Assembly (NCBI GenBank): GCA_041650855.1
Contig: JBAZKJ010000001.1
Coordinates: 551,078 to 615,077, forward strand
DNA from: Candidatus Margulisiibacteriota bacterium
GTDB taxonomy: Bacteria > Margulisbacteria > WOR-1 > O2-12-FULL-45-9 > XYB2-FULL-48-7
Direction: 5' to 3'
Length of the DNA stretch: 64,000 nt
Within the stretch, counting starts at the first letter, position 1, and every line of letters begins with the position of its first letter. The notes under the pieces were generated by a model that was given only the letters and a program-made list of their open reading frames with translations, had not been told where the DNA came from and searched no databases. A program made the translations under genes and the position numbers. Shown here in pieces: positions 1 through 64,000 of this stretch.

Positions 1-492
1 TTGAACGCCGAAGGCAAGACCCTGTGGTTGACCGACGGCATCCCGATCAACCAGGCGGCCCGCACCCAGCAAAATCCGCAGATCGACAGCGGCCAGATCC
101 TCGTTTGGGAAGATTACCGCTTGGGGAACTGGGATATCTTCGCCAATTCGGTCTCCAGCCAGGGCAAACTGGCCTGGGGCGAAGAAGGGGTCCCGGTGGT
201 GTCGCTGCCGCTGACGCAGTACGCGCCGGTGATCGCCCCCTGGAAAGGGCGGGGATTATTGGTCGCCTGGGAAGATTACCGGAACGGCAAACAATACGAG
301 ATCTTCGCCCAAAAGTTGAGCGCCGAAGGAAGGCCGGAATGGCCGGCGAACGGGATCATGGTCAAAACGACCAACGGCGCGCGCGCGCCCAAACTGCTTG
401 CCCTCCCGAACGAAGCCGCCTTCATCGTGATCTGGGAAGATTACACCGGCGGCGGCAAGGCCATCTTCGGCCAGAAATTCCAGCTGGACTAG
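1..492 (+). CDS. 3' end of a repeat-protein gene (partial; start is upstream of window)
   Basis: ORF open from base 1. Three roughly 48-aa tandem repeats each carry W-E-D-Y-R ... IFA ... G ... W motifs. Stop TAG at 490-492 overlaps the metK stop. Confidence 0.5.
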
Positions 493-1685
493 GACTGGCC
501 GGCTTTCTTTTTCAAGCCCGCCGCTTTATCGGTTTTTTCCCACGGCAGATCAAGCTCCGGCCGCCCAAAGTGGCCGTACGCCGCGACCTGTTTATAGATC
601 GGCCGGCGCAGCTGCAGTTGCTTGATGATCATGCCGGGCCGCAGGTCAAAATTTTCGGCCACCAGCTTGCCGAGCTTAGCGTCCGGGATCTCGCCGGTGC
701 CGAAAGTGTCGACCATGATCGACAGCGGCCGGGCGACGCCGATCGCGTAAGCGATCTGGACCTCGCATTTTTTCGCCAAGCCTGCCGCCACGATGTTCTT
801 CGCTACCCAGCGCGCCGCGTAAGTGCCGGAGCGGTCGACCTTGGTCGGGTCTTTGCCGGAAAACGCCCCTCCCCCGTGGCGGGCGTAACCGCCGTAGGTA
901 TCAACGATGATCTTGCGCCCCGTCACTCCGGTATCCCCCTGCGGCCCGCCGATCACGAACCGCCCGGTCGGGTTAACAAAATACTTGATCTTGTCGTCGA
1001 CCAGCTCCGCCGGCAGCGTCGGCAGGATCACCCGCTCGATGATCTCGGCCTTCATCTGCTTGGCGTCGACTTCCGGGGCATGTTGGGCGGCGATCAGCAC
1101 CGTGTCGATCCGGACCGGCTTATCGTCTTCGTACTGGATAGTGACCTGCGATTTCCCGTCCGGGCGGAGGTATGACAGCTCGTCGGTCCGGCGCACTTCG
1201 GCTAACCGCTTGGCAAGCTTGTGGGCCAGGGTGATCGGCAGCGGCATCAGTTCTTTGGTCTCGTCGCAGGCGAACCCGAACATCAGTCCCTGGTCCCCAG
1301 CCCCCAGTCCCTCTAAGTCTTCCTTTACGACCTCGCCCCCCCTGATCTCCAGCGCTTTATCGACGCCGCGGGCGATATCTTTCGACTGGCCCTGGATCGC
1401 CACCATCACGCCGCACATCTCGTAGTCAAAACCGTACTTGGCGCGGGTATAGCCGGCGTTCTTGATCGCTTCGCGGACGATCTGGGGGATCTCGACGTAG
1501 CAGCCGGTCGTTACCTCGCCGGCGACGATACAAAGCCCGTTGGTGACCAGCGCTTCCACGGCGACCCGGCCGTGCGGATCGTTTTTCATGATCGCGTCCA
1601 GGATACTGTCGGAGATCTGGTCGCAAAGCTTGTCGGGGTGGCCTTCCGTGACGGATTCGGACGTAAAAAGATAGTTCTTCTTCAT
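489..1685 (-). CDS. metK: S-adenosylmethionine synthetase
   Basis: 398 aa. Hallmark MetK motifs [13 protein letters not shown] and [16 protein letters not shown]. Strong SD GGGAGGAG upstream of the ATG. Confidence 0.95.
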
Positions 1686-1761
1686 TTTTTTCTCCTCCCT
1701 CTTGCGAGCGGACCGGATACTGCAATGAACTTGCTGCTATTGTATAATGTTATTAGTCACC

Positions 1762-3606
1762 ATGTCAAAAAAGACCTTAGCCGTCCTGTTGGTATTCTGC
1801 CTGACGTTCGCCGTTTATCTGCTGACGCTCTGCCCGACCGTCGCGCCGCGCGACAGCGGCGAGCTGATCACCGCCGCTTACACTCTCGGGATCCCGCATT
1901 CGCCCGGTTATCCGCTCTACACCATGCTCGGCAAGCTGTTCGCCTTTATCCCCCTCGGCTCCATCGCCTGGCGGGTCAATCTTTTTTCCGCCGTCTGCGC
2001 CGCCGCGGCCGCCAGCCTGACGTTCCTGCTGATCGCCGGCTTGACCAAAAGCCTGCTCGCCGCCGCGGCCGCCGCGCTCCTGCTCGCCTTCTCGCCGATC
2101 TTTTGGTGGCAGGCGGTCGTCGCCGAAGTTTTCCAGCTTAACTTGCTGTTTGCCGTCGCGACGGTCAGCCTGATCGTCTGGTGGTCGAGGACCAAAGAGC
2201 TCAAACGGCTGCTGCTGTTCGCCTTTGTCTACGGGCTGAGTTTCTCCCACCATCATACGACGGCGCTGCTGGCCCCCGGCTTTCTCTATTTCATCTGGGC
2301 GAACGACCGGACGATCTTTTGGCAATGGAAAAAGATCTTATCCGGCATCTTTGCCTTTGCCCTAGGACTCATCCCTTATGCCTACCTCCCGATCCGCTCC
2401 CTGGCGAATCCTTATATCGATTGGGGCGATCCGCAAAACCTGACGAACTTTATCCAGGTCGTGACCAGGTCGCAATTCGGGTCAATGAAGCTGGACCCGT
2501 CGGTGCCGAACGCCGCCTGGTCTTTCTCCTTGGCGCTCGCTCAAGCCCGAACGCTCCTCGGCTGGCTGCTCGACAGTTTTGTTTGCCTCGGCGTCCTGGT
2601 CGGGCTGATCGGCGCGGCGGCTAACTACAAGGCCGACCGCAAACTTTTCTGGTTCTGCCTGCTCCTCTTCGCCTGCGCCGGCCCGCTCTTTATCCTGCTG
2701 TCGCGTTATCCGCTTGACGACATTTATTATTATCCGTACTGCGCGTCGATGCTGAGCCGGTTCATGCTCCCGGCCATGTTCGTGTTCGCCGTCTGGGTCG
2801 GCTACGGCGCCGCCGCCCTGCTAACCTGGGCCAAGGGATATCGGGCTAAATTATTTGTCGCGCTCCTGCTCCTGGCGCTCCCCTGCCTTTCTTTCTCGCT
2901 CCATTACGCCAAAGCGGACAAAAGCCATTTTTATTATGTCGACGATCTGGCCAGGAACGTCCTGCTGTCGGTTAAGCCTAACGGGATCATCTTTGGCAAT
3001 TCCGACAGCTCGCTTTTCAGCCTCTGGTATTTGCAGGGAGCCGAGGGTTTACGGCCGGACGTCCGGATCGTCAGCGGCACGCCGCACAAGTGGCGGGCGT
3101 TCCAGCTGCTGCGGCGCTATCCCGGGCTAGTCGCTGTCGAGCCGAGCGATCGGGCGATCGCCGCCCGGATCGACGCTTATCCCGACGGGATAGCGTTCCT
3201 GGCCGATATTATCAGCACTAACCTAGACAAAGCGCCGATCTACGTCGATATCAACAGCGCCCCGGAATTCCGGGCTTTTTACCCGCGCTTTGCCCCGGCC
3301 GGGATGATCTACGAGATCCTGCCGACGGCCGATCAGGCGGCAAAATTACGGGCGCTGGAAGGAAGCAAGCCGCTCTGGGGTAAATATCAGTTCCGTTCGC
3401 CGCTCGGCTCGGCCGATCGCGACGATTATTTTCAGTACGAGATCCTCAACCTTTACGCCGAAGCGCGTAATTATTCCGGCGTGGTTTTTGCTCTGAACAA
3501 TCGCTATCAGGAAGCGAGGGGAGAGTTCCAGGCCGCTCTAGCCGTCCTGCCGGACCACCGGAACGCGCTTACCAACCTGGCCAAACTGAAAAGCCTCGGC
3601 TATTGA
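1762..3606 (+). CDS. DUF2723/TMEM260-like GT-C fold polytopic membrane glycosyltransferase with C-terminal TPR repeats
   Basis: About 10 predicted TM segments. PRDSGELITAAYTLGIPHSPGYPLY motif typical of DUF2723 (PMT-like). C-terminal TPR-like repeats. An alternative ATG at 1747 overlaps a TATAAT box (1743-1748), so the 1762 start is preferred. Confidence 0.75.
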   Translation: MSKKTLAVLLVFCLTFAVYLLTLCPTVAPRDSGELITAAYTLGIPHSPGYPLYTMLGKLFAFIPLGSIAWRVNLFSAVCAAAAASLTFLLIAGLTKSLLAAAAAALLLAFSPIFWWQAVVAEVFQLNLLFAVATVSLIVWWSRTKELKRLLLFAFVYGLSFSHHHTTALLAPGFLYFIWANDRTIFWQWKKILSGIFAFALGLIPYAYLPIRSLANPYIDWGDPQNLTNFIQVVTRSQFGSMKLDPSVPNAAWSFSLALAQARTLLGWLLDSFVCLGVLVGLIGAAANYKADRKLFWFCLLLFACAGPLFILLSRYPLDDIYYYPYCASMLSRFMLPAMFVFAVWVGYGAAALLTWAKGYRAKLFVALLLLALPCLSFSLHYAKADKSHFYYVDDLARNVLLSVKPNGIIFGNSDSSLFSLWYLQGAEGLRPDVRIVSGTPHKWRAFQLLRRYPGLVAVEPSDRAIAARIDAYPDGIAFLADIISTNLDKAPIYVDINSAPEFRAFYPRFAPAGMIYEILPTADQAAKLRALEGSKPLWGKYQFRSPLGSADRDDYFQYEILNLYAEARNYSGVVFALNNRYQEARGEFQAALAVLPDHRNALTNLAKLKSLGY

Positions 3607-3609
3607 GGA

Positions 3610-4707
3610 TCAGGGCGCGTATCTAAATATCGTGCCGCCGGCGCCGATCGCCCACCCTTCGGTGCTGGAAAGAAAAAATACGTCGTATAGGTCCGCGGCC
3701 GTCCCGCTCCCCTGAATTTCCCAATCAGCCCCGCTATTCGTCGTATGGAGGACCGTCCCGCCGGTCCCGACCGCCCAACCCTCAAAAGTATTAATAAAGT
3801 TGACCCCGTACAGGTCTGCTGACGTCCTGCTGCTTTGCGGCGACCAGGCGCCGCTGTCCCAATTCATGATGTTCAAGATCGTGCCGCCGTCGCCAACCGC
3901 CCAGCCGATATGCAGCTGGCTGCCGGGGAAACAGACCGCTCGCAATGTCCCGGTCGTGCCGCTCGTTCGCGTGCTCCAGCTGGAGCCGTTGGCCGTTCGG
4001 ATAATGGTCCCGCCCGCTCCGACCGCGACGCCGTAGGCGGTGGTAATACACTGGACCTTTCTCAGGTCATAGCTGGTCCCGCTGCTCTGGGTTGACCAGT
4101 TCGCGCCGCCGTCAGACGTCTGCATGACCAACCCATTGTTGCCGACGACCCACGCCTCAAGCGTGCTGACGAGCGAAGCGCCGTACAGATCTTCGGTCGT
4201 GCCGCTGGTCAGCGGCGCCCAGGTCCACCCGCTGTCCGTGCTCCGCAAGATGAGCCCGTTGTCGCCCGGCAAGAGTTCGATGTTTATGCCCGCAGCCCAG
4301 AAATACTCATAGCCGCGCAGCGTTTCCGGCGTGCCGCTGGCAATGACCGACCAATTGCCGGGAGTAGAGTATGAGCTGGAGATTATTTTCCCGCTTTTAC
4401 CGACCGCCCAGGCCCGGTAATTGCTGCTGCCGGTGCCGTAAGCGAACATTCCCAGCAGGTCCTCGGCCGTGGAGCTGGTTTCCGGCGACCAGACCGTCGT
4501 GGTCGTAGTGCTGGTCGTCGTGGTAGTCGTGGTGGTCGTGGTGCTGGTCGTGGCGATCGTGGTGGTCGAAGTGGCGGGCGCGGAAGTGGTCGTTGTGACC
4601 GGCGCGGCGGTGGTCGTGGTCGTGTCCACTCCGGTCCCGCAACCGGCCAAGCTAACGGCTAACAAGGCAAAGAGTAAAACGGCAAAGGCGACAATTGTTT
4701 TTTTCAT
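3610..4707 (-). CDS. lipoprotein with poly-Thr linker and BNR/Ycf48-like beta-propeller repeats
   Basis: Signal peptide with lipobox LAGC, then a 40-aa Thr/Ser-rich linker. At least 5 repeats of the form GWAVGxGGTIxxTxxGGxxW. Confidence 0.75.
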   Translation of the reverse strand: MKKTIVAFAVLLFALLAVSLAGCGTGVDTTTTTAAPVTTTTSAPATSTTTIATTSTTTTTTTTTTSTTTTTVWSPETSSTAEDLLGMFAYGTGSSNYRAWAVGKSGKIISSSYSTPGNWSVIASGTPETLRGYEYFWAAGINIELLPGDNGLILRSTDSGWTWAPLTSGTTEDLYGASLVSTLEAWVVGNNGLVMQTSDGGANWSTQSSGTSYDLRKVQCITTAYGVAVGAGGTIIRTANGSSWSTRTSGTTGTLRAVCFPGSQLHIGWAVGDGGTILNIMNWDSGAWSPQSSRTSADLYGVNFINTFEGWAVGTGGTVLHTTNSGADWEIQGSGTAADLYDVFFLSSTEGWAIGAGGTIFRYAP

Positions 4708-4730
4708 AAGGCCATTTTAACAACCGTGGT

Positions 4731-4759
4731 TTGCTTAGTCAACAAAAAGCCCATATAAT
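4731..4759 (+). promoter_or_regulatory. sigma70-type promoter TTGCTT-17-TATAAT; ATG 7 nt downstream (leaderless)
   Basis: -35 at 4731-4736 and -10 at 4754-4759. Start codon 4767. Confidence 0.55.
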
Positions 4760-4766
4760 ATATGTA

Positions 4767-5192
4767 ATGGGGAACCTGAGCGAGAATTTTAACCACAAGG
4801 ATTTTGCCTGCAAATGCGGGAAATGCCGGAACGAATACCGCATCCATCTCGGGTTGGTCGGTATCCTGGAGAACATCGCCGTCCATTTCAAGAAACGGCC
4901 CAAGGTCCTGGCCGGCTATTACTGTGAGGACCAGATCGAAGCGATGAAGCGCGAAAAGATCAGCTGGCACTCCAAGGGGAAAGCCGCCCACATCACGCTG
5001 GACGGCATCCCGGCCAAGGATGTCTTCAAATACGCGGAAACGATCGAAGGAGTTAACGGCCTCGGTTTGTACGTCGATGAGAACGCCGTCCATCTCGATA
5101 CCCGCCCGGTCGAAAAGAAAGAAGCCTGGATCAAAGAAAAGGGGAAATATTATCCGCTGACCGCCGACAAGCGGGCGCAATATGGACTCTAG
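4767..5192 (+). CDS. peptidase M15A-like (DUF882/YcbK-type) zinc peptidase domain protein
   Basis: N-terminal CxCGxC, plus SWHSKGKAAHITLDG and AVHLDTRP motifs resembling Peptidase_M15_3. The ATG sits 7 nt after TATAAT (4754-4759). The TTG at 4731 used by the ORF track is the -35 element. Confidence 0.55.
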   Translation: MGNLSENFNHKDFACKCGKCRNEYRIHLGLVGILENIAVHFKKRPKVLAGYYCEDQIEAMKREKISWHSKGKAAHITLDGIPAKDVFKYAETIEGVNGLGLYVDENAVHLDTRPVEKKEAWIKEKGKYYPLTADKRAQYGL

Positions 5193-6057
5193 CCTCCTCC
5201 CCGCCTATCTCAATTACCTGCGCAACGAACGGCGTTATTCCGACCACACGGCCAGCAATTACGCGCGCGATCTCCGGTTCCTCGTCAAGTTCCTCGACCG
5301 GCAGGACGTCGACCGGCTGGCGGCGCGGGAGTACCTGCTGGCGCTGGAAAAGAAGAAATACTCGCGCCGGTCGATCGCCCGCAAGCTGTCGGCCGCCCGT
5401 TCGTTCTTCCGTTATTTGCAAAGAGAGAAAAAGATCAGGGCCAATCCTTTCCAAAACCTGTTAACACCCAAGCTGCCGAAAAAACTGCCGAATTTCCTTT
5501 ACCCGGAGGAGATCAAGGCCCTTTTCAACGCGGTTGACAGCGCCAAGGCGCCCGGGAAGCGGGATATGGCGATCCTGGAAATGATCTATGGGACCGGGAT
5601 GCGGGTCATTGAGGTTACCCGGCTCAACGTTAATGACCTCGACCAGGATGATAACGAGATTCGGGTCTTTGGCAAGGGTTCCAAGGAGCGGATCGTCCTT
5701 TACGGCTCACACGCCCGGACAGCCCTGAAAGAGTATCTGGCCGGCGCCCGGAAAGAGCTCCTCAAGGGGGCTAAGTCCGCCGCCCTCTTTGTCGGCCGGC
5801 GGGGGAGCCGGTTAACGCCCCGGCAGGTGGAGCGGCTGATCCACTTCTACGCCAAAAAGGCGGGGCTCCAGAAAAAAGTGACCCCCCATACTCTCCGCCA
5901 TTCGTTCGCCACCCACCTTCTGGAGGGGGGAGCCGACCTCCGGATGGTCCAGGAGCTGCTGGGCCACGTCTCCCTGTCGACCACCCAGGTCTATACCCAC
6001 GTGACCAAGGAACGCCTGAAAAAGGTCTACGACCTTGCGCACCCCCGGGCTAAATGA
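5182..6057 (+). CDS. tyrosine site-specific recombinase, XerC/XerD family
   Basis: 291 aa. N-terminal SAM-like domain and C-terminal catalytic motif HTLRHSFATHLLEGGADLRMVQELLGHVSLSTTQVYTHV. Overlaps the previous gene by 11 nt. Confidence 0.9.
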   Translation: MDSSLLPAYLNYLRNERRYSDHTASNYARDLRFLVKFLDRQDVDRLAAREYLLALEKKKYSRRSIARKLSAARSFFRYLQREKKIRANPFQNLLTPKLPKKLPNFLYPEEIKALFNAVDSAKAPGKRDMAILEMIYGTGMRVIEVTRLNVNDLDQDDNEIRVFGKGSKERIVLYGSHARTALKEYLAGARKELLKGAKSAALFVGRRGSRLTPRQVERLIHFYAKKAGLQKKVTPHTLRHSFATHLLEGGADLRMVQELLGHVSLSTTQVYTHVTKERLKKVYDLAHPRAK

Positions 6058-6063
6058 TATAAT
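6055..6063 (+). promoter_or_regulatory. extended -10 TGaTATAAT for yceD-rpmF-plsX-fab operon
   Basis: TG at 6055-6056 is part of the xerC-like stop TGA. TATAAT at 6058-6063. GTG start at 6075. Confidence 0.45.
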
Positions 6064-6074
6064 TTGACGTTGTT

Positions 6075-6512
6075 GTGAGACTTGACCTGACAGACCTCCT
6101 CCGGAATACGGGTAATGAGGCCAATATTGACGAGGAGTTGAAGGTCAACTTCGCCGAAGACGGCCTGAGGGCGACCAAGCCGGTCCATGTCAGGCTCCAT
6201 TTGGCCAACACCGGCCCCCTGGTCCTGATGGATGGGACTGCGGAGACTGAGTTCGAGCTGGAATGTTCGCGCTGCGGGAAGATGTTCACCACCTCGCTGG
6301 CCGCTGATATTTCCGAAGAATACTCGAAAAATCCGCGGGAGGTCACTGTCCAGAAAGGGAAAGAGGTCGAGCTCCGTGACGAGGATTTTGTTTACCGGAT
6401 CGAGCCCGACAATACCCTGGACCTGAACGAGGTGGCCCGGCAAGATTTGATCCTGGCCCTACCGCTGCAGACCATCTGCGGCGGGTGCCAGAGCAATAAA
6501 GGAGAGAAATAA
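6075..6512 (+). CDS. yceD: YceD/DUF177 family protein
   Basis: 145 aa with two Cys pairs (CSRCG ... CGGCQ). Conserved position directly upstream of rpmF-plsX-fabH. GTG start 11 nt after a TGaTATAAT extended -10. Confidence 0.75.
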   Translation: MRLDLTDLLRNTGNEANIDEELKVNFAEDGLRATKPVHVRLHLANTGPLVLMDGTAETEFELECSRCGKMFTTSLAADISEEYSKNPREVTVQKGKEVELRDEDFVYRIEPDNTLDLNEVARQDLILALPLQTICGGCQSNKGEK

Positions 6513-6513
6513 A

Positions 6514-6738
6514 ATGCCAGTACCGAAAAAACGACACTCGAACATCAGGCAGGGAAAGCGGCGGTTTTCCAATTATCGTTTAAAGTCGACCAACATCGGC
6601 AAATGCCCGCAATGCGGCGCCCCGGCTCTCCCGCACCAGGTTTGCATGAACTGCGGCACCTATAAGGGGAAGCAGGTCATCAAGCTCAAGGAAAAGAAAG
6701 GGGAGAAGAAAGGGAAACAGAAGGGACCTAAAGAGTGA
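6514..6738 (+). CDS. rpmF: 50S ribosomal protein L32
   Basis: 74 aa. MPVPKKRHS N-terminus and a CPxCG ... CxxCG zinc ribbon. Confidence 0.9.
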   Translation: MPVPKKRHSNIRQGKRRFSNYRLKSTNIGKCPQCGAPALPHQVCMNCGTYKGKQVIKLKEKKGEKKGKQKGPKE

Positions 6739-7721
6739 TCCGGATCGCCCTCGACGCCATGGGGGGCGATCACGCCCCCGGCGAGATAGTCAAAGGCGCT
6801 GTTCTCGCTTCCCTTGAATACCCGGTCAGCATCAGTCTGGTCGGCGATAAACCGCGGCTCGAAAAAGAGCTTTCCCAGTACAAAAAACGGGGAAACCTCT
6901 CCATTGTCCACGCCACCGAAACGATCGGCAATGACGAGCCACCGGTTGCCGCCGTCAAGCAAAAAAAGGATTCTTCCCTCAACGTCGCCATCTCTCTGGT
7001 CAAGAATAAAGCGGCCGACGCCGTCGTCTCGGCCGGCAACACCGGCGCGCTTATGGCCGCCGGCCTCTTTGGGCTGGGGCGGGTGTCCGGCATTGAACGC
7101 CCGGCGATCGCCACTATTTTCCCTACCCCGGCGGGCCCGATCTTACTGTTAGACATGGGCGCTAACGTCGATTGCAAGCCGAAACATCTCCAGCAATTCG
7201 GCGAAATGGGGGCCCAGTACGCGGAGCACGTCATGCACATCAAGAACCCGCGCGTCGGCCTGCTCAACATCGGCGAAGAAAAGGAAAAAGGGAACCAGCT
7301 GGCAGTGGAAAGCTGGCCGCTCCTCAAGGAAGCCCGGATCAACTTTGTCGGCAACGTGGAATCGAAGGAGATCCTTTCCGCCAAGGTCGACGTGGTGGTC
7401 GCCGACGGCTTTGTCGGCAACTTAATATTAAAATTCGGCGAATCGATCAGCGCCTACACGGTCAATCTCCTCAAGCAGGAGCTCAACAAGAATTTGATCA
7501 CCAAGTTCGCCGCTTTTCTCCTTTTGCCGGCGCTCGGCAACATCAAGAAGAGCGTCGATTACGACGAGGCGGGCGGCGCGCCGATGCTCGGCATTAACGG
7601 CGTGGTTTACAAGGCGCACGGCCGGGCCAAGGCGAAAGCGATCAAGAACGCCGTCCGGGTCGCGATCGAGGCGGTCAAGGAAGACCTGGTCGGCTGTATC
7701 TCAAAAATGGAGGCAAGATGA
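6735..7721 (+). CDS. plsX: phosphate acyltransferase PlsX
   Basis: 328 aa. MIRIALDAMGGDHAP N-terminus is diagnostic of PlsX. Four-nt overlap with rpmF. Confidence 0.95.
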   Translation: MIRIALDAMGGDHAPGEIVKGAVLASLEYPVSISLVGDKPRLEKELSQYKKRGNLSIVHATETIGNDEPPVAAVKQKKDSSLNVAISLVKNKAADAVVSAGNTGALMAAGLFGLGRVSGIERPAIATIFPTPAGPILLLDMGANVDCKPKHLQQFGEMGAQYAEHVMHIKNPRVGLLNIGEEKEKGNQLAVESWPLLKEARINFVGNVESKEILSAKVDVVVADGFVGNLILKFGESISAYTVNLLKQELNKNLITKFAAFLLLPALGNIKKSVDYDEAGGAPMLGINGVVYKAHGRAKAKAIKNAVRVAIEAVKEDLVGCISKMEAR

Positions 7722-8680
7722 AAGCGAAGATACTCGGGACCGGTTCGGCTCTGCCCAGCAAGATCGTCACGAATGACGACCTCTCCAAGATCGTCGACAC
7801 CAATGACGCCTGGATCCAGGAACGGACCGGCATTAAGGAGCGCCGGGTCTCGGACGCGGGGACCGCGACCTCGGACCTCGCGCTGATCGCCGCCGAACGG
7901 GCGCTGGCCGCCGCGAAAATTTCTCCCGACCAGCTCGACCTGATAATCGTCTGCACCTGCAGCCCCGACATGCTCTTCCCGTCCACCGCCTGCATCCTCC
8001 AGGGGAAAATTAAGGCGACCAACGCGGCCGCTTTCGACCTCTCGGCCGCCTGTTCCGGCTTCAACTTCGGGTTAACGGCCGCCAGCAGCCTGATCCAGAG
8101 CGGCCAGTTCAAAACGATCCTCCTGGTCGGCGCTGATACCTTAACTAAATACTTGGATTGGACCGACCGCGGCACCTGCATCCTCTTCGGCGACGGGGCC
8201 GGAGCGGTCGTTTTAACCGCGACCGATAAGAACGAGGGGGTCCTGGCTAGCCTGATCCGGGCGGAAGGGAGCCTCGGCCATTTTCTGACGATGCCGGGGG
8301 GCGGTTCGCGCGACCCGGAAGAGAAAAACGGCCGTTTTATCAAGATGAACGGCAAGGAAGTGTTCAAATTCGCCGTTCGGGCGCTCGAGACCTCCGTCCG
8401 GGACATCCTGCTTCAGGCGGGAAAAACGATCGCCGACATCGACCTCTTCATCCCCCATCAGGCCAATATCAGGATAATTGAACATGTCAGCAAGAAGATG
8501 GGGTTGCCAAAGGAAAAGGTTTATGTTAATCTCCACAAGTACGGCAATACCTCGGCAGCTTCCGTCCCCATCGCCTTGGACGAAGCACTGGCTGAAGGGA
8601 AGATAAAATCAGGCGATCTTTTGATCCTTTCTGGTTTTGGTGCCGGATTAACCTACGGCTCGAATCTGATCAAATGGTAG
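7718..8680 (+). CDS. fabH: 3-oxoacyl-ACP synthase III
   Basis: 320 aa. N-terminal KILGTGSALP ... DAWIQERTGIKERR, an active-site Cys region (AACSGF) and a C-terminal GFGAGLTYG. Confidence 0.95.
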   Translation: MKAKILGTGSALPSKIVTNDDLSKIVDTNDAWIQERTGIKERRVSDAGTATSDLALIAAERALAAAKISPDQLDLIIVCTCSPDMLFPSTACILQGKIKATNAAAFDLSAACSGFNFGLTAASSLIQSGQFKTILLVGADTLTKYLDWTDRGTCILFGDGAGAVVLTATDKNEGVLASLIRAEGSLGHFLTMPGGGSRDPEEKNGRFIKMNGKEVFKFAVRALETSVRDILLQAGKTIADIDLFIPHQANIRIIEHVSKKMGLPKEKVYVNLHKYGNTSAASVPIALDEALAEGKIKSGDLLILSGFGAGLTYGSNLIKW

Positions 8681-8690
8681 GGGGTAAGTT

Positions 8691-9851
8691 ATGCTCGATT
8701 ATGGCTTGACCGAAGAACAACAGATGGTCCGCGACCTGGCCCGGAAAGTTTCTCTGGAAAAAGCCCTCCCCAAGCGGGCGGAATGGGACGAGACCGGCGA
8801 ATTCCCCTGGGAGGCGTTAAAAGCTTACGCGGCGGCGGACCTCTGCGGCCTCTACATCCCGGAAGACCTTGGCGGCATGGGCCAGAGCGTTTTTAATTTC
8901 TGCCTGGCCACCGAGGAGATCAGCCGGATCTGCGGCGGCGTCGGCGTCTCCTTTGCCGCTTCCGCCCTCGGCTCGACCCCGATCCTCCTCTTCGGCACCC
9001 CGGAACAGAAAAAGAAATACATGCCCGACATCGCCGCCGGCAAAAAACTGGCGGCTTTCGGCCTGACCGAAGCGAACGCCGGGTCGGACGCGGCCGGCAT
9101 GGAAACGACCGCCAAAAAAGACGGCGACTACTTCATCATTAACGGGACCAAACAGTGGATCACCAACGGCGGCGAAGCGGAAACCTATTCCGTGATCGCG
9201 ATCTCGGACAAGAACAAGGGGGCGCGCGGCGCCACCGCTTTTATCCTGGAAAAAGGGATGCCCGGCTTCACCTTCGGCAAGAAAGAGAACAAGATGGGGA
9301 TCCGCTGTTCCGCGACCCGCGAGCTCGTCTTCCAGGACTGCAAGGTCCACAAGAGCCAGATCCTCGGCCGGGAAGGGATGGGCTTCATCGTGGCGATGAA
9401 GACGCTCGATATGACGCGGCCCGGCATCGGCGCCCAGGCGGTCGGCATCGCCCAGGGGGCGCTGGATGAGGCGCTCAAGTACGCCCGCGAGCGGGTCCAG
9501 TTCGGCAAGCCGCTCAGCTCGCTGCAGGCGATCCAGCACATGCTGGCCGACATGTCGACCCAGATCGAAGCGGCCCGCTCGCTCGTCTACGCCTGCGCCC
9601 GGATGATCGACGCCGGCGCCAAGGACTTTACCCTCCCCGCCTGCCAGGCAAAGCTCTTCGCGTCCGACGTCGCGATGAAAGTGACGATCGACGCCATCCA
9701 GATCCTCGGCGGCTACGGCTACATGAAGGAGTATCCGGTCGAGAAGATGGCCCGCGACGCCAAGATCACCCAGATCTACGAGGGGACGAACCAGATCCAG
9801 CGGAACCAGATCGCCCTTTCGCTGATCAAAGAGCTGGCTTCTTCGAAGTAG
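8691..9851 (+). CDS. short-chain acyl-CoA dehydrogenase (Bcd/CarC-like)
   Basis: 386 aa. ACAD N-terminal, middle and C-terminal domains. Catalytic Glu lies in the YEGTNQIQR motif. Confidence 0.9.
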   Translation: MLDYGLTEEQQMVRDLARKVSLEKALPKRAEWDETGEFPWEALKAYAAADLCGLYIPEDLGGMGQSVFNFCLATEEISRICGGVGVSFAASALGSTPILLFGTPEQKKKYMPDIAAGKKLAAFGLTEANAGSDAAGMETTAKKDGDYFIINGTKQWITNGGEAETYSVIAISDKNKGARGATAFILEKGMPGFTFGKKENKMGIRCSATRELVFQDCKVHKSQILGREGMGFIVAMKTLDMTRPGIGAQAVGIAQGALDEALKYARERVQFGKPLSSLQAIQHMLADMSTQIEAARSLVYACARMIDAGAKDFTLPACQAKLFASDVAMKVTIDAIQILGGYGYMKEYPVEKMARDAKITQIYEGTNQIQRNQIALSLIKELASSK

Positions 9852-9852
9852 C

Positions 9853-10635
9853 ATGGACATCATCGTTTGTATCAAGCAGGTTCCGGATACAACCGAGGTC
9901 CGGATCAATCCGGAGACCAACACCCTCATCCGCGAAGGCGTTCCCTCCATTGTTAACCCTTTCGACGAAAATGCCGTCGAAGCCGCCCTGCAGTTAAAGG
10001 AAAAACACGGCGGCAAAGTAACGGTCGTCACCATGGGCCCGCCGCAGGCGGCCGAAGCGCTCAAGACGACGGTCGCCATGGGAGCGGACGAAGTCGTGCT
10101 CGTTTCCGACCGCGCCTTTGCCGGCTCCGACACCTGGGCCACTTCCTACACCCTCTCGCAAACGATCAAGCAGCTCGGGCATTATGACCTGATCCTCTGC
10201 GGCAAGCAGGCGATCGACGGCGATACCGCCCAGGTCGGTCCCGGCATCGCCGAATGGCTGGGCATACCGCAAGTCACCTTCGCGGTCAAGGTCGAGGTCA
10301 ACGGTCCCAAGCTGACGGTGGAAAGAATGCTGGAGGAGAACAACGAAAAGGTGGAATGCCCTCTCCCGGCCGTTATTACCGTCGTCAAACAGATGAACGA
10401 GCCGCGCCTCCCCTCCCTCAAAGGGATGATGCGGGCCAAAAAAGCGGAAGTTAAGATGATGAACGCCGCGCAGATCGAGGGCGACCCCAAGAACCTCGGC
10501 CTGAACGGCTCCCCCACTTCGGTCGTCCGGATCTTCACCCCGCCGGCGAAAGGCGGCGGCCAGATCCTGGCCGGCGAGCCGGCGGAGATCGTGGATAAAC
10601 TGCTCGGCAAGCTCAAAGAGAGGAAGACGATCTGA
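9853..10635 (+). CDS. etfB: electron transfer flavoprotein beta subunit
   Basis: 260 aa. MDIIVCIKQVPDT N-terminus is typical of EtfB. Confidence 0.9.
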   Translation: MDIIVCIKQVPDTTEVRINPETNTLIREGVPSIVNPFDENAVEAALQLKEKHGGKVTVVTMGPPQAAEALKTTVAMGADEVVLVSDRAFAGSDTWATSYTLSQTIKQLGHYDLILCGKQAIDGDTAQVGPGIAEWLGIPQVTFAVKVEVNGPKLTVERMLEENNEKVECPLPAVITVVKQMNEPRLPSLKGMMRAKKAEVKMMNAAQIEGDPKNLGLNGSPTSVVRIFTPPAKGGGQILAGEPAEIVDKLLGKLKERKTI

Positions 10636-11864
10636 TGAGCATTAAAATCTTACTGGATAAATGTACGGGCTGCACTCTTTGCGTCAAAGCCTGCCCGTTC
10701 GCGGCGATCAAAATGATCGACCGCCCGGCCGACGCTCCCGGCAAGGGAAAAAAAGTCGCGGTCATCGACCTTGACACCTGTACCCTGTGCGGCGCCTGCG
10801 TCGAGTCCTGCAAGTTCGGCGCGATCGAGCTGAAAAAAGAGCTCGGCGGCACCGACCACGATCTCTCGCATTTTAAAGGCGTCTGGGTTTTCGCCGAACA
10901 GCGCGAAGGCAAGGTCCAGGCGGTCGCTTATGAGCTCCTGACCGAAGGGAGAAAACTGGCCGGCGACCTGAAGACCGAGATCTGCGCCATCCTCTGCGGC
11001 GACGCCGCTATTGAGGAAGAGGTCGAACACCTTTTCGCTTACGGCGCGGATAAAGTTTACCTGATCACCCATCCGGAGCTTAAGCATTACCACACCGCCC
11101 CCTACACCAGCGCGGTCGCCGAGGCGATCACCAAGTACAAACCGGAAATAATGCTCCTGGGCGCGACGACCATGGGCCGCGATCTCGCCGCCCGCCTGGC
11201 GATCCGGGTCGGCGCCGGCTTAACGGCCGACTGCACCGGCCTCGATATCGATCCGGCCAAGAAAATTTTATTGCAGACCCGGCCCGCGTTCGGCGGCAAC
11301 ATCATGGCGACCATTCAAACCGTCCGGCACCGGCCGCAGATGTCAACGGTCCGCCCTAAAGTTTTTAAGAAGGTCAAGGTTGCTAACCCGAAAAAGGGCG
11401 AAGTCATTAAATTCCAGCCGGCGATCGGCGCCGAAGACCTGGCCGTTAAACTGCTGGAGGTCATTAAGGACGAGAGCGTTAAGGTGAACCTGGCCGAAGC
11501 GGAGATCATCGTCTCCGGCGGCCGCGGCCTGCAGGAAGCGAAGAACTTCAAATTGATCGAAGAGCTGGCTGCCGTCCTCGGCGGCGCGGTCGGCGCCTCG
11601 CGCGCTACCGTCGATGCCGGCTGGATCAGCGCTCACCACCAGGTCGGCCAGACCGGGAAAACTGTTTCGCCCAAACTTTATATCGCCTGCGGTATCGCCG
11701 GCAAGATCCAGCACCTGGCCGGTATGCAGTCTTCGGACACGATCGTCGCGATCAATAAGGACCCGGATGCGCCGATCTTCAAAGTCGCGACTTACGGTAT
11801 TGTCGGGGACCTGTTCGAATACGTCCCCTTGCTCACCCGCAAGATCAAAGAATTACGAGGTTAA
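10635..11864 (+). CDS. etfA: electron transfer flavoprotein alpha subunit with N-terminal 2x[4Fe-4S] ferredoxin domain (CarE-like)
   Basis: 409 aa. Two CxxCxxCxxxCP motifs in the first 65 aa, followed by an EtfA FAD-binding domain. Confidence 0.9.
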
Positions 11865-12740
11865 ATGACAACCGCTTTCGTATTCCCGGGCCAGGGGTCG
11901 CAGTCGGTGGGGATGGGGAAAGAGCTGGCCGAAAAATATCTCGACCGGGCCAATGCCGTCCTCGGCTTTGACCTGAAAAAGATCGTCCTGGAAGGCCCCG
12001 AGGATGAACTCAAGAAAACCGCTATCCAGCAGCCGGCTATTTTCACCGTTAGTGCTGCCATGTATGAGCGACTCGCGACCCGTGACCCGCGACCCGTGAC
12101 ATTTGCCGGCCATTCCCTCGGCGAATACTCGGCGTTATATGCCGCCGGCGTCATTTCGTTCGAGGACGGGGTCAAGACCGTTAACCTCCGCGGCCAGTAT
12201 ATGCAGGAAGCGGTCCCGGCCGGCCAGGGGGCGATGGCGGCCCTCCTTGGCGGCGACCGGCAAGCGATCGCTAACATTTGTAAAGAAGTTGGCAATGTCT
12301 GGCCGGCAAACTTTAACTCGCCCGGCCAGGTCGTTATTTCGGGGACCAAGTCAGGCGTTGACGCTGCCGCCGGGAAGCTGAAAGCGGCCGGCGTCAAAAA
12401 GATCATCCCGCTCGCCGTCTCCGCCCCTTTCCACTGCCCGCTGATGCAGCCGGCCGCGGATAAACTGGCGGAGCAGCTGAACAGGATCACCTTCCAGGAC
12501 GCGGCGATCCCGGTCTACGCTAACGTGACCGCCGCTCCCGTCACCGCCGCCGCCGAGATCAAACAGCTGTTAATTAAACAAGTTACCGGTTCTGTCCTCT
12601 GGGAAGATTCGATCAATAAAATGGTCGCTGCCGGAGTTAACTCGTTCGTGGAAGTCGGCCCGGGCAAAGTCTTGACCGGCCTGATCAAGAAGATCAACGC
12701 CGGCGTGGAGGTAAAAAGTTATGACGAATTTAAAGGATAA
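11865..12740 (+). CDS. fabD: malonyl CoA-ACP transacylase
   Basis: 291 aa. FVFPGQGSQ and GHSLGEYSAL active-site motifs. Confidence 0.95.
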   Translation: MTTAFVFPGQGSQSVGMGKELAEKYLDRANAVLGFDLKKIVLEGPEDELKKTAIQQPAIFTVSAAMYERLATRDPRPVTFAGHSLGEYSALYAAGVISFEDGVKTVNLRGQYMQEAVPAGQGAMAALLGGDRQAIANICKEVGNVWPANFNSPGQVVISGTKSGVDAAAGKLKAAGVKKIIPLAVSAPFHCPLMQPAADKLAEQLNRITFQDAAIPVYANVTAAPVTAAAEIKQLLIKQVTGSVLWEDSINKMVAAGVNSFVEVGPGKVLTGLIKKINAGVEVKSYDEFKG

Positions 12741-13464
12741 GGTCGCCTTGGTCACCGGCTCGGCCCAGGGGATCGGCAAGGCGATCGCCGTCGCGTTCGC
12801 CAAGGCCGGGGCGAACATCGTCGTTTCCGACATCAATCTGGAGCTGGCGCAGCAAACGGCCAAAGAGATCGCCGCGCTCGGCGTCAAAACGCTGGCGGTC
12901 AAGACCAACGTCGCCGATCCGGCCGACGTGGAAAGAGCGGTCGGCGAGATCGTCGCCGCCCTGGGGCGGATCGACATCCTGGTCAACAACGCCGGGATCA
13001 CCAAGGACAACTTGCTGGTCCGGATGAAGAAAGAGGAGTGGGACGCCGTCCTGGCCGTCAACCTGACCGGCGTCTTTAACTGCACCAAGACAGTTGGCAC
13101 CTTGATGATGAAGCAGCGGTGCGGTAAAATAGTGAATATCGCCTCGATCGTTGGCCAGATGGGGAATTTCGGCCAGGCCAACTACGCGGCGAGCAAGGGC
13201 GGGGTCATCGCCTTTACCAAGACGGTGGCCAAGGAGCTCTCTTCGCGGGGGGTCAATTGCAACGCGATCGCCCCCGGGTTCATCCAAACCGCGATGACGG
13301 ACAAATTGTCCGAGGACGTTAAGAAAAAAATGATGGAGCAGATCCCGCTCGGCAAGCTGGGCACGCCGGAAGACATCGCCAGCGCGGCGCTCTTCCTGTC
13401 GGGCCCGGAGTCCGATTACGTTACCGGTCAGGTCCTGGCCGTTAATGGCGGAATGTACATGTAG
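12721..13464 (+). CDS. fabG: 3-oxoacyl-ACP reductase
   Basis: 247 aa SDR. TGSAQGIGKAIA Rossmann motif, NNAGI and YAASKGG catalytic motifs. Confidence 0.95.
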   Translation: MTNLKDKVALVTGSAQGIGKAIAVAFAKAGANIVVSDINLELAQQTAKEIAALGVKTLAVKTNVADPADVERAVGEIVAALGRIDILVNNAGITKDNLLVRMKKEEWDAVLAVNLTGVFNCTKTVGTLMMKQRCGKIVNIASIVGQMGNFGQANYAASKGGVIAFTKTVAKELSSRGVNCNAIAPGFIQTAMTDKLSEDVKKKMMEQIPLGKLGTPEDIASAALFLSGPESDYVTGQVLAVNGGMYM

Positions 13465-13491
13465 TTTAGAGTTTAGTATTTAGAGTTTAAT
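13464..13491 (+). repeat. tandem heptamer array (G/A)TTTAGA x4 immediately upstream of acpP SD
   Basis: GTTTAGA GTTTAGT ATTTAGA GTTTAAT. AT-rich island in a 62% GC genome. Confidence 0.7.
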
Positions 13492-13507
13492 AAGGAGGAG
13501 GTGGAAC

Positions 13508-13753
13508 ATGGACGAAAATCAGGCTTTTGAAGCAGTTAAAAAGGTGGTCACCGAGCAGCTCGGCGTTTCCGACGCGGAAGTGAAGCGCGAGTCATCTTTC
13601 GTCGACGACCTGGGCGCCGATTCGCTCGACACCGTTGAGCTGGTCATGGCGTTGGAAGAGGCGTTCGGGATGGAAATTCCGGACGAGGACGCCGAGAAGA
13701 TCAAAACGATCGGCGATACCATTAATTACGTGATGCAACACGGAAAGAAGTAA
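13508..13753 (+). CDS. acpP: acyl carrier protein
   Basis: 81 aa. [18 protein letters not shown] phosphopantetheine attachment site. Strong SD AAGGAGGAGG. Confidence 0.95.
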
Positions 13754-13756
13754 AAC

Positions 13757-14719
13757 ATGGACCTGCCGCAGCTCAAAATAGATAAGCTGACCGCCCGGCT
13801 CCCGATCATTCAGGGAGGGATGGCGGTCAGGATCTCCACCGGGACGCTCGCCGGCGCGGTCGCCGCGACCGGCGCGATCGGCATTATCGGCGCCTCCGGG
13901 ATGGCTTTTGACGAGCTGCGGAAAGAGATCCAGATCGCGCGGGGGTTGGCGCGGGGAGGCATTGTCGGCATCAACATCATGTTTGCCGCCCGGGAGTTCT
14001 GGGGAATTGTCCAGACGGCCATTCAGGAGAAGATCGACCTGATCATCACCGGCGCTGGTTTTTCCCGAGACATTTTCAAGGTTGGACGGGACGGGAATAC
14101 TCCCATCGTCTCGATTGTCTCCTCCGCCCGCCTCGCCGAGACCGCCCAAAGGCTCGGCGCCGCGGCGATCGTGGTCGAAGGCAAGGAAGCGGGCGGGCAC
14201 CTCGGCACCGACCGCTCCGTCTGGGATATCTTCCCCGAGGTCCTGAAGGCGGTCAATTTACCGGTCATCGCCGCCGGCGGCATCATCAACGGCGCGGAAA
14301 TGTGCCGGGCCCTGAAAATGGGGGCGTCCGGCGTGCAGATCGCGACCCGCTTCGTCCTGGCCGAGGAGTGCGCCGCCGCCCCGGAATATAAGCGGAAGTA
14401 CCAAACGGCGACCAAGGATGACGTTGTCCTGATCTCTTCCCCGGTCGGCATGCCGGGCCGGGCGATCAAGTCGGCATTCGTCGAAAAGATCCTGGCGAAA
14501 AAAGCCCCCCGCCCCGTCGGCTGCGATTTCTGCCTCAAGCATTGTTCCCTGGAATACTGCATCATCCAGGCGCTGATCAACTCCCAGAAAGGGGACGTCG
14601 AGCATGGCGTGGTCTTCTCGGGCGAATACGTCTGGAAGATCCCCGACCGGTCGATCAAGCCGGCCGCCCAGATCGTTAAAGAGCTGGTCCAGGAAGCCGC
14701 GGAGGCGAAAGATTGCTGA
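13757..14719 (+). CDS. fabK: enoyl-ACP reductase FabK (NMO/2-nitropropane dioxygenase family, FMN)
   Basis: 320 aa. LPIIQGGMAVRIS ... AIGIIGASG N-terminus as in FabK. Sits inside the fab operon. Confidence 0.85.
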   Translation: MDLPQLKIDKLTARLPIIQGGMAVRISTGTLAGAVAATGAIGIIGASGMAFDELRKEIQIARGLARGGIVGINIMFAAREFWGIVQTAIQEKIDLIITGAGFSRDIFKVGRDGNTPIVSIVSSARLAETAQRLGAAAIVVEGKEAGGHLGTDRSVWDIFPEVLKAVNLPVIAAGGIINGAEMCRALKMGASGVQIATRFVLAEECAAAPEYKRKYQTATKDDVVLISSPVGMPGRAIKSAFVEKILAKKAPRPVGCDFCLKHCSLEYCIIQALINSQKGDVEHGVVFSGEYVWKIPDRSIKPAAQIVKELVQEAAEAKDC

Positions 14720-15954
14720 ACCCCAGGGTAGTGATCACCGGCCTCGGCGCCATTACCCCGATCGGCATCGGCAAGGACGCTTTTTGGGAGAACCTGTCCG
14801 CCGGTAAAAGCGGCGTTGGCCGCATTACCCACTTCGACCCGACCGGTTTTGACACGCAGATCGCCGCCCAGGTCAACGATTTCGATCCCTCCCTCTACAT
14901 GGACAAAAAAGAGGCGCGCCGCCTGGCCCGCTTCCTGCAATTCGCCATCGCCGCCGGCCAGCTCGCCGTCCAGGACGCCGGTCTGGCCATCACGCCCGAG
15001 AACGCGGCCGACATCGGCGTGATCGTCGGCTCCGGGATCGGCGGCATCGATTATTTGGAAGAGATGGCTTACACCTTGAAGGACAAGGGCCCCAGCCGCA
15101 TCTCTCCTTTCACCGTCCCCTACATGATCACCGACATGGCGGCCGGGATGATCTCGATCAAGACCGGCGCCAAAGGCCCGAACCTCTGCATCGTCACCGC
15201 CTGCGCGACCGGCACCCACTGCCTCGGCGAAGCTTATAAAACGATCCAGCGCGGCGCCGCCAAGGCGGTGATCGCCGGGGGCAGCGAGGCCGCCATCACC
15301 CCGCTCGGCGTGGCCAGCTTTATCGCGGCCGGCGCCCTGTCGAACCAGAACGCCGAACCAACCCGCGCCAGCCGGCCGTTCGATAAGGCGCGCAGCGGCT
15401 TTGTCATGGGCGAAGGGGCCGGCATCCTGGTCCTGGAAGAACTGGAGTTCGCCAAAGCGCGCGGCGCCAATATTCTGGCCGAGATCATCGGCTACGGCGC
15501 CAGCGGCGACGCCAACCACATCACCGCCCCCGCCCCCGGCGGCGAAGGGGCGGCTCGCGCCCTGCGGGCGGCGCTCAAAGACGCCAACCTTAAGCCGGAG
15601 GAGATCGATTACGTCAACGCCCACGGCACTTCGACCGAATTGAACGACAAATACGAGACCATGGCGCTCAAGACCGCTTTCGGCGACCACGCCCACAAGC
15701 TGGCGATCAGCTCCAATAAATCGATGGTCGGCCACCTGCTCGGCGCTTCCGGCGCGGTCGAGGCGATCGCCACCGTCATGTCGATCCGGCATCAGGTCGC
15801 TCCGCCCACGATCAACCAGGAGAATCCCGATCCGGAGTGCGACCTCGATTACGTGCCGAACCGGGCCCGGCCGCTGAAGATCACTACCGCCCTTTCCAGT
15901 TCTTTCGGTTTCGGCGGCCACAACGCGATCATTGTAGTCAAAAAATACGCCTGA
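14713..15954 (+). CDS. fabF: 3-oxoacyl-ACP synthase II
   Basis: 413 aa. Cys-His-His KAS II architecture (TACATGTHC ... NAHGTST ... GHLLGASG). Confidence 0.95.
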   Translation: MLNPRVVITGLGAITPIGIGKDAFWENLSAGKSGVGRITHFDPTGFDTQIAAQVNDFDPSLYMDKKEARRLARFLQFAIAAGQLAVQDAGLAITPENAADIGVIVGSGIGGIDYLEEMAYTLKDKGPSRISPFTVPYMITDMAAGMISIKTGAKGPNLCIVTACATGTHCLGEAYKTIQRGAAKAVIAGGSEAAITPLGVASFIAAGALSNQNAEPTRASRPFDKARSGFVMGEGAGILVLEELEFAKARGANILAEIIGYGASGDANHITAPAPGGEGAARALRAALKDANLKPEEIDYVNAHGTSTELNDKYETMALKTAFGDHAHKLAISSNKSMVGHLLGASGAVEAIATVMSIRHQVAPPTINQENPDPECDLDYVPNRARPLKITTALSSSFGFGGHNAIIVVKKYA

Positions 15955-15963
15955 TGTTATAAT
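15955..15963 (+). promoter_or_regulatory. extended -10 TGtTATAAT 7 nt upstream of GTG start of the 1347-aa outer-membrane protein gene
   Basis: Immediately follows the fabF stop TGA (15952-15954). Same stop-TGnTATAAT-N7/11-GTG architecture as at yceD. Confidence 0.4.
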
Positions 15964-15970
15964 ACGGCGT

Positions 15971-18900
15971 GTGAAAAAGCTCGCCGCCGCTTTCATTATT
16001 ATTATGCTGTCCGCCGCCATTGCCTTGGCGGAAAGCGCCTACCCGCAGATCGACATCTCCGGCTTCAAGAAATGGGAACAGAAAAAGGTCGAGGTTGACC
16101 CCGCCCGGAACTACTTCTCCGGCCTGACCCAGCTCGGCGGCTACTACCAGACCTATTCCGGCGGGCCCTGGCAGGAACGGCTGCAGCTCCGGATCCTCGG
16201 CCAGCTGTCGGAGAATCTCTCGGTCGCTTATGACCTGGATCAGCAGCCGGAAACGCCGGAAAAGTTCGACGTCAAGGTCAAGTACTACAACACCGAGCTG
16301 ACCTTCGGCGATTTTACCGCCAACTTTACCGGCAACGAGTTCGTTTCCGCTTCCAAGTACCTGAACGGCGTCATGCTGACCGCCAAGGAGCCCTGGTACG
16401 ACGTCGTCGCCGTCCCTTCCGCGAAGCTCAAGTCGCAAACCCAGGCGCTGACCTCGCAAAAAGGGACGAATACCAAAGGCCCCTATAATCTCGGCCACGG
16501 TTCGATCGTCGAGGGCTCGGAGCAGATCCAGCTCAACGGCATCTACCTGACGCGCAACGTCGATTACACCATCGATTATTTTGAAGGCAAGGTGACCTTC
16601 AACCGCCTGCTCAACGAGACCGACGAGTTCAAGTACTCTTACGAATACACCAACATCCTCGATCTGTTCTTCCCGTCGCTCTCCAAACGCGACTTTTTCG
16701 GTTTTCAGAGCCGCTTTACCATCGACCCGGAAAAATTCGGCAAGCCCGCGCCCAAAGAGGAGCCGGTAATTTCGCCCGCGCGGGAGGTTTTCCCCTCTTC
16801 CGGCTCGGCCGAGCCCGAGGTCCAGGAAGAAGAATCGTCCGGCCGTTATCGGGTGCGCAACGCCCCGTTGGTCAAGTTCAGTGAAACCCTCTCCTTTATG
16901 GGGACCCAGCTGAAAAAGAACGAAGATTATATCATCCGTTACGATACCGGCGAGATCAAGCTGATGACCAGGTTCCTGCCGACTTCGGAAGAAGCGCTGG
17001 CGATCGAGTATTCCTATTACCAGACGTCCGGCGAAGTGGAAATGGTCTCCGGCATCGGCAGCCGCGGGCCCTACCGGACCTCGTTTCGGCAACTGGTGCC
17101 CGAGAGCGAGCGGGTCGAGGTTGACGGGAAGCTTTTTGTCCGGGACCTCGATTACACCATCGACTACGGTAAAGGGGAAATGCTGTTCGGCGTGGTGATC
17201 GGGCCGACGTCGCAGATCAAGATCGGCTACCGGCACAGCGTACTGGCCCTGCCGCCGGAAACCCCTTCCAAGTTCCCGAAAGAGCTGAAGCTCGGCGCCA
17301 CCTATTTGCGTGAGTCGGCCAAGAAAAGCACCACCAGCGCCCCCACCTCGGTGATCGAATCCTTTACCGGCCAAACCGCGATCACCAACGGGCATATCAT
17401 TTACCTAAAGAACCGGCCGGTCGCGACCACCGCCGAGGCAGCCATCGTGGTCCGGCTCTTCCAGGGCGGCGTGAGCCGCGAACTGACCTGGGAGGTCGAT
17501 TACGCCGTCCCGACCACCGAGAGCGACCCGACCGGCCAGACAATCGTGACCCCCAACGTGCCGCTCGCCTATATCACCGACCGGAGCGACCCGAGCGACG
17601 GCTACGATACCGGCTCCCTCTGGCTCAACAACGACCGGCTTAACATCCAGCCGACCGACGAGATCACCGTCACTTACGGTTACACCAAGAGCATCGTCAG
17701 CAAGTACAGCGGGGTCGGCGACGGCACCCGCGGGCCGTACTATCTGCGCAACACGCTCAATATCGTGCCGGGGACGGAAACGGTCCAGGTCTGGGAACAG
17801 GGCGCTTCGGCCATCACGACCTACACCCGGAACACCAGTTTCGACGCCAATGCCGGCGACACCGGCTATTCGATCAATTACAACAACACCAACCCGTCGA
17901 TCACCTTCAACACCGAGCTGTCCACGACCAAGAATTTCCAGGTGATCTACCAGTACGTCCCCTCGTCTTCCGACCAAAGCGGCGACATCGCCCAGTCGGC
18001 TTTCGGCCTGGACGGCGGCTTCAAGATCGGCGACGTCTTCAAGATCGACTCTTCCTACGCGAAGAGCGAGAGCGACCAGGTCTTTGTGGCGGAAACGACC
18101 AATGAAACGTTCAGCGGCAGCGGGACCAAGACCTACGTCCTCCATTCCGGCGCCGACCTGATCGACGGCTCCGAACAGATCTTCGTCAACAATAAATTAT
18201 TGAACCGGGACATCGATTATTTCATCAGTTATACCAAGCCCGGCCAGTTCAATTTCTACTACATCACCCCGACCACGCTCGACGCGATCTCGGTCCAGTA
18301 CAACTACCAGTCGGCCTCCGGGGTCGTGGCCGGCACCAAGGTCAAGACCGACACCGCTTTCCGGCTCGGCGCCGAGACCCGGCTCTGGGGCGACATGCTG
18401 ACGATCAACGGTACGACCAAGCGGATCGGTTTCGATTTCTCGCCGCTCGGCAGCACCGCCATCGGCAACGGCTCGGAATACGAAGAGTACAACATGAACT
18501 TCAAGCCGACCTGGCAGCAGTTCTTCAGCAACTACTCGTACAAGTTCAACAAGAGCCCGATTGGCACCACCCGCAAGACTTTCCTGCGCACCTACGACCA
18601 TTCGATCGCGACCGGCGTCAATCCGGGCGGCTTGGCCAAGCTCGATCTCGGTTACCGCCGTTTCGACTCGCTCGACGACCCGTTGGCCAACGACGCCCTG
18701 CACAACAGCGACAATCTCCAGGAATCCTATTCGGCCGGCCTGGCCCCGGTCGACTGGTCCCGCGGGCCGTTGACCCTGAACCAGAAATACGAACTGCGCA
18801 AGACCACGTCCAAGACCGACACTGTCGACCGCACGGCGAACCTTTCGACCTCGACGATCGATTATTACCGCGCCGGCGGCGGCCTGAAGTTTACCGACCG

Positions 18901-20014
18901 TTTTTCCGCGGGGATCGATTTCCAGTACAACGAAACGACCGGCCTCAACTCGCAGGAAACCGTCGCCAACAACACGCAGTCGATCGACAACGCCTATAAC
19001 GCCCAGCTCGACCTGACGATGCTCTTTTTGCAAAAGTGGATCGCCCGGGCCTCGTTCCAGGACCACCAGGACCTCAAGTCGCTGCCGACCCCGGAAAGCT
19101 CGGTCAAGACCAAGAACGAGACCTACCACATGGACCTGACCCCGTTCTCGATCCTGACCGGCTCGCTCGATCATAACCGGCAGGAACGGACCTCTTACGT
19201 GACCGGCGGGGAAAACCCGCTCAGCCTGCGCACCGCCGGCTCGGCCCGGCTGACGCCGTTCTCTTTCCTTTCCCTCGGCGTCAACGGGAGCAAGAGCGAG
19301 ACCATCCCGGAAACCGGTTCTCTCTACAAAGCGACCGGCAGCGCCAAGGCCGGCGATCTCGACTTCACGCCGCTCTCGCTCTCGTTCGCCCGGCTCAACA
19401 CCCACTTTGCCGTGGCCAACACCCGGCAGACCGGCCCGCAGGGCACCGTGCCGGTTTCGACCCTGACCGATACCTTGTCGCAGAATTACACGCTCAACCT
19501 GAGCCCGGTACCGATCCTGCCGCTGACCTTCGGCTTTATCTCCGAGGACTACAAGAACAAGAATAACTCGCCGACCGCGCCGGTCACCACGGAAACGCAG
19601 AACCAGACCACCACGGCCAACGCCACTTTGACCCTCCCCTTCCTGCCGCAGTTGGCGGTCGGGGCGGATTACAACCAGAAGATCACCAAGAATCTCTTGA
19701 CCGGCGACGCCCGGCCGAAAACGGTGACCAATGGCAAAGCCAGCTACCAGGTTTTCAGCTGGGGGCAATTGATCTACGACCTGTCGCAGGAGATCAACAA
19801 GGGCGAGGTCCAGGCCGGTTCGGTGGTCGATCTTGACTTGGTCAAGACCACTACGACGATCAGCATGAACATCACCATCCCGGTCGACAATCCGGTGCTG
19901 TCAAACTTTAACGTGCTGGCTTCGATCAAGCAGGTGGATTACATCAACAATAAGAACCATAATGACGACTTCAAGGCGAAACTGATCTCGTTCGAAGGGA
20001 CGATGAACTTTTAG
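15971..20014 (+). CDS. very large (1347 aa) secreted beta-rich outer-membrane/surface protein with internal repeats and C-terminal Phe
   Basis: Signal peptide. Repeated modules of the form DYTIDY ... GKVTF ... Y.Y. Rich in Thr/Asn/Tyr/Gly like beta-barrel outer-membrane proteins. Terminal residue is F. GTG start 7 nt after a TGtTATAAT box. Confidence 0.65.
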   Translation: MKKLAAAFIIIMLSAAIALAESAYPQIDISGFKKWEQKKVEVDPARNYFSGLTQLGGYYQTYSGGPWQERLQLRILGQLSENLSVAYDLDQQPETPEKFDVKVKYYNTELTFGDFTANFTGNEFVSASKYLNGVMLTAKEPWYDVVAVPSAKLKSQTQALTSQKGTNTKGPYNLGHGSIVEGSEQIQLNGIYLTRNVDYTIDYFEGKVTFNRLLNETDEFKYSYEYTNILDLFFPSLSKRDFFGFQSRFTIDPEKFGKPAPKEEPVISPAREVFPSSGSAEPEVQEEESSGRYRVRNAPLVKFSETLSFMGTQLKKNEDYIIRYDTGEIKLMTRFLPTSEEALAIEYSYYQTSGEVEMVSGIGSRGPYRTSFRQLVPESERVEVDGKLFVRDLDYTIDYGKGEMLFGVVIGPTSQIKIGYRHSVLALPPETPSKFPKELKLGATYLRESAKKSTTSAPTSVIESFTGQTAITNGHIIYLKNRPVATTAEAAIVVRLFQGGVSRELTWEVDYAVPTTESDPTGQTIVTPNVPLAYITDRSDPSDGYDTGSLWLNNDRLNIQPTDEITVTYGYTKSIVSKYSGVGDGTRGPYYLRNTLNIVPGTETVQVWEQGASAITTYTRNTSFDANAGDTGYSINYNNTNPSITFNTELSTTKNFQVIYQYVPSSSDQSGDIAQSAFGLDGGFKIGDVFKIDSSYAKSESDQVFVAETTNETFSGSGTKTYVLHSGADLIDGSEQIFVNNKLLNRDIDYFISYTKPGQFNFYYITPTTLDAISVQYNYQSASGVVAGTKVKTDTAFRLGAETRLWGDMLTINGTTKRIGFDFSPLGSTAIGNGSEYEEYNMNFKPTWQQFFSNYSYKFNKSPIGTTRKTFLRTYDHSIATGVNPGGLAKLDLGYRRFDSLDDPLANDALHNSDNLQESYSAGLAPVDWSRGPLTLNQKYELRKTTSKTDTVDRTANLSTSTIDYYRAGGGLKFTDRFSAGIDFQYNETTGLNSQETVANNTQSIDNAYNAQLDLTMLFLQKWIARASFQDHQDLKSLPTPESSVKTKNETYHMDLTPFSILTGSLDHNRQERTSYVTGGENPLSLRTAGSARLTPFSFLSLGVNGSKSETIPETGSLYKATGSAKAGDLDFTPLSLSFARLNTHFAVANTRQTGPQGTVPVSTLTDTLSQNYTLNLSPVPILPLTFGFISEDYKNKNNSPTAPVTTETQNQTTTANATLTLPFLPQLAVGADYNQKITKNLLTGDARPKTVTNGKASYQVFSWGQLIYDLSQEINKGEVQAGSVVDLDLVKTTTTISMNITIPVDNPVLSNFNVLASIKQVDYINNKNHNDDFKAKLISFEGTMNF

Positions 20015-22224
20015 TTGAGGACGATTATCTTGCCCCGCCCGATGACTTTCCGGTCCGCGGTGATCTGGTAGAAGTAAACGCCGTTCTCGACCGGCTCCCC
20101 GTACTGGTTCCGGCCGTTCCAGGCCGGGCCGTTGTGCCCGGCTTTCCCGCCGTCCTCGCCCGCTAAGTAATTTTGCCGCCAGATCAGGTTGCCGTTCAGG
20201 TCGAACAAATAGATGGTCGCGTCGAAATTGCCGGCCAGAGAATAAACGAACGCGGTCTCGGCCGTGGCCGAGCGGTTCAGGGGATTGGGGAGCGCGTAAG
20301 CCAAAGGGACGCCCGGCTGCGGCTCAACCTCTTTGGTGGGGGTTTGCCGCTCGACCTGCACGATCACGCTGTCCTGGCCAACGTTGCCGGCCAGGTCGGT
20401 GGCGGTCAAACGGATAGTGTAAACGCCCGCCAGTCCGCTTGTTTCCCAGGTGCCCAGCGCGCCGCCGCTTACCGCATTATAGTATTGGCCGATCGCCTGG
20501 AAAGCGGTCGGGTTCAGGCCCGGGCCGTACTCCAGCCGGTAGTTGTCCAGGTGATCGTCCGTGGCTTTGCCGACGATCTGGAGCCGGCCGGTGACCGCCG
20601 CCCCCGCGGCCGGCGCCGTGATCGCCGCTTCCGGCGACGTATTGTCCACTATAATGGCGACCGAGGCGTCAGCCGAGGCCAGATCGGCCGTGATCACCCG
20701 CAGGCGGACCGTGTAATTGCCGTTCAGCCCGGCCGTATCCCAGAGCCCCAGGCGGCCGGCCGCTTCGACCGAAACAAAACTGCTGGTGATCAGCGCCTCC
20801 ACGGAGCCGCCGCGCAGCGCTTCCAGCTGGAAAGAGCGGAAGTTCCAGCCGCCCGCTTTGCCGGTCACTTCGACGATCCCGCGGGCGTAGGTCCCGCTCG
20901 GCGGCGCGTCGATCTCGGAGATCACCCCGGCCAGGGCGCGGTAAACGTTGATCCGTCCGCTCCCCAGTTTTCCTTTGTACAGCGGGTTCAGGTCATCGAT
21001 GTCGTCGGCCGCTTCGCTGATCTGGCTCATCACTTTGTCGACCGTCATGCCCGGGCTCAAGCCCCTGACGAGGGCGGCCAGCGCCGCGACGTAGGGCGAA
21101 GCCAGGGAGGTCCCGTTCCAGCCGCTGCTGTAACCGCCGTCCTTGTCGGTCGTGTAAATGGCGCTGCCGGGGGCGGTCACGTCGACCCAAAGGCTGTCCG
21201 CGTAACCGACAACATCTTTCCGGCTGTAATTGGAAGCCTGGGTCCGGCCGGTCTCGCTGTCGATCCCGGTCCAGACCGATCGTTTGTCGCCGGTGTCGGT
21301 CGCGGCGACCGCGATAACGGTCGGATAGACGGCGGGATAAGTGTTCCAATCGACGCTCCCGTTGCCGGCGGCGGCCACCAGGATTATCCCCTCATCGTAT
21401 GCGTCCTGGCAGCGGTCCCTGAGGTTCGCCGGGTTCTCTTCCGCGTAACGGTCGACCCCGGTGTTATACTGCCCCAAACTCAGGTTCGCCACGGTTACAT
21501 TGACCCCGGTCGATTTGAGCGCCGCCAGGTAAGCCAATGCCTGGGAAATGGTGGAAACCAGCCCGCTCCCCGTGCTGTCCAGGACCTTGATCGGCAGGAT
21601 CTTGCAGTTCCAGTCCAGGCCGGCGATCCCTTTGCCGTTATTGCTGACCGCGCCGATCACGCCGGAGATCGCCGTGCCGTGCCCGTAATCGTCCAGCGGG
21701 TCGTCGTCGTCGTTGACGAAATCCTTGGCGTAGGCCAGGTTAACGCGGCCGACGAAATCTTCGTGGTTATAATTTATCCCGGTATCGAGGACGGCGACCA
21801 GGACCTCGTTGGTGCCGCTCGTCTTTTCCCAGGCCTGGGGGGCCGCGATCTTCGGCAATCCCCACTGCTGGGGGTAGTAAGGATCGTTGGGGATGACCTC
21901 AAAAGCGCGGACGCGCGAATCGGGAGCGGCGGTAACGACGTTGGCGTCTTGCCGGAATTCGTCCGCCGCCGCGCTGGCGTCCTTGTCCTTGGGCAGGACG
22001 ACCAGATAGTCGTCCGCCAGATAGGTCCAGTCGGGGCGGATCCGCAAGGCGGCGGCATAAAGCGGCTTGACCTCGACCGCATTATATTTGGCCGCCAGCG
22101 CGCGGACCGATGAGGCGGATACGCCGCGCGCCTTGAACTTGACGATCAGCTGATTGGGGCCTGCCGCTTGAGCGGCGCAGAAAAGCAAACAGCAGACGAT
22201 AAAAGTTGAAAGCAGCCGCGACAT
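20011..22224 (-). CDS. secreted subtilisin-like serine protease (peptidase S8) with I9-like propeptide and T9SS-type/FlgD-Ig-like C-terminal domain
   Basis: Signal peptide. Catalytic motifs DTGINYNHEDF, HGTAISGV and GTSLASPYVAALAALV. C-terminal 80 aa is NGVYFYQITA ... GKIIVLN. Confidence 0.9.
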   Translation of the reverse strand: MSRLLSTFIVCCLLFCAAQAAGPNQLIVKFKARGVSASSVRALAAKYNAVEVKPLYAAALRIRPDWTYLADDYLVVLPKDKDASAAADEFRQDANVVTAAPDSRVRAFEVIPNDPYYPQQWGLPKIAAPQAWEKTSGTNEVLVAVLDTGINYNHEDFVGRVNLAYAKDFVNDDDDPLDDYGHGTAISGVIGAVSNNGKGIAGLDWNCKILPIKVLDSTGSGLVSTISQALAYLAALKSTGVNVTVANLSLGQYNTGVDRYAEENPANLRDRCQDAYDEGIILVAAAGNGSVDWNTYPAVYPTVIAVAATDTGDKRSVWTGIDSETGRTQASNYSRKDVVGYADSLWVDVTAPGSAIYTTDKDGGYSSGWNGTSLASPYVAALAALVRGLSPGMTVDKVMSQISEAADDIDDLNPLYKGKLGSGRINVYRALAGVISEIDAPPSGTYARGIVEVTGKAGGWNFRSFQLEALRGGSVEALITSSFVSVEAAGRLGLWDTAGLNGNYTVRLRVITADLASADASVAIIVDNTSPEAAITAPAAGAAVTGRLQIVGKATDDHLDNYRLEYGPGLNPTAFQAIGQYYNAVSGGALGTWETSGLAGVYTIRLTATDLAGNVGQDSVIVQVERQTPTKEVEPQPGVPLAYALPNPLNRSATAETAFVYSLAGNFDATIYLFDLNGNLIWRQNYLAGEDGGKAGHNGPAWNGRNQYGEPVENGVYFYQITADRKVIGRGKIIVLN

Positions 22225-22227
22225 TGG

Positions 22228-22257
22228 TTGAAGTATAGCATAACTTTAGCGTATAAT
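22228..22257 (+). promoter_or_regulatory. promoter TTGAAG-18-TATAAT; ATG 9 nt downstream (leaderless aminotransferase mRNA)
   Basis: -35 at 22228-22233 and -10 at 22252-22257. Sits in the 42-nt divergent gap with the S8 protease gene. Confidence 0.5.
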
Positions 22258-22266
22258 AAAAGTATC

Positions 22267-23463
22267 ATGCCAACATTAAAACAACGCGGTTTAAAGGTCA
22301 TGTCCCCGGTCCTCGGCAAATATTTCGACGATTTCGAGATCAAGGGAGCCAAGGGCGGTTACTTGATCGGCCTGGACGGCAGAAAGTATCTCGATTTCGC
22401 CACCGGCATCGCCTGCTGCGTGATCGGCCATTGCCATCCGAAAGTTTCCGCCGCTGTTAAAAAGCAAGCGGACACCCTGCTCCACACCTGCATCGGCGTC
22501 GCTTATTACGAAGGTTATGTCAAACTGGCGGAAGAGCTGCAAAAGGTCGCCCCGCTGAAGGACGCGCAGGCGTTCTTTTGCCAGAGCGGCAGCGAGGCGA
22601 TCGAATCCTCCTTGAAGTTGGCCAAGTACGCGACCAAAAAGCCGGGGATCATTGCTTTTCAAGGGGGGTTCCACGGCCGGACGCTCGGCGCTCTTTCCAT
22701 CACCACTTCAAAAATGAAATACCGCGACGGTTACGAGCCGCTCCTGCCGGAAGTCTACGTCGCCCCGCTCGATCTCAAGGTCGTTGCCGGATTGCTGGAG
22801 ACCAAACAGATCGCCGGGATCATCATTGAACCGGTCCTCGGCGAAGGCGGCTATATCGTGGTCAAAAAAGAGTTCCTCCAGGGGCTGCGCCGGCTGGCCG
22901 ACCAATACGGCGCCTTGCTGATCTTTGACGAGGTCCAGACCGGGATCGGCCGCACCGGCAAGTGGTTCGCCTGCCAGCACGCCGGAGTATCTCCCGACAT
23001 TATTGCCCTGGCCAAAGGGATCGCCTCCGGCCTGCCGCTCGGCGCCTGCCTGGCCAAAGCGGAAGTGATGGCCAAATGGTCCCCCGGCGCCCACGGTTCG
23101 ACCTTTGGCGGCAATCCGGTCAGCTGCGCCGCCGCGATCGCGACGCTGCAGGTGATCAAAGAGCAAAAACTGCTGGCCAACGCGGCCAAGCTGGGCGGCT
23201 ACCTGATCGGCGAACTGAAAAAACTGCAAAAGAAATATCCGGCGATCAAGGATGTCCGCGGTCTTGGCCTGATGATCGGCGTCGACTTTGGCGCCAACCC
23301 CCCGGTCAAGTCGATCATGAACCAGTGCCTCAAGCAGGGTGTCCTGATGATCCCGACCGGGGCCGACGGCACGGTCATGCGCCTGATCCCGCCGCTCAAC
23401 GTCACCCGGGCGCAGGTCGACCAGGCGCTGCAGGCCTTTGCCGCCGCTCTCGAGAATGTTTAA
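22267..23463 (+). CDS. class III (omega) aminotransferase, GabT/ArgD-like
   Basis: PLP fold-type I class III motifs (GGFHGRT, DEVQTGIGRTG, AKGIASG). Start chosen 9 nt after TATAAT (22252-22257), since the ATG at 22228 lies inside the promoter. Confidence 0.8.
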   Translation: MPTLKQRGLKVMSPVLGKYFDDFEIKGAKGGYLIGLDGRKYLDFATGIACCVIGHCHPKVSAAVKKQADTLLHTCIGVAYYEGYVKLAEELQKVAPLKDAQAFFCQSGSEAIESSLKLAKYATKKPGIIAFQGGFHGRTLGALSITTSKMKYRDGYEPLLPEVYVAPLDLKVVAGLLETKQIAGIIIEPVLGEGGYIVVKKEFLQGLRRLADQYGALLIFDEVQTGIGRTGKWFACQHAGVSPDIIALAKGIASGLPLGACLAKAEVMAKWSPGAHGSTFGGNPVSCAAAIATLQVIKEQKLLANAAKLGGYLIGELKKLQKKYPAIKDVRGLGLMIGVDFGANPPVKSIMNQCLKQGVLMIPTGADGTVMRLIPPLNVTRAQVDQALQAFAAALENV

Positions 23464-23971
23464 GTACTGCGACCTGTCAGCCCTGCTGGCGGCCGCCGCG
23501 GCCAAGAACGAGCCCCCGTTCCTTCTCATCCTCGACGGGCTGGAAGACCCCCACAACTTTGGCGCCATCCTGCGTACCGCCGAGGCGGCCGGCGTCCACG
23601 GCATCGTCATCAGAAAAATGCGCCAGGTCCCGGTAACCGAAACGGTCTTCAAGGTCTCGACCGGCGCCGCCGAGCTGGTCCCCGTCGCCCGGGTCCCCAA
23701 CATCGCCGAGGCCGTCCGCCGGCTTCAGGACGAATCTTTGACGGTAATCGGGCTTGAAATCGACGGAAAGAGGTTATATAATCAGGCAGATTACCGGGGC
23801 GGGGTCGCTTTTGTCGTCGGCAGCGAAGGGGCCGGGCTCTCCCGTCTCGTCAAGGAACGTTGCGATGAAGTGGTCCGCCTGCCGATGCGCGGCCGGATCA
23901 ATTCCCTGAACGCGTCAGTGGCTACAGGCATTGTCCTGTACGAAGTCTTAAGACAAAGGGAGGTGAAATGA
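23456..23971 (+). CDS. SpoU/TrmH-family RNA 2'-O-methyltransferase (minimal, no N-terminal L30e-like domain)
   Basis: SpoU motifs LILDGLEDPHNFGAILRTAEAAGV and GSEGAGLS. ATGTTTAA overlap with the upstream gene. Confidence 0.8.
   Translation: MFKYCDLSALLAAAAAKNEPPFLLILDGLEDPHNFGAILRTAEAAGVHGIVIRKMRQVPVTETVFKVSTGAAELVPVARVPNIAEAVRRLQDESLTVIGLEIDGKRLYNQADYRGGVAFVVGSEGAGLSRLVKERCDEVVRLPMRGRINSLNASVATGIVLYEVLRQREVK
23754..23782 (+). promoter_or_regulatory. internal promoter TTGAAA-17-TATAAT inside SpoU methyltransferase coding sequence
   Basis: Near-consensus -35/-10 with 17-nt spacing, 190 nt upstream of the small basic ORF and 380 nt upstream of tRNA-Tyr. Confidence 0.4.
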
Positions 23972-23972
23972 A

Positions 23973-24098
23973 ATGGCAGAAAAAGTAATGAAGTGCGGTA
24001 TCAAGAAACAGAAAGGATACCTTTATTTCATCGACAAGAAAGGTGATATCTCCCGCGCCAAAATGGCCCGCGGCCGGAAGAAATCCAAGAAACGGTAG
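23973..24098 (+). CDS. small basic protein (41 aa), unknown function
   Basis: ATG 2 nt after the SpoU stop, with SD GGAGGTG 7 nt upstream. pI is very basic (KK/RK rich). Too short for the ORF track. Confidence 0.35.
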   Translation: MAEKVMKCGIKKQKGYLYFIDKKGDISRAKMARGRKKSKKR

Positions 24099-24107
24099 TC
24101 TTTTTGC

Positions 24108-24164
24108 GAATCCGCCAAAGGCGGGTAATTAACTTGCTCGCCTTTGCGCGGGTTCTTTTTTTGT
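24108..24164 (+). terminator. GC hairpin(s) plus T-run (possible terminator or processing site immediately 5' of tRNA-Tyr)
   Basis: CCGCC-AAA-GGCGG hairpin, a second GC-rich stem, then TTCTTTTTTT ending 1 nt before the tRNA 5' end. Confidence 0.4.
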
Positions 24165-24247
24165 GGAGAGGTAGCGAAGTGGTCAAACGCATCTGACTGT
24201 AAATCAGACGGCTTACGCCTTCGAAGGTTCAAATCCTTCCCTCTCCA
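24165..24247 (+). tRNA. tRNA-Tyr (anticodon GTA), class II with long variable arm; CCA not encoded
   Basis: Cloverleaf folded by hand. Acceptor GGAGAGG/CCTCTCC, anticodon loop CTGTAAA, long variable arm, T-arm GAAGG-TTCAAAT-CCTTC. Confidence 0.9.
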
Positions 24248-24287
24248 TTTTTCTCTCTTACTCAGATCGACCCGGCGGCATTAGCGA

Positions 24288-26732
24288 ATGGCAAACGAAA
24301 CAAATAGCCCCCTGCTCTCGATAATCATCCTCGGCGAGAATGACGGCTCGTTCCCGCCGGACGCTCTGCAAAGCGCCGAACAGGCGGACAAGGCGCTGGC
24401 GGAGATCGTCCTCGCCCCCCACGGCGCGGCCGGGCGGGCGGCGGCGCTCAATACCGCGATCGCCGCGGTAAACGGCAAATATCTTCTCATTCTCGACTCC
24501 GGCAATTTTATCCGGCCCGGCTACCTGGAAAAAGCCTTGCCGCTGCTGGCAAGCGACCCGAACGTCGCCGTTGTCTATTCCGACAGCGAAGCGTTCGGCG
24601 CGCGGAACGAAACGGTCAAGGCGTGGGACTTCACGCCGCTCCGGCTGCTGCACGCTGATTTTATCCCCCGCTGCGCCTTGTTCCGCCGCGCCGCGTGGCA
24701 GGCGGCCGGCGGCTACGACGAATCGCTGCCGGATTGGGAGGATTGGGATCTCTGGCTCAAGATCTGCGGACAAGGCGGCCGCTTCGCTTACTTGCCGGAA
24801 CCGTTCTGCTTGTCGCGCGTCAGGCCCGGCGCGGCCCATAGCTGGCGGCCGGACGCGGAAAAAGACGGCGACCTGCTCGGTTGTTTTTACCGGAAGCACC
24901 TGCCGCTCCTCCGAACGGCCCTGGCTGACGGCATCAAGCGGTCGGCGGAAGCGGCTGTTCTCCAGCAGCGGCTGGACAAAAGCAAAGCCCCTAGCTGGCC
25001 TCATAAGCTGGCGCGGCGGTTAAAGTCCCTGGCTCGCGCTCTCTTTTTTTTTAGGGCGCGTCCTCCCCAACAAAAAACTCCGCCAGCGGCCTTCGGCTAC
25101 GACGCTTGGATCAGGCGCCGGTTAAGCGCCCGGACGGTCGAGCGGCTCCGTTCGCAAGCCAGGGCCTTTCCCTATCGGCCGTTGATCAGCGTGATCATGC
25201 CGGTTTGCGATATCGCTCCCGGCATCCTGCGATTGAGCCTCGGCTCGGTCCTTGGCCAGCTCTACGAGAACTGGCAGCTCTGCGTCGCGGACGCCAGCAC
25301 TCGCCCCGACGTCGCTCAGGTTTTGCAGGAATTGACGGCCGCCGACCGGCGGATCAAATTGGTTAAAACTGCCGCCGGGAGCGGCATCGCCGACAACACT
25401 AACGCGGCGCTCGCCCTGGCCGACGGCGAGTTCGTCGCTTTCCTGGACCATGACGACGAATTGACCGCCGACGCGCTGCTGGTGGTAGTGGCCCGGCTGC
25501 AAACGGACCGGGATGCCGATCTGCTTTACAGCGATGAAGATAAGATCGGCGTTGACGGCGAATATTGCCACCCGTTCTTTAAACCCGATTGGTCGCCCGA
25601 CCTACTGCTCGGCATCAACTATATCTGCCACCTGTGCGTCCTGCGGAAAAGCCTGCTGGACCGCACCGGTCCGCTACGGCGGGAATACGACGGCTGCCAG
25701 GATTACGACCTGCTGCTGCGCGTTACCGAGCTGACCGGCAAGATCGTCCATCTCCCCGCCGTCCTTTATCACTGGCGGATGAGCCCGAGCTCCTGCGCCG
25801 GGTCAGCCGACGCCAAGCCGGACGTCTTTACCCGGACGCGGGCGGTGCTTGAGGACGCCCTGCGGCGGCGCCGGCTTAACGCCCGGCCGCAGGCGAGCGG
25901 CAATATTTGGCTGCACCATGTTCGCTACGCCCTGCCAAACCATCCGCTGGTCAGCATCATTATCCCGACCCGGGACCGGCCGGATCTGATCGAAAAGTGC
26001 GTTGCCTCCATCCTGGCGAAAACCGATTATGCGCCTTATGAAATGATCATTATTAATAACGGCTCAGGGCGGCCCACCGCGCCGGACTCCCCGGCCAACC
26101 GGGTAAGGGTTATCGACTTGCCGGGACAGTTCAACTATTCAGCGATAAATAATTTCGCGGCCGGGCAGGCTCAAGGCGAAGTGCTGGTATTACTGAATGA
26201 CGATACGGAAGTGCTCGAGCCGGCGTGGTTAACGGCGCTGGTCGAACAGGCGCTGCGGCCCGAGGTTGGGGCGGTCGGCGGCAAATTATTGTACCCGGAC
26301 GGGACCATCCAACACGCGGGAGTGATCGAATCCCCTTACGGCCACCTGCACGCCTTTGCCCGGCAACCGGAAAACAAGAACGAGTTCTCCCTGGCGAACG
26401 CCATCAGGGACTGCGGCGCCGTCACCGGCGCTTGCCTGGCGATCCGGCGTGAAGCCTGGGAGCGGGTTGGCGGCTTAGATGAAAATTACCGGGTCATCCT
26501 TAGCGATGTCGACCTCTGCCATAAATTACGGCAGGCAGGATTGCTGATCGTTTATACCCCGTTAGCCCGCCTTTACCACCTTGAATCCGCCTCCCGGGGA
26601 ACGGCCTGGTATCCGGAAGACGCGGCCGTCTTCCAGGCCAAATGGCGAAAGGGGCTCCCCCTTGACGACCCCTATTACAACCCGAACCTCAGTCTTGCCC
26701 CGGACCGGACCTTTCTCTGGCGCGGCTATTAA
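24288..26732 (+). CDS. multidomain family-2 glycosyltransferase (three tandem GT2 domains)
   Basis: 814 aa. Three GT2-type N-terminal beta-alpha-beta signatures (LLSIIILGEND, LISVIMPVCD, LVSIIIPTRDRPD) plus DxD motifs. Confidence 0.85.
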   Translation: MANETNSPLLSIIILGENDGSFPPDALQSAEQADKALAEIVLAPHGAAGRAAALNTAIAAVNGKYLLILDSGNFIRPGYLEKALPLLASDPNVAVVYSDSEAFGARNETVKAWDFTPLRLLHADFIPRCALFRRAAWQAAGGYDESLPDWEDWDLWLKICGQGGRFAYLPEPFCLSRVRPGAAHSWRPDAEKDGDLLGCFYRKHLPLLRTALADGIKRSAEAAVLQQRLDKSKAPSWPHKLARRLKSLARALFFFRARPPQQKTPPAAFGYDAWIRRRLSARTVERLRSQARAFPYRPLISVIMPVCDIAPGILRLSLGSVLGQLYENWQLCVADASTRPDVAQVLQELTAADRRIKLVKTAAGSGIADNTNAALALADGEFVAFLDHDDELTADALLVVVARLQTDRDADLLYSDEDKIGVDGEYCHPFFKPDWSPDLLLGINYICHLCVLRKSLLDRTGPLRREYDGCQDYDLLLRVTELTGKIVHLPAVLYHWRMSPSSCAGSADAKPDVFTRTRAVLEDALRRRRLNARPQASGNIWLHHVRYALPNHPLVSIIIPTRDRPDLIEKCVASILAKTDYAPYEMIIINNGSGRPTAPDSPANRVRVIDLPGQFNYSAINNFAAGQAQGEVLVLLNDDTEVLEPAWLTALVEQALRPEVGAVGGKLLYPDGTIQHAGVIESPYGHLHAFARQPENKNEFSLANAIRDCGAVTGACLAIRREAWERVGGLDENYRVILSDVDLCHKLRQAGLLIVYTPLARLYHLESASRGTAWYPEDAAVFQAKWRKGLPLDDPYYNPNLSLAPDRTFLWRGY

Positions 26733-26798
26733 CCCCTTTACTTCCGCGCCTGCAACGCTATAATAATGCTGTAGCCGATCCCTAAAGGAGGGTTAATA

Positions 26799-27002
26799 AT
26801 GTCAGATATTAAGATGAACATGAGCACCTTTGACCGTTTCGCCCGGATCATCATCGGTGGCGTCCTGCTGCTGCTGGCGACTTACGTGCCGGTCAGCGGC
26901 CTAGTGGCTTGGCTCCTGGTCGTTGTCGGGCTTATCCTGATGCTGACCGGCCTGGCCGGCTGGTGCCCGTTGTATTCCCTGTTGAAGATCAGCACAAAAT
27001 AA
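26799..27002 (+). CDS. DUF2892 (YgaP-like) small inner-membrane protein
   Basis: 67 aa, two TM helices, GWCPLY motif. SD AAGGAGGG upstream. Confidence 0.7.
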   Translation: MSDIKMNMSTFDRFARIIIGGVLLLLATYVPVSGLVAWLLVVVGLILMLTGLAGWCPLYSLLKISTK

Positions 27003-27496
27003 TGAAGCGGCTCCTCTCCCTCCTGTTGCTCGGCGCTTTTTTGCTGGGGCTAGTACCTTTGGCGCCGGTCGCTGTCCGCTCGGCCGAAGGCAAGGCCCGC
27101 AAAAAGATCGTGCGGCGGGTAAAGAAAAAGAAAGCCGTTAAAAAGAAAAAGCGCGTTATCCGCAAGGCCAGGAAAGTCGCCAAAAAATCGGTCCGGCTGC
27201 CGAAAAAAACCGCACTTAAGAAGCCCGCGGCCAAAAAGCCGATCAAAGATGACGCTGAATACCAGCTGCCGGGCCGGACCGGCAATCTTACCCAGCGCTA
27301 TTCCCTGGAAGAGGGGCTGGGAGAGCAAGAGGCCGACAACGTGATCGGCGAGCTCAAAGCCCTGGGGGCGGACGACGCCGCGATCGACGTCAACAATAAC
27401 GCCCTGTCGGTCACTTTCAATCCCGCCGAGCTCTCCGCCATCGGCATCATCAAAAAGCTTAAAGAGCTCGGTTACACCGTTAAAAGGATAAATTAA
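27002..27496 (+). CDS. secreted Lys-rich protein with C-terminal HMA-like (ferredoxin-fold) domain lacking CxxC
   Basis: Signal peptide, then a 60-aa K/R-rich segment with KKPAAKKP repeats. C-terminal IDVNNNALSVTFNPAELSAIGIIKKLKELGYTV resembles the second half of the CopZ/HMA fold. The ORF track N-extension to 26909 is rejected. Confidence 0.55.
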   Translation: MKRLLSLLLLGAFLLGLVPLAPVAVRSAEGKARKKIVRRVKKKKAVKKKKRVIRKARKVAKKSVRLPKKTALKKPAAKKPIKDDAEYQLPGRTGNLTQRYSLEEGLGEQEADNVIGELKALGADDAAIDVNNNALSVTFNPAELSAIGIIKKLKELGYTVKRIN

Positions 27497-27501
27497 AAGC
27501 T

Positions 27502-29340
27502 ATGCTGAAAAAAACGCTCAAATGGGCGGGGATCGCGGCGGGAGGGCTGCTCCTCTTGCTGGTCATCGGGATAGTCGCCCTCCCCTTTGTCTTCCCGCTG
27601 GAAAAGATCAAGGATTTTGCCGTGGCCAAGATCAGCGAGACGATCCACCGCGAGGTCAAGATAGATAAGGTCTCGTTCGACCTCTTTTCCGGCATTAAAC
27701 TGCAGGGCTTGTACGTCGGCAACCGGCCGGGATTTGCCAAACAGCCGTTCGTCACGGCCGACGCGATCGAGCTCCGCTATGCTTTCTGGCCGCTCTTCTC
27801 CCGGCAGGTGATCATCAAGGAGATCGCCCTGGTCAAGCCGCAGATCCTGGTCGAGAAGAACGCCCGCGGCGAATTCAATTTCTCGGACATGGTTGCCGGG
27901 AACGGCAAACCGGCGGCAAAACAGCCGGACAAGCCGGCCGCCAAGCCGCCTTTCGACCTTTTCGTTTCCTCCTTTAGCATCAAGAACGCCAAGCTGACGT
28001 ATGCCGACCGCGCGGCCGGCACGGTCAACGAGGTCAAGAACTTTAACCTGAAGGTGGGCGGGTTCGAGCTGGCGCTCGTCAAGCCGATCGACCTGGCCGC
28101 TTCGGCCGTCGCCACCTATCAGGGGAAAGAGATCCCCCTCTCCCTCGGCGGCCAGATCGGCGTCAGCCTGGCGTCGGAAACGATCAACGTCAAGAACTTA
28201 ACCCTGTCGATCGCGGGAGAAAGCCTCTCGGCCGGCGCGGCCGTCAGCGGCTGGCGCAAGGCGCCGCGGCTGAACGCGACGATCAGTTCGCAAAAGTTCA
28301 ATGTCGACCCGCTGCTGGCCATCTTTGCCGGCGCGGCCAAAACCCCGTCGGCCAAACCGAAGCCGGGCGAGCTGACCAAAATGGTCAATGGCCTGACCGC
28401 GGCAATTCCCAGAAATGTCTCCGCCAATGTTAACCTGGATGTCGCCAACCTGACGTTCCAGAAATTCAAGGTCGACAAGATCGACGCATCGCTCGGCCTG
28501 GCCAACAAGGTCGCGACGGTCAAACTGAAAGGGGTCAAGATCTACGAGGGGCTCCTCTCCGGCAACTTGCAGGCGAACTTGAATACCCCCGGCCTCGCTT
28601 ACGAAGTGAAGGATCTCCGGCTGTCCGGCTTCAACGCGAGCCCGTTCTCGAACGCCGTGGTCGAAACCTTCTTGACCGGTATGCCCGATTCAAAGGACCT
28701 GGTCAATAAGGTCTACGGGACACTCGATATTTCCACCTCCCTGACCGGCCGCGGCGTGGAGCCGGACGCCATTATGTCGAACCTGAATTTGCACGGTTCA
28801 TTGGTCCTGAAGAATGGCGAATTAAAAAGGCTAAAAACCCTGGCCGAGATCGGGAAGACCCTGAAGTCGACCTCTCTCCAGCAGGACCTCAAGTTCGGCG
28901 CCCTTTACACGGCCTTTTCTTTTGCCAACCGGGTCGTTACCGCCAAGGCGCTGAAAGTCGAGGAAGCGGATTTTAAGCTTTATTTCAACGGCGGAGCCGA
29001 CCTAAAAAGCCTGAAATGGGTGCCGGGCAATAAACTGACGCTTAAGCTTGCTCCCCACCTGACCAAAGACCTCCCCCGGGAGTACTCGATCTTCAAGGAC
29101 GCCAAAGGGTGGTTCGAGCTCTCGTTTGAGATGACCGGTGACCTAAAAAAGCCCTTTCCTAAGCCAATTTTAGACAAGCCGCTCGAGGTCTTGACCGAAA
29201 AGGTCAAGGCCAAGATCGAAGCAAAGAAAGTCGAGATCGTCGAATCTGCCAAAACCGAGGTAGCCACTAAGGCAGCCGAGGTCAAAAAAGAGCTCGAAGA
29301 AAAGGCCAAAGGCGCTATCAAAGACCTCCTCAAGTTCTAG
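27502..29340 (+). CDS. AsmA-family outer-membrane assembly protein
   Basis: 612 aa. N-terminal TM anchor plus an AsmA-like N-domain (KISETIHREVKIDKVSFDLFSGIKLQGLYV), then a long beta-rich region and a C-terminal AsmA_2-like segment. Confidence 0.8.
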   Translation: MLKKTLKWAGIAAGGLLLLLVIGIVALPFVFPLEKIKDFAVAKISETIHREVKIDKVSFDLFSGIKLQGLYVGNRPGFAKQPFVTADAIELRYAFWPLFSRQVIIKEIALVKPQILVEKNARGEFNFSDMVAGNGKPAAKQPDKPAAKPPFDLFVSSFSIKNAKLTYADRAAGTVNEVKNFNLKVGGFELALVKPIDLAASAVATYQGKEIPLSLGGQIGVSLASETINVKNLTLSIAGESLSAGAAVSGWRKAPRLNATISSQKFNVDPLLAIFAGAAKTPSAKPKPGELTKMVNGLTAAIPRNVSANVNLDVANLTFQKFKVDKIDASLGLANKVATVKLKGVKIYEGLLSGNLQANLNTPGLAYEVKDLRLSGFNASPFSNAVVETFLTGMPDSKDLVNKVYGTLDISTSLTGRGVEPDAIMSNLNLHGSLVLKNGELKRLKTLAEIGKTLKSTSLQQDLKFGALYTAFSFANRVVTAKALKVEEADFKLYFNGGADLKSLKWVPGNKLTLKLAPHLTKDLPREYSIFKDAKGWFELSFEMTGDLKKPFPKPILDKPLEVLTEKVKAKIEAKKVEIVESAKTEVATKAAEVKKELEEKAKGAIKDLLKF

Positions 29341-29403
29341 ACCCGGCACGCAAGTTTTTCCCCTAATAACCCGATAATATAGGTAGAGAGAGGTGCTATC
29401 TAT

Positions 29404-29733
29404 ATGAAAAAAGCCTTAGTTGTAATTCTCGGATTGGTCATCCTGGCCGGGGTCGGTTTTGCCGCTGCCCATGAGCCGTATTCCCTGCAGGTCAAAAAGC
29501 TCTACTCTGTCCCGGACGAGAACTCGAATATCGTGTTTGATATCCCGATCGACGTTAAGCTCCTCGACATGTCCAACGACGGCAACTGGTACAAAGTCAG
29601 GATCTCTTTTAACCTCGGACCGTTAGGGTATACCTATGTCGGCTGGGCCAAGATCCCGGTCGGCGACATCATCGCCTCGCGGATGGAAAAGATCGCCAAG
29701 GTCGCCCCGGTCGAAGAAGTTACGGAAGAGTAA
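29404..29733 (+). CDS. small secreted protein with SH3b-like domain
   Basis: Signal peptide. The segment NWYKVRISFNLGPLGYTYVGWAKIP resembles a bacterial SH3. Confidence 0.5.
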   Translation: MKKALVVILGLVILAGVGFAAAHEPYSLQVKKLYSVPDENSNIVFDIPIDVKLLDMSNDGNWYKVRISFNLGPLGYTYVGWAKIPVGDIIASRMEKIAKVAPVEEVTEE

Positions 29734-29802
29734 CTGCTTGCGATAACCGTCCTCCCTTGTTATAATCCCGGAGGAATTAAGGGATATAAGGAGGACTCTA
29801 CA

Positions 29803-29967
29803 ATGGTCAGCAAGCTTATCAAGGTTATCCTCGGCCTCGCTCTCATCGCCCTCGGCGCCTGGTTGGTATTTCTCTGGTGGGGCGACCTGCTCGCTCTGGT
29901 CCGGGGCGGACTCGGGTTATTCCTGATCCTCTGCGGCCTGATCGCTTTTGCCCTGGTAGCAGATTAA
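29803..29967 (+). CDS. small (54 aa) two-TM membrane protein
   Basis: ATG preceded by SD AAGGAGG (29789-29795). Strongly hydrophobic. Not in the ORF track because it is under 60 aa. Confidence 0.3.
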   Translation: MVSKLIKVILGLALIALGAWLVFLWWGDLLALVRGGLGLFLILCGLIAFALVAD

Positions 29968-29973
29968 GCTTAG

Positions 29974-30828
29974 CTATTTAGCCTCTTGATTTTTCTTGAA
30001 GGCCATGATGGCCTCCATGATCTCGATCGGCACGGCCAGGACAACCGTGTTGGACGCGGTCGGACCTAGCCCGTCGATCGTCTGAAGGGTACGCAACTGC
30101 ATCGCCCCATTGCTGGCCGCCATCGTCTTGGCCGCTGCCGCCAGGTTGACCGCCGCCAGCATGTCCCCTTCCGCCTTGGTAATGTTCGCCCGCTTTTCCC
30201 GCTCGGCCGACGCCTGGCGCGACATCATCCGTTTCAGGTCCTCCGGCATGTTGATGTCCTGGATCTTGATGTTGGTGATCTCCAGCCCCCAGTTCTTGCT
30301 TTCCGCCTCGACGAACTTCTCGATCTCCTCGCCGATCTTCTGCCGCTCGGCCAGGAGCTCGTCAAGGGTCATGCCGCCGATCACGTCGCGCAGCGTCGCC
30401 TGGGCGAAGTTCGAGACCGCGTAGGTGTAGCTCTGGACGTTGACAATGGCCGCGATCGGGTCGACGACCTTGAAGTAGAGGACCGCGTCGATCGCCACCG
30501 GGACGTTGTCCTTGGTTATAACTTGTTGTTTCGGGATATCGAGCGTCTGGACCCGGGTATCAATGACCGCGGCCGCTTCGATGATCGGGATGATGAAGAA
30601 CATCCCCGGCCCTCTTAACCCTTTCAGCTTACCGAGCCGGAGAACGATCGCCCTTTCCCACTGCAGGGCGATGCGGACCGCCGCGCTGACGAACCAGGCC
30701 AGGAAAAAAGTAACGACGAACGCAGCCCCGCCCAGGAACGTGCTGGTTGCCGCCAGGACGATCAGGCTGCAGAAGCCGCCGACCAACATAATGACCAAAA
30801 ATAATAGCCCCGAGATCGCAAACCCCAT
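29974..30828 (-). CDS. SPFH/band-7 (stomatin-like) membrane protein
   Basis: N-terminal TM helix plus an SPFH domain. Start set at M of MGFAISG because of the SD GGGAGGAG 6 nt upstream. The ORF track extension to 30930 is rejected. Confidence 0.85.
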   Translation of the reverse strand: MGFAISGLLFLVIMLVGGFCSLIVLAATSTFLGGAAFVVTFFLAWFVSAAVRIALQWERAIVLRLGKLKGLRGPGMFFIIPIIEAAAVIDTRVQTLDIPKQQVITKDNVPVAIDAVLYFKVVDPIAAIVNVQSYTYAVSNFAQATLRDVIGGMTLDELLAERQKIGEEIEKFVEAESKNWGLEITNIKIQDINMPEDLKRMMSRQASAEREKRANITKAEGDMLAAVNLAAAAKTMAASNGAMQLRTLQTIDGLGPTASNTVVLAVPIEIMEAIMAFKKNQEAK

Positions 30829-30935
30829 AAAAAACTCCTCCCTTATTATTGACGCCCCGAGCGGCCGCTGTTTAACTATGCTTTCGGCTGCGGCCGGTAC
30901 TTCTATATCGATCTGTTCGCTGTCGCCCATGATGG

Positions 30936-30964
30936 TTAATATTACCCCGGCAATCTGGTATAAT
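30936..30964 (+). promoter_or_regulatory. promoter TTAATA-17-TATAAT; pyrE ATG 7 nt downstream (leaderless)
   Basis: -10 at 30959-30964. ATG at 30972. Confidence 0.5.
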
Positions 30965-30971
30965 CAAGCTG

Positions 30972-31490
30972 ATGGACGCGGTCAATGAACTCAAAAAATT
31001 ATTAAAAGATACCGGCGCGGTCAAGACCGGCGATTTTACCCTCTCCTCGGGGAAGAAAAGCGATTTTTACGTGGACTGCCGCAAGGTAACGCTGCACCCC
31101 AGGGGGGCGAAACTGGTCGGCAAGCTCGTCCTGGAAAAGATCAAAGGGCTCAAGGTCGACGCCGTTGGCGGCATGACCCTGGGCGCCGACCCGATCACCG
31201 GCGCCGTCGTCACCCTCTCCGACCTCCCCGGCTTTATCGTCCGGAAAAAGGAGAAGGAACACGGGACCCGGCAAAAGATCGAGGGGCATATCGCCCCCGG
31301 CTGGAACGTCGTCATCGTCGAGGACGTCGCCACGACCGGCGGCTCCGCCCGGCAGGCGATCGAGGCGGTCGAGCAAGCCGGGGCAAAGGTGGTCAAGGTC
31401 ATTTCCGTGGTCGACCGGGAAGAGGGGGCGAAAGAGGCCCTGGCCAAGTACGACTTCGACCCGCTACTTAAAAAGTCCGAGTTCTTTTGA
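30972..31490 (+). CDS. pyrE: orotate phosphoribosyltransferase
   Basis: 172 aa. PRPP-binding motif VVIVEDVATTGGS. ATG lies 7 nt after TATAAT (30959-30964). Confidence 0.9.
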   Translation: MDAVNELKKLLKDTGAVKTGDFTLSSGKKSDFYVDCRKVTLHPRGAKLVGKLVLEKIKGLKVDAVGGMTLGADPITGAVVTLSDLPGFIVRKKEKEHGTRQKIEGHIAPGWNVVIVEDVATTGGSARQAIEAVEQAGAKVVKVISVVDREEGAKEALAKYDFDPLLKKSEFF

Positions 31491-31496
31491 TATAAT
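31468..31496 (+). promoter_or_regulatory. TATAAT box 8 nt upstream of tRNA-Thr 5' end (within pyrE 3' end)
   Basis: TATAAT at 31491-31496. tRNA begins at 31505. Confidence 0.4.
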
Positions 31497-31504
31497 GGCC
31501 GCGG

Positions 31505-31577
31505 GCCCGTGTAGCTCAGTTGGTAGAGCATTTCCATGGTAAGGAAAAGGTCGCCGGTTCGATTCCGGCCGCGGGCT
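31505..31577 (+). tRNA. tRNA-Thr (anticodon GGT)
   Basis: Hand-folded cloverleaf. Acceptor GCCCGTG/CGCGGGC (one G-U pair), D-arm GCTC-AGTTGGTA-GAGC, anticodon loop ATGGTAA, T-arm GCCGG-TTCGATT-CCGGC. Confidence 0.9.
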
Positions 31578-31605
31578 TTTTGATCCAATCGGGCAAAGGA
31601 GAGCC

Positions 31606-32676
31606 ATGAACTTCCGTTTGAAATTGCTGCTCGCCATAATTGTTACTTTTATTTTCTTCTTTTTCGCTTCCGACCAGATCGGCAAGAAGCTTATCTTCGG
31701 CAATTTCGATAAACTGGAGCGCGATTACGCGATCAGCGACATGGGCCGGGTCCTCTACTTTATCAACGATTCTTTTACCAGTTACGACGACACCTGCCGG
31801 GACTGGGCTTATTGGGACGATACCTACGCCTTTGTCCGGGATAAGAACGAAAAATACCGCCGGTCCAACCTGACCCCGCAAACCTTTGACAACCTCCGGA
31901 TCCATTTGCTGATGATGTTCGACGAAAAAGGCCGGGTGGTGTACGCTTCCGGTTATAACAATTCGGCCGATACGCTTCAGCCGCTCGGTTCGGCGGCCGA
32001 AAAGGCGCTGATCGCCGGTTTTACTTGCAAAGTGATCAATAAAGGGAGCCAGGGAGTGATCATGATGCCCGAAGGGGCAATGCTGGTCAATGCCCGGCCG
32101 ATCATTCAAAGCAGCCAAACCGGCCCGATCAGGGGGACATTGGTAATGGGCCGTTATTTTGACGCGTTCCGTCTCAGGCGCCTGACCTCGGTGACCCATC
32201 TTTATGCCCAGGCTTATTCGCTCAACCAGGAAAACATCCCTGCCGACGTCAAGGCAGCCCTCCCGGCCCTCGCTTCTTCACCGATCAAGCTGGACAATCA
32301 TAAACAAACGATGGTCGGCTATCTGCTGATGAATGACGTTTTTCGCCGGCCGGCCCTGGTCTTTCGCATCGAAATGCCCCGGACCCTTTATTTCCAATCC
32401 CAGATGTTCTCCAGTTTGTTGTCGATCATTCGCCTATCCGCTTTCTTTTTCACCGGGCTGGTCACCTTGCTGATCCTGCAGCCGCTGGTGATCGCGCCGA
32501 TCGACCGGGTCAATAAAGAATTAAACCAAATAATGGACCACTGTAACCTGATGCAGGGGGCAAAGCTGGCCGCACCGACCGACAAGGACGAGCTGGCTAC
32601 TTTACAAACATCCGTGGATAATATGCTAAAAGAACTGGAGCGGCGCCACCAACCAGACCGCGACCCCGAACCTTAA
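31606..32676 (+). CDS. membrane sensor protein: CHASE4-like periplasmic domain + TM + HAMP, no output domain
   Basis: N-terminal TM, a periplasmic region with the DWAYWDDTYAFV motif (CHASE4 hallmark), a second TM and a HAMP-like segment. The ORF ends 70 aa after TM2. Confidence 0.55.
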   Translation: MNFRLKLLLAIIVTFIFFFFASDQIGKKLIFGNFDKLERDYAISDMGRVLYFINDSFTSYDDTCRDWAYWDDTYAFVRDKNEKYRRSNLTPQTFDNLRIHLLMMFDEKGRVVYASGYNNSADTLQPLGSAAEKALIAGFTCKVINKGSQGVIMMPEGAMLVNARPIIQSSQTGPIRGTLVMGRYFDAFRLRRLTSVTHLYAQAYSLNQENIPADVKAALPALASSPIKLDNHKQTMVGYLLMNDVFRRPALVFRIEMPRTLYFQSQMFSSLLSIIRLSAFFFTGLVTLLILQPLVIAPIDRVNKELNQIMDHCNLMQGAKLAAPTDKDELATLQTSVDNMLKELERRHQPDRDPEP

Positions 32677-33599
32677 GGAAGGGTCGTGAACGACAACTGG
32701 GCCCCCTCGATCTCCCCTCCGCTGTATTGCAGCCGCGCCACGAAATAATAGAGGCTGTTCCTGGTTAAGCCGCTCCGGTTCGTGTTATACGAACCCGAAC
32801 CGTTCCTGATCGCCCAAGCCGTATAGGTCCAGGTCGCTACGCCGGACCGCCGGTATTTGAACTGCACTTGCCCGGTCGCGTACCCCCCGAAATTATAGGT
32901 CATGTTCAGGCGGGCGTTGTTGCGGCCGATGCTGGTAGCTGCCTGGGTCACAACGCTGGGCGGCGCCGGCGGCGTCGTGGTGGTCGTGACCGTGGTGGTG
33001 GTTGTGGTCGTCGTAGTTGGCGCCGCTGTAGTGGTTGTCGATGTCGTAGTCGACGTTGAGGACGTTGTTGTTGACGTGGTCGTTGTGCTGGTCGTAGTCG
33101 ACGTAGAAGTCGTGGTTGTTGTGGTACTGGTAGTCGTTGAAGTCGTGCTGGTCGTGGTCAATGGAGTTGTCGTTGGCGGCGGCATGATGGTCGTGGTGGT
33201 CGGCGCTTCGATCAGCCGGAACAAGCCGGAAAGTTCGACGCGGTACTCATAAGTATTGCCGGTCGGGGTGAATTGCCAGGTGTTCGCGCTCAACTTCTGC
33301 CAATCCCTCTTGACCGGCTCCTGCAGGACCACGCCAAAAAAAGGGTTGGTGTTGGTGGCATAGGACCCGGCCTCGGCCGAATCCAGCTCGGGGGGGAAGT
33401 TCCTGGTCCCGCCCTGCTGCGGGTCGAGGAAGTAGATCATGACCCCGGTCTTGATCGCCTCGGCCGTCGATTTTTCCACCGATTCCTGGGCGACCGGCTC
33501 AAAATTGCGGTATACGGAAAAAGCGATCGCCACGATGATGCTCAGGATCACCATCACCATGATCGTGCTTATTAAAGTGAAGCCCCCTTTTGTTCTCAT
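32673..33599 (-). CDS. type IV pilin-like (prepilin N-terminus) protein with poly-Thr linker and C-terminal Fn3/Ig-like domain
   Basis: MRTKGGFTLISTIMVMVILSIIVAI resembles a class III signal/N-methylation region, but position +5 is Ser rather than Glu. An 80-aa T/S/P linker and a C-terminal beta-sandwich. Alternative GTG start at 33629. Confidence 0.55.
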   Translation of the reverse strand: MRTKGGFTLISTIMVMVILSIIVAIAFSVYRNFEPVAQESVEKSTAEAIKTGVMIYFLDPQQGGTRNFPPELDSAEAGSYATNTNPFFGVVLQEPVKRDWQKLSANTWQFTPTGNTYEYRVELSGLFRLIEAPTTTTIMPPPTTTPLTTTSTTSTTTSTTTTTTSTSTTTSTTTTSTTTSSTSTTTSTTTTAAPTTTTTTTTTVTTTTTPPAPPSVVTQAATSIGRNNARLNMTYNFGGYATGQVQFKYRRSGVATWTYTAWAIRNGSGSYNTNRSGLTRNSLYYFVARLQYSGGEIEGAQLSFTTLP

Positions 33600-33666
33600 G
33601 GCAAACCGGCAGCCCTTCCACCTGCTCACCGTGTGGCTATTATAGCAGATATCCCGGTTTTACAAC

Positions 33667-33697
33667 TTGACAATCCCCCCCGGTTTTAGGGTATAAT
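33667..33697 (+). promoter_or_regulatory. consensus sigma70 promoter TTGACA-19-TATAAT for tuf
   Basis: Perfect -35 and -10 hexamers. A 50-nt leader with SD AGGAGGT. Confidence 0.6.
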
Positions 33698-33747
33698 ACA
33701 ACGTTGCCTAAAAAATAGGTCACGAATCACTTTAGGAGGTATGTATC

Positions 33748-34941
<1,194 letters not shown>

Positions 34942-34952
34942 CAGCCCGTTAG

Positions 34953-36281
34953 TTGAGGACGCTGATCAAAGTATTCGGGGTCGTGGCGGCAGCCTCGCTG
35001 CTCGTCACGGCCGGCCTGATCGGCTTTGATTTCTTCCAGGTCCAGGAGAAATTCCCCGCGCAGACCTATATCGGCGCGGTCAACGTCTCCGGGCTCGACC
35101 AGCCGCAAGCCCTCGACAAGATCCGCTCCCTGAACCCTTCCCAGGTCTTCGCGCCGGCCGTTTCCTTTGAGGCGGAAAAAGAAAGTTTCTCTTATTCCCC
35201 CGAAGAGCTCGGCGTCACCGTCAACTACGAAGAGAGCATAAAACAGGCCTTTAAAATGACCCACCAGGATGGCTATATCCGGGAGCTGAAGGAGCGCCTG
35301 ACCGAGGGGATGATCCACTGCCCTGTTGTCCTGTCGCTGAACGAGAACAAATTGCGCGATGCGCTGGAAACCCTGGCCAACAAGATCCGCTCCGATTCCC
35401 AGGACGCTTCGATCATCCTTTACGAAGAGACCGGCGGCTACCATATCGAACCGGAGGAAATGGGGCGCGAGGTCAATATCGATGACACCGTCAAAGAGTT
35501 CAAGGCCGCCCTGGCGGCCGAAAAAAAGACCTTCCCGGTCGTCATTGAGTACGAGGAGCCGTACATCACGGAAAAGGAGCTCCGCGCCGCGCCGCCGGCT
35601 CACCGCCTCTCCGCCTTCACCACCTATTACGGCAAACACGATTCGCCTAACCGAATCCACAACATCCGGCTGGTCGCCTCCTGGATCAACAACACCATCC
35701 TGATGCCGGGCGAGGTTTTTTCGGTCGGGGACATCCTGGGCGACATCACGCCGGAACGCGGGTTCAAGGAAGCTTTCGTGATCATGAAGGGGGAACTGGT
35801 CCCGCAGCTGGGCGGCGGCTCCTGCCAGATCGCAACAACCCTGTACAACACCATCCAGCTGGCCGACGTCAAGGTCGTCCAGCGGCGGAGCCATTCGATG
35901 TATTTTAATATCTACCCGCTCGGCCGCGACGCCGGCGTGTTCCCCCCGTCGCTCGATTTCAAGTTCGAGAACGACACCGGCCACCCGCTCCTGATCAAGG
36001 CGCTTGCCACCAACCGGCGGCTCTCTTTCCGGCTCTACGGGACGCCGACCGGCAAGACGGTCAAGTTCACCTACCCGCGCGTTCATATGCTGACCGAATC
36101 CGGGTACGTCCCGGCCACGGTCCGGGCGGTGCTGGCCGCCGACGCGCCGTTCAAGACCGAAGTGACCCGCACGGTCTTCGACAAAGAAGGCAAAGAGCTG
36201 AAGAGCGAAAAGATCCTCAGCTTCTACAAGCTTTATGGAGAAAAAGAAAATGTGCCGATTGCCAGGCCTGAACCAAGATAA
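34953..36281 (+). CDS. VanW-family protein
   Basis: N-terminal TM anchor, a PG-binding-like region, and a VanW domain (YYGKHDSPNRIHNIRLVASWINNTILMPGEVFS). TTG start 11 nt after the tuf stop. Confidence 0.8.
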   Translation: MRTLIKVFGVVAAASLLVTAGLIGFDFFQVQEKFPAQTYIGAVNVSGLDQPQALDKIRSLNPSQVFAPAVSFEAEKESFSYSPEELGVTVNYEESIKQAFKMTHQDGYIRELKERLTEGMIHCPVVLSLNENKLRDALETLANKIRSDSQDASIILYEETGGYHIEPEEMGREVNIDDTVKEFKAALAAEKKTFPVVIEYEEPYITEKELRAAPPAHRLSAFTTYYGKHDSPNRIHNIRLVASWINNTILMPGEVFSVGDILGDITPERGFKEAFVIMKGELVPQLGGGSCQIATTLYNTIQLADVKVVQRRSHSMYFNIYPLGRDAGVFPPSLDFKFENDTGHPLLIKALATNRRLSFRLYGTPTGKTVKFTYPRVHMLTESGYVPATVRAVLAADAPFKTEVTRTVFDKEGKELKSEKILSFYKLYGEKENVPIARPEPR

Positions 36282-36287
36282 CCAAAA

Positions 36288-36317
36288 CTCGAAATACTAA
36301 ACTCTAAATTCTAAACA
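36288..36317 (+). repeat. tandem heptamer array TCTAAAC-like x4 (reverse orientation) immediately upstream of lpxC ATG
   Basis: CTCGAAA TACTAAA CTCTAAA TTCTAAA C. Its reverse complement matches the acpP array at 24/25 positions (TTTAGAGTTTAGTATTTnGAGTTT). Confidence 0.7.
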
Positions 36318-36325
36318 AATCCGAA

Positions 36326-37114
36326 ATGCGAAACCCGAAATTCCAAACAACGATCAAAAAGGCTTTTACCCTGGAGGGGATCGGGCTGCATAGCGGGGCA
36401 AAGGTCTCCGCGACGGTCGCGCCAGCTGAAGCAGGCGCCGGGGTAACGTTCAACGGGACCCGAGCAATCCTGTCTAACGTAACCGCGACAAAACGGGCAA
36501 CTACAATTGGCAACGTGGCCATGGTCGAGCATCTTCTTTCGGCCGCCGCCGGCCTTGGCATCGACAACCTTGCCGTTATTGTTCAGGGGCCGGAAATTCC
36601 TGTTCTAGATGGGAGTGCTTTGCCTTGGGTTGAGGCCTTGGAAAAGGCGGGAATTCTCCCCCTCTCCTCACTACTTACCCCTCTCATCATTCAACAACCT
36701 ATCCGCCTAACCACCCAGGATGCCTCCCTGGAAGCCTTCCCTTACGATGGCTTCGAGGTCGAATTTATGGTAGACTTTAAAGGGGTTGGAGAGCAGAAAT
36801 TCGCTTATAACGCTGAAAAAATGAGCTATAAGGCGGAGATCGCCCCGGCCCGGACATTTGGCTATCTTGAAGAGATCGACGCGCTAAAAGCGCAGGGCTT
36901 GGGTCTGGGGGCATCTTACGACAACGCTCTGGTCTTAAATAACAGCGGCTACGTCAACGAACCCCGGTTCCCCGATGAGCCGGCCCGCCACAAGATACTG
37001 GACCTGATCGGCGACCTGGCGCTGCTGGGAAGACCGCTTAAGGCCCGGCTCAAGGCCAGCCGCTCCGGCCACAAGTTGAACGCGGAATTAGTAAGGAGGA
37101 TATTACAGCCATGA
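36326..37114 (+). CDS. lpxC: UDP-3-O-acyl-N-acetylglucosamine deacetylase
   Basis: 262 aa. [23 protein letters not shown] and [10 protein letters not shown] motifs. No SD. Preceded by an AT-rich heptamer array. Confidence 0.9.
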
Positions 37115-38394
37115 ACGAAGTGAACATCGATATCAAGGAGATCATGAAAACGATCCCCCATCGTTACCCCTTCCTGCTGATCGACCGGGTGATCGAACTG
37201 GAAGAAGGAAAACGGGCCGTCGCCATCAAGAACGTGACGATGAACGAGCCGCAATTCACCGGCCATTTCCCCGGCATCCCGATCATGCCCGGCGTTCTTA
37301 TTATTGAAGCGCTCGCCCAGGTCGGCTGCGTCATGGCGCTCCGGCAGCCTTCGGCCGAAGGGAAGATCGTCCTTTTTGCCGGGATCGACGGCGTCCGCTT
37401 CCGGCGGCAGGTCATTCCCGGCGACCAGCTCCGGCTGGAGGTAGAAACTGTCTGGGTGCGCGGCCCGCTCGGCAAAATGAAGGGGAAGGCGACCGTTAAC
37501 GGCGAAGTCGCCGCTGAGGGCGAATTCACCTTCTCGCTCGCAGACCCGGCCGCCGGCAGCGCCAAGGTCCACCCAACCGCAACCGTCCACAAGAACGCCG
37601 TGCTGGGCAAGAACGTCGAGATCGGCCCCGACACCGTGATCGGCGCCGACGTCAAGATCGGCGACGGCACGAAAGTCGGCGCCCATTGCCTCATTACCGG
37701 CTGGACGACGATCGGCAAGGAGAACGCCATCCACAACGGGACGGCGATCGGCCTGCCGCCCCAGGACGTTAAATACAAAGGGGAAAAAGGCGAGATCATC
37801 ATCGGCGACAAGAACATCATCCGCGAGTTTGTCACGATCCACATCCCTTCCGCCGGCGGGGAGACGCGTATCGGCAACGAATGCTTCATCATGGTCCACG
37901 CCCACGTGCCGCACAACTGCCGGATCGGCAACCAGGTGATCCTCGGCGGGTACGTCGGTTTGGCCGGCTACACGGAGATCGGCGACCAGGTCATCATCGG
38001 CGGGCTGGCGGGGGTCCACCAGTTCTGCCGGATCGGCCGGCTGACGATGGTCGGCGCCCAGTCCAAGGTCACCCAGGATATCGCCCCGTTCATGCTGGTG
38101 GAAGGGAACCCGGCGCAGGTCCGCGGGATCAACAGCATCGGCATCCAGCGGCGCGGCATCAGCCAGGAATCCCATTCGGAGATCAAGAAAGCGTTCAAGC
38201 TCCTCTACGAATCGGGCCACACTACCGCCGAAGCCGCCAAAGAGATCAAGAAACGGCTCCGGCCGCTCCCCGAGATCGAGCAGATCGTCGCTTTCCTCGA
38301 ACAGGAAAGCCACCGCGGGATCAGCAAGAAGACCGCCCTGGAAGAAGAGGCGGAAGAGCTGCTTCTCCCCGACATCCCCGAACTCGGCATATGA
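37111..38394 (+). CDS. bifunctional 3-hydroxyacyl-ACP dehydratase FabZ / UDP-GlcNAc acyltransferase LpxA fusion
   Basis: Residues 1-150 form a FabZ hot-dog fold ([25 protein letters not shown]). Residues 160-427 carry LpxA hexapeptide repeats and a C-terminal helical domain. Confidence 0.9.
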
Positions 38395-39497
38395 AAATAA
38401 TGGTCAGCGCCGGGGAGGTCTCCGGCGATGTCCACGGCTCGTACCTGGTCAAGGAGCTGAAAAAGCTTCGCCCTGACCTGGCGTTTTTCGGTCTCGGCTC
38501 CGAACGGCTGGCCGAAGCCGGTGTTGATATTAGATTTGACATCATCAAGCGCGGTTCGATCGGGATCCTGGAAGCCCTGCCCAATGTTTTCCCGCTATTT
38601 TCTATTTTCCGCAAGGTCAAGAAGCTCGTTTTAGCGGAAAAGCCTGATCTTGTCATCCTGATCGACTCGCAGGGGATCAACCTGCCGCTCGCCAAGTTCT
38701 GCAAAGCGGTCGGCATCAAGACTGTTTACTACATCGCGCCGCAGGAGTGGCTCTGGGGAACGCCGCGCGGCGTTAAACATGTCGCGCAGATCGTCGACCT
38801 GATCGTCGCTATTTTTCCGCGCGAATACGAAGCATATAAGGCCGCCGGCGCCAATGTCATCTACGAGGGGCACCCTTTGATCGACATTGTCCAAGCCCCC
38901 CAGCCCCTTAGTCCCCGATCCCCTAGTCCCCGTATTTCCCTCTGTCCAGGAAGCCGGATGCAGGAGATCGGGGGGCTGTTGCCGATCCTGTTAAAAGCCG
39001 GTGAATTGATAAAAAAGGAGCTCCCTGACGCCGAGTTTCTCATCCCGGTCTCGTCGCGCAATCTCTTTCAGGAGATATTCGCCCTGGTCGGCGACTTCCG
39101 GCCGATGGCGGTCTTCGGCAAAACGTATGAGACCCTCGCTTCGTCCAATCTAGCGATCTGCACTTCCGGAACGATCAATTTCGAAGCCTCCCTGCTCGGT
39201 GTTCCCAACATTATGACCTATAAATTATCCCGGCTGACTTACTGGGCCGGCAAATATATCCTGAAGATCGACCGGAAGATCAAATATTTCTGCATGCCGA
39301 ACATTCTGATGGATAATTTAGTCATCCCTGAATTGGTGATGGAAAACGCGACCGCGGAAAAGATCGCTCAAGAAGCTTTGGCTATTTTGCGCGACACTCA
39401 GCGGCAGGAGAAAATGAAAAAGGAGTTCGTTAAACTAAAAGGGGAACTCGGCCGGCCGGGAATGATCGGCCGGATCGCTAAGTCTATCCTCGCCTAA
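38391..39497 (+). CDS. lpxB: lipid-A-disaccharide synthase
   Basis: [14 protein letters not shown]-terminus is typical of LpxB. ATGA overlap with the previous gene. The ORF-track N-extension to 37881 is a frame artifact. Confidence 0.9.
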
Positions 39498-42400
39498 GCC
39501 CCGATCACCGAGCAACCGCAGCCGCCGCCCCCGCCCCTGATCTCGTCGTCCCCGCCCGGCGTATCGGTATCATCGCTCGTATCGGTGTCATCGATCGTAT
39601 CCGTATCATCGATCGTGTCGGTATCGTCATAGGTGTCGGTCTCTTCGTCCGTATCGGAATCGGTGTCAATGATCCCCGGTGTAGCGGTCGCGGTGGACGA
39701 CCAGGGGCCTAAGTTGACCGGGTCGGCGTTATCGTACGCCAGGACCCGGAACTCGTATTCGTCGTGGTTGGCCAGGCCGGTGACGGTAGCGCTGGCAACA
39801 TTGCCGGCATCCGTTTCGATCCAGGCGCCGGCGGCGGCAACGTTGCGGTAAGCAACGATATACCCGGCCAGGTCGGTCAGCGGCGAACCGTCGATATTCG
39901 TTCCCGGCGGGAGCCAGCTGACGGTCGACTGGGATTCTTCTTCGCTCGTCGCCGCCACTCCGGTCGGCGCCGCCGGGGAGAGCGCATCAACGATGTCAAC
40001 CGTATATACTTCGGTCGTCATGGCATTGCTGGCAACGTCGACCGCTTCCAGGTAATATTCCAGCGCCGGCTGGACGACCGCAGGCGCGGCAATATTAGCG
40101 CTATAGCTCGATCCGGTCCCGGACATAGGCAAGCTTTGCCAGGCGGTCTCGCCGGCCGTCCGGAAATGGAGATAAACGGTATCGACCGCGGCGTTATCGG
40201 TCACTGTCGCTTCTATCGTCAGTTGTTGATATGCCTCGGCGGTGGCCGGCGGCAGGTGGTCGATCAGCGGCGCGATCGGGTCGGTAACGGTGACGGAAAG
40301 GACGTCTTGCGGGGCGCAATTCGGCTCGAGCCGGGGGTTGAGGTAACGGTCGTGGGCGACATAGTAATAATTGATCTCCTGGTTATACTGGGCGACGGCC
40401 AACGGGATATCCGCCGTCCACTCTTCGCCGGAGATATTGGCCATTTCGACATAGCTATAAGCCGACTCGGCCGCTGGCTTGTAATAGACCCTTCCCCGCA
40501 CTACCCCGGCCGGATCGCTGAACGTCGCGCCGACCGTGATCGGATAGCCGGCGATCGCGGTTGTCGATTCCGGCGCGATCGTTGGCGGGATGATGTCGCT
40601 GTTATAATTGTAAGTGCGGCGGGAATCGTGAGTAAAAAGCGGCCACGGGTTTGCTTCCGGCTCCCATTCGGCGTCGAGTTCCCACCAGTAAACGGTGGAG
40701 CCGACAGACATTCCTTCAAACCATTCCGTGACGGCGATCAAGTCGGTCCGGCAATCGCCGTCGAAGTTGCCGAGCATCATCCGGTTATGTTCTTCGAGTG
40801 AAGTGCTGATCGTCTTGGGGAAGCCGGGGAGAGAAACTCCGCCGCCGTTCCAGGCGTTGATCTGGTTCGAAGACATCGCCAGGATATCTGCCGTCCCGTC
40901 GCCGTCAACATCGCCCAGTAAAAGCTTTCCGCCGGCCGCCTTTGGCCAGCCAGGGAGAGGCGTTCCAGCCATATTATAAAGATAGGTGTTGTCGGCATTG
41001 CTGGCGGCGATTTCCAGGGCGCCATCGCCGTTGACGTCGCCGATAGCGATATTCGTTGTCTCGTGGTTCTGCGGCCATCCCGTTAGCGGGCTAAACTGGC
41101 CGTTATACCCTCTAAAGTTCGTCACCGTCCCAACAAAGTACTCATCGCTTCCGTTGCCATCCAGGTCGGCCACGGCATAAGCCCTGACCGCTTCCCCCGA
41201 CGCTAAAATATAGGGGCTGCTGGAGGAGTACGCCCCGCTACCATCAACAATGTTCAGGTAGTTATCCGCTTCCGAATTCATGCTGTAATCGAAGACGATC
41301 TCTTGTTCCCCGTTGCCGTCAAAATCGCCAATGGCGCACTGGTTAACAGGGCCGGGCGCCAACGGCCAACCGGTCAGATTAAGCCCCCCGCTGTCCAAGA
41401 AATATACCCGCCCCGCCGTCCCGGTGCTTGTCCCTGCGATTATATCGATATAATCCGGGCTATTAAGCTTACTTAAGGCCAGGCAATCATAAAAGTTTTC
41501 CCACACATTTACCGGGCTTTTTGGCCATCCGGCGCCGATTATCCCGTCGGCGCCCCAAAGATATATTTTATTCCCTGCCGGATCGGCCGACCATTGGCTG
41601 CTGATCACGTCGTTGAACAGATCGTTGTTTATGTCGCCAATGGCGATCGATTTACTGCCCGATAGAGTAGTGGCCGGCCAGGAAGCGAGCGTCGAATAAT
41701 CGCCGGCCTGGATGCTGACTTTCCCGTCGTAGCCGATCGCGATCTCCATGAATCCATCCGCGTTCATGTCCGCACGGGTCAGGTCGTAAACAACTTCTGT
41801 CTGCGTCAATGGGTACCCGCTCTTGGCCATGCTATCAACTACAAAATATGTAGTGGAGAGAGAATTGTTGCCGCTACTGTCGTAGGTCGTCAGGCGGATC
41901 GCATAGGTCCCATTATCCGGGAAGTTGATCGTCGCCAGATCGCCGTTCGCGACGGGAGTCGTCCCTCCAGCCGTCAACGTTACTCCCGTTACCGACCAAA
42001 TAGTCGGACTGGTCCCCTCGCCCCATTCCACGATATAGTAGGCAAAATCGACGCATTCCGCCCGGCCGGTGACCATTATATCGCCCGGCTCATAAGTAGC
42101 CGCGGGAATAGGCGAGAAAATGCGTGACTCGGGGTAGTTGGTCGTGTCCATCTCCGTCAGGGCGCGCGCAACGTTGATCCGCCCCCAGCCGCTGAAATAA
42201 TCCCACCCCGGCTGGTTTAGATCGTCCGCCGAACGACGGATAATGGTCTTGACCTGGGCGGGGGTCAGCACCGGGTTTTGCGCCAGGATCAGCGATGCCA
42301 GGCCGGCAACGAGCGGAGACGCGACCGAAGTCCCGTCGACCGAGATTGCGCCGCCGCCCAAATGAGTCGTATAAATATCCTGCGCGGGAGCATAAATGTC

Positions 42401-43423
42401 GACAAAGGGGCCGTTGTTATATAGGGAGCCGCCTCCCGGATCGAGCCCGCCGACCGAGATGACCCCGTTTAACGCCGCCGGATAGAACGGTTGGCTGGTC
42501 CCGTCGTTCCCGGCGCCGCCCACTATCACGCAGCCAAGCGCGATCGCATAATCGATCGTATCCTGGATGTACTCGGTGAAAAAGTACGCCCCCCAACTGC
42601 AGTTGATCACGCACGGGCCGCCAATGTTATCGGCCGCGTAGACGATGGCGTCGTAGCCGTCATTCGTCTTGATCGCCATTATCCTGGCGTACCAATCCAG
42701 CCCCGCCACCGCTTCTCCGTTGTTCCCCGTCGCCGCCGCCGCTCCGGCCACTTCCGTCCCGTGGCCGGCTGAGCCGATAATGCCCCCGCCTTCGTCATAG
42801 ATATTATTATCGCTGGAGCAAAAGTTCCAGCCGTTGATATCATCAATATAACCGTTGCCGTCGTCATCGATCCCGTTGTCCGCCGTTTCGCCGCTGTTGA
42901 CCCATAGCCGCCCCGCCAAGTCCGGATGGCTGTAATCGATACCGCTGTCGACGATCGCGATCGTGACAGACGAGGAGCCGGTCGAAATATCCCAGCCCGC
43001 CGGCGCGGAGATCTGGGGGAGGTGCCATTGGGAACCGTAATTGGTATCGTCGGGAGTGGTCGTTTTGGCGGGGATGCTGACCGGTTCCGCGTATATCACC
43101 CGCGGGTCGCGTCTCAGTTTTTCCAGCGCCTTGAGAAGATCGGCGCCCGGCGACAATTTCCAGCGGTAAATGTTGGTCAGATCGGGCAGTTTTTGTCCGG
43201 CCGCCCTTTGCAAGGCCGCCTTTTTGGGCCGGGGCTTGAATGCCCGGCGGTAACCTGCGCCGTTGTAGTCATGAGTTAGCCTGTCGGGATCGACTCCCGG
43301 CTTGAGCTTGATAATGACTTCGTCCGGCACATATTGCAGGGGCAGCAGGGCGACAGGCCAAGCCTGACCGCCCGTAACGCCTCCGGCGCCCTTAATGGCG
43401 CTGGTCGCTGCGGGATCTGACAT
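39494..43423 (-). CDS. 1309-aa subtilisin-like protease (S8) with FG-GAP/VCBS-like repeats, Fn3-like domains and acidic DT-repeat C-terminus; no N-terminal signal peptide
   Basis: S8 motifs (DSGIDYSHPDL, HGTEVAG, GTSVASP). Many 'G.DG.NDL' FG-GAP-like repeats. C-terminus is TDSDTDEETDTYDDTDTIDDTDT ... [13 protein letters not shown]. Confidence 0.85.
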   Translation of the reverse strand: MSDPAATSAIKGAGGVTGGQAWPVALLPLQYVPDEVIIKLKPGVDPDRLTHDYNGAGYRRAFKPRPKKAALQRAAGQKLPDLTNIYRWKLSPGADLLKALEKLRRDPRVIYAEPVSIPAKTTTPDDTNYGSQWHLPQISAPAGWDISTGSSSVTIAIVDSGIDYSHPDLAGRLWVNSGETADNGIDDDGNGYIDDINGWNFCSSDNNIYDEGGGIIGSAGHGTEVAGAAAATGNNGEAVAGLDWYARIMAIKTNDGYDAIVYAADNIGGPCVINCSWGAYFFTEYIQDTIDYAIALGCVIVGGAGNDGTSQPFYPAALNGVISVGGLDPGGGSLYNNGPFVDIYAPAQDIYTTHLGGGAISVDGTSVASPLVAGLASLILAQNPVLTPAQVKTIIRRSADDLNQPGWDYFSGWGRINVARALTEMDTTNYPESRIFSPIPAATYEPGDIMVTGRAECVDFAYYIVEWGEGTSPTIWSVTGVTLTAGGTTPVANGDLATINFPDNGTYAIRLTTYDSSGNNSLSTTYFVVDSMAKSGYPLTQTEVVYDLTRADMNADGFMEIAIGYDGKVSIQAGDYSTLASWPATTLSGSKSIAIGDINNDLFNDVISSQWSADPAGNKIYLWGADGIIGAGWPKSPVNVWENFYDCLALSKLNSPDYIDIIAGTSTGTAGRVYFLDSGGLNLTGWPLAPGPVNQCAIGDFDGNGEQEIVFDYSMNSEADNYLNIVDGSGAYSSSSPYILASGEAVRAYAVADLDGNGSDEYFVGTVTNFRGYNGQFSPLTGWPQNHETTNIAIGDVNGDGALEIAASNADNTYLYNMAGTPLPGWPKAAGGKLLLGDVDGDGTADILAMSSNQINAWNGGGVSLPGFPKTISTSLEEHNRMMLGNFDGDCRTDLIAVTEWFEGMSVGSTVYWWELDAEWEPEANPWPLFTHDSRRTYNYNSDIIPPTIAPESTTAIAGYPITVGATFSDPAGVVRGRVYYKPAAESAYSYVEMANISGEEWTADIPLAVAQYNQEINYYYVAHDRYLNPRLEPNCAPQDVLSVTVTDPIAPLIDHLPPATAEAYQQLTIEATVTDNAAVDTVYLHFRTAGETAWQSLPMSGTGSSYSANIAAPAVVQPALEYYLEAVDVASNAMTTEVYTVDIVDALSPAAPTGVAATSEEESQSTVSWLPPGTNIDGSPLTDLAGYIVAYRNVAAAGAWIETDAGNVASATVTGLANHDEYEFRVLAYDNADPVNLGPWSSTATATPGIIDTDSDTDEETDTYDDTDTIDDTDTIDDTDTSDDTDTPGGDDEIRGGGGGCGCSVIGA

Positions 43424-43469
43424 TCCGGAAGATTATCGGTCTGCAATTTTGGGGATTTCAGGGACTTTT

Positions 43470-43494
43470 CCCTCTCCATCGGCGATGGAGAGGG
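43470..43494. other. perfect 11-bp inverted repeat (stem-loop) CCCTCTCCATC-GGC-GATGGAGAGGG in the only sizeable gap of the surface operon
   Basis: Not followed by a U-run on either strand. Lies between the CTD-protein gene and the giant S8 gene. Confidence 0.6.
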
Positions 43495-43518
43495 GTGTGC
43501 TACCGCGGGTGAGGTGCT

Positions 43519-44706
43519 TTAGTCAACCAGCGTCATCTTCACCTTGCCAAGCAGGCGATTGTCGTCCTTGGCCAGGATGGTGCCGACGTAGATGGCGTTG
43601 CCGGCCAGGTATCCCTGGTCGCTCCGGCCATCCCATTCAACCTTGTTGACGCCGGCCGAGCCGCCTTCGCTGCCGGCCAGGCAGTTCCAGCGCTTGATCC
43701 GCATGCCGCCGACGCCGATCAGGTAAATGTCGATATTGGCGTCGGTCGACAGGGTGTACTGGATGTAGACCTTCTTCTGCTTGGAGATGCTGAACGGCGA
43801 CGGATAGGTGATCGGCGTGCCGATCAGGCGGACCGGACCGCCCATCACTTCGACCGAGGCGATCTCGGTAGCGGTCGTCGCGGCGGCGATCAGGCCGCTG
43901 GAAGTGGCTTTGACCTTGAACGAATGCTCGCCTTCGCTGAGCGCTTCTTCAAAGGTGTATTTAACGGTCATGCTGCTAACTTTCCCTTCGTCGGCTCCCG
44001 TTCCCGCCGCGTAAACCGTGGAAGCGACGTTGGCGGCGGTCAGGGAGAGCGTCCTCGCGGTCGCCGTTCCCTCGTCGACAACGATCGAGTGCGATTCGAT
44101 GTTCCGGGCCAGGGTGAACGGGCTGTCCATCCCCATTTCCACCTTGATGTCCGGGGTGCTGGAAATAACGAACTTCTCTCCCTTGGCGACCAGCACTTTT
44201 TGGTAGAGGCGGTTGCCGAACCAGATCTTGATCCGCGGGGCCGGCTCGCCGCCGACTTCGGTCGTGACGACTATGGCCAGGCCCTTCCCTTTGGCCAGGA
44301 TCAGCGTCCCCGAGGCGAGGTCGAGCCCCGCGCCGGTGATCTTGACGCTGACCGGGTCTGATCCGTAGCCGTTGGCCGGGTCGCTCGGGTTGTCGTTGGG
44401 AATGGAAACATAGTATGTTTCGCCGACCGTCAGCGAGCTGAATTTAAGCCCGTAGGTATTTAACATATACTGCCCGGTGGCCTTGGCGACCCCGGCCAGC
44501 CCGATCTTATCGAAAGAGTATTTCCCGGCCATCGCTTCATCGGCTGTTTTGTAAAAAATGACGTAGCGCCCTTCCACCGTCTTGCCGTCTTCGGAATCCT
44601 GCGCTCCGCCCTTTACCCAATATTGCGGATAGAACGGCAGGGTGTACGCGACTACCGCCGCCGCCGCTATCAACGCTATTAACAGTCCGATGTAAGCTCT
44701 TTTCAT
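43519..44706 (-). CDS. secreted surface-operon protein: N-terminal CarboxypepD_reg-like (YWVKG) module, Ig-like middle, T9SS-type/FlgD-Ig-like C-terminal domain
   Basis: Signal peptide. PFYPQYWVKG ... VIFYK module shared with the genes at 46771 and 49493. C-terminal YPSPFS ... VEWDGRSDQGYLAGNAIYV ... KMTLVD. SD GGGAAGGAA. Confidence 0.8.
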   Translation of the reverse strand: MKRAYIGLLIALIAAAAVVAYTLPFYPQYWVKGGAQDSEDGKTVEGRYVIFYKTADEAMAGKYSFDKIGLAGVAKATGQYMLNTYGLKFSSLTVGETYYVSIPNDNPSDPANGYGSDPVSVKITGAGLDLASGTLILAKGKGLAIVVTTEVGGEPAPRIKIWFGNRLYQKVLVAKGEKFVISSTPDIKVEMGMDSPFTLARNIESHSIVVDEGTATARTLSLTAANVASTVYAAGTGADEGKVSSMTVKYTFEEALSEGEHSFKVKATSSGLIAAATTATEIASVEVMGGPVRLIGTPITYPSPFSISKQKKVYIQYTLSTDANIDIYLIGVGGMRIKRWNCLAGSEGGSAGVNKVEWDGRSDQGYLAGNAIYVGTILAKDDNRLLGKVKMTLVD

Positions 44707-44716
44707 TATTCCTTCC

Positions 44717-46750
44717 CTAAGGGAGAGTTAAGGTAAAGTCCTCGTTCACGAACACCTGGTATCCTTCGCCCGCGGTGACCAAGAAGTCGGTCCCCTCGCC
44801 GGCCGGGGTCCAGCCGAGCGCCGTGCCGGTGGTCCTGTCCCATTTACCGACGACAATAACGACGCTCTTCCCCGCCTTGGCGTTGATCACGTTGATCAGC
44901 TGGCTCGCGTTGGTGACGGTCGCGCCGGTCGCTTCCTTCAAGCCGCTCGGAATGGTGATCGAGTTGACGATCAGTTTATCCGTGGCCGAGGCCTTGAGCG
45001 GGAAGGTCATACTGCCGCTGCCGCCGGGCACTACGCGGCCGCCGGACAGCACGCCGCCGGAGAACTGGTGCCCGGCAATGGAGGCGGCGCTGGTCGGATC
45101 GAGCGCCGTGCCGGCATTGTAGGCGAACGCCTTAAAGTAGTAGATCGTCCCCCCGGTCGTGTCGAGCGTCTCGCCGGCGAAGTTCGCCAGCGGCGCTTCG
45201 GTCAGCAATCCCGCCTCGGCCGGCGTCGGCCCCGGCTGGTTCAATACCATCTTGGCGATCGCCGGGTTATCCAGGTGCGAGGTTGTCGTCAGGTCCGCCC
45301 AAGCCCCCAGGCTGGTGGTGCCGATGATCAGCGCGCCGCCAAAGAACGCTTCGGGCGGGTTATTCCAGCGGAAAGCTAGCCCGCTGGACGAGGCAAGTGA
45401 AAGGAAGTTCTTCAGCGCGGTCGGGGCCACGCCCGGCGCGGCCGACTTTTGCGTCGCTGCCGACCAGTTGTTCCCCTGCTCTCTCGGCGGGCCGGCAACC
45501 GCCCGGTCGTAAGCATACAGGGCATAATAATAAACCTTGCCGTTCGTCAGGCCGTTGTCGACGTAGCTGGTCCCGGTCCCTTTATAAATAACGACCGCGT
45601 TCGCGTCGCCGGGCGGGTTCGCGCCGACCGCCGGGGCCGGTGTTCCGTCGCTATTGCCGCTGGCGTTGCTGAAAGTCGGCGCCGGCATGCCGGTTTCTTT
45701 TCTCAGCAAGATAACGCCGCCCAGATCGGGGGCGCCCGGGTTCGTCCAGGAGATCGTCAGCTTCTTGTCGGCGGCGGCGATCGCCATGCCGGTCGGCGCG
45801 CCCGGCGCGGTGTAGTCGTGCGGCGTCGCCGATAACTGGGTAGTATTCGCTTCTTCGTTCCGGGTCGGCAAACAATCGTCCAGGCCGTGCGCGGTAAAAT
45901 AATAGGTCGTACAATCGCTCAGCTGTTCCATGGCCGTCCCCGGGATCCCGGTATCCGGACCGTTGGTGTAGGCGGAGGCGTTGATCGCCGAACCGTTAAC
46001 CTTGCTCCCCAGCGTGCCCGAGGCTTCGCTCCGGTATAAGTTGTAGCGGAGTTTGGTGCCGGAAGCGTAGATCGTTTCGGCGTTCTCTTTCTTGTCGTTG
46101 GCCGCCGCTTCGTTCGCCGCCCAACCGAGGGAGACCGTGTTTCCCTTGGTCGTGTCGGCCGCGGTGTTGAGCCCAACAAAGTTCGGCACCTTGGACGCCT
46201 CTAAGTGGATGGTGGTATCGGTCGCGTCGACCGGGTCGACGATGCTGCCGGTAACCGCGGTCCCCGACTGCACGACTGAGACGTTGTTCACCCGGTCGGT
46301 CATGGTGAAGCGGATATAGTAGGTCTCGCTGCCGACCGTCGCCCCCTGGTTAACGTGGAAGCTGATCGTTGCCAGCGTTTTGCTGGCGCCGGCCGCGACC
46401 GCCAGCGGCACCTTGCCGGAGGCCGGATCGGTCTTCAGCTGATAGCGGATCGAGCCCGGCGTGGCGACATTGTTTTCGGAGACGACAAAGTTCGCCGAGT
46501 TCGCCTGGGTGACCGCGATGGACGCTTGCTCCAGAATGTTGCTTTCGTAATCGATGTAGAGCTTGGCGGCGTCGACATTGACAGCCGCGCCGGTGTTGTT
46601 GGTGTAAATGACGTTGACTGTGCCGGTGGCGCCGACCTCAACATAGCGGTATTCGGCCCGGCCGACGTACGGCGCGGAGAACTCGAGCTTGGCGGCGGCG
46701 GCTGTCGCGAGCACCCCTCCTATTAGCAAAAATATTAAGGCTTTTTTCAT
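44717..46750 (-). CDS. secreted surface-operon protein: cohesin-like N-domain, Fn3 domain, shared C-terminal module
   Basis: 677 aa with signal peptide. Residues 20-170 follow the cohesin pattern (LYIDYES ... SIRYQL ... TISFHV). Fn3 in the middle (LTISWTNP ... YYYALYAYD). C-terminal LINVINAKAG ... VGKWD ... GEGYQVFV. Confidence 0.8.
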   Translation of the reverse strand: MKKALIFLLIGGVLATAAAAKLEFSAPYVGRAEYRYVEVGATGTVNVIYTNNTGAAVNVDAAKLYIDYESNILEQASIAVTQANSANFVVSENNVATPGSIRYQLKTDPASGKVPLAVAAGASKTLATISFHVNQGATVGSETYYIRFTMTDRVNNVSVVQSGTAVTGSIVDPVDATDTTIHLEASKVPNFVGLNTAADTTKGNTVSLGWAANEAAANDKKENAETIYASGTKLRYNLYRSEASGTLGSKVNGSAINASAYTNGPDTGIPGTAMEQLSDCTTYYFTAHGLDDCLPTRNEEANTTQLSATPHDYTAPGAPTGMAIAAADKKLTISWTNPGAPDLGGVILLRKETGMPAPTFSNASGNSDGTPAPAVGANPPGDANAVVIYKGTGTSYVDNGLTNGKVYYYALYAYDRAVAGPPREQGNNWSAATQKSAAPGVAPTALKNFLSLASSSGLAFRWNNPPEAFFGGALIIGTTSLGAWADLTTTSHLDNPAIAKMVLNQPGPTPAEAGLLTEAPLANFAGETLDTTGGTIYYFKAFAYNAGTALDPTSAASIAGHQFSGGVLSGGRVVPGGSGSMTFPLKASATDKLIVNSITIPSGLKEATGATVTNASQLINVINAKAGKSVVIVVGKWDRTTGTALGWTPAGEGTDFLVTAGEGYQVFVNEDFTLTLP

Positions 46751-46770
46751 GTTCCTCTTGCTCCTCCTTT

Positions 46771-48225
46771 TTATGGCGTGACCGCCGGCACATAGCCGTG
46801 CGGGCCAGGATCGTTCAGTTCCAGGGCCAGGTTATTAAATGAACCGTACCACCAGCTCGTGTCGATGACGTCGACCAGGCCGTTCTGGTCCAGATCGGAC
46901 CGAATGAACGGATCGGCCGGGTCGTCCTCGCCGGTGGCGTTAAATCTGGTGAACAGGCGATACCAGTGCGAGGTATCGACCACGTCGATGTAATTGTTGC
47001 CGTCCATGTCGCCGGCCCGCAGCATCGTCCGGCCATTGGCCGTGACCAGCGCCGGCGGCTTGCCGGACGGCGCGTAGCAGGTTTCGTTATAAACTCTGGT
47101 CGCCGGGTCGTCGATCACCAGCGTATCGCCGGTCAATTCGAGGCGGGTCGTCGACGCCGCCGTATCCGCGCCGGTGTACAGCGTGATCTTCCGGCTGGTG
47201 ATCGCGGAAAGGTGCCCGATGCCGACCAGTGTCGGCGTTAACCACTGCTTGACCGCCAGGTAATAGTCGCCGTTGGGGAGCGGCGCGACGGCGCCGAACT
47301 CTGTCCCGTCCGGCTTCAGGAAGCCGTTCATCCCGGTCGTGTTGCCGCTCTGGTCGAGAATGACGTCGGCGTAACCGACGATCGTCGTCGCCGTATCGGG
47401 CGACACGCCGGACCGCGCTTCGATCCGGACATATTTCGGCGCCGCGTGGCTAAAGGTCGTCGCGTTGGCCAGCGCCTGGAAGAGAAGTGTCGGCTTGATC
47501 TGCGGCCCGTAAGCGATGATCTGGATCGCGTAAGTGACCGACAAGGTCAGGTTCGCTTCCACGAACTGGCCGGTGGCGTCGGTCACCCTGATCGTGATGT
47601 TATAGGTGCCGGCGGTCGACGGCGTTCCGCTGATCAAGCCGTTGGAAGTATTAAGCGTAATACCCGGCGGCAGGTCGCCCGAAGTAATCGACCAGGTCAG
47701 CGGGTCGGTCCCGCCTTCGGCGGAAACGATCGCGCTATACGGCTGGCCGACGGTCGCGTTCGGCAAGGCCGAGATCGTGATGTGGAGGCTGATCTCCGGA
47801 TCGGTCACCCCTTCGCCGGCCGCCAGCGCAAGCAAGTCGGCGGCCAGGTTCTTATAGCCGTTATTCAAGTCGGCCGTGCTGATAATGACATCTTTCTGGT
47901 TGACGCCGAATCCGCCCTTGTTGACCACCCCGATAAAGTAAGTCGTGGTCGACAAGGGAAGCATTCTCAGGTCGTCCATGGCGTTGATCTTGAACTGACC
48001 GTAAATATCGGTGGTCGCGTCGGCGTAAGCCGCGGCGGTATCGCCGGTCACTTTGTAGAATATGACCTTGAACCCGGAAAGGTCGGTTAAACCGCTGGCG
48101 CCGGCATTGACCACCCCGTTCACCCAGTAGGCGGCCGGGTACGGCGCCAGCTGCTGCGCGGCGAAAACGCTCCCCGCCAGCAGGGCCGCCGTGATCAATA
48201 TTGCCGTTAGTAACTTACGCGCCAT
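46771..48225 (-). CDS. secreted surface-operon protein: CarboxypepD_reg-like N-module, putative Ig domain, C-terminal type-I-like dockerin
   Basis: Signal peptide plus the PYPAAYWVNG ... KVIFYK module. PPGITLNTSNGLISGTPSTAGTYNITIRVTD Ig-like domain. C-terminal duplicated Ca-binding loops DMDGNNYIDVVD and DLDQNGLVDVID. Confidence 0.8.
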   Translation of the reverse strand: MARKLLTAILITAALLAGSVFAAQQLAPYPAAYWVNGVVNAGASGLTDLSGFKVIFYKVTGDTAAAYADATTDIYGQFKINAMDDLRMLPLSTTTYFIGVVNKGGFGVNQKDVIISTADLNNGYKNLAADLLALAAGEGVTDPEISLHITISALPNATVGQPYSAIVSAEGGTDPLTWSITSGDLPPGITLNTSNGLISGTPSTAGTYNITIRVTDATGQFVEANLTLSVTYAIQIIAYGPQIKPTLLFQALANATTFSHAAPKYVRIEARSGVSPDTATTIVGYADVILDQSGNTTGMNGFLKPDGTEFGAVAPLPNGDYYLAVKQWLTPTLVGIGHLSAITSRKITLYTGADTAASTTRLELTGDTLVIDDPATRVYNETCYAPSGKPPALVTANGRTMLRAGDMDGNNYIDVVDTSHWYRLFTRFNATGEDDPADPFIRSDLDQNGLVDVIDTSWWYGSFNNLALELNDPGPHGYVPAVTP

Positions 48226-48239
48226 GGTTCTCCTTCTGT

Positions 48240-49460
48240 TTATTTGTACCCGGTCAGCGTCATGGTAAAGGCGTCTTTGTCGACGCTAACTTGATACGGC
48301 CGGTCCTGGACGATCGAAGCCGCCAATATGTTCGCGACCGAATCTCCTGTGGCGACAGTCAGACCGGTATCGATCGCCGTTCCGGAGTAGCTGATCGCCG
48401 TCAGACCGACGTGCTTCTGGGTGTCGGCGTCGTACCAGCCGAACACTTTAACCGTTTGCTGCGCGGCCTTTTCGTTGATCTTTTCGATCAGCGCCTGGAC
48501 GGTCAGCGTTTTCGGCGCGCCGGTGGTTATTTCCGTCGTGCCATCCCAGATCCCGCTCGACGCGGTGAACGGAATAGAGAGCGTGTTGATGCCGGACGAC
48601 GGCCTCTTAAAGTACCAGGTAACGGGCACCAGGGTGGGACCGCCGGTCCCGCCGGTTAAAGTGGTCCACGCCGGATCGAGCGGAGCGCCGACCGTTGAGC
48701 CGAACCAGTTATAGGCCTTGGGGACAAATTGGTATGTTCCGGCAATGACCAGCGGGTCGGTGCTCGTGGAAAGGACCAGCGTGCCATTCGTGTATTTTGT
48801 CGCCGTCCCGCCCGCGCCCGGATAGGTCACATCTATTGAATATTTAGTCGTGCCTGGCGAAACCGCTGCAGTTTGGATCACTTTAGGCGTTGTTTCGCTG
48901 CAAACAACCGGGACTGTCAGCGTCAGAAACTGGTTCGTTGTGCTGCCGTCCCTTTGCGACGCTTCAACGACCGAGCCGATCGTCGGGGCGTTCGGCGCTT
49001 CTTCGAAATAATTTGCCGAAAAGTTCTTGAGCCACTGCATTGAAGAAGCGATGTTCGAGCCCAAGGCTAATGTTTGCGTCACGGTCTTATCGTCGCTATA
49101 ACCCTGCGTGCCGTACCCGTATTTCCCGCCGGCTTTGTATCTTACTGTAATATTGATCAAATTTTCGGCAAAATAGAACCGGTTAAACGCCGGCTTCCCT
49201 CCAGCCGCCGGGAGTTCATCGATCGTTCCATAAGGAACAAGCGGCGTCCCGTCCTGGTCGGGCGTCGGCAAGCTGGCGGAATTATAAAACTTCAACTCGC
49301 CTGCCAGATAAGCCGCTTTTGGGTCGCTGACCCCGGTGATGGTGCAGTCCGGCGAGCCGATGCTTTTTTCGATCTTAATATATCCTGACGCAAAGGCTGC
49401 TCCCGCCAGCAATAACACCAGCAGTGCAGTCAACCCTCCTTTGATATTGAAATTTTTCAT
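48240..49460 (-). CDS. secreted surface-operon protein with shared C-terminal module
   Basis: Start placed at MKNFNIKGG (SD GGAGGGAG 5 nt upstream). The MEGDNM start in the ORF track is a translation of the SD. C-terminal LIEKINEKAAQQTVKVFGWYD module. Confidence 0.75.
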   Translation of the reverse strand: MKNFNIKGGLTALLVLLLAGAAFASGYIKIEKSIGSPDCTITGVSDPKAAYLAGELKFYNSASLPTPDQDGTPLVPYGTIDELPAAGGKPAFNRFYFAENLINITVRYKAGGKYGYGTQGYSDDKTVTQTLALGSNIASSMQWLKNFSANYFEEAPNAPTIGSVVEASQRDGSTTNQFLTLTVPVVCSETTPKVIQTAAVSPGTTKYSIDVTYPGAGGTATKYTNGTLVLSTSTDPLVIAGTYQFVPKAYNWFGSTVGAPLDPAWTTLTGGTGGPTLVPVTWYFKRPSSGINTLSIPFTASSGIWDGTTEITTGAPKTLTVQALIEKINEKAAQQTVKVFGWYDADTQKHVGLTAISYSGTAIDTGLTVATGDSVANILAASIVQDRPYQVSVDKDAFTMTLTGYK

Positions 49461-49492
49461 ATTATCTCCCTCCATTAATTTATCACTACCTT

Positions 49493-51079
49493 CTAAGGCC
49501 TCGGCGCGTTCCAGTCGATTGGATCGGCATCCAGCTTGTGATAGTACCAGTATCCCTTCCCAATTTCGATCGGCGTATCAGCCCAGGCCGGATCGATCTT
49601 GGAAACAGGGATCAACCCGATTCCATCCCACTTTTGGATCACATCTTCATCTGTCGGGCCCGTGCCTAGCCCAAAGTTGTCAACAATATAATTGATCGGG
49701 TAAGGAGCCGCAATCAGGTTAAAGCTACCTCTGATCTGGCTGCTAAAGTCTGTGTTCTTGACCACTCCAACCATGCGCAATGCTCGCGGGTCTGCCCCAG
49801 TTCCGTCGGTTAATGGCCGGTAGACCCACAATCCCTTACCAAGCGTTATCTCGAAGGGCGGAGTTCCCCAGCCACCCGCCGTATCATTGTAGGAAGCCGG
49901 ATCCAACATCCAGTTGTTCGGATTAAAATCGGTCGTTTTCCATGACTGGATGATGCTTTCGTTCGGCAATTGTGCGCCAACAATATTAGGTATGCTTCCA
50001 TCAATGTGGTTGTTATCGGGCGAGCCGGACGGCGTCGTCGGGTAGAACGGCACGCCGACCAAGTTAAAGCCTTTGGCGAGATCCCATGTATACTTGACCG
50101 CGGTGATGGAGTTCTCCGAGTCTGCCATCCGGAGCGCCGGGTCGGAGGTGGTGACGACGCGGTAATACCGGATCGGCACGGCGGCGTCGGTGATGAGCTT
50201 AGATGTTACTCCGGCGACTTCCGAACCGAGGTTAACGCTGTAATCATCCGGGTTCGTAGAGAACGGCCCGCCGTCCTTGGCATAAATATGAATGGTATAT
50301 CCGGCCGGCGTATCGTAATCCCAGTGGAGGATCACGTTGCCGTTCGTCATCCTTTCGATCCAGGTCTTCCGGACCTTGCCGGTGTCGGCATTGCCGCCGA
50401 CGCTTAACCGGAAGCCGACCCAGGTAACGTTATTGGCGGTAACCGCCGCCGTCTTATTGACCGTGCCGTAGCTCGCCTTGGAACAGGCCAGCGCGTAAGA
50501 TCCCGGATCGAAATTGTCCAGCAAATAGGCGCCGCTGGTGTCGGAGGTATCGGAGGCGCCGGTATTGGCGATAATGGTCGCGCCCGCTACCACCGCCCCG
50601 ACTTCGTCGGTCACGATGCCGGCGATCTGGCCTTTGCCCGCCTGCGGCCCGCCGCCATTGATCAGCGTCAAGCCGGTAGTAATATAACCTTTGGACCAGT
50701 CAACCGTGCAGATCTCCGACGAACCGTAGTTGTTCGTAACGCCGCCCCAGTCCCTGACCACGGCGACGTTGAACACCGGCTTGCCGCCGATCTCCATATA
50801 GTTGTCGTCCTTGTGGTAAAAGAAGAGGTCATAGGCGTTAAAGTAGAACACGCCGCCGGTCCCCACTTCCGCCGTCACGACTTTGGTGCTGTCGAAAGTC
50901 GTGGCGTAAAGAATGACCGGGCGGCCGGCTAATTGGCCGCTCGGGTCGTTGACCGTCCCCTTGACCCAGTAGAACGGCATGGTGCCGGCTTGCGGCGCCG
51001 GCCAAACTGCCGCCGCGGCGCCGGCGAATATCGCCAGTCCGAGCAGCAGCAGTGTCAGTATCTTGATCCGTTTAAACAA
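49493..51079 (-). CDS. secreted surface-operon protein: CarboxypepD_reg-like N-module (x2) and shared C-terminal module
   Basis: TTG start with SD AAAGGGGAA. MPFYWVKGTVNDPSGQLAGRPVILY N-module. Second CarboxypepD_reg-like segment AGATIIANTGASDTSDTSGAYLLDNFDPGSY. C-terminal IEIGKGYWYY. Confidence 0.75.
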   Translation of the reverse strand: MFKRIKILTLLLLGLAIFAGAAAAVWPAPQAGTMPFYWVKGTVNDPSGQLAGRPVILYATTFDSTKVVTAEVGTGGVFYFNAYDLFFYHKDDNYMEIGGKPVFNVAVVRDWGGVTNNYGSSEICTVDWSKGYITTGLTLINGGGPQAGKGQIAGIVTDEVGAVVAGATIIANTGASDTSDTSGAYLLDNFDPGSYALACSKASYGTVNKTAAVTANNVTWVGFRLSVGGNADTGKVRKTWIERMTNGNVILHWDYDTPAGYTIHIYAKDGGPFSTNPDDYSVNLGSEVAGVTSKLITDAAVPIRYYRVVTTSDPALRMADSENSITAVKYTWDLAKGFNLVGVPFYPTTPSGSPDNNHIDGSIPNIVGAQLPNESIIQSWKTTDFNPNNWMLDPASYNDTAGGWGTPPFEITLGKGLWVYRPLTDGTGADPRALRMVGVVKNTDFSSQIRGSFNLIAAPYPINYIVDNFGLGTGPTDEDVIQKWDGIGLIPVSKIDPAWADTPIEIGKGYWYYHKLDADPIDWNAPRP

Positions 51080-51100
51080 AAATTTCCCCTTTGTTATCGC

Positions 51101-52393
51101 CTATTGGCTATTCTTTAAAACGAACTCGATCTTGGCCGGCGGCGCCGTGACCCCGTCCGCGTTGACCGTGCCGATATAGAACTGCGCGCCCATCCCCTCT
51201 TTAAGCGGCGAGGCCTTCAATGCCGCCGCAGCCGAAGAAGCGTCCGGATCGTTCAATGGCAGCAGTACATAGCTCGGCGTCTGGGTCGTTGCCAGCCAGC
51301 TGCCGACCGTGGAAACAACCTTATTCCCGGCCGCAGTGTTAATGACCTTGACCAGGTCGTAAGCCATTTTGACTTCATTTGTCGTGCTGCCGTCATAATT
51401 GGTAAAGTTGAGCGCCGCGCCCAGTTTATCGTACGCGAACCACGGCCCCGGCGACGGCATAGCGATAAAGTTCATCCCCGCGCCGAGCGGTGCCTGCGAT
51501 TCCAGCGTGATAACGTACGTGCCGGAGCCCGCGCCGCCGAACTTCGTGGTGAACGTGTAGGTGTTCGGGGCCGCGCTCGGACCGAACGCGTTCCAGCCGG
51601 TGGTCAGCAGGGTGTAGGTCGTTCCCGCCGTGAGCGCCAGGTTGTCCGGGGCCGCGGCGATCCGGCCGATCAGCTTGGTCGCCGGCGTGCTCGCGTGCGG
51701 CAGGGCGGAGAAACCGACCACTTCCAGCGACATGCCGCTGTAGGAATAATTGGTGTCATAGCCGAGCGTCAGGAACGCTTCACCCATGCTGACGTTCACC
51801 TGGTTAACAACGCCGCCGGTCGAATTGGTCACGGTCGGGGCCGGCGGTGCGCCTGCCGTCTTTTCGGTCCCGCCCAGGGTCCAGCTGGCGCCGACAATCA
51901 GGCCGAACGCGGTCGCGTCGGCCGGGACGGAATACGCCGTCAGGATCGAGTATCTGATAGTGCTCCAAACCACGGGGACGATCTTTTTGCCCAGCACCAG
52001 GTTATCTATGTCAACGTCGAGCCCGCTGCCAAAGTTGACGCTGGTCGTTGGCCCGGTCATGACCTTCAGGTTCGTCCCGTCATATTGGCAAGTAAAGGAG
52101 ATCGCCGGCGAATAGACGGTCGTGCCGACCTTGGCCAGTTTCGGCACCGTAATGTCGGTGGAGATCGCCGTGCCGTCGATCATCGGCTTGATGAAGCCGG
52201 CAATGATGTCGCTTTCGCCCCAGCCGGCCGGCACTTGCAGTACTATGATGTCCCGGTTTTGCAGAGCCGTCGTTAAAGAGAGCGATCCCTGTCTGAGCTG
52301 CATCGACATGCTTTCCGCGTTGGCGACGGAGCATAACAAGATCAAGCTTAAGGCCAGCAACCCACCTTTCACCAAAAATTTACTTACTCTCAT
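51101..52393 (-). CDS. secreted surface-operon protein with shared C-terminal module
   Basis: Signal peptide (MRVSKFLVKGGLLALSLILLCSVANA). SD AAGGGGGAA. C-terminal LVKVINTAAGNKVVSTVGSW ... GMGAQFYIG. Confidence 0.75.
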   Translation of the reverse strand: MRVSKFLVKGGLLALSLILLCSVANAESMSMQLRQGSLSLTTALQNRDIIVLQVPAGWGESDIIAGFIKPMIDGTAISTDITVPKLAKVGTTVYSPAISFTCQYDGTNLKVMTGPTTSVNFGSGLDVDIDNLVLGKKIVPVVWSTIRYSILTAYSVPADATAFGLIVGASWTLGGTEKTAGAPPAPTVTNSTGGVVNQVNVSMGEAFLTLGYDTNYSYSGMSLEVVGFSALPHASTPATKLIGRIAAAPDNLALTAGTTYTLLTTGWNAFGPSAAPNTYTFTTKFGGAGSGTYVITLESQAPLGAGMNFIAMPSPGPWFAYDKLGAALNFTNYDGSTTNEVKMAYDLVKVINTAAGNKVVSTVGSWLATTQTPSYVLLPLNDPDASSAAAALKASPLKEGMGAQFYIGTVNADGVTAPPAKIEFVLKNSQ

Positions 52394-52420
52394 CTTATTC
52401 CCCCTTTTACTTTGTGCGCC

Positions 52421-53644
52421 TTATTCGGCAAGGCTCATTGATTGATAACTCAAACCGGCCGCGTTCAAGCCCCAGCTAAAAGCCGTGACCGAAGCGGGAT
52501 TATTCGATTGATAGAAGTAGCCCCTGCCGCCCTTAAAATCAAGGACCGGCGGAGAAAGCGTCCAGGTGATCGCTGCTCCCGAGACAACCGCCTTTGCCTT
52601 ATCGTATGTCGGATTAGCCGCTGACGTTTTCTTGAAGACCGTGTCGTTGTTAGACGCGAAGTTAAATAAATTTGCCCCTTCGCCGTCCGGGATCGCCCTG
52701 GGAACCGCCATGGAAACGATCGCGAAGCCGCCATTCCCATAGATCCTCGAGGAACCCACCAACTGGACGCTGCCGAGCAGTGTTAACATCTTCGATGCGC
52801 TGGTCTTGACAAAACATCCTGTTCCGGCCGGGATGGTGAGCGAGAACGGATCGCTCCAGGCGGAACCGTTGTATATCGCTTTGTCGTAAGTCGGATTGCC
52901 GGAGGTCTTTTTAAAGATCATGTCTTGGTCCGACCAGTTCGCGATAAAATCGCTGACCAGATGACCTTCGCCTTTTACTAAATGGACGCCCACCAAATTG
53001 AAGCCGCTGGAAAGCTGGATATTGATCTTGCCGACCGCTTCCGCGCTCGGTATGTAGTAGCTGTATTGTGTCGACGGGATCGTCGACCAAAGAGCCTTAT
53101 AATAAACTTCACCCGTCCCCATTTTCACCTGGTTTTGGTGAACTAATTTATTATCCGCATAGGTGAATGTTCCATATCCATCCGGCGTTGGAGAGACCAA
53201 CGCGCCGCCGGAGGCGATCAGCTTCCATTTGGCCGCCGAATAGTCGTTTAAATATTCACCGGCGCCGTTGCCTATTAACGCGAAGATCTGCGGGTTATCT
53301 GTCGTTTCCCAAGTTATTTCGACGTTATTGCCGTTGGCGGATATGTATAATTTATAAGTCCCATCCGCGGCAATTCCCTGGTCGTCCAGCAAGCCCAGGA
53401 TCCCGGGAGTGATCCGGATCAGGCCGGTATCGTTCTGGAAATTAGCGCCTGCCGGCTCGCCGAATGTCTGGTAAAGCTTGATCGTCGCGTTCGCTTCTTT
53501 GGTCCCGCCGCCGTTGGCCGTGTCATACAGCGTGATCTGGGGGTCCGCGTTTATCAGCTTATCCGCGTACACCACGCCGCCGATGGCCAACACCATGGCC
53601 GCGACCAGCGAGATCCTAATTACTAAATTCGAAACTCTAAACAA
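52421..53644 (-). CDS. secreted surface-operon protein with internal duplicated FKKTS..PTYDKA module
   Basis: TTG start with SD AAGGGGAG. Signal peptide. Two repeats of the form D..(I/V)FKKTS(G/A)NPTYDKA. C-terminal GRGYFYQ. Confidence 0.75.
   Translation of the reverse strand: MFRVSNLVIRISLVAAMVLAIGGVVYADKLINADPQITLYDTANGGGTKEANATIKLYQTFGEPAGANFQNDTGLIRITPGILGLLDDQGIAADGTYKLYISANGNNVEITWETTDNPQIFALIGNGAGEYLNDYSAAKWKLIASGGALVSPTPDGYGTFTYADNKLVHQNQVKMGTGEVYYKALWSTIPSTQYSYYIPSAEAVGKINIQLSSGFNLVGVHLVKGEGHLVSDFIANWSDQDMIFKKTSGNPTYDKAIYNGSAWSDPFSLTIPAGTGCFVKTSASKMLTLLGSVQLVGSSRIYGNGGFAIVSMAVPRAIPDGEGANLFNFASNNDTVFKKTSAANPTYDKAKAVVSGAAITWTLSPPVLDFKGGRGYFYQSNNPASVTAFSWGLNAAGLSYQSMSLAE
53615..53642 (+). 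repeat. tandem heptamer array (CCTAATT ACTAAAT TCGAAAC TCTAAAC) overlapping the TTG start of surface-operon gene 52421-53644
   Basis: Reads GTTTAGAGTTTCGAATTTAGT in gene orientation and encodes F-R-V-S-N-L. Confidence 0.5.
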
Positions 53645-53656
53645 ATGCTTCTCCCC

Positions 53657-56335
53657 TTACTTCGCCGACTTGTCCTCCAGCGCTTTGATCCGCGCCTTCA
53701 GCGCTTCGTTCTCCGCTTTCAATTCCTTGATCGCTTCGACAAAGAGGGCGCTAAAGCCATTGTAGTTGACCGCTTTATAGCCGTCCGGCCCTTCGCTGAC
53801 CAACTCCGGCGCCACCTTCTCAATCTCCTGAGCGATCAACCCGAGCTGGGTCGTCCCCGGCAATCCTTTGGCCCCCGCATCCTTCCACTTATAGCTTACG
53901 CCTTGCAGTGCAGCAACCCTATTAAGCGAGCCGGAGAGCGGCGCTATGTCACTCTTAAGCCGCATATCTGAGAAGACAATGCCAACTGTTGAGTAACTAT
54001 ACTTACCGATCGACGTACCGTAAGTTATTTCGTCAGCTGTTAGTAACGGCGCTTTCATCCGACCAGTATTGTTATTAATCTGATAAGCGGCCTTCCAACC
54101 ACTCGAGCCCCTTACCCCCAACGCCGTTGTTGCCGGATAGTTCACCGTGGCAGGGAAATGCGCGAAAAGCGCCGAGTAGGTTGTGCCTGCCGTGTTATCA
54201 GCGATCCAGATCCCCGGAGCTTGCCCGCCGTTCGTCTCCGGCAAAAGAACAAGGTTTTTCTTGGTCCCGACCGCAAGGTCGTTGATATATTGCGTCTTGA
54301 AAACGTTGTTGGTAAGCCTAGCGTCGGCGATTGTGCCGGTCGTGATATTGGCCGCGTTAAGGCTGGTCAGGTTCGCTCCGCTGATAGCCGGAAGCGCCCC
54401 GGTTAACTTCGACGCGGTAATGCCGCTAGCGATCTTCGCATCGGTAACCGCGCTGGCCGCTATATCGGCCGTGGCAATGGTGTTCCTTTGCGCGATCGTT
54501 CCCAATCCAGCCGAAGCTTGCAGTTTGGTGAATGTCAGGTCGAAGTCTGACGCCACTTTGTGCCACGAACCGCCTACCACGTTCTGGTAGAGACCGGCAC
54601 CGTAGCTGCCTGATGGTGCGGTCAGATTAAAGAATGAACCGAGTGAGTAGTTCCCGGTGTAGCCCGTGCCTGCTGACGGTAAGGCCGTCCCGCTGGGCGC
54701 GACTTGCGAGAACGACAGCAATCCCGATACTTTTGACGCCGGCACGGCGGAGACGTTGCTTAAGTCGGTCTTCGCGTAACCGTCCAGAGCAACCGTGGTC
54801 AGGAAGTCGCCGCTCAAGTTTTGGACCTTGCTCATGTTCGTTGCCAATTTTTGCAGGCTTGATCCCGCCTTCAGCCGGTAAGTTGTGGTAACGCCGCTTT
54901 TGCTCGTATAGGTCCAATCCGACGCCGCGTTGCCGCTCATCCCCATCACGTGTTCTGCCAGCGCAACCCGGTCCTCAACGTCCGACCCTACCGGGTCGCC
55001 AGGGTCGGTTACCGGGCCTGCCGGATCGATCTTCTCAACCGATTGCATAAATTCCGGCAACTCAATTTTGAAGCTCCCTTTGGTGACCCAAATCTTGACA
55101 TCCCCTTCAGCGCTGGAGCTGACTTGGTCGACCACTCTGACCGGGACATTAACAACCGTGGCCCCCGTCGACGGGACCATGGTCGTGAAAACGATCTGGC
55201 CGGTCGTTGGGCCAAATATAACGTCCGAAACCGCTACCGTGATCGGGGGTAAAGGTAAATAACCACCGTCGGGCACGTGATACGCCGTTACAGTTCCCCG
55301 AAGATTCCAGAGGTAGTCGGGGACCCCTCCGCTGGCCTGCATCGTTACAGAAAAATCAGCTATCCCGGCCGAGGCTTTCATGACGTTTATAATCTTGTGT
55401 AAAGTGACCGGCTGCTTTTTAACCATGATGTTTCTTTCTTCGACAGCAACCTGGTTATAAAAATCTTTCATCCTAACCGTCAATTTTCTCCAGCCTTCTG
55501 TGGCGGTAAGCGCTACAGAGCCATTTAGCTGCGCCCTTTGCGTTGCCGTGGGGCCGGTACTAACCGTCAACGCCGACGGATTGATCCCCGTAACAGCCGG
55601 CTCGATTGAAACCGTCCAGGTAAAGGTCGGTGTCCCGGCGCCGGCTTTTCGTTCAAATACGCCTGACCAAGGTTTTCCAATATAGAAATAATCAGCGGGG
55701 TCGGTACTAATGGTAAACGCCGGAGAAGAAGTTACTCCCGTTATCGCTCCCTGGACGTTCATGTTCCCCCGGACCAGCAAGTCGCCGTTAATGTCACATT
55801 CGTAACCCGTTGTCACTTCCGGGGTCATGACGCCGACGCCGACGTTCGTGACCCGCAGCTTACTAAGGTCGCTGTAGCCCTGGATATCCAGGCCGTTGCC
55901 GGCGCCAACGCCGGTGCCGCCGGTCCTGATCCTGGCGACGTCATTCCACCAACCCAGGCTGACGCTCGCATTGTCGTTGTTGGGATTTCTGCTGATCACA
56001 TGTCCCGCTGTTATCGCGTAGGGAGCAGCAGTTAATGCCTGGCCCGGTAAAGCAGTGCCGTTCACTTCGACGGTAACTACGGCGTATTCGGGGAGCAATA
56101 ACGCGGTCTTTGACCCCAACTGGACGCTGAAAAAACCTTTTTCATCGATGTTAAGTTCGGTCGCGGTGTAGCTTTCCGACCAGCTGTTGATCCTGAACAC
56201 GACGGTTTGGCTGCCGGTCGGCGCCCCTTTCTTGAAGACCCCCTGGAAGTTTATTTTTTGCGGGACCGCCCAGCCCGGACTCGCCACCACCAGCGCCACA
56301 AAAAGGACCACGACCGCCATCATTAATTTTTTCAT
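53657..56335 (-). CDS. tail-fibre-like trimeric surface protein with C-terminal peptidase-S74 intramolecular chaperone domain
   Basis: 892 aa with signal peptide. Repetitive beta-helix/fibre-like middle. C-terminal 104 aa SDMRLKSDIAPLSG ... VSYKWKD ... GLIAQEIEKVAPELV ... IKELKAENEALKARIKALE matches the endosialidase chaperone domain. Confidence 0.85.
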   Translation of the reverse strand: MKKLMMAVVVLFVALVVASPGWAVPQKINFQGVFKKGAPTGSQTVVFRINSWSESYTATELNIDEKGFFSVQLGSKTALLLPEYAVVTVEVNGTALPGQALTAAPYAITAGHVISRNPNNDNASVSLGWWNDVARIRTGGTGVGAGNGLDIQGYSDLSKLRVTNVGVGVMTPEVTTGYECDINGDLLVRGNMNVQGAITGVTSSPAFTISTDPADYFYIGKPWSGVFERKAGAGTPTFTWTVSIEPAVTGINPSALTVSTGPTATQRAQLNGSVALTATEGWRKLTVRMKDFYNQVAVEERNIMVKKQPVTLHKIINVMKASAGIADFSVTMQASGGVPDYLWNLRGTVTAYHVPDGGYLPLPPITVAVSDVIFGPTTGQIVFTTMVPSTGATVVNVPVRVVDQVSSSAEGDVKIWVTKGSFKIELPEFMQSVEKIDPAGPVTDPGDPVGSDVEDRVALAEHVMGMSGNAASDWTYTSKSGVTTTYRLKAGSSLQKLATNMSKVQNLSGDFLTTVALDGYAKTDLSNVSAVPASKVSGLLSFSQVAPSGTALPSAGTGYTGNYSLGSFFNLTAPSGSYGAGLYQNVVGGSWHKVASDFDLTFTKLQASAGLGTIAQRNTIATADIAASAVTDAKIASGITASKLTGALPAISGANLTSLNAANITTGTIADARLTNNVFKTQYINDLAVGTKKNLVLLPETNGGQAPGIWIADNTAGTTYSALFAHFPATVNYPATTALGVRGSSGWKAAYQINNNTGRMKAPLLTADEITYGTSIGKYSYSTVGIVFSDMRLKSDIAPLSGSLNRVAALQGVSYKWKDAGAKGLPGTTQLGLIAQEIEKVAPELVSEGPDGYKAVNYNGFSALFVEAIKELKAENEALKARIKALEDKSAK

Positions 56336-56360
56336 TTTATTTCCTCCTAATCGACTTTTC

Positions 56361-58265
56361 TTAGTATGTGTCCCAGTTCAAGAGGTCTTTCTTCAAGACC
56401 TGCTGCACGTAATCGGTGCGATAGAGCATCTCCACCGTTTCCGCTCTGGTCAATTGCTTGTTCGGCTCAAAGTTCAGCCCTTTCAGATACTGCAAGATAT
56501 TAACTTTATTGCTCCCGGCGATGATCTTGGCCGCCCAGTGGTTGCCGGCGACGTCCGGGAAGTCGCGGGCGTAGGTCTCTTCGCTGACGCCGGCAAAGCG
56601 GGCGATCATTGCCAGCCCTTCGGCGCGGGTGATCTTGCCGTTCGGTTTAAAGACGTTGCCGGGGTAGCCCTTGACGACGCCGAGCGCCGCCGCTTCCGCG
56701 ACGAACGCGCTGGCCCAGTGCTTCCCGGGGACGTCCTTGAACGCCGCCGCCGTTAACGCCGCCTCTGCCGTCGACGCGTTCTGTTTCCTGGTCTTCATCA
56801 GTAGTGAGCACATTTCGGCGCGGGAAATGCCGCCCTCCGGCTTGAACGTGCCGTCGGGATAACCGGTGATGATGTTCTGCATCGCCAGGAGCGAGATCGG
56901 CTTGTCAACCCAGTAGCCGATGACAACGTCCGGGAAGGTCGTTAAGCGGAGCAGGCGGACCTTGGACGAGCCGACCAGCTTGCCCCGGTCGTCGCTGCCG
57001 GCCAGGATGATGCCGTTCTTGCCGATCTTCAGTTCCACCTCGGTCGAGATGTCCCCCTTCAGGTTCATCTTGACCGGCTGGCCGTTGATCGTGGCGGTGC
57101 GGATCCGGCTGTTCGCCGCGTGCGCGTGGACCCGCGTCGCGCCGGCAAACGTGATCGTCTTGTCATCGGGCGAAGTAAAGGTGAATGGGTCCTTGCTGCT
57201 CTCAACGGCCGGCGGCAGGTAGTTGTAAGAGAGCGAGAAGAAATGGTTGTCGATATTCGGCGCGCCGGCGAAAGCGTGGTAGGCGTAGTCGAACCGGAAC
57301 CCGCCGAAATACATGCCGACGCCGTAAGTCGGATCGGAATAAGTCGTCAGGCCGCCGTTGCCGTCGCCGCCGGCATCCTGGTCGATACCGGCCCGGATCG
57401 CCAGGATCGAGACCGGCTTCCATTCCGCGCCCAAATGCATGACCGGCGGATACCCGGCCAGCGAAGGATGGAGGTCGATGTCGGTCATGATCTTGAGCTC
57501 GTGGTCCCCGTATTTCGCCAGCGCTTTATCTTTGCCGAGCACGGAAAAGGCGGCGCCGGTCTCGATCACCGCCGGGTACGATTCTTCGTGGCCGCCGGAG
57601 TATGTCAGTTTGCCGCCCAGGCCGGCGGGGAGAGCGTTTTGCACCGCCATACCGAGCGCTAGCCAGCGCAGCGGCGTGTATTTGATGCCGAAGTCGAGCT
57701 CCTGGCCGGAGGCGTCGCCGTTCTGGATCCCGTCGCCGTAGAGGCGCGCCCGGAATAATTTAACACTGGTGCCGAGCGTGATCTTGTCCGCTTGCGGGAC
57801 CTGTTTGACGTAAGGGATCTTGTCCGCTTTGTTGCCGTAAGAGAAGACCATGGCGGCGTTGTCGTTCCCCATGGTCGGCTGGCTCGGGTCGATCGTGTAG
57901 ATCGGATCGGCCGGGTCGGACCCCGCTTCGATCGTGGTGGCGAACGCCCCGGCGATCGAGGTCCCGGCGTAACCAAAACCGAAAACGCCGTACTCGGTCG
58001 GATATAAGCCGGAAAAAGAGAGATAGCTGTATTCGTCGAGGAATTTACCGGACATAGAAGACAATTGCCACCCGGAAACGTCGCCCATGCCGGCCGGGTT
58101 GGTGTACATCGCGCCGGTATCGTCGGCCAGGGCGATATACGCTTTACCAAGCCCCAGGACGCGGCCGTTCGGTACGTATCTCGTCGGGTCTTGCGCGACA
58201 TACTGGGCGCAGGCAACGCCCGCCAGTAAAACGGCGGCCACTATGGCGGTTAATATTCGTTTCAT
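56361..58265 (-). CDS. outer-membrane FadL/OmpP1/PorV-like beta-barrel with three C-terminal SLH domains
   Basis: Signal peptide. N-terminus LGLGKAYIALADDTGAMYTNPAGM matches the FadL signature ([25 protein letters not shown]). Three C-terminal SLH repeats (GYPDGTFKPEGGISRAE, GYPGNVFKPNGKITRAE, ... NKQLTRAE). Confidence 0.8.
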   Translation of the reverse strand: MKRILTAIVAAVLLAGVACAQYVAQDPTRYVPNGRVLGLGKAYIALADDTGAMYTNPAGMGDVSGWQLSSMSGKFLDEYSYLSFSGLYPTEYGVFGFGYAGTSIAGAFATTIEAGSDPADPIYTIDPSQPTMGNDNAAMVFSYGNKADKIPYVKQVPQADKITLGTSVKLFRARLYGDGIQNGDASGQELDFGIKYTPLRWLALGMAVQNALPAGLGGKLTYSGGHEESYPAVIETGAAFSVLGKDKALAKYGDHELKIMTDIDLHPSLAGYPPVMHLGAEWKPVSILAIRAGIDQDAGGDGNGGLTTYSDPTYGVGMYFGGFRFDYAYHAFAGAPNIDNHFFSLSYNYLPPAVESSKDPFTFTSPDDKTITFAGATRVHAHAANSRIRTATINGQPVKMNLKGDISTEVELKIGKNGIILAGSDDRGKLVGSSKVRLLRLTTFPDVVIGYWVDKPISLLAMQNIITGYPDGTFKPEGGISRAEMCSLLMKTRKQNASTAEAALTAAAFKDVPGKHWASAFVAEAAALGVVKGYPGNVFKPNGKITRAEGLAMIARFAGVSEETYARDFPDVAGNHWAAKIIAGSNKVNILQYLKGLNFEPNKQLTRAETVEMLYRTDYVQQVLKKDLLNWDTY

Positions 58266-58271
58266 TCTTGT

Positions 58272-60236
58272 TTATCTAACGGCTGCCGGCTTGATCATGA
58301 TCCGGTTCTCGACGATCTTCTTGTTCTTTTCGTCAAAAACCAGCAAGGTGTAAAGTCCCGACGTCAGATAGGGGGCCATTTTCGCCCTTTCGATCACAAA
58401 GTCGACTTTGTTCGTCGCCGGCGGATTGAACGTGAAGGTTTCTTCCCACATCTTGCGGCCATAGCCGTCGCTCAGCACCGCTTTGAGGTAGCTGATCTGC
58501 ACACCCTTGGGAAGACGGATAAAGGCGGGCATGGCCCCTTTGGTTTCCGGGTCCCAGGTCTTTTCTTTCATGCCGCCGTAACCGATGGCGCCGTTCCCCG
58601 CCCCGGTCGCCGGGACGATCGCCCCGGTCTCGCCCGTGCTGGGGACAGCCACCCGGACCAGGAGATATTGCTGGCGGTTGTTGCCGGCCGCGTCTTCGGT
58701 ATAAATGATCAGGGCCGCGTCCTTGCCGCCGGCGGTAGTCGGCAGGCTGAACTGATACCCGGCCTCAATGCTGACCGGCGAAATAAGGCTGACCGAGCTT
58801 TCCGGAATGAGATAGTCATAGCTGGCTCCATCCAGATTAATAATGAACCTGACGATCTTGGTCATATTATTGCTGGAAGTAGCCTCGATCGTCATGATGT
58901 CGTTGCGGCTGATCGTAGTCCGCGGGGTAACGACGCTCCCTTCCGTGGTCGGCGGCAGGTAAACGCTGCGGGAAGCGCCGGCGCCGAACCAAACCCGGGG
59001 GATCTGGACCGTCGCCCCGTTGGCGGCTACCACCAGCGCCCCGGTTTCCGTGGAAACGGTCGCGTCGCCGTTGGTGACCGTAACATCCCAGGCCCCGGTG
59101 GTTACCTCCGGAGTGGTTATTATATATGTAAGAAGCCGGCTGTCCGATTCATAGCTGGAATAGAGCACGGTTATGCCGCTTTTCCCTGTCGCCTCAAAGG
59201 TCGCGTAGGCGCCGGCAATAAACCCGCTGCCGACAACCTCCACCGTCCCCATCCAGCCCGATTTGATCGAACTTGGGGTTACTCCGGTGATCCGGGGAGA
59301 TTCCAGCTTGTAAATGTTCCCGCCGGCACCGGCCAGGAAGGCAAAAACCGAGATATTTGGGCTGGTTCCGACCGTTTTGACCGAAATATCCCTAATATCG
59401 GCGGCGGGCGTCAGGGCATAAGTGGTCCAGCTTAAGGCGCCGTCCGCGGTCAGTGCGACCGTGCCGGCATCCCCGACCACCCAACCAAAGCCTTCTGTGA
59501 CAAAATAAAGGGAATTAAGGTTCGCGACCAAGCCGGCGGAGATCTCGCTCCAATTTGCCCCGCCGTCGAGCGATTTCAAGACCAACCCGGAGGCGCCGAC
59601 CGCGTAGCCGACCGAAGCACTTGCCAGCATCACGTCCCTGACCGCGCCGGTGCCGGTCCAGACCTCCGTCCCATTACGGATAATAGCGTAATTGACCGAG
59701 TCTTTCCTTTGGCCCCAAACGAAGATGTCCCCGGCCTCGCTTATATAAGCGCCCTGGATATTCAGATTGCTTTGCAGTTCGGGAGTCCAGTTTGCGCCGC
59801 TATCGGTCGATCGATACAGGTAGCTGTCGCCGGATGAGCCGTTGGAGGCGGCGATCGCCCGGGCCGCGCCGCTGAAGCCGATCTTGAGCAGGTTTGCCGT
59901 GCCGACCCCGGCGAGCGCGACGGGAGAGAACGTTTCGCCGTCATCGAGCGACTTGAGCAGGGTGCCGGACGCGCCGGCGGCATAGAGCTCGCCGGCTGCC
60001 GGGGCAGCCACGTCATATAATGTTTGCGCCGTACCGGTAACTTTTGCTTCCCAGGTGACGCCGCTGTTGCCGGTCTTTAAAAAGGTCCCGTTATTGCCGA
60101 CGGAGAAGCCGATGGCCGAAGCGGGGAAATAACAAGCCTGGAGATCTTGAGTGGTCGTTGACTCTTGCGTTACCCATCCCGCCCACGCGAGGGGAGCAAG
60201 CAGAGCCACGATGAAAAAACTTTTCATCAGCCGCAT
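58272..60236 (-). CDS. secreted Ycf48/BNR-like beta-propeller protein with Ig-like domains; first gene of surface operon
   Basis: Signal peptide MRLMKSFFIVALLAPLAWA. The GTG 60258 in the ORF track lies inside the promoter. Ycf48-like repeats (GNNGTFLKTGNSGVTW, ... SLDGGANW, ... TADGALSW). C-terminal beta-sandwich possibly CTD-like. Confidence 0.75.
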   Translation of the reverse strand: MRLMKSFFIVALLAPLAWAGWVTQESTTTQDLQACYFPASAIGFSVGNNGTFLKTGNSGVTWEAKVTGTAQTLYDVAAPAAGELYAAGASGTLLKSLDDGETFSPVALAGVGTANLLKIGFSGAARAIAASNGSSGDSYLYRSTDSGANWTPELQSNLNIQGAYISEAGDIFVWGQRKDSVNYAIIRNGTEVWTGTGAVRDVMLASASVGYAVGASGLVLKSLDGGANWSEISAGLVANLNSLYFVTEGFGWVVGDAGTVALTADGALSWTTYALTPAADIRDISVKTVGTSPNISVFAFLAGAGGNIYKLESPRITGVTPSSIKSGWMGTVEVVGSGFIAGAYATFEATGKSGITVLYSSYESDSRLLTYIITTPEVTTGAWDVTVTNGDATVSTETGALVVAANGATVQIPRVWFGAGASRSVYLPPTTEGSVVTPRTTISRNDIMTIEATSSNNMTKIVRFIINLDGASYDYLIPESSVSLISPVSIEAGYQFSLPTTAGGKDAALIIYTEDAAGNNRQQYLLVRVAVPSTGETGAIVPATGAGNGAIGYGGMKEKTWDPETKGAMPAFIRLPKGVQISYLKAVLSDGYGRKMWEETFTFNPPATNKVDFVIERAKMAPYLTSGLYTLLVFDEKNKKIVENRIMIKPAAVR

Positions 60237-60245
60237 TACCGCATA

Positions 60246-60274
60246 ATAATAGCACACCACACAACAATGTGCAA
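60246..60274 (-). promoter_or_regulatory. candidate promoter TTGCAC-17-TATTAT for the 20-kb minus-strand surface operon
   Basis: Read on the minus strand. The -10 lies 9 nt from the ATG of MRLMKSFF. Confidence 0.35.
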
Positions 60275-60307
60275 TACCTTTTTACGCTCATTCTTCTTCC
60301 TTCCGGT

Positions 60308-60336
60308 TTGATTTTGGCCCGATTTCTTGCTATAAT
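60308..60336 (+). promoter_or_regulatory. promoter TTGATT-17-TATAAT for beta-helix gene (divergent region)
   Basis: -35 at 60308-60313 and -10 at 60331-60336. SD AAGGGGG before the ATG at 60375. Confidence 0.55.
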
Positions 60337-60374
60337 TACTCGTTGATCCTTTTCGCAAGGGGGTACCATATATT

Positions 60375-62441
60375 ATGTATAAGAAACTCTTGTGCGCGGC
60401 TCTTATTGGCTTGGCCCTGCTGACTTTTTCCCATCCAGCCGCAGCCGCTTTTGACGGCCCGCAAACCTTTACCGTCACGGAAACCGGCGATGACGATAAC
60501 GAAGGGACGTTCCGCTGGGCTGTCTATCAGTCCAATTCCAATGTCGGCCACCGCGACACGATCGCATTTAATATTCCGACTTCCGATCCCAGCTACCAGT
60601 CCGGCGACGGTGCCCACTGGTGGAAGATCGCGCTCGGCCCGCCGATCAATATCACTGACGAAGTGATCATCGACGGCACCACCCAAACGACTAATGTGGG
60701 AAATGTTAACCCCTACGGCCCTGAGATCCTGCTGACTAAATCGGGCGACGCGATGAACGACGGCTTGACGATCGCCGCCTCCAACGTGACGGTCAAGGGG
60801 CTTTGCATCAGCGGCTTTGGCCAGAACGGCGTTTATGTTTACGGCGGGGACGTCAGCAACACAGTTGTCTCCGGTTGTTACATCGGAACCAACGCCGTCG
60901 GCTCCGCCGCCTTGGCCAACACCAAGAACGGCATTTATATCCTGACCGGCCCCGACTACACCCTGATCGGCGGTTCGTCCGAGGCGGAGCGGAACGTCAT
61001 TTCCGGCAACACCGAGAGCGGCATTTATTTCTCGTCCCGCGGTGAAGGGGTGGAATCGCTGATGAACCTGCACTCCACGGTCATCGGCAATTATATCGGG
61101 ACCGACCGGACCGGCGCGGCCGCGATCCCCAATGGCGATTACGGCGTTTGTCTCCGCGAATATACCCGCCTCACCCGCATCGGCGGCCTTAATGCCGGCG
61201 AAAGGAACGTCATTTCCGGCAATACCAGGGCCGGTGTCATAGTCGGCCATATAACCGCTTACTACACCGTGATCGCCGGCAACTATCTCGGCCTTGACCG
61301 GACCGGTACGGCCGCTTTAGGGAACGGCACCCATGGCGTCCTCTTCCAGGCCAAATACACGACAGTTGAGGCGAACGTCATTTCCGGCAATGCCGCCGGG
61401 ATATCCTTTAACGGCACCAGCGCCACCAATGCCGTTATCCGGGGAAATTACGTCGGCACCGACGCGACTGGCGCCTCTGCCCTGCCGAATACGATGGCTG
61501 GCATCGTGGCGTGGAACGGCGCCAACAGCAACGTGATCGGCCCGGGAAACATTATCGCTTTTAACCCGGCCGGCCTGGCCCTCAGCGGCGAGACGACTGT
61601 CAGCAACCAGATCACCCAGAACTCGATTTTCCAGAACAACGGCCTTGGCATTTTCCTGCTGGACGGGGCTAACCATCTGTTGGCCGCGCCAACCATCGAA
61701 TCGGCCGTCTTTAACGCCGACGATACCGTTCTGACCGTGACCGGCGTCTGTACTCCGTCGGCGATCGTGGAGCTCTTCCGCTCCGACCCCGCCGGCGCGT
61801 CGCTCCTGACCGCCGAGGGAAAAACCTATCTCGGCTCGGCGACCGCCGATCTTACCGGTAACTGGTCCGCCGCCCTGACCGGCGCGGCGGGCGGCGGCCA
61901 GGTCTGCGCCACGGCGACTCAGCCTGTCGCAAGGATCGTCGCTAACTTTGTCCGGCCTTCGGCCGCCCGCATCGAGCCGGATTATTTTAATACCTCCGCG
62001 TTCTCGGGGCGCTACCCAGTGCCGACGACAACGACCACCACCACGACGACCACGACTACCACTACGCCCAGCTCAACGACGTCGACGGTGACCACCACCT
62101 CAACGACCACGACCACCACCTACCCGATCCCGGACGGATCGGTCGTTTCTCGGATCTATCCGTGGATCACCGGCGCGGCCGCCGGCGGTTCCGCCAGGAT
62201 CGATCTCGACTTTTCCTCCAAGGTGGCGGGCGAAGGTTTTGTCCGGGTCGTGGATAACCTGACTGGCGAAGAATATCTCGGCTGGACGCCTGTCACCCTG
62301 AAGGTCGGCTCCAACCTGGTCCCGGTCACGCTGGTCGACCCGCGGGCCTACGGCAAGCTGATCATCGTCATGTTGAAAGTTCCGTCCGGTGACGGCGGCT
62401 TCAAGCTCTACAGCATTAAAACGATCGTCGAAAAGAAATAA
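60375..62441 (+). CDS. secreted right-handed parallel beta-helix (PbH1/NosD-like) surface protein with poly-Thr linker
   Basis: Signal peptide. At least 8 PbH1-like repeats (NVISGNTESGIYF, NVISGNTRAGVIV, NVISGNAAGISFNG ...). 30-aa poly-Thr linker and a C-terminal beta domain. Consensus promoter TTGATT-17-TATAAT upstream. Confidence 0.8.
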   Translation: MYKKLLCAALIGLALLTFSHPAAAAFDGPQTFTVTETGDDDNEGTFRWAVYQSNSNVGHRDTIAFNIPTSDPSYQSGDGAHWWKIALGPPINITDEVIIDGTTQTTNVGNVNPYGPEILLTKSGDAMNDGLTIAASNVTVKGLCISGFGQNGVYVYGGDVSNTVVSGCYIGTNAVGSAALANTKNGIYILTGPDYTLIGGSSEAERNVISGNTESGIYFSSRGEGVESLMNLHSTVIGNYIGTDRTGAAAIPNGDYGVCLREYTRLTRIGGLNAGERNVISGNTRAGVIVGHITAYYTVIAGNYLGLDRTGTAALGNGTHGVLFQAKYTTVEANVISGNAAGISFNGTSATNAVIRGNYVGTDATGASALPNTMAGIVAWNGANSNVIGPGNIIAFNPAGLALSGETTVSNQITQNSIFQNNGLGIFLLDGANHLLAAPTIESAVFNADDTVLTVTGVCTPSAIVELFRSDPAGASLLTAEGKTYLGSATADLTGNWSAALTGAAGGGQVCATATQPVARIVANFVRPSAARIEPDYFNTSAFSGRYPVPTTTTTTTTTTTTTTPSSTTSTVTTTSTTTTTTYPIPDGSVVSRIYPWITGAAAGGSARIDLDFSSKVAGEGFVRVVDNLTGEEYLGWTPVTLKVGSNLVPVTLVDPRAYGKLIIVMLKVPSGDGGFKLYSIKTIVEKK

Positions 62442-62465
62442 CGGTTCCGGCAAGGAGGGTTAGCT

Positions 62466-63773
62466 ATTATCAGGAGGGGGTCGCTCGCGCTGCTTGCGCT
62501 CGCGCTATTCCTTGCCGGCGCGGGAAACGCGGTCTATTTTAGCGGCAGCACCGGCGCCCGGCCGTTAGCCCTGGGCAACGGCTACGTCGGCCTGGCCGAC
62601 GACGCCGCCTCGCTCTTTGCCAATCCCGCCGGCCTGGCTTCCCTCGGCCGCCCCGCCGTGACCAGCATGTATTCCCAGCCGGATGCCGATACGACTTTTT
62701 CCTCGCTCGGCGGCGGCTTGCCGTTTTTCGGCGGCTTTCTCGGCATTGGCTACCGCGCGCAAACCGTGGCCGGCGTTCAGGTCTCGACCGAAGTTTTCAG
62801 CTTCACCGACCAGGACATCATGTTCGCTTACTCGCGCCAGCTGGGAGAGCAGCTTTCGTTCGGCCTCGATTACCGCCTTCTCGCCAAAGGCCCTTCCCGC
62901 GCCTATCCCGGCTCGGACGGGGCCACCGCCAACGGCAGTTCGGCGGACTTTTCCCTGAAATATAATTACCAGCCGAATTTTTCTCTCGGCCTGGTCTGGC
63001 GCGAGATCGGCGGCCGTTTTAATTACCAGAACGGCGCCGTCGAGAACTTCCCGACCAATGTTACCGTTGGCGGCGCTTACCGTTGGCGGCCGGACCTGAC
63101 CTATACCCTTGACGTCAACAAGGAAAACGGCCAACCTCTCCTGCTCCATTCCGGACTGGAATGGTCGCCGGCCTCGCTGATCTCGCTCCGCTTCGGCGTT
63201 GACCAGACCGCCGCCGGCGCTTCCGCCCATTCCAACATTACCTCCGGCCTCGGCATCCACCTGGGCGGTTTTGCCATCGATTACGCGCTTTACAGCTGGA
63301 AGGACCAATCCCGCGCTTCGATCCACTATTTCTCCATCAGTTACGCGCCGCCCGCCAAGAAAGCGGCCGTCCCCGTAACTTATTATCCGACGCCGGAACC
63401 GACCCCCGAGGTCAAGATCCCGCGCATCAGCTTCCCCGACCTGCCGGCCAAGCACTGGGGGAAGAACGAGATCGAGCAACTCGCGACCGCCGGCGTCATC
63501 TGGGGATATCCCGACGGGACGTTCCAGCCGAACAAAAAATTGACGCGCGCCGAATTCGCGGCGATCGTGGCCGCCGCCAAGCACCTGGAACCGGCGCCGG
63601 TCGACAACGCCAACAAGCTAATCACCCGGGGAGAAGCCGCCAAATTGCTCGACCTGACCGAGCCCGTTTCCCGCGCCAAAGCCCCTCTCACCCGGGCGGA
63701 AGCGGCACTGATGATCTACCAGACCCCGTTCGGCCAGGCCGCGATCAAGCGTTTGCCGCCGCTCGCCGACTGA
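62466..63773 (+). CDS. second FadL/PorV-like outer-membrane barrel with C-terminal SLH domain; probable ATT (or ATC) start
   Basis: The ORF track starts at GTG 62658 but the frame is open back to 62442. The upstream frame encodes a perfect signal peptide IIRRGSLALLALALFLAGAGNA plus the FadL motif LALGNGYVGLADDAASLFANPAGL. SD AAGGAGGG lies 6 nt before ATT 62466. Confidence 0.6.
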   Translation: MIRRGSLALLALALFLAGAGNAVYFSGSTGARPLALGNGYVGLADDAASLFANPAGLASLGRPAVTSMYSQPDADTTFSSLGGGLPFFGGFLGIGYRAQTVAGVQVSTEVFSFTDQDIMFAYSRQLGEQLSFGLDYRLLAKGPSRAYPGSDGATANGSSADFSLKYNYQPNFSLGLVWREIGGRFNYQNGAVENFPTNVTVGGAYRWRPDLTYTLDVNKENGQPLLLHSGLEWSPASLISLRFGVDQTAAGASAHSNITSGLGIHLGGFAIDYALYSWKDQSRASIHYFSISYAPPAKKAAVPVTYYPTPEPTPEVKIPRISFPDLPAKHWGKNEIEQLATAGVIWGYPDGTFQPNKKLTRAEFAAIVAAAKHLEPAPVDNANKLITRGEAAKLLDLTEPVSRAKAPLTRAEAALMIYQTPFGQAAIKRLPPLAD

Positions 63774-63790
63774 CCGTTCCCTCGCCCGCT

Positions 63791-63820
63791 TTGCCGAATG
63801 CCGCGCAAATGTGCTACAAT
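63791..63820 (+). promoter_or_regulatory. promoter TTGCCG-18-TGcTACAAT (extended -10) for partial beta-helix gene
   Basis: TG at 63812-63813 and TACAAT at 63815-63820. Confidence 0.45.
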
Positions 63821-63851
63821 GGGCGCACTTTACTTCCAAGGAGGGGCACCC

Positions 63852-64000
63852 TTGATCTTTTTAAAGCGCTTTTTGTCCTTTCTGACGCTCTTGCTCGTTT
63901 GTGCTACGTCCGCCTCTGCCACGACTTACTACGTTAATGTGAATACGGGGGACAATTCCCGCTCCTCCGCCGAGGCGCAAAATCCGTCCACCCCCTGGAA
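63852..64000 (+). CDS. 5' end of secreted beta-helix-like protein (partial, runs off window)
   Basis: TTG start 5 nt after SD AAGGAGGGG. Signal peptide MIFLKRFLSFLTLLLVCATSASA, then TYYVNVNTGDNS..S..PW typical of PbH1 N-termini. Extended -10 TGcTACAAT upstream. Confidence 0.55.
   Translation, partial: MIFLKRFLSFLTLLLVCATSASATTYYVNVNTGDNSRSSAEAQNPSTPW

Follow-up and report, generated by a model that had tools for sequence, protein, structure and literature searches.

A tightly coupled fatty-acid synthesis operon occupies the + strand near the start of the window, the whole 64,000-nucleotide stretch of DNA analyzed here, in the order plsX-fabH-ACAD-etfB-Fd::etfA-fabD-fabG-acpP-NMO-fabF. Its first lipid gene, plsX (phosphate acyltransferase; 6735..7721; TIGR00182, 370 bits, cut-off 243), lies downstream of yceD-rpmF and is followed by fabH (KAS III; 7718..8680; NF006829, 447 bits, and TIGR00747, 422 bits, both above cut-off). 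Next comes a trio consisting of a Bcd-like acyl-thioester dehydrogenase of the acyl-CoA dehydrogenase (ACAD) family (8691..9851; three ACAD Pfam domains), EtfB, the small subunit of a bifurcating-type Etf (9853..10635; PF01012), and an EtfA fused to a ferredoxin domain (Fd::EtfA; 10635..11864; Fer4, ETF, and ETF_alpha domains). The operon continues with fabD (11865..12740; TIGR00128, 360 bits, above cut-off), fabG (12721..13464; TIGR01830, 333.5 bits, above cut-off), acpP (acyl carrier protein; 13508..13753; NF002148, 120.6 bits; DSLD motif), a FabX-like gene of the Fe-S NMO family (13757..14719), and fabF (14713..15954; TIGR03150, 631.6 bits, above cut-off). All ORFs of the trio were recovered on the + strand with the coordinates of the first-pass annotation, whose gene order was borne out by the ORFs and profile matches, except for the gene that it had named fabK.

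The trio is coupled to its neighbors on both sides: the ACAD start codon lies 10 nt after the fabH stop, a single nucleotide separates ACAD from etfB, the etfB stop overlaps the etfA start (TGATG), and the fabD ATG directly follows the etfA stop. Scanning the operon interior for promoters and terminators yielded nothing above chance (terminator-like sites numbered 26, where 18 +/- 4 were expected). Sequencing runs matching the stretch comprised landfill and wastewater DNA only, with no RNA run listed. Farther along the window, a FabZ domain (37153..37521, + strand; PF07977, 118.8 bits, at G000:C1:588230-588598) represents the sole FabA/FabZ-family match in the genome, no FabA match having been obtained; the 450-aa open frame that holds it is probably an lpxC-fabZ fusion, judging from frame length only.

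The ACAD subunit

The ACAD, the only one in the genome, retains the catalytic Glu364 within a YEGT motif, and this residue was invariant in 27 relatives. Among solved structures, the best matches were the Bcd enzymes 4L1F and 5OL2_C (406 and 403 bits), whereas CarC scored 321 bits, below both of these and below many other ACADs, so that the CarCDE-like character previously ascribed to this subunit gives way to a closer kinship with Bcd. MbtN and prolyl-carrier dehydrogenases appeared among the weaker matches. The best NCBIfam model was AcrC (438 bits against a cut-off of 640), and the protein fell under every NCBIfam equivalog cut-off, including those for AcrC, cyclohexanecarbonyl-CoA dehydrogenase, FadE, and others. 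A search for clade-specific residues marking ACP use returned one position, Y4, relative to ordinary Bcd-like enzymes, and the net charge of the clade was less negative (-0.7 versus -5.1 in ordinary Bcd-like enzymes), a weak difference. Because only Y4 and charge differ, the ACAD sequence gives no sign that ACP has replaced CoA as the carrier. The predicted complex of an ACAD dimer with ACP received a score of 0.01, which bears neither way on binding.

Bifurcating signatures in the Etf subunits

Sequence motifs that define bifurcating Etfs have been described (PMC9232219); among them, the DGDTAQVGP stretch of EtfB, which is missing from non-bifurcating Etfs, binds the second, bifurcating FAD. 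EtfB of the trio matched this stretch exactly at residues 122-130 and also carried the RxFxG motif of the NADH site, as RAFAG at residues 87-91 (R87, G91), and the SPT anchor at residues 220-222. In EtfA, Arg216, within QTRPAFGGN, aligned with Arg205 of LctC (residue 205 of 7QH2_A), which hydrogen-bonds N5 of the bifurcating FAD, and the same arginine was aligned in 6FAH, 7KOE, 5OL2, and 4KPU. All four of the bifurcating-Etf sequence marks were present across the two subunits, and the five best solved relatives of EtfB, and likewise those of EtfA, were the five bifurcating Etfs. The suspicion that this Etf is of the bifurcating type is supported by these marks. Matheus Carnevali et al. 2019 (PMC6349859) annotated these genes as Bcd/EtfAB and judged the Etf non-bifurcating, a verdict that the EtfB and EtfA motifs, at the level of sequence, contradict.

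The N-terminal 2x[4Fe-4S] ferredoxin domain of EtfA spans about residues 1-78 (nt 10635-10868), with C..C..C...C occurring twice, at residues 10-20 and 49-59, ahead of the ETF and ETF_alpha domains. Fd::EtfA aligned to CarE (6FAH_A) over residues 1-404 with 434 bits, and this full-length alignment, together with the two cysteine motifs, upholds the earlier comparison of the domain with that of CarE.

A FabX-like gene beside acpP

Assignment of 13757-14719 to FabK was rejected, given a TIGR03151 score of 188.5 bits against a cut-off of 453.1. The encoded NMO protein is nonetheless a member of the FabK/FabX family (E 4.6e-43 to Thermotoga maritima FabK; Foldseek TM 0.81-0.90), and its C-terminal part matched the [4Fe-4S] subdomain of FabX (7E1Q) at E 1.5e-8 versus 0.08 for FabK. 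The catalytic His148 lies in GGH and the cysteines are at positions 256, 259, 263, and 268; His148 and Cys259, 263, and 268 were invariant in 24 relatives. The C-terminal cysteines aligned to C304, C308, and C320 of FabX, with the fourth cysteine one position off. The structure model gave its highest query-normalised score with FabX (TM 0.89-0.90), at approximately 31% identity in the structural alignment; the authors of the FabX study counted homologues at >50% identity. Profile score, C-terminal match, cysteine pattern, and structure model together identify a FabX-like Fe-S NMO in place of the "FabK" of the first-pass annotation.

FabX of Helicobacter pylori is a [4Fe-4S] dehydrogenase/isomerase of unsaturated-fatty-acid synthesis that acts on decanoyl-ACP and operates beside FabI. 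By analogy, the NMO beside acpP most likely acts as a FabX-type enzyme and would supply a cis-3 intermediate for unsaturated fatty acids, and a link to unsaturated fatty acids, once considered for the trio, fits this gene better. The two proteins share the NMO fold with the catalytic histidine and the C-terminal cysteine cluster, as well as co-occurrence with FabI, which in the phylum is seen in family f50. In contrast to FabX, the NMO is approximately 45 residues shorter, carries a CX2C motif instead of CX3C, and is encoded within a fab operon. Because the host is an anaerobe, O2 cannot be its electron acceptor.

Other enzymes of the genome

The genome, 95% complete, encodes a single ACAD, a single Etf, a single NMO, and only three SDRs. 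FabI gave no match at E<=1e-12, none of the three SDRs was FabI or FabL, and a true FabK was not found. FabV profiles (PF12242, PF12241) matched neither this genome nor any of 146 genomes of the phylum, and control genomes were equally silent. The genome showed no ECH_1 crotonase, no 3HCDH match above cut-off, and no true thiolase; across the class, a crotonase occurred in only 2 of 65 genomes. FeFe hydrogenase was not found, and a pyruvate:ferredoxin-type oxidoreductase was present.

Conservation and complementarity with FabI

An identical trio-bearing operon was found in all 20 relatives compared (10 families), among which the ACAD was the best-conserved protein of the operon (76-93% identity), and the same gene order recurred elsewhere in the phylum (Margulisbacteria/Saganbacteria), in classes other than that of this genome. 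Phylogenetically, trio-less operons were nested among trio-bearing ones in a tree built from the operon proteins. Rather than a recent insertion, an option that had been left open, the trio is, by these three observations, an old and conserved part of the fab operon. The ACAD clade was detected in 83 of the 146 genomes of the phylum and true FabI (E<=8e-35) in 51, with no genome holding both (0/146), a tally in which related genomes are non-independent counts and whose complementarity could partly reflect a split between aerobic and anaerobic lineages. Family f50, a sister lineage, illustrates the FabI state as a case of natural replacement, with an operon of plsX-fabH-fabD-fabG-acpP-FeS-NMO-fabF that lacks the trio, and with FabI present.

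The FabX-like NMO occurred in nearly all genomes of the class and alongside the trio in 63 of 65. One genome (G046; 94% complete) had the trio and no NMO, another (G068; 97% complete) had the NMO with neither the ACAD clade nor FabI, and lineages f44 and f45 kept the NMO with an EtfA devoid of the ferredoxin domain.

Beyond the phylum, the ACAD clade was spread over many phyla at 64-74% identity and was monophyletic (support 0.956) with respect to 115 other homologues at <=53% identity. The nearest homologue in a classical thiolase-Hbd context (P0009) was 52% identical and fell outside the clade; another of the nearest representatives (P0007) lies on a contig of 2 kb. Loci in other phyla were linked to fab genes in 39 of 80 cases, mainly at two positions (after fabH, 15; after fabF, 19), and had no fab neighbor in the remaining 41. 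A closed 1.14-Mb Omnitrophota chromosome carried fabG-acpP-fabF-ACAD-etfB-Fd::etfA; neither FabI nor an NMO protein was found in this genome, where the two weak NMO matches proved to be GuaB3 and PyrD. Trio-bearing fab operons of Nitrospirota, Firestonebacteria, and Omnitrophota contained no NMO gene. Four further genomes from other phyla had NMO-family genes elsewhere, so the trio is not the sole candidate there.

Discussion

Our analysis revealed an ACAD, EtfB, and Fd::EtfA with bifurcating motifs, conserved within a fab operon, complementary to FabI, and housed in a genome in which a crotonyl-CoA pathway was absent. The explanation that we favor, and consider rather probable on sequence grounds, is that the trio constitutes an Etf-dependent, probably bifurcating, enoyl-ACP reductase that replaces FabI in type II fatty-acid synthesis; within this explanation, we infer that the substrate is an ACP thioester, that the reaction runs toward reduction, and that the Etf does bifurcate. 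In the proposed mechanism, a complex of the Bcd-EtfAB/CarCDE type would have been recruited to type II fatty-acid synthesis. By analogy with the solved homologues, the bifurcating FAD of EtfB would accept a hydride from NADH. One electron would then pass via the FAD carried by the mobile domain of EtfA to the ACAD-bound FAD, where trans-2-enoyl-ACP (or another enoyl-pantetheine thioester) would be reduced to acyl-ACP, while the other, low-potential electron would travel through the two N-terminal [4Fe-4S] clusters of EtfA to ferredoxin. The cost of one elongation cycle would thus be 2 NADH, with reduced ferredoxin as the gain. Since FabI, FabL, and a true FabK were not found, the trio looks like the main enoyl reductase of the genome rather than a second one. 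The earlier proposal of an enoyl-thioester reduction tied to fatty-acid synthesis accordingly stands as the best reading of the locus, whereas its placement as a second step beside FabK fell with the absence of FabK. Several observations weigh against our reading: the ACAD hardly differs in sequence from ordinary Bcd-like enzymes, the nearly ubiquitous FabX-like NMO could itself reduce enoyl-ACP, the EtfA of some lineages is devoid of the ferredoxin domain, 41 of the 80 loci in other phyla stand apart from fab genes, the FabV profiles were silent in control genomes too, and the published verdict on the Etf was non-bifurcating.

The comparison with known systems delineates what would be new in this arrangement. 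With Bcd-EtfAB (Clostridioides difficile 5OL2; Acidaminococcus fermentans 4L1F/4KPU), the trio shares the gene order bcd-etfB-etfA and the bifurcating motifs of EtfB and EtfA (252-312 bits); it differs in its separate ACAD clade, with <=53% identity to other homologues, in the extra 2x[4Fe-4S] domain on EtfA, in being embedded in a fab operon without linkage to thiolase, Hbd, or crotonase, and in its proposed enoyl-ACP substrate. With CarCDE of Acetobacterium woodii (6FAH), the resemblance lies in the Etf, CarE being the best solved relative of Fd::EtfA, with both clusters aligned, and CarD that of EtfB (273 bits), whereas the neighbors of the trio are fab genes and not those of a caffeate pathway. 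The proposed reaction and place in the pathway are those of FabI, FabK, FabL, and FabV; unlike these single SDR or NMO proteins, to which it is unrelated in fold and cofactors, the trio combines an FAD-dependent ACAD with a two-subunit Etf and would use 2 NADH and ferredoxin.

Could the NMO instead be the real enoyl-ACP reductase? It would then represent a FabK variant that draws its electrons from ferredoxin, or from the ferredoxin domain of EtfA, rather than from NAD(P)H, and the ACAD-Etf would be an accessory that supplies low-potential electrons and perhaps reduces a second enoyl-ACP, with both branches of bifurcation ending in fatty-acid synthesis. The position of the gene between acpP and fabF, its membership in the FabK/FabX family, its pairing with the trio in 63 of 65 class genomes, and the genome with NMO but neither ACAD clade nor FabI (G068) are in keeping with such a role, as is the finding that overexpression of FabX partly rescues FabK inhibition in Fusobacterium nucleatum (PMC11091888). 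Against these points, the C-terminal Fe-S subdomain of the NMO takes the place of the NAD(P)H-binding part of FabK (PMC8626469), and the NMO accompanies FabI in f50 as FabX does in H. pylori. The trio moreover occurs without the NMO in G046, in the fab operons of Nitrospirota, Firestonebacteria, and Omnitrophota, and in the closed Omnitrophota genome, and f44 and f45 keep the NMO although their EtfA has no ferredoxin domain. We therefore regard this assignment as unlikely, albeit worth weighing.

An oxidative role of the ACAD-Etf appears more doubtful still. As an acyl-ACP dehydrogenase, the ACAD would introduce a trans-2 bond for backtracking to unsaturated or modified fatty acids, with the Etf removing the electrons. 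In its favor, ACAD-family dehydrogenases of acyl-ACP or acyl-carrier substrates exist (MbtN and the prolyl-carrier enzymes), FabX offers a precedent for backtracking dehydrogenation within fatty-acid synthesis, and FabZ is present only once, without any match to FabA. Such a role would, however, leave the genome without any recognized enoyl reductase except the NMO, and the exact complementarity between trio and FabI would go unexplained. The normal direction of bifurcating-type Etfs that have an NADH site is from NADH toward the enoyl-thioester (PMC9232219), and the FabX-like gene could already do the same job. We give the least credence, and very little of it, to an ordinary Bcd-EtfAB of fermentation or beta-oxidation, whose substrate would be crotonyl-CoA or another acyl-CoA and whose place in the fab operon would be accidental. 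The closeness to Bcd of A. fermentans and C. difficile, AcrC as the best NCBIfam model, an ACAD without clade-specific active-site changes, and the published annotation (PMC6349859) would all suit that enzyme, but it would lack its partners in a genome where crotonase, 3-hydroxyacyl-CoA dehydrogenase, and thiolase were not found and in a class nearly devoid of crotonase. The equivalog scores below every cut-off, the start and stop codons coupled to fabH and fabD, the recurrence of fab neighbors across many phyla in two principal arrangements, and the position of the nearest thiolase-Hbd-context homologue (52% identity) outside the clade also speak against an accidental placement.

Antibiotics have classically been aimed at the enoyl reduction step by which bacteria make fatty acids. 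This step is generally attributed to FabI, FabL, FabV, and FabK, and no description of an Etf-dependent or bifurcating enoyl-ACP reductase was found in the literature searched. If our preferred reading of the trio as such a reductase is correct, it would add an unrelated enzyme class, explain how lipids are made in many uncultured anaerobes devoid of every known reductase, and place electron bifurcation inside an anabolic pathway, where low-potential electrons would be recovered from a very exergonic reduction. In a more tentative extension, which we hold to be possible but short of probable, the bifurcating ACAD-Etf would form a sixth, unrelated class of enoyl-ACP reductase that is standard in many anaerobic phyla (Margulisbacteria, Nitrospirota, Omnitrophota, Firestonebacteria, and others) and makes fatty-acid synthesis partly energy-conserving, and the ferredoxin domain of the Margulisbacteria might also serve the FabX-like enzyme, opening a FabX route to unsaturated fatty acids that needs no oxygen. 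A FabX-like NMO in an anaerobe also draws attention to the electron acceptor on which FabX-type enzymes would rely when oxygen is absent. Reading the trio as a bifurcating enoyl-ACP reductase would also correct published metabolic reconstructions of Saganbacteria and Margulisbacteria, in which these genes figure as a non-bifurcating Bcd/Etf.

RESULTS AND DISCUSSION

Position of the acyl-CoA dehydrogenase-Etf genes in the fab operon

The operon on the plus strand reads yceD, rpmF, plsX (6735-7721), fabH (7718-8680), an acyl-CoA-dehydrogenase-family gene (ACAD, 8691-9851), etfB (9853-10635), an etfA with an N-terminal ferredoxin domain (Fd::etfA, 10635-11864), fabD, fabG, acpP, an NMO-family gene (13757-14719) and fabF. 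The spacing of the ACAD-etfB-Fd::etfA trio inside the operon is near zero: 10 nt lie between fabH and ACAD and 1 nt between ACAD and etfB, the etfB stop overlaps the etfA start, and the etfA stop leads into the fabD ATG without a gap. Because of these gene positions, the tight spacing and the even G+C content across the region, the first-pass annotation was correct about the location of the trio and its flanking fab genes, but not about the gene between acpP and fabF, which it read as fabK and which is FabX-like instead. The sole real intergenic gap in the operon, between fabG and acpP (13464-13507), carries a tandem (G/A)TTTAGA heptamer array followed by a strong GGAGGAGG ribosome-binding site upstream of acpP. 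In some relatives, ACAD and etfB are separated by a 2-3.7 kb insert (L020:3845-7539 in genome G017 and L015:7165-9006 in genome G004; also loci L019 and L022). The insert encodes, antisense to the operon, an ORF of 613-739 aa without a Pfam match; in G017 it additionally carries a Ser/Thr-kinase-like gene (380 aa) in the direction of the operon. The remaining operon is retained.

Etf subunits and ACAD

The marks dividing bifurcating from ordinary Etfs have been defined (Kayastha et al. 2022, PMC9232219): in EtfB, the RxFxG NADH site, the second-FAD-binding motif DGDTAQVGP and the SPT anchor, and in EtfA, an Arg touching N5 of the second FAD. All three EtfB marks were found, at residues 87-91, 122-130 and 220-222, in a numbering nearly that of the reference, and EtfA Arg216 aligned with LctC Arg205 and with the equivalent Arg in four further bifurcating structures. 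For both subunits, the top five solved relatives were the five bifurcating or confurcating Etfs of known structure, and human and Paracoccus Etf scored less than half as high. By its sequence, the Etf is therefore of the bifurcating type, as had been suspected; the proposed CarE likeness of EtfA likewise held, since it aligned with Acetobacterium woodii CarE over its full length, both [4Fe-4S] motifs of the ferredoxin domain included. These motifs contradict the passages of Matheus Carnevali et al. 2019 (PMC6349859) that judge the "Bcd/EtfAB" reported from all Saganbacteria, as well as from some relatives, to be non-bifurcating; those passages leave the fab context of the genes unmentioned. 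In families f15, f44 and f45 (loci L043, L046, L047 and L058), the fab-embedded EtfA has 329-335 aa and no N-terminal ferredoxin domain in an otherwise identical operon, and the domain was therefore gained or lost inside the phylum.

The ACAD, the only one in the genome (1.85 Mb, 95% complete), is closer to Bcd than to CarC, contrary to the initial CarCDE comparison: its top solved relatives, 4L1F and 5OL2_C (403-406 bits), are Bcd partners of bifurcating Etfs, whereas CarC reached just 321 bits. It reached none of the curated NCBIfam models. Its catalytic Glu (E364 in YEGT) is invariant, and clade-specific changes relative to Bcd-like enzymes were limited to a less negative net charge, with no residue change of note. 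When 1.8 billion representative proteins were searched exhaustively, no homologue above ~53% identity turned up beyond its own clade. A scan of species-representative genomes revealed 64-74% identical ACADs in many phyla, including Nitrospirota/Thermodesulfovibrionales, Omnitrophota, Bacillota, Planctomycetota, Verrucomicrobiota, Firestonebacteria, Edwardsbacteria, Ratteibacteria and Thermodesulfobacteriota. In the ACAD tree, all 113 of these sequences formed a single clade (support 0.956), separate from 115 other Bcd-like representatives.

Among the best 80 loci outside the phylum, 39 had fab genes adjoining ACAD on the same strand, arranged as fabH-ACAD-etfBA-fabD (15), with ACAD after fabF (19) or otherwise (5); most of these 39 operons lacked an NMO gene. 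That insertion has taken place at two distinct points of one pathway operon, in many phyla, speaks for a function and against a chance placement. In Omnitrophota, one closed chromosome of 1.14 Mb carries fabG-acpP-fabF-ACAD-etfB-Fd::etfA and contains neither FabI nor an NMO protein, its two weak NMO-model matches being GuaB3 and dihydroorotate dehydrogenase. A MAG labelled "uncultured actinobacterium" (CAMTWV010000002.1) has a complete Margulisbacteria-type operon, Fe-S NMO included, and grouped with Margulisbacteria operons in the fab-protein tree; its label may therefore be wrong.

The supposed FabK

Against the FabK model, the NMO protein scored 188.5 bits, under the 453.1 cut-off. Its last 106 residues matched the [4Fe-4S] subdomain of Helicobacter pylori FabX (E 1.5e-8, versus 0.08 for Thermotoga maritima FabK); Cys259, Cys263 and Cys268 align with FabX Cys304, Cys308 and Cys320, and Cys256 lies one position off Cys300. 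Across 24 relatives, neither Cys259, Cys263 and Cys268 nor the catalytic His vary. The confidently predicted structure (pLDDT 92.6) gave its best superposition with FabX, with query-normalised TM-scores of 0.89-0.90 to FabX versus 0.81-0.85 to FabKs. Alignment and model together mark the protein as FabX-like; we do not call it a FabX orthologue because the two are only ~31% identical. In genome G063 (L044:1931-2935), the trio lies outside any fab operon and adjoins a divergently oriented NMO protein that lacks the Cys motif and shares 28% identity with the NMO protein here, a FabK-type enzyme beside ACAD-Etf.

Enoyl-ACP reduction and FabI

The three SDRs in the genome are FabG, a second FabG-like protein and a generic SDR, with no FabI or FabL among them. 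When the 146 genomes of the phylum were searched with E. coli FabI, true FabI was detected in 51 (35-49% identity, E<=8e-35); the ACAD clade occurred in 83, and no genome had both. Most can be learned from family f50, whose operon, plsX-fabH-fabD-fabG-acpP-FeS-NMO-fabF, differs by the missing trio and which encodes FabI elsewhere, matching the FabX and FabI combination of H. pylori. The trio is also missing from the neighbouring family f49, where a second NMO resembles FabK. A tree built on concatenated PlsX, FabH, FabD, FabG and FabF nested these trio-less operons among trio-bearing Margulisbacteria operons; the simplest reading is therefore that they lost the trio. An acyl-CoA pathway for the ACAD to serve is, by gene content, absent: neither an ECH_1 crotonase nor a true thiolase was found in the genome, and no 3-hydroxyacyl-CoA dehydrogenase exceeded the cut-off; the matches to thiolase models are FabH- and FabF-like proteins. 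Crotonase occurred in 57 of the 146 genomes of the phylum, versus 2 of the 65 in the class of the source genome. The genome has a single FabZ/FabA-family domain (37153-37521), part of an open frame of 450 aa that probably encodes an LpxC-FabZ fusion; a stand-alone FabA is lacking.

In these organisms, the enoyl-ACP reductase is most plausibly the ACAD-EtfBA complex; we infer the ACP substrate, the reaction direction and bifurcation itself. The complex would act as Bcd-EtfAB or CarCDE do, although its substrate would be the elongating acyl chain, and the low-potential electron would probably pass through the EtfA clusters to ferredoxin. A pyruvate:ferredoxin-type oxidoreductase is encoded, and ferredoxin metabolism is therefore present. 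The main rival holds that the Fe-S NMO is the actual reductase and the trio an accessory. It is made less likely by the occurrence of the NMO together with FabI and by genomes that carry the trio without an NMO, such as G046 (94% complete), which also lacks FabI. In the library searched, no paper described an Etf-dependent enoyl-ACP reductase. New here are the complementarity of FabI and the trio, the pairing of a trio-less sister operon with FabI, the class-wide absence of crotonase and the FabX-like identity of the gene read as fabK.

The genome also has a second FabH-like gene on contig C4 (L036:1384-2379) and, on the minus strand (L040:6454-9099; G000:C2:646453-649098), a second small KAS/ACP cluster encoding the FabG-like SDR, an ACP-like protein (PRK09184 type), a 387-aa KAS II-like protein and a 172-aa KAS fragment. 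This cluster may belong to a separate acyl-chain pathway, for example one leading to lipid A or to a lipid of the polyene type.

Follow-up and report, generated by a model that had tools for sequence, protein, structure and literature searches.

The three heptamer arrays that lie at the starts of acpP, lpxC and a surface-operon gene in the window (the whole stretch of 64,000 nucleotides that was analysed, from a Candidatus Margulisiibacteriota MAG) are probably arms of a dispersed intergenic repeat family, which have been co-opted here as translation-initiation regions. Judged from their sequence, all three are single arms of a composite, imperfect palindrome of about 130–140 nt that is itself built of heptamers.

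Three heptamer arrays in the window

Arrays of TTTAGRR heptamers occur at three sites of the 64-kb window and at no others, and phased TTTNNNN units (three or more) are likewise confined to these sites A, B and C. The features are:

13465–13492, plus strand: site A, TTTAGAG TTTAGTA TTTAGAG TTTAATA, the four heptamers of a T-arm's outer module
13493–13510, plus strand: acpP SD AGGAGGAGGTGG (about 13493–13504) and ATG (13508–13510), directly 3′ of array A and invariant in L001–L003
36281–36347, minus strand: whole of site B, in the order inner module, TTTG, outer module, TTTTGG
36281–36287, minus strand: degenerate fifth unit TTTTGGT of site B, touching the vanW stop codon (36279–36281)
36288–36315, minus strand: outer module of site B, TTTAGAA TTTAGAG TTTAGTA TTTCGAG, which is four times NNCTAAA in the vanW/lpxC sense
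36316–36319, minus strand: TTTG junction of site B, CAAA in gene sense
36320–36347, minus strand: inner module of site B, TTTGGAA TTTCGGG TTTCGCA TTTCGGA, over lpxC codons 1–7 (MRNPKFQ)
53613–53648, minus strand: site C, CATTTG junction and TTTAGAG TTTCGAA TTTAGTA ATTAGGA

Each array lies between co-directional genes, and the orientation of the array differs among the copies. The gene pairs are fabG/acpP for site A, vanW/lpxC for site B (within a conserved tuf-vanW-lpxC-fabZ/lpxA-lpxB block), and the genes for a Peptidase_S74 surface protein and an orphan 407-aa protein for site C. All three arrays abut a gene: A follows the fabG stop codon, B touches the vanW stop codon, and C begins 12 nt after the stop codon of the upstream 892-aa gene. 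The outer module has four units at every site, the last being TTTAATA in A and ATTAGGA in C, and B has the degenerate fifth unit in addition. Both the TTTG junction and an inner module (four units) are present in B, C has the junction only, and in A both are missing, as the place of the junction is taken up by the fabG stop codon. No mirror arm is present within about 150 nt of any of the three.

The 10-mer TTTAGAGTTT occurs 4 times in the window versus 0.05 expected, a count that was reached in none of 100 shuffles, and Tandem Repeats Finder detected periods of 7 and 14 nt. With the three sites, this count bears out the proposal of an earlier, sequence-only reading that the arrays are a non-random repeated element at translation starts. 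Chance or AT-rich low complexity is ruled out by the same count and by the specific profile matches given below. A phase-variable simple sequence repeat was also rejected, since the units differ from each other and the arrays are identical in independent assemblies of one lineage (L001, L003 and L005).

Architecture of the full element

The architecture was derived from reading sequences and from 92 arms anchored on the junction. An A-arm consists of four NNCTAAA units, CAAA, and three to four NNCNAAA units, after which comes the centre; the T-arm that follows the centre consists of three to four TTTNGNN units, TTTG, and four TTTAGRR units. The TTTG/CAAA junction is a 4-nt phase-shifting spacer that is conserved across phyla. 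Where neighbouring arrays lie on opposite strands, the order of A-arm then T-arm prevails (58:5 among the matches listed). Single arms outnumber paired arms in the family (131 versus 99 among the matches listed), and a full element usually takes up the entire spacer, so that it touches the stop and start codons of its neighbours. Of 129 arms, 89 (69%) have an outer module of exactly four units, and the element is therefore no free-running microsatellite.

We built a profile HMM of 71 positions from 93 arms of other phyla, including no sequence of the window, and used it with nhmmer. Exactly three matches were obtained in the window, and nothing else appeared at E<10. Site B matched profile positions 7–70 of 71, which is a complete arm in A-sense (E=2.9e-11), site C matched positions 34–69, which are the junction and the outer module (E=2.2e-7), and site A matched positions 40–65, the outer module only (E=9e-4).

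These results bear on whether the arrays could have arisen by independent local replication slippage, that is, as heptamer simple-sequence repeats formed at each site without common descent. Among the long simple-sequence repeats of bacteria, heptamers are the most over-represented class (Mrazek 2007, cited in PMC4679880 and PMC4692102); the number of units varies among relatives at fabG-acpP, and in other lineages this spacer carries palindromes of different heptamers (GTAACGR, ATTAGNN, TTTTAAG or CATCTGA) or the SD alone. Against slippage stand the fixed module length of four units, the junction and the inner/outer organisation that are conserved across phyla, the significant profile matches, and the imperfect units, which disfavour it. 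We consider slippage quite improbable, and the shared composite architecture largely refutes it.

Full elements are predicted to fold as long imperfect hairpins with −37 to −43 kcal/mol (z −6 to −8). The identity between the two arms of an element at variable positions was 0.45, versus 0.52 between unrelated elements, hence there is no covariation, and G.U-compatible combinations in sense RNA were not in excess over A.C combinations (29 versus 38). These values rule out that the hairpin is kept by compensatory change. Only the conserved TTTAG/CTAAA core therefore contributes to the pairing potential.

The T strand of outer modules contains 3% C. Stops in all six frames were found in 57% of outer modules, versus 2% of random 31-mers of the same composition. 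We rejected six-frame stops as an invariant design: at 57% they are a frequent consequence and no rule.

Several known classes of element were considered. Comparison of the window and of 18 loci with many full elements against Rfam 15 gave only tRNAs at the gathering score, so that a known curated RNA family is excluded for these sequences. No sigma-70 promoter or intrinsic terminator was found at sites A, B and C, and in the 93 arms the spacing from TTGNNN to TANNNT is 12–13, 19–20 or 26 and almost never 16–18; both classes were discarded on these grounds. The filled fabG-acpP spacer of L142 and the empty one of L002 share the flanks TAGTCA/TTT, without a clear target-site duplication.

Distribution across phyla and gene neighbourhoods

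An exact-pattern scan with TTTAGAGTTTMGWATTTMG over one genome per species gave at least 120 loci (L007–L126). The matches listed come from Omnitrophota, Patescibacteria, Planctomycetota, Dehalococcoidia, Bacteroidota, Saganbacteria, Cyanobacteria, Bacillota, Nitrospirota, WOR-3, Kryptoniota, Elusimicrobia, Desulfobacterota, Gammaproteobacteria and others, and in nearly every listed match the heptamer phase extends past the 19 matched bases. Architecture and junction are kept in MAGs of Omnitrophota, Patescibacteria, Planctomycetota, Dehalococcoidia, Saganbacteria, WOR-3, Kryptoniota, Desulfobacterota, Gammaproteobacteria and Bacteroidota. A junction-specific pattern was present in 21 viral contigs, some with 3–4 copies. 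The palindromic TTTAGRR element is thus present in MAGs of more than 10 phyla and in viral contigs.

Among the matches listed, 220 of about 230 arrays are intergenic. Between co-directional genes, T-sense and A-sense arrays are about equally frequent (74 versus 75), 25 arrays lie between convergent and 23 between divergent genes, and single arms divide 40:41 by sense, all again among the matches listed. The genes 3′ of ten arms encode RuvC, Pth, ArgH, ScpA, PilD (prepilin peptidase), an E2 acyltransferase, PlsY, SucD, TrxB and HtrA. The element is tied to no functional gene class.

This distribution speaks to the suggestion that the arrays coordinate the synthesis of ACP and LpxC with surface-protein expression, either as operators of a dedicated regulator or as an RNA signal that co-regulates acpP, lpxC and the surface-protein operon. 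One motif at three gene starts and the conservation of the lpxC copy in a relative would fit such a regulator, and ribbon-helix-helix repressors such as omega of pSM19035 are known to bind contiguous heptads. However, the family occurs in more than 10 phyla and in viral contigs beside unrelated genes and equally in both orientations, the copies in the window themselves differ in orientation, and in close relatives the acpP copy has eroded or, as in one that is 94.5% identical, is lacking. Promoter-like sites are missing at the arrays, with hexamer spacings of 12–13 or 19–20 and almost never 16–18. Considering these data, we regard a dedicated regulator as very unlikely, and the proposed coordination is not supported.

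Outer modules are as similar between loci (identity 0.74) as within loci (0.73), which excludes recent transposition bursts and argues for a specific, widely conserved, putative partner. Inner modules are more alike within loci (0.51) than between them (0.415), a difference that was reached in none of 500 permutations. Neither selfish spread nor neutrality alone readily accounts for the conservation of primary sequence across phyla.

Site B provides the start of lpxC

Site B reaches from the final base of the stop codon of vanW into codon 8 of lpxC, and the lpxC ATG (36326–36328) lies inside it. The array that the sequence-only reading had placed directly before this ATG is present at that position, and it is longer than was described, covering 36281–36347. 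That the ATG has no SD was read correctly, as no GGAG-like SD precedes it.

Relatives differ at this gene boundary. In L133 (LpxC 68% identical) and L136/137 (57%) the spacer is absent and vanW and lpxC overlap by 32 nt. LpxC begins there at an ATG inside vanW, which explains the odd N-termini (MSPSPAPN...) of many homologues. In the window and in L128 (LpxC 74% identical), an arm of about 61 nt lies between the vanW stop codon and the conserved LpxC sequence QTTIKK, and at site B it supplies the lpxC ATG and the residues MRNPKF. A degenerate, CA-rich version with NNTCAAA units is found at vanW/lpxC in L131 (LpxC 69% identical). Site B is a complete A-arm, an insertion of about 61 nt relative to the relatives with overlapping genes. 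The sequence CCAAA flanks the insertion, yet it is also part of the heptamer unit pattern.

The arm of site B is identical to that of L128 at 62 of 66 positions (94%), compared with 83% for vanW, 76% for the rest of lpxC and 59–67% for third codon positions (binomial 3e-8). Since the arm is better conserved than the flanking genes, site B is evidently under purifying selection. The four differences between the two arms all fall at variable positions of the family (p ~0.03). The constraint on the lpxC arm is centred on the heptamer pattern and goes beyond what a mere lack of structure would need. The predicted fold of the lpxC leader has only −1.4 kcal/mol over 81 nt. Conservation in relatives, which the sequence-only reading had named as a check, is thus found for the lpxC copy, and its suggestion of a binding site or RNA-level element holds in so far as this copy is functionally constrained; the coordination that it attached to the element is not upheld. 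An exact EF-Tu look-up for the lpxC locus of a close relative matched the source contig alone.

Site A fills the fabG-acpP spacer

Site A occupies the spacer from the fabG stop codon (13462–13464) to the acpP SD, so that the acpP leader is T-rich and free of C in the sense strand. This spacer is hypervariable among about 30 relatives, in which it holds 0, 1, 2, 4 or 5 units or the full element. L142 has a full palindromic element with profile matches on both strands, there are five inner-type units in L146 and two units each in L144 and L151, and L138 retains a junction remnant only. The array is absent from L002, whose sequence is 94.5% identical over 6.2 kb and whose spacer is 17 nt shorter. 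Site A corresponds to the last four units of the T-arm that L142 keeps in full. Given the variability of the spacer and the absence of the array in L002, it looks like an eroding remnant under little constraint. Conservation at orthologous promoters is accordingly not seen for acpP, where the array is missing in L002 and eroded to varying degrees in other relatives. Across the relatives, the family shows itself as presence/absence or as an eroding indel.

Site A matches site B, read as its reverse complement, at 23 of 24 nt. The U-rich acpP leader and the A-rich lpxC leader could therefore be thought to pair in trans, mRNA to mRNA, and in this way couple the supply of acyl carrier protein to lipid A synthesis. 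The predicted duplex has −41.3 kcal/mol, versus −22.3 ± 3.9 kcal/mol for shuffled partners, and it would take in the stretch immediately 5′ of each of the two start sites. Such complementarity is, however, automatic for any two family copies in opposite orientation, and the third copy pairs equally well (−43.3 kcal/mol). L002 lacks the acpP copy, the genome that carries L131 and L151 has only two units of it, and by our estimate A and B do not significantly exceed the family background in their similarity at variable positions (p ~0.08). The complementarity of the two leaders is an expected by-product of two copies lying in opposite orientation, and pairing of the two mRNAs seems to us extremely unlikely.

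Site C and the start of the surface-operon gene

The recorded gene call at site C starts at ATG 53596. A candidate TTG start (53644–53642) lies within the TTTG junction and is preceded by GGGGAGAAG (53656–53648). From this TTG, the units of site C would encode FRVSNLVIR as the n-region of a signal peptide, and the resulting N-terminus is a canonical signal peptide (MFRVSNLVIRISLVAAMVLAIGGVVYA) like those of the neighbouring genes. The second unit of the array is TTTCGAA, which removes the TAG that would close the TTG frame; two of the three frames are stopped. The TTG at 53644 is likely the start of the gene, because GGGGAGAAG lies upstream, the signal peptide is canonical and the in-frame TAG is missing. 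No homologues of the 407-aa protein were found, and exact look-ups matched the source contig alone.

Relation to known intergenic repeats

Our literature search for the repeat string yielded no relevant paper that describes a TTTAGRR heptamer element. A close parallel is provided by the TAACTGA intergenic direct repeats of marine Beggiatoaceae, Cyanobacteria and some Bacteroidetes (MacGregor 2015, PMC4679880). Both are tandem 7-nt units in intergenic regions, typically in 2–6 copies and often immediately 5′ of start codons, and both have stop codons and a patchy distribution across phyla. The unit sequence differs, TAACTGA (PMC4679880) as opposed to TTTAGRR or TTTNGNN here, and the TAACTGA sets are simple direct repeats, with one indirect case reported, mostly in one orientation over the ribosome-binding site (PMC4679880). 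In the TTTAGRR element, in contrast, an arm consists of two modules with a 4-nt junction, the outer module is fixed at four units, the full form is palindromic, and neither orientation is preferred.

Other heptamer repeats are the simple sequence repeats GGGAATC and GGGGAYT of Xanthomonas and Nostoc (Rehm 2015, PMC4692102) and the STRR heptanucleotide repeats of heterocystous cyanobacteria, as cited in PMC4692102. Like the TTTAGRR arrays, these are intergenic heptamers that sometimes form inverted repeats and differ in length and sequence between close relatives. They are G-rich or restricted to a lineage and range widely in copy number, from 2 to 26 units, whereas the TTTAGRR element is AT-rich, of defined length and found in many phyla. 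The STRR repeats were reportedly described by Mazel in 1990. Margulisbacteria are a sister group of Cyanobacteria, which include the hosts of STRR.

REP/BIME, ERIC and Correia-type repeats or MITEs are specific to genera or families, rely on a cognate transposase (RAYT, or an IS acting in trans) and are often flanked by a target-site duplication. They share with the TTTAGRR element the form of an imperfect palindrome of about 100–150 nt with many copies in intergenic spacers, presence/absence polymorphism, co-transcription with the flanking genes and occasional co-option for expression signals. Unlike them, the TTTAGRR element has heptamer-periodic arms and is conserved in sequence across phyla, and no target-site duplication was found at the loci compared.

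The single arms also resemble A/U-rich, S1-dependent translational enhancers and SD-less unstructured leaders, of which the phage T7 gene 10 leader TTTGTTTAACTTTAAGAAGGAG is an example. Site A puts UUUAGAGUUUAAUA directly 5′ of a strong SD, and site B gives lpxC a G-free, unstructured leader without an SD. Such enhancers have neither a heptamer period nor a palindrome, nor do they belong to a dispersed repeat family, unlike the TTTAGRR element. Compared with the known intergenic heptamer repeats, the TTTAGRR element appears to be new in that its two-module architecture is fixed, its full form is a palindrome and its distribution is broad.

Possible functions of the element

In our preferred reading, in which the arrays are co-opted arms of a dispersed family, the family would land on, or persist at, gene boundaries. 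A single arm is nearly three-letter in composition, poor in C in the T sense and poor in G in the A sense, and RNA of the arm would for this reason be unable to fold alone in either sense. Together with the six-frame stops in most copies, this may uncouple the downstream gene from the upstream gene. The arm could then have been co-opted as translation-initiation region of the downstream gene, providing an SD-less AUG for lpxC, the TTG and the n-region of the signal peptide for the surface gene, and an A/U-rich leader 5′ of the acpP SD. The strong hairpins of full elements sit oddly with a role as unstructured leader. The full-length element may be an intercistronic hairpin, or an array of 7-nt sites for a general nucleic-acid-binding protein.

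The latter option can be extended to all arms, which would then be arrays of sites for a general, conserved nucleic-acid-binding protein with a footprint of about 7 nt, acting as a global cis-regulatory module. On RNA, the protein could be ribosomal protein S1 or one with a cold-shock domain; other candidates are Rho on the A-arm, which is poor in G and has YC dinucleotides at regular spacing, and a DNA-wrapping protein on 7-bp repeats. One cold-shock domain binds 6–7 nt of T-rich single strand. The heptamer pattern is equally conserved within and between phyla while the R/Y positions drift, and the selection on the lpxC arm is specific for this pattern. The values for arm identity (0.45 versus 0.52) and wobble (29 versus 38) suggest that arms act as independent arrays and not as pairing partners, and binding of S1, Csp or CsrA was proposed for the analogous TAACTGA repeats (MacGregor 2015, PMC4679880). 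On the other hand, a role in RNA binding should depend on orientation, yet the single arms are split evenly (40:41), and the acpP copy decays freely in relatives. We therefore regard this explanation as unlikely. The equal conservation of the pattern across phyla and the constraint on the lpxC arm nevertheless leave room for a putative general binding partner.

A broader version, which we put forward tentatively and on balance doubt, is that the palindromic heptamer element of about 140 nt, so far undescribed and common in primary sequence to more than 10 phyla and some phages, would be a general intercistronic control module kept by a universal partner (a cold-shock-domain protein, S1, Rho, RNase III or a DNA-wrapping protein), with one arm having become the indispensable lpxC start that is held by purifying selection.

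To our knowledge, intergenic heptamer repeats (STRR, long simple-sequence repeats, TAACTGA, GGGAATC) still lack a mechanism 35 years after they became known. The TTTAGRR family is tractable in this respect, with its fixed architecture, a specific profile and hundreds of copies over many phyla, and simple arrays of its unit also occur in cultured Bacteroidota and Bacillota. Mucilaginibacter dorajii JCM 16601 and Flavobacterium palustre CGMCC 1.12811 are cultured carriers of TTTAGRR arrays. For annotation, it matters that the arms create start codons and N-termini, as in lpxC and the signal-peptide gene, which gene callers treat inconsistently. For the inference of regulons, a motif common to several gene starts does not amount to a regulon when the motif is a dispersed repeat. 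Should the copies have a common binding partner, the family would represent a level of intercistronic control that is widespread in lineages for the most part uncultivated.

Organization of the lpxC region and the tuf spacer

In the window lpxC is followed by a 427-aa ORF that it overlaps by 4 nt:

37111-38394, +, fabZ/lpxA fusion ORF

FabZ (FabA/FabZ dehydratase domain) and LpxA (hexapeptide plus Acetyltransf_11) are combined in this one protein, and the fusion is kept in every relative fetched. On the other side of lpxC, many relatives from Margulisbacteria and Saganbacteria have an lpxC whose ATG lies within vanW, 32 nt from the 3′ end (6001-6032 in each of the fetched loci L133, L136 and L137). 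The unusual conserved LpxC N-termini (MSPSPAPN..., MSRSPA...) result from reading the stretch that encodes the conserved VanW C-terminus ENVPIARPEPR in the +1 frame. The arrangement implies that the VanW-domain gene and lpxC would be translationally coupled in these relatives.

Upstream of tuf, a promoter-like pair TTGACA ... TATAAT and the tuf leader (window ~33667-33700) are conserved with L128, a relative carrying the same lpxC arm, and the remaining spacer is not alignable. The tuf spacer is a useful baseline for how a conserved regulatory spacer looks in this genome pair.

Surface-protein genes and linker repeats

53657-56335, -, 892-aa secreted protein with C-terminal Peptidase_S74 domain
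56361-58265, -, SLH-domain protein
3610-4707, -, lipoprotein-like protein, repeat at 4495-4624
32673-33629, -, pilin-like protein, repeat at 32973-33125

Peptidase_S74 is an intramolecular chaperone domain of tail fibres. The 892-aa gene has an SLH-domain protein upstream and orphan secreted proteins downstream, and the group is a predicted phage-tail-fibre-like module within a cell-surface operon. The two repeats are 9/18-nt tandem arrays encoding poly-threonine/serine linkers.

Heptamer arrays in other genomes

Single arms of the palindromic TTTAGRR element were present in IMG/VR viral contigs (L224, L232 and L237; 2-4 per contig). Within any one contig they had a single orientation relative to genes and were near-identical, flanks included. 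Bacteroidota MAGs contain long simple arrays of the element's units, reaching 44 and 18 copies, that lack both the TTTG junction and the fixed four-unit module:

L035:3242-3556
L096:104-229
L073:438-571

In these arrays the heptamer would take a second form, resembling a microsatellite.

The fabG-acpP spacers of other lineages hold palindromes of different heptamers (GTAACGR, AATGNNG/ATTAGNN, TTTTAAG, CATCTGA):

L145:2242-2330
L150:989-1090
L153:2233-2340
L169:1801-1890

Inverted heptamer arrays look like a general architecture in the clade, beyond the TTTAGRR version alone.

Follow-up and report, generated by a model that had tools for sequence, protein, structure and literature searches.

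A ten-gene cluster of secreted modular proteins in Margulisiibacteriota, a candidate SLH-anchored adaptor chain

Layout and limits of the cluster

The window, a 64,000-nucleotide stretch of a Candidatus Margulisiibacteriota contig, carries on its minus strand eleven ORFs that had been described in a sequence-only reading as one operon of secreted modular proteins (Table 1). An ORF check of the window recovered all eleven with their coordinates, and the close packing noted earlier (6-27 nt) also held, with gaps of 6, 25, 12, 27, 21, 17, 14, 20 and 10 nt through g10. Of the Shine-Dalgarno sites claimed for most genes, purine-rich SD-like motifs could be identified before g03-g06 and g08-g10; the two reported TTG starts belong to g04 and g06. 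Translation of g07 probably begins at the sixth codon (49460, the 406-aa call), that of g01 probably at 60227, 11 codons further downstream (651-aa call). All cluster proteins have Sec signal peptides. Pfam searches, which the earlier reading had proposed, detected BNR/Ycf48-like, SLH, S74, CarboxypepD_reg, He_PIG and S8/FG-GAP/fn3 domains.

The S8 protease gene g11, placed by that reading at the 3' end of the operon, is real and so are its domains, but it is no part of the conserved unit. It is separated from g10 by 95 nt, which contain a perfect 11-bp hairpin and a promoter-like site (43461..43432), and in none of the related loci examined does an S8 gene come after the g10 orthologue. For these reasons g11 is probably a neighbour with a separate transcription unit, outside the conserved system. 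There is no SD-like motif within 30 nt upstream of its start. At the hairpin, what we treat as a ten-gene unit (g01-g10) probably has its 3' end or is processed.

Table 1. Features of the cluster and of related genes in the window
Feature	Gene or segment (nt)	Residues	Strand	Basis or remark
g01, secreted BNR/Ycf48-like beta-propeller, C-terminal Ig-like region	58272..60260		-	Pfam PSII_BNR 5.6e-17
g02, PorV/PorQ-type barrel, Glucodextran_B-like sandwich, three SLH	56361..58265		-	NCBIfam, Pfam
g02 barrel	57219-58172	32-349	-	NCBIfam PorV_fam
g02 three C-terminal SLH repeats	56364-56939	about 443-634	-	Pfam SLH 1.6e-31
g03, secreted tail-fibre-like protein	53657..56335		-	Pfam, PHROG
g03 S74 intramolecular chaperone	53798-53971	789-846	-	Pfam Peptidase_S74 6.8e-16
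g04 (type A), signal peptide, A-cassette body, two CmodA	52421..53644		-	local HMM iteration
g04 tandem CmodA	52478-53035	204-291, 296-389	-	HMM
g05 (type B), variable head, C-terminal CmodB	51101..52393		-	CmodB HMM
g05 CmodB	51116-51535	287-426	-	HMM
g06 (type N-A), Nmod, CarboxypepD_reg, A cassette with two CmodA	49493..51079		-	Pfam, HMM
g06 Nmod	50654-50998	28-142	-	
g06 CarboxypepD_reg		151-225	-	Pfam
g06 two CmodA	49535-50098	328-441, 443-515	-	HMM
g07 (type B), variable head, fn3-like middle, CmodB	48240..49475		-	HMM, AF2
g07 CmodB	48249-48644	278-409	-	
g08 (type N-dockerin), Nmod, He_PIG Ig domain, beta-rich region, dockerin-like segment	46771..48225		-	
g08 Nmod	47827-48159	23-133	-	
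g08 He_PIG		152-231	-	Pfam
g08 dockerin-like duplicated Ca-loop segment	46825-47019	about 403-467	-	loops DMDGNNYIDVVD, DLDQNGLVDVID
g09 (type B), cohesin-like head, three fn3-like domains, CmodB	44717..46750		-	
g09 cohesin-like head	46241-46630	about 41-170	-	Pfam Cohesin, sub-threshold
g09 CmodB	44723-45025	576-676	-	CmodB HMM
g10 (type N-CTD), Nmod, Ig-like middle, FlgD-Ig/T9SS-CTD-like end	43519..44706		-	
g10 Nmod	44293-44646	21-138	-	
g10 CTD	43522-43845	288-395	-	profile
Hairpin, 11 bp perfect	43470..43494		-	CCCTCTCCATC-GCC-GATGGAGAGGG, immediately 3' of g10 stop
g11, S8 protease, FG-GAP, fn3	39494..43423		-	Pfam
Another S8 protease, CTD at extreme C-terminus	20011..22224		-	Pfam Peptidase_S8
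CTD of that protease	20020-20301	642-735	-	CTD HMM
Second PorV-like barrel, shorter, C-terminal SLH	62658..63773		+	NCBIfam, Pfam SLH 3.5e-16

A search for this gene order in relatives, likewise proposed with the reading, revealed that the cluster recurs across the phylum and is kept in Margulisiibacteriota/Saganbacteria (related loci are labelled L001 etc.). Relatives with the cluster share 45-64% identity in g02 and 34-52%, over the full length, in g10, which is the best-conserved modular protein and invariably the last gene. The 208 homologues of g02 come, where the source is named, from Margulis/Sagan/WOR-1 bacteria, with one entry given as '[bacterium]'.

Propeller, barrel and fibre genes

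The match of g01 to PSII_BNR bears out the Ycf48-like propeller of the earlier reading. A propeller gene adjoins the PorV-SLH gene in L001, L003, L004 (three pairs), L006, L011, L012 and L013, so that g01 is a conserved partner gene of the barrel. Orthologues of g01 elsewhere end in the C-terminal domain (CTD) of g10; none is detectable in the window's own g01, whose C-terminus gives no significant score. The g02 product had been called a FadL-like barrel with three SLH domains. The three SLH repeats stand, and the family profile matches the SLH structures of Sap, OmpM and SlpA, but the barrel scores as PorV/PorQ-like (NCBIfam PorV_fam, E 1.4e-15, full-length, 57.7 bits and thus under the cutoff of 90); PorV itself is FadL-like. 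With the family profile, the barrel had no PDB sequence match to PorV structures. The second, shorter barrel (PorV_fam 6e-18, T9SS_OM_PorV 1.7e-8, PorQ 5.3e-7) belongs to the adjacent, divergent operon, where it comes after a 688-aa beta-helix protein (60375-62441).

The tail-fibre-like protein with an S74 chaperone was confirmed as g03, for which PHROG gave matches (to 1.2e-30) to families of tail fibres and baseplates over residues 495-891. Its N-terminal domain (23-115) recurs in L003, L006, L011/L015 and L033, and in the related loci with a PorV-SLH gene in view, a protein with such a domain follows that gene directly (L003) or within 2-4 ORFs. These matches, the chaperone, and the weak hits in BFVD that the g07 model has to tail-fibre/tip proteins via their fn3 domains could suggest a degraded prophage or a tailocin-derived tail-fibre module. 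However, g04-g10 have no PHROG matches, the g10 family was not found among 2.9 million viral contigs, the cluster contains no other phage genes, and its chromosomal contexts are conserved, with a signal peptide on every protein. We consider a phage origin hardly credible.

Shared modules

The N-terminal module reported for g06, g08 and g10 (Nmod) is indeed common to the three, at 31-34% identity. Its family has 18+ members, in which it always directly follows the signal peptide, starting within about 30 residues of the N-terminus. Its interpretation as CarboxypepD_reg/transthyretin-like is weak (2/28 members match, best E 0.0018). The C-terminal module that five proteins were thought to share proved to be two unrelated families: CmodB (g05, g07, g09), located at or near the extreme C-terminus, and the tandem CmodA (g04, g06). 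HMM searches of one against the other were negative, and hhalign gave probabilities of 12.6% and 28.7%, confined to the last 22-24 columns. Neither Nmod nor CmodA nor CmodB has Pfam, PDB-sequence or PHROG relatives.

CmodA and the body before it form an A cassette, which occurs alone, after Nmod, or as the end of a 3713-aa Kelch/beta-helix protein (L012). CmodB is rare and narrowly distributed (179 representatives in a set of 1.84 billion, those with a named source being WOR-1). The heads preceding it are hypervariable, with 3-4 homologues each, and g05 has no Pfam or PHROG match. The AF2 model of g07 (90 sequences) has a mean pLDDT of 84, and its CmodB region (90-98) is predicted as a compact alpha/beta domain; fold searches with this model yielded matches to fn3 only, none of which assigned the CmodB fold.

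Gene order, fusion and covariation

From g04 to g10 the genes follow the strict order A / B / N(A) / B / N / B / N-CTD, an alternation that the earlier reading had overlooked. In 29 non-redundant related loci plus the window, an Nmod gene comes after a CmodB gene in 38/40 cases, and a CmodB gene precedes an Nmod gene in 38/42 cases, three of the exceptions lying at contig ends. In a hand-compiled set of 21 modular gene runs, 38 of the 39 CmodB genes have an Nmod gene next; shuffling genes within runs produced 15.9 +/- 2.6 of these adjacencies, and 38 was not reached in any of 100,000 shuffles. The minimal unit consists of payload plus A cassette, head plus CmodB, and Nmod plus CTD, and is present in two copies each in L031 and L033. 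In L012 the giant Kelch/beta-helix protein is followed by B, N-CTD, propeller-CTD and PorV-SLH genes. No protein was found to contain both Nmod and CmodB.

A fusion was detected in L029/L030, two contigs from two samples that represent a single event. The protein of 823 aa joins the equivalents of g09 residues 1-575 (31% identity) and g10 residues 154-395 (47%), and what it lacks is exactly CmodB, the signal peptide and Nmod. The loss of just these modules suggests that CmodB and Nmod are the two halves of a split joint.

CmodB distances also correlate with those of the adjacent Nmod (Mantel test, r 0.67; 0.175 +/- 0.074 when partners are shuffled within a locus, with 0/2000 shuffles reaching the observed value). 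Because the loci are related by descent, the gene order and the Mantel statistics show that B-N pairs are inherited and duplicated as units, not that the modules touch.

Independent secreted or surface proteins, such as expanded adhesin or coat paralogues that do not bind each other, would account for several of these observations. Nmod, CmodA, CmodB and the CTD would then each serve to sort or anchor a protein by way of one shared receptor (LPS, cell-wall polymer, barrel), and the alternating order would be frozen in from the tandem duplication of a unit of two or three genes. The tandem A-B-NT triads of L031 and L033 fit this explanation, as do B heads that vary like those of exposed adhesins and a CTD found also on unrelated proteins, and phylogenetic non-independence can produce both grammar and Mantel signal. 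However, binding to a third party hardly explains a fusion that removes exactly CmodB and Nmod. The two modules never occur in one protein, the order is preserved unscrambled phylum-wide at 34-50% identity in those 38/40 cases, and the triad is retained even with the 3713-aa payload. We regard independent proteins as doubtful.

The cohesin/dockerin-like pair

A cohesin-like domain with a dockerin in the next gene had been proposed. The dockerin-like part is supported: a profile of five g08-type C-termini (A13) ranks true dockerins first (2y3n_B, E 5e-6; then 2ccl_B 7.9e-5 and 1ohz_B 1.3e-4), aligning both repeats, and the segment has canonical 12-residue Ca-binding loops. The cohesin-like part is plausible. 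The isolated N-domain of g09 matches Pfam Cohesin over nearly the whole model (positions 11-137/139, E 0.0019), below threshold at 18.8 bits against a cutoff of 24.1, as it does in 4/7 relatives; the order is g08 before g09. The full proteins have no cohesin or dockerin match in Pfam, Dockerin_1 missing full-length g08, and the g09-head profile finds no cohesin in the PDB. In the AF2 model of g09 the fn3-like domains are confident, the head and CmodB of low confidence.

A non-cellulosomal, SLH-anchored scaffold in which cohesin-dockerin contacts join the paralogues and organise the assembly could draw on the ranking of the dockerins, the loops, the near-complete Cohesin match, and the adjacency of g08 and g09 in the window and L019; in L010 (twice) and L018, too, a g09-like protein comes after a dockerin-like C-terminus. 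But among the ten genes there is a single dockerin-like module and a single cohesin-like one, none of them encodes a scaffoldin with several cohesins, the Cohesin score is below threshold, and the model of the head is of low confidence. In addition, g09 has only 9 homologues, and the C-terminal half of g08 is confined to the window, L019 and, weakly, L010. The pair is limited to a few close relatives; most related loci lack it and retain the cluster with A cassettes instead, and the comparative data suggest that the cluster assembles normally there. A cohesin/dockerin pair as the organising principle is thus unlikely; the best reading is one lineage-specific joint.

The g10 C-terminal domain

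The earlier reading did not note the CTD of g10. The best PDB match of the CTD profile is the PorU C-terminal domain (6za2, E 0.0023), followed by FlgD; all nine CTD members match Pfam FlgD_ig and one matches Por_Secre_tail. We take the PorU match as marginal, FlgD_ig-like sandwiches being common. The CTD also ends propellers next to PorV-SLH genes in L004, L006, L012, L013 and L031, and in the window it ends the S8 protease at 20011..22224 (72.7 bits, E 4e-23, with an HMM built without that protein). Its presence on this unrelated protease indicates that it is a general tag in the organism. In type IX secretion (T9SS), PorU and PorZ, which retain their CTDs, make up an attachment complex together with the barrels PorV and PorQ; a PorQ-PorZ complex has been proposed as the surface anchor of PorZ, and an association with PorP-like proteins is described for type B CTD proteins (PMC10947112). 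By homology, the g10 CTD is a beta-sandwich resembling the domains held by PorV-, PorQ- and PorP-type barrels in that system.

A type-IX-like pathway outside Bacteroidota would make the CTD an export signal and the PorV-like barrels shuttles, with module joints letting CTD-less partners travel with a CTD-bearing protein. The PorV/PorQ-family scores of two window barrels, the similarity to the PorU CTD, and cargo as diverse as proteases, propellers and g10 would agree with it. However, all T9SS-family scores are below curated cutoffs, and the scanned window ORFs and the gene tables of the related loci contain no SprA/Sov, PorK/L/M/N or PorU-type genes. Furthermore, T9SS is considered confined to Bacteroidota (PMC12365241). 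This pathway is quite unlikely.

The resemblance to the FlgD Ig-like domain also bears on a flagellum-associated outer-membrane structure. Here a collar, sheath or bushing around the flagellum would be built from PorV-SLH barrels, propellers and modular proteins, in a lineage whose outer membrane is tethered via SLH. In L004 flhA and a PorV-SLH gene share 8 nt, in L006 a propeller-CTD gene comes immediately after flhA, with a PorV-SLH gene after that, and 4/30 CmodB members weakly match the Flagellin_IN motif. Against this, the resemblance to FlgD and to Flagellin_IN is marginal, each of the proteins carries a Sec signal peptide, and no flagellar gene is found in the scanned window ORFs or the gene tables of L003, L011, L012 and L013. 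We judge a flagellar role very improbable.

Proposed assembly

We hold with roughly even confidence that the ten genes encode a daisy-chain of adaptor proteins, anchored via the CTD, the PorV-like barrel and SLH. By homology, g02 would be the outer-membrane anchor, its barrel fixed by the SLH repeats to a peptidoglycan-linked polymer; on g02, or on the propeller partner g01, g10 would dock via its CTD. The other secreted proteins would join end to end, non-covalently and in reverse gene order. At the first type of joint, for which the evidence is indirect but convergent, CmodB of g05, g07 and g09 would bind Nmod of g06, g08 and g10, respectively. At the second, the C-terminal module of an N protein (A cassette in g06, dockerin-like segment in g08) would bind the next B protein, as gene position, the dockerin-to-cohesin case and the giant payload protein of L012 suggest. 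This second joint is the weakest link of the model, since hypervariable B heads are hard to reconcile with binding by a conserved A cassette. Type-A g04 and the tail-fibre-like g03 would lie at the distal end.

There is no outer-membrane translocon among the examined genes of the window and the fetched loci, and the cluster proteins, presumed to lie at the surface, may instead be periplasmic. In agreement with the sequence-only reading, we infer a modular envelope structure that assembles itself and is held to peptidoglycan by SLH domains. That no described system matches it was borne out within the literature searched, where we found no counterpart of the cluster. As far as we can tell, this envelope assembly is restricted to one phylum, and its product would be a heteromeric fibre or adaptor chain, encoded by gene order, that shows variable heads and payloads at the cell surface.

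Layout of the locus

Eleven ORFs, named g01 to g11 in gene order, fill positions 39494-60260 on the minus strand of the window (see table). The sequence-only reading had described tightly packed genes with gaps of 6-27 nt, two TTG starts and an SD at most genes. The spacing was borne out for g01-g10, with 95 nt ahead of g11; the TTG start codons belong to g04 and g06, and the SD claim stands as SD-like motifs upstream of g03-g06 and g08-g10. Pfam and NCBIfam searches confirmed the Ycf48-like propeller that had been recognised (g01, BNR/Ycf48-like), and identified CarboxypepD_reg in g06, He_PIG in g08 and S8, FG-GAP and fn3 domains in g11. With whole-protein g04, g05, g07 and g09 no Pfam family was found at E <= 0.01. 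The remaining window is made up of housekeeping functions (fatty-acid synthesis, EF-Tu, LpxB, AsmA).

Features of the locus and of its surroundings (positions in the window)
Feature	Positions	Strand	Remarks
g01	58272-60260	-	ORF call
g02	56361-58265	-	ORF call
g03	53657-56335	-	ORF call
g04	52421-53644	-	ORF call
g05	51101-52393	-	ORF call
g06	49493-51079	-	ORF call
g07	48240-49475	-	ORF call
g08	46771-48225	-	ORF call
g09	44717-46750	-	ORF call
g10	43519-44706	-	ORF call
g11	39494-43423	-	ORF call
Hairpin	43470-43494	-	perfect 11-bp, GC-rich, 3-nt loop; directly 3' of g10 stop; without U-tract
Helix motif of CmodB in g07	about 48440-48530		L-I/V-x-x-I-N-x-x-A-G
C-terminus of g11	39494-39700	-	acidic repeat, then 13 further residues
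ORF containing LpxB	37881-39497	+	538 aa
ORF without Pfam family	15971-20014	+	1347 aa
S8 protease ending in CTD	20011-22224	-	737 aa
TMEM260-like protein O-mannosyltransferase	1747-3606		adjoins the next feature
BNR/Ycf48-like propeller	3610-4707	-	
Divergent operon	60375-63773	+	beta-helix protein, then SLH barrel
Second PorV-like barrel with SLH	62658-63773	+	shorter; 65.5 bits to NF033709; weak matches to PorV and PorQ equivalogs

The S8 protease g11 had been counted as the 3' gene of the operon. We place it outside the unit: the 95-nt gap between g10 and g11 contains the 11-bp hairpin and a promoter-like site, and in every related locus compared an S8 gene after the g10 orthologue is absent. 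The hairpin may be a terminator or an mRNA-stabilising structure that closes a ten-gene unit.

The C-terminus of g11 consists of a long acidic Asp/Thr repeat (DTDSDTDEETDTYDDTDTIDDTDT...) and 13 further residues. This end is similar to the Cys-rich beginning of MYXO-CTERM-type sorting signals (weak match to NCBIfam MXAN_2561) but lacks a transmembrane tail. At its stop, g11 shares 4 nt with the convergent lpxB ORF; in that ORF, LpxB lies behind about 170 Arg/Pro-rich residues, apparently a spurious N-terminal extension, and the true start is probably near 38380. Elsewhere in the window, the 1347-aa ORF, called as a gene in the source assembly, is opposed by three long antisense ORFs of 485, 246 and 523 aa; scans of the 485- and 523-aa ones found no family.

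Module families of the secreted proteins

Iterated local HMM searches of the window and of related loci (L-numbers) defined four module families, which we call Nmod, CmodA, CmodB and CTD. Nmod (about 115 aa) always follows the signal peptide directly and corresponds to the N-terminal module seen earlier in three proteins, namely g06, g08 and g10. CmodA (about 90 aa, usually in tandem) stands behind a conserved body, with which it forms the A cassette of g04 and g06. CmodB (about 120 aa) is found at or near the extreme C-terminus, behind the head of the B proteins g05, g07 and g09; these heads are hypervariable. The sequence-only reading had combined the last two families into one C-terminal module common to five proteins. 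Cross HMM searches between CmodA and CmodB were negative, and hhalign gave probabilities of 12.6% and 28.7% over the last 22-24 columns only. This rules out a single five-fold module, which therefore resolves into a three-member and a two-member family with a common terminal hairpin motif.

As families, Nmod, CmodA and CmodB have no Pfam, PDB-sequence or PHROG relative, and sequence profiles of CmodB and Nmod did not match the PDB either. As to the suggested CarboxypepD_reg/transthyretin-like nature of Nmod, 2 of 28 members match CarboxypepD_reg (PF13620 or a related model) weakly, with a best E of 0.0018; hhalign between Nmod and the true CarboxypepD_reg domain of g06 gave a probability of 0.3%, and comparisons of Nmod with the N-domain of g03 and with CTD were negative. 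Weak matches to Flagellin_IN (Pfam "Flagellin hook IN motif") occur in 4 of 30 CmodB members (best E 0.016). They derive from the conserved helix motif listed in the table for g07 and present in its relatives, and may reflect coincidence or a common small structural element. An AF2 model of g07 (90 sequences; mean pLDDT 84, CmodB region 90-98) consists of a variable head, a middle part resembling fn3, and CmodB as a compact alpha/beta domain; fold searches with this model returned fn3 matches only.

Because a word-indexed homologue search yielded few relatives (only 9 for g09 and 5 for g06), an exhaustive profile search was needed. Among 1.84 billion representatives it recovered 179 CmodB proteins, almost all of 350-450 aa with CmodB at or near the C-terminus; those named by source are from WOR-1.

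Conserved gene order and a gene fusion

Proteins with Nmod are denoted N, those with Nmod and an A cassette NA, and those with Nmod and a C-terminal CTD NT or N-CTD. The window then reads - - - A, B, N-A, B, N, B, N-CTD, and an identical alternation was found in related loci retrieved via g02 and g10, e.g. A, B, NA, B, N, B, NA, B, NT in L009 and A, B, NA, B, NA, B, N, B, NT in L023. The minimal triad A, B, NT is present twice both in L031 and in L033. A scan of genome contigs gave 4 loci only. Counted over 29 non-redundant loci and the window, an Nmod gene directly follows the CmodB gene in 38 of 40 cases, and 38 of 42 Nmod genes are directly preceded by a CmodB gene, three of the exceptions being contig ends. 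The two modules were never found in one protein. For a permutation test, 21 modular gene runs were compiled by hand, in which 38 of 39 CmodB genes are followed by an Nmod gene; shuffling the genes within runs yielded 15.9 +/- 2.6 such adjacencies, and none of 100,000 shuffles reached 38. CmodB distances also correlate with the distances of the adjacent Nmod modules (r 0.67; 0.175 +/- 0.074 when partners are shuffled within loci, with 0 of 2000 shuffles reaching the observed value).

These numbers would also be compatible with independent paralogous surface proteins whose gene order is frozen. Since the loci share ancestry, what the statistics show is that B-N pairs are conserved and duplicated together, not that the modules touch. 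An 823-aa protein in L029/L030 (8258-10729, +), contigs from two samples, matches g09 over residues 1-575 and continues immediately as g10 residues 154-395. Neither CmodB nor Nmod is detectable in it, and the absent parts are exactly the g09-type C-terminal module and the g10-type signal peptide and N-terminal module. Such a pattern is expected if a non-covalent CmodB-Nmod joint can be replaced by a covalent link; it represents a single event. The genes around the fusion gene are unrelated, and the 8 kb upstream of it contain no other modular gene.

An SLH-bearing barrel and a C-terminal domain

The claim of a FadL-like barrel with three SLH domains in g02 held for the three C-terminal SLH repeats. 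The barrel (residues 32-349) matches the NCBIfam PorV/PorQ family NF033709 over model positions 11-326 of 326 with E 1.4e-15, and at 57.7 bits stays below the cutoff of 90. Searched against the PDB, the g02 family profile reached only SLH structures, those of Sap, OmpM and SlpA; on the barrel nothing matched, PorV included. There are 208 homologues of g02, and those named by source are from Margulisbacteria, Saganbacteria or WOR-1, except for one "[bacterium]". In every gene context inspected, a propeller gene adjoins the barrel gene.

In the divergent operon next to the locus, a parallel beta-helix protein of 688 aa, which has a poly-Thr linker, is encoded ahead of the second, short PorV-like SLH barrel; beyond the window (L001 885-7891) a DUF1565 beta-helix protein and another SLH protein follow. 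This is a second arrangement of surface protein plus SLH barrel. In L006 (11907-13526) a TMEM260/PMT_2 gene directly adjoins the PorV-SLH gene, and such TMEM260-type neighbours, one of which lies beside a propeller in the window, hint at possible glycosylation of these envelope proteins.

With an SLH domain and an outer-membrane beta-barrel in one protein, g02 falls under the operational definition of the OmpM tethers of diderm Terrabacteria and, like them, would bind the outer membrane to the wall; its SLH part matches OmpM structures. OmpM homologues, defined as SLH plus barrel, are reported from Margulisbacteria and Saganbacteria in a survey that counts such proteins in the phylum and does not describe the g02-type architecture (bioRxiv 10.1101/2021.05.31.446380). 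In OmpM a single SLH at the N-terminus precedes a barrel of porin type. In g02 the PorV-like barrel is N-terminal and the three SLH repeats are C-terminal, a sandwich domain is present in addition, and the gene is always accompanied by a propeller gene.

The last 108 residues of g10 form the CTD. In the PDB its profile is most similar to the C-terminal domain of the T9SS protein PorU (6za2, E 0.0023), with FlgD next, and Pfam assigns FlgD_ig to 9 of 9 CTD members and Por_Secre_tail to 1 of 9. The CTD also terminates propellers beside PorV-SLH genes in L004, L006, L012, L013 and L031, and an unrelated 737-aa S8 protease of the window (residues 642-735, 72.7 bits), which had been left out of HMM building. 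It lies at the very end of g10, the propellers and the protease and so appears to be a general C-terminal tag, also of unrelated secreted proteins. At the end of g01 in the window, a CTD match was not significant.

A T9SS-like sorting pathway is a rival explanation of the locus. As in the attachment complexes of Bacteroidota (PorV-PorU, PorQ-PorZ, and PorP-like barrels with type B CTD proteins), a gene for a putative PorV/PorQ-type barrel lies beside one for a secreted protein that ends in a CTD-like beta-sandwich, and such domains are found on varied cargo such as proteases. PorZ has a propeller structure, and its combination of propeller and CTD recalls g01 and relatives. In Porphyromonas, PorU and PorZ retain their CTDs within an attachment complex of PorU, PorV, PorQ and PorZ, and the PorQ-PorZ complex has been proposed as the surface anchor of PorZ (PMC10947112); judged by analogy, it is the closest counterpart of a putative contact between g10 and g02 or g01 and g02. 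Against equating the two systems, the phylum is a different one (Terrabacteria, sister to Cyanobacteria), the barrel protein carries three SLH repeats as well, no family score reaches its curated cutoff, and most proteins are devoid of a CTD and apparently attached via other modules. The locus is without translocon, motor or sortase genes: SprA/Sov, PorK, PorL, PorM, PorN and the PorU sortase were not seen among the window ORFs scanned and the fetched loci.

In two distant relatives (L004 685-4633, L006 439-11923) PorV-SLH and propeller-CTD genes follow a flagellar export operon (fliM...flhB, flhA) without a break. L004 has an 8-nt overlap between flhA and the PorV-SLH gene, and three tandem PorV-SLH/propeller pairs. 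A flagellum-associated structure is a further rival, with flhA abutting PorV-SLH or propeller genes in these two loci; the scanned ORFs of the window and the gene tables of L003, L011, L012 and L013 contain no flagellar gene.

A dockerin-like and a cohesin-like module

The earlier interpretation of the locus was a purely cohesin-dockerin scaffold, with a cohesin-like domain in one protein and a type-I-like dockerin in the next. Whole-protein searches, including Pfam, matched neither domain, and Pfam Dockerin_1 gave no match on full g08. The C-terminus of g08 nevertheless contains two canonical 12-residue Ca-binding loops, DMDGNNYIDVVD and DLDQNGLVDVID, 38 residues apart and each followed by a Trp-rich helix, i.e. 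the two tandem segments of about 22 residues with loop and helix by which a dockerin is defined. This loop duplication is kept in five proteins from four organisms. Their profile places true dockerins at the top of the PDB (2y3n_B 5e-6, 2ccl_B, 1ohz_B, 5lxv_B, 5nrm_B), ahead of calmodulins and with both repeats aligned, so that the dockerin part of the claim stood. The cohesin part stayed sub-threshold: the isolated g09 head matches Pfam Cohesin with E 0.0019 and 18.8 bits (gathering score 24.1) over model positions 11-137 of 139; 4 of 7 relatives also match Pfam Cohesin, and the g09-head profile found no cohesin in the PDB. In an AF2 model of g09 from 6 sequences, pLDDT is mostly <60 in the head (block means 30-59), and CmodB is also of low confidence. 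A g09-like B protein follows each of the five dockerin-like proteins, with a small ORF between them in one L010 case. Profiles and adjacency together make a dockerin-to-cohesin contact between g08 and g09 plausible.

The pair is lineage-specific (9 homologues of g09) and occupies a slot held elsewhere by an A cassette and then a B protein; hhalign of other B heads against the cohesin-like head was negative. The locus would share with cellulosomes and non-cellulosomal cohesin-dockerin systems the non-covalent joining of secreted proteins by small terminal connector modules and an SLH-mediated wall link, and has this one dockerin-like and cohesin-like pair. Non-cellulosomal cohesin and dockerin modules are reported from many lineages (Peer et al. 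2009); a paper with this title is among the references of PMC3821032. Unlike such systems, the locus has no repeated-cohesin scaffoldin (the ten proteins contain one cohesin-like and one dockerin-like module) and no glycoside hydrolases, its main putative connectors, CmodB-Nmod and the A cassette, are unrelated families, its arrangement is apparently linear in gene order rather than a hub with spokes, and its SLH repeats sit on the outer-membrane barrel of a diderm.

The fibre protein and variable payloads

The tail-fibre-like protein with an S74 domain was confirmed as g03 by Pfam (Peptidase_S74, residues 789-846, 6.8e-16) and by PHROG tail-fibre families (residues 495-891, to 1.2e-30). In L003, L006 and L011/L015 a protein with the g03-type N-domain (residues 23-115) is encoded behind the PorV-SLH gene, either immediately or at a distance of two to four ORFs. 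Another such protein is encoded ahead of the second triad of L033, and BLAST matches g03 to the fibre gene behind the barrel in L008 and L018. We rejected a prophage remnant, to which the fibre gene might point: PHROG found no other phage families in the cluster, and the g10 family is absent from viral contigs. In the phage T4 long tail fibre (gp34-gp35-gp36-gp37), different proteins are joined end to end, with genes in assembly order. The proposed chain would resemble it, and g03 with its S74 chaperone is tail-fibre-like. The setting of the locus is a cellular one, however; the proteins other than g03 lack phage relatives, and all are Sec-exported.

The L012 locus encodes a Kelch/beta-helix protein of 3713 aa with an A cassette at its end, and B, N-CTD, propeller-CTD and PorV-SLH genes come next. 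A role of the A cassette as a tether for variable payloads would agree with this.

A possible surface assembly and its implications

We propose that g02 would reside in the outer membrane, held to the wall via SLH, and that g10 would dock via its CTD on g02 or g01. The CmodB of each B protein would plug into the Nmod of the next-encoded protein (joint 1), and the C-terminal A cassette or dockerin of each N protein would hold the following B protein (joint 2), with g04 and the fibre g03 at the distal end. We regard the CmodB-Nmod joint as rather probable and the CTD-barrel anchor as an even call, whereas a full linear chain at the cell surface is somewhat doubtful. Joint 2 is among the weakest points because the B heads are hypervariable; others are the sub-threshold T9SS-type scores and the export route across the outer membrane, of which none was seen. 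The complete plug-and-socket model for Margulisiibacteriota, i.e. a fibre assembled in gene order by CmodB/Nmod and A cassettes on an SLH-tethered PorV-like barrel via a T9SS-type CTD, is on balance unlikely to hold in all its parts.

The PorV-like barrel, the CTD, SLH and the dockerin/cohesin pair are variants of known systems; the connector families and their gene grammar are new, and the connectors stand a fair chance of being a new class. In agreement with the sequence-only reading, which could match the module combination to no described system, literature searches (Margulisbacteria and S-layer; PorV and SLH; type IX secretion and Margulisbacteria) found no description. The connector claim is cheaply testable, as the domains are small and soluble-looking and gene order defines cognate and non-cognate pairs. 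CmodB and Nmod would add a small orthogonal connector pair (about 120 and 115 aa), usable for protein assembly like cohesin-dockerin. If the plug-and-socket model is true, a CTD/PorV sorting route would exist outside Bacteroidota, and partners devoid of a CTD might be exported by riding on a CTD protein. It would carry PorV/CTD-type anchoring beyond that phylum and connect it with the way in which Terrabacteria tether their outer membrane via SLH, and would offer a first view, at the molecular level, of the cell surface in an uncultured phylum that is sister to Cyanobacteria.
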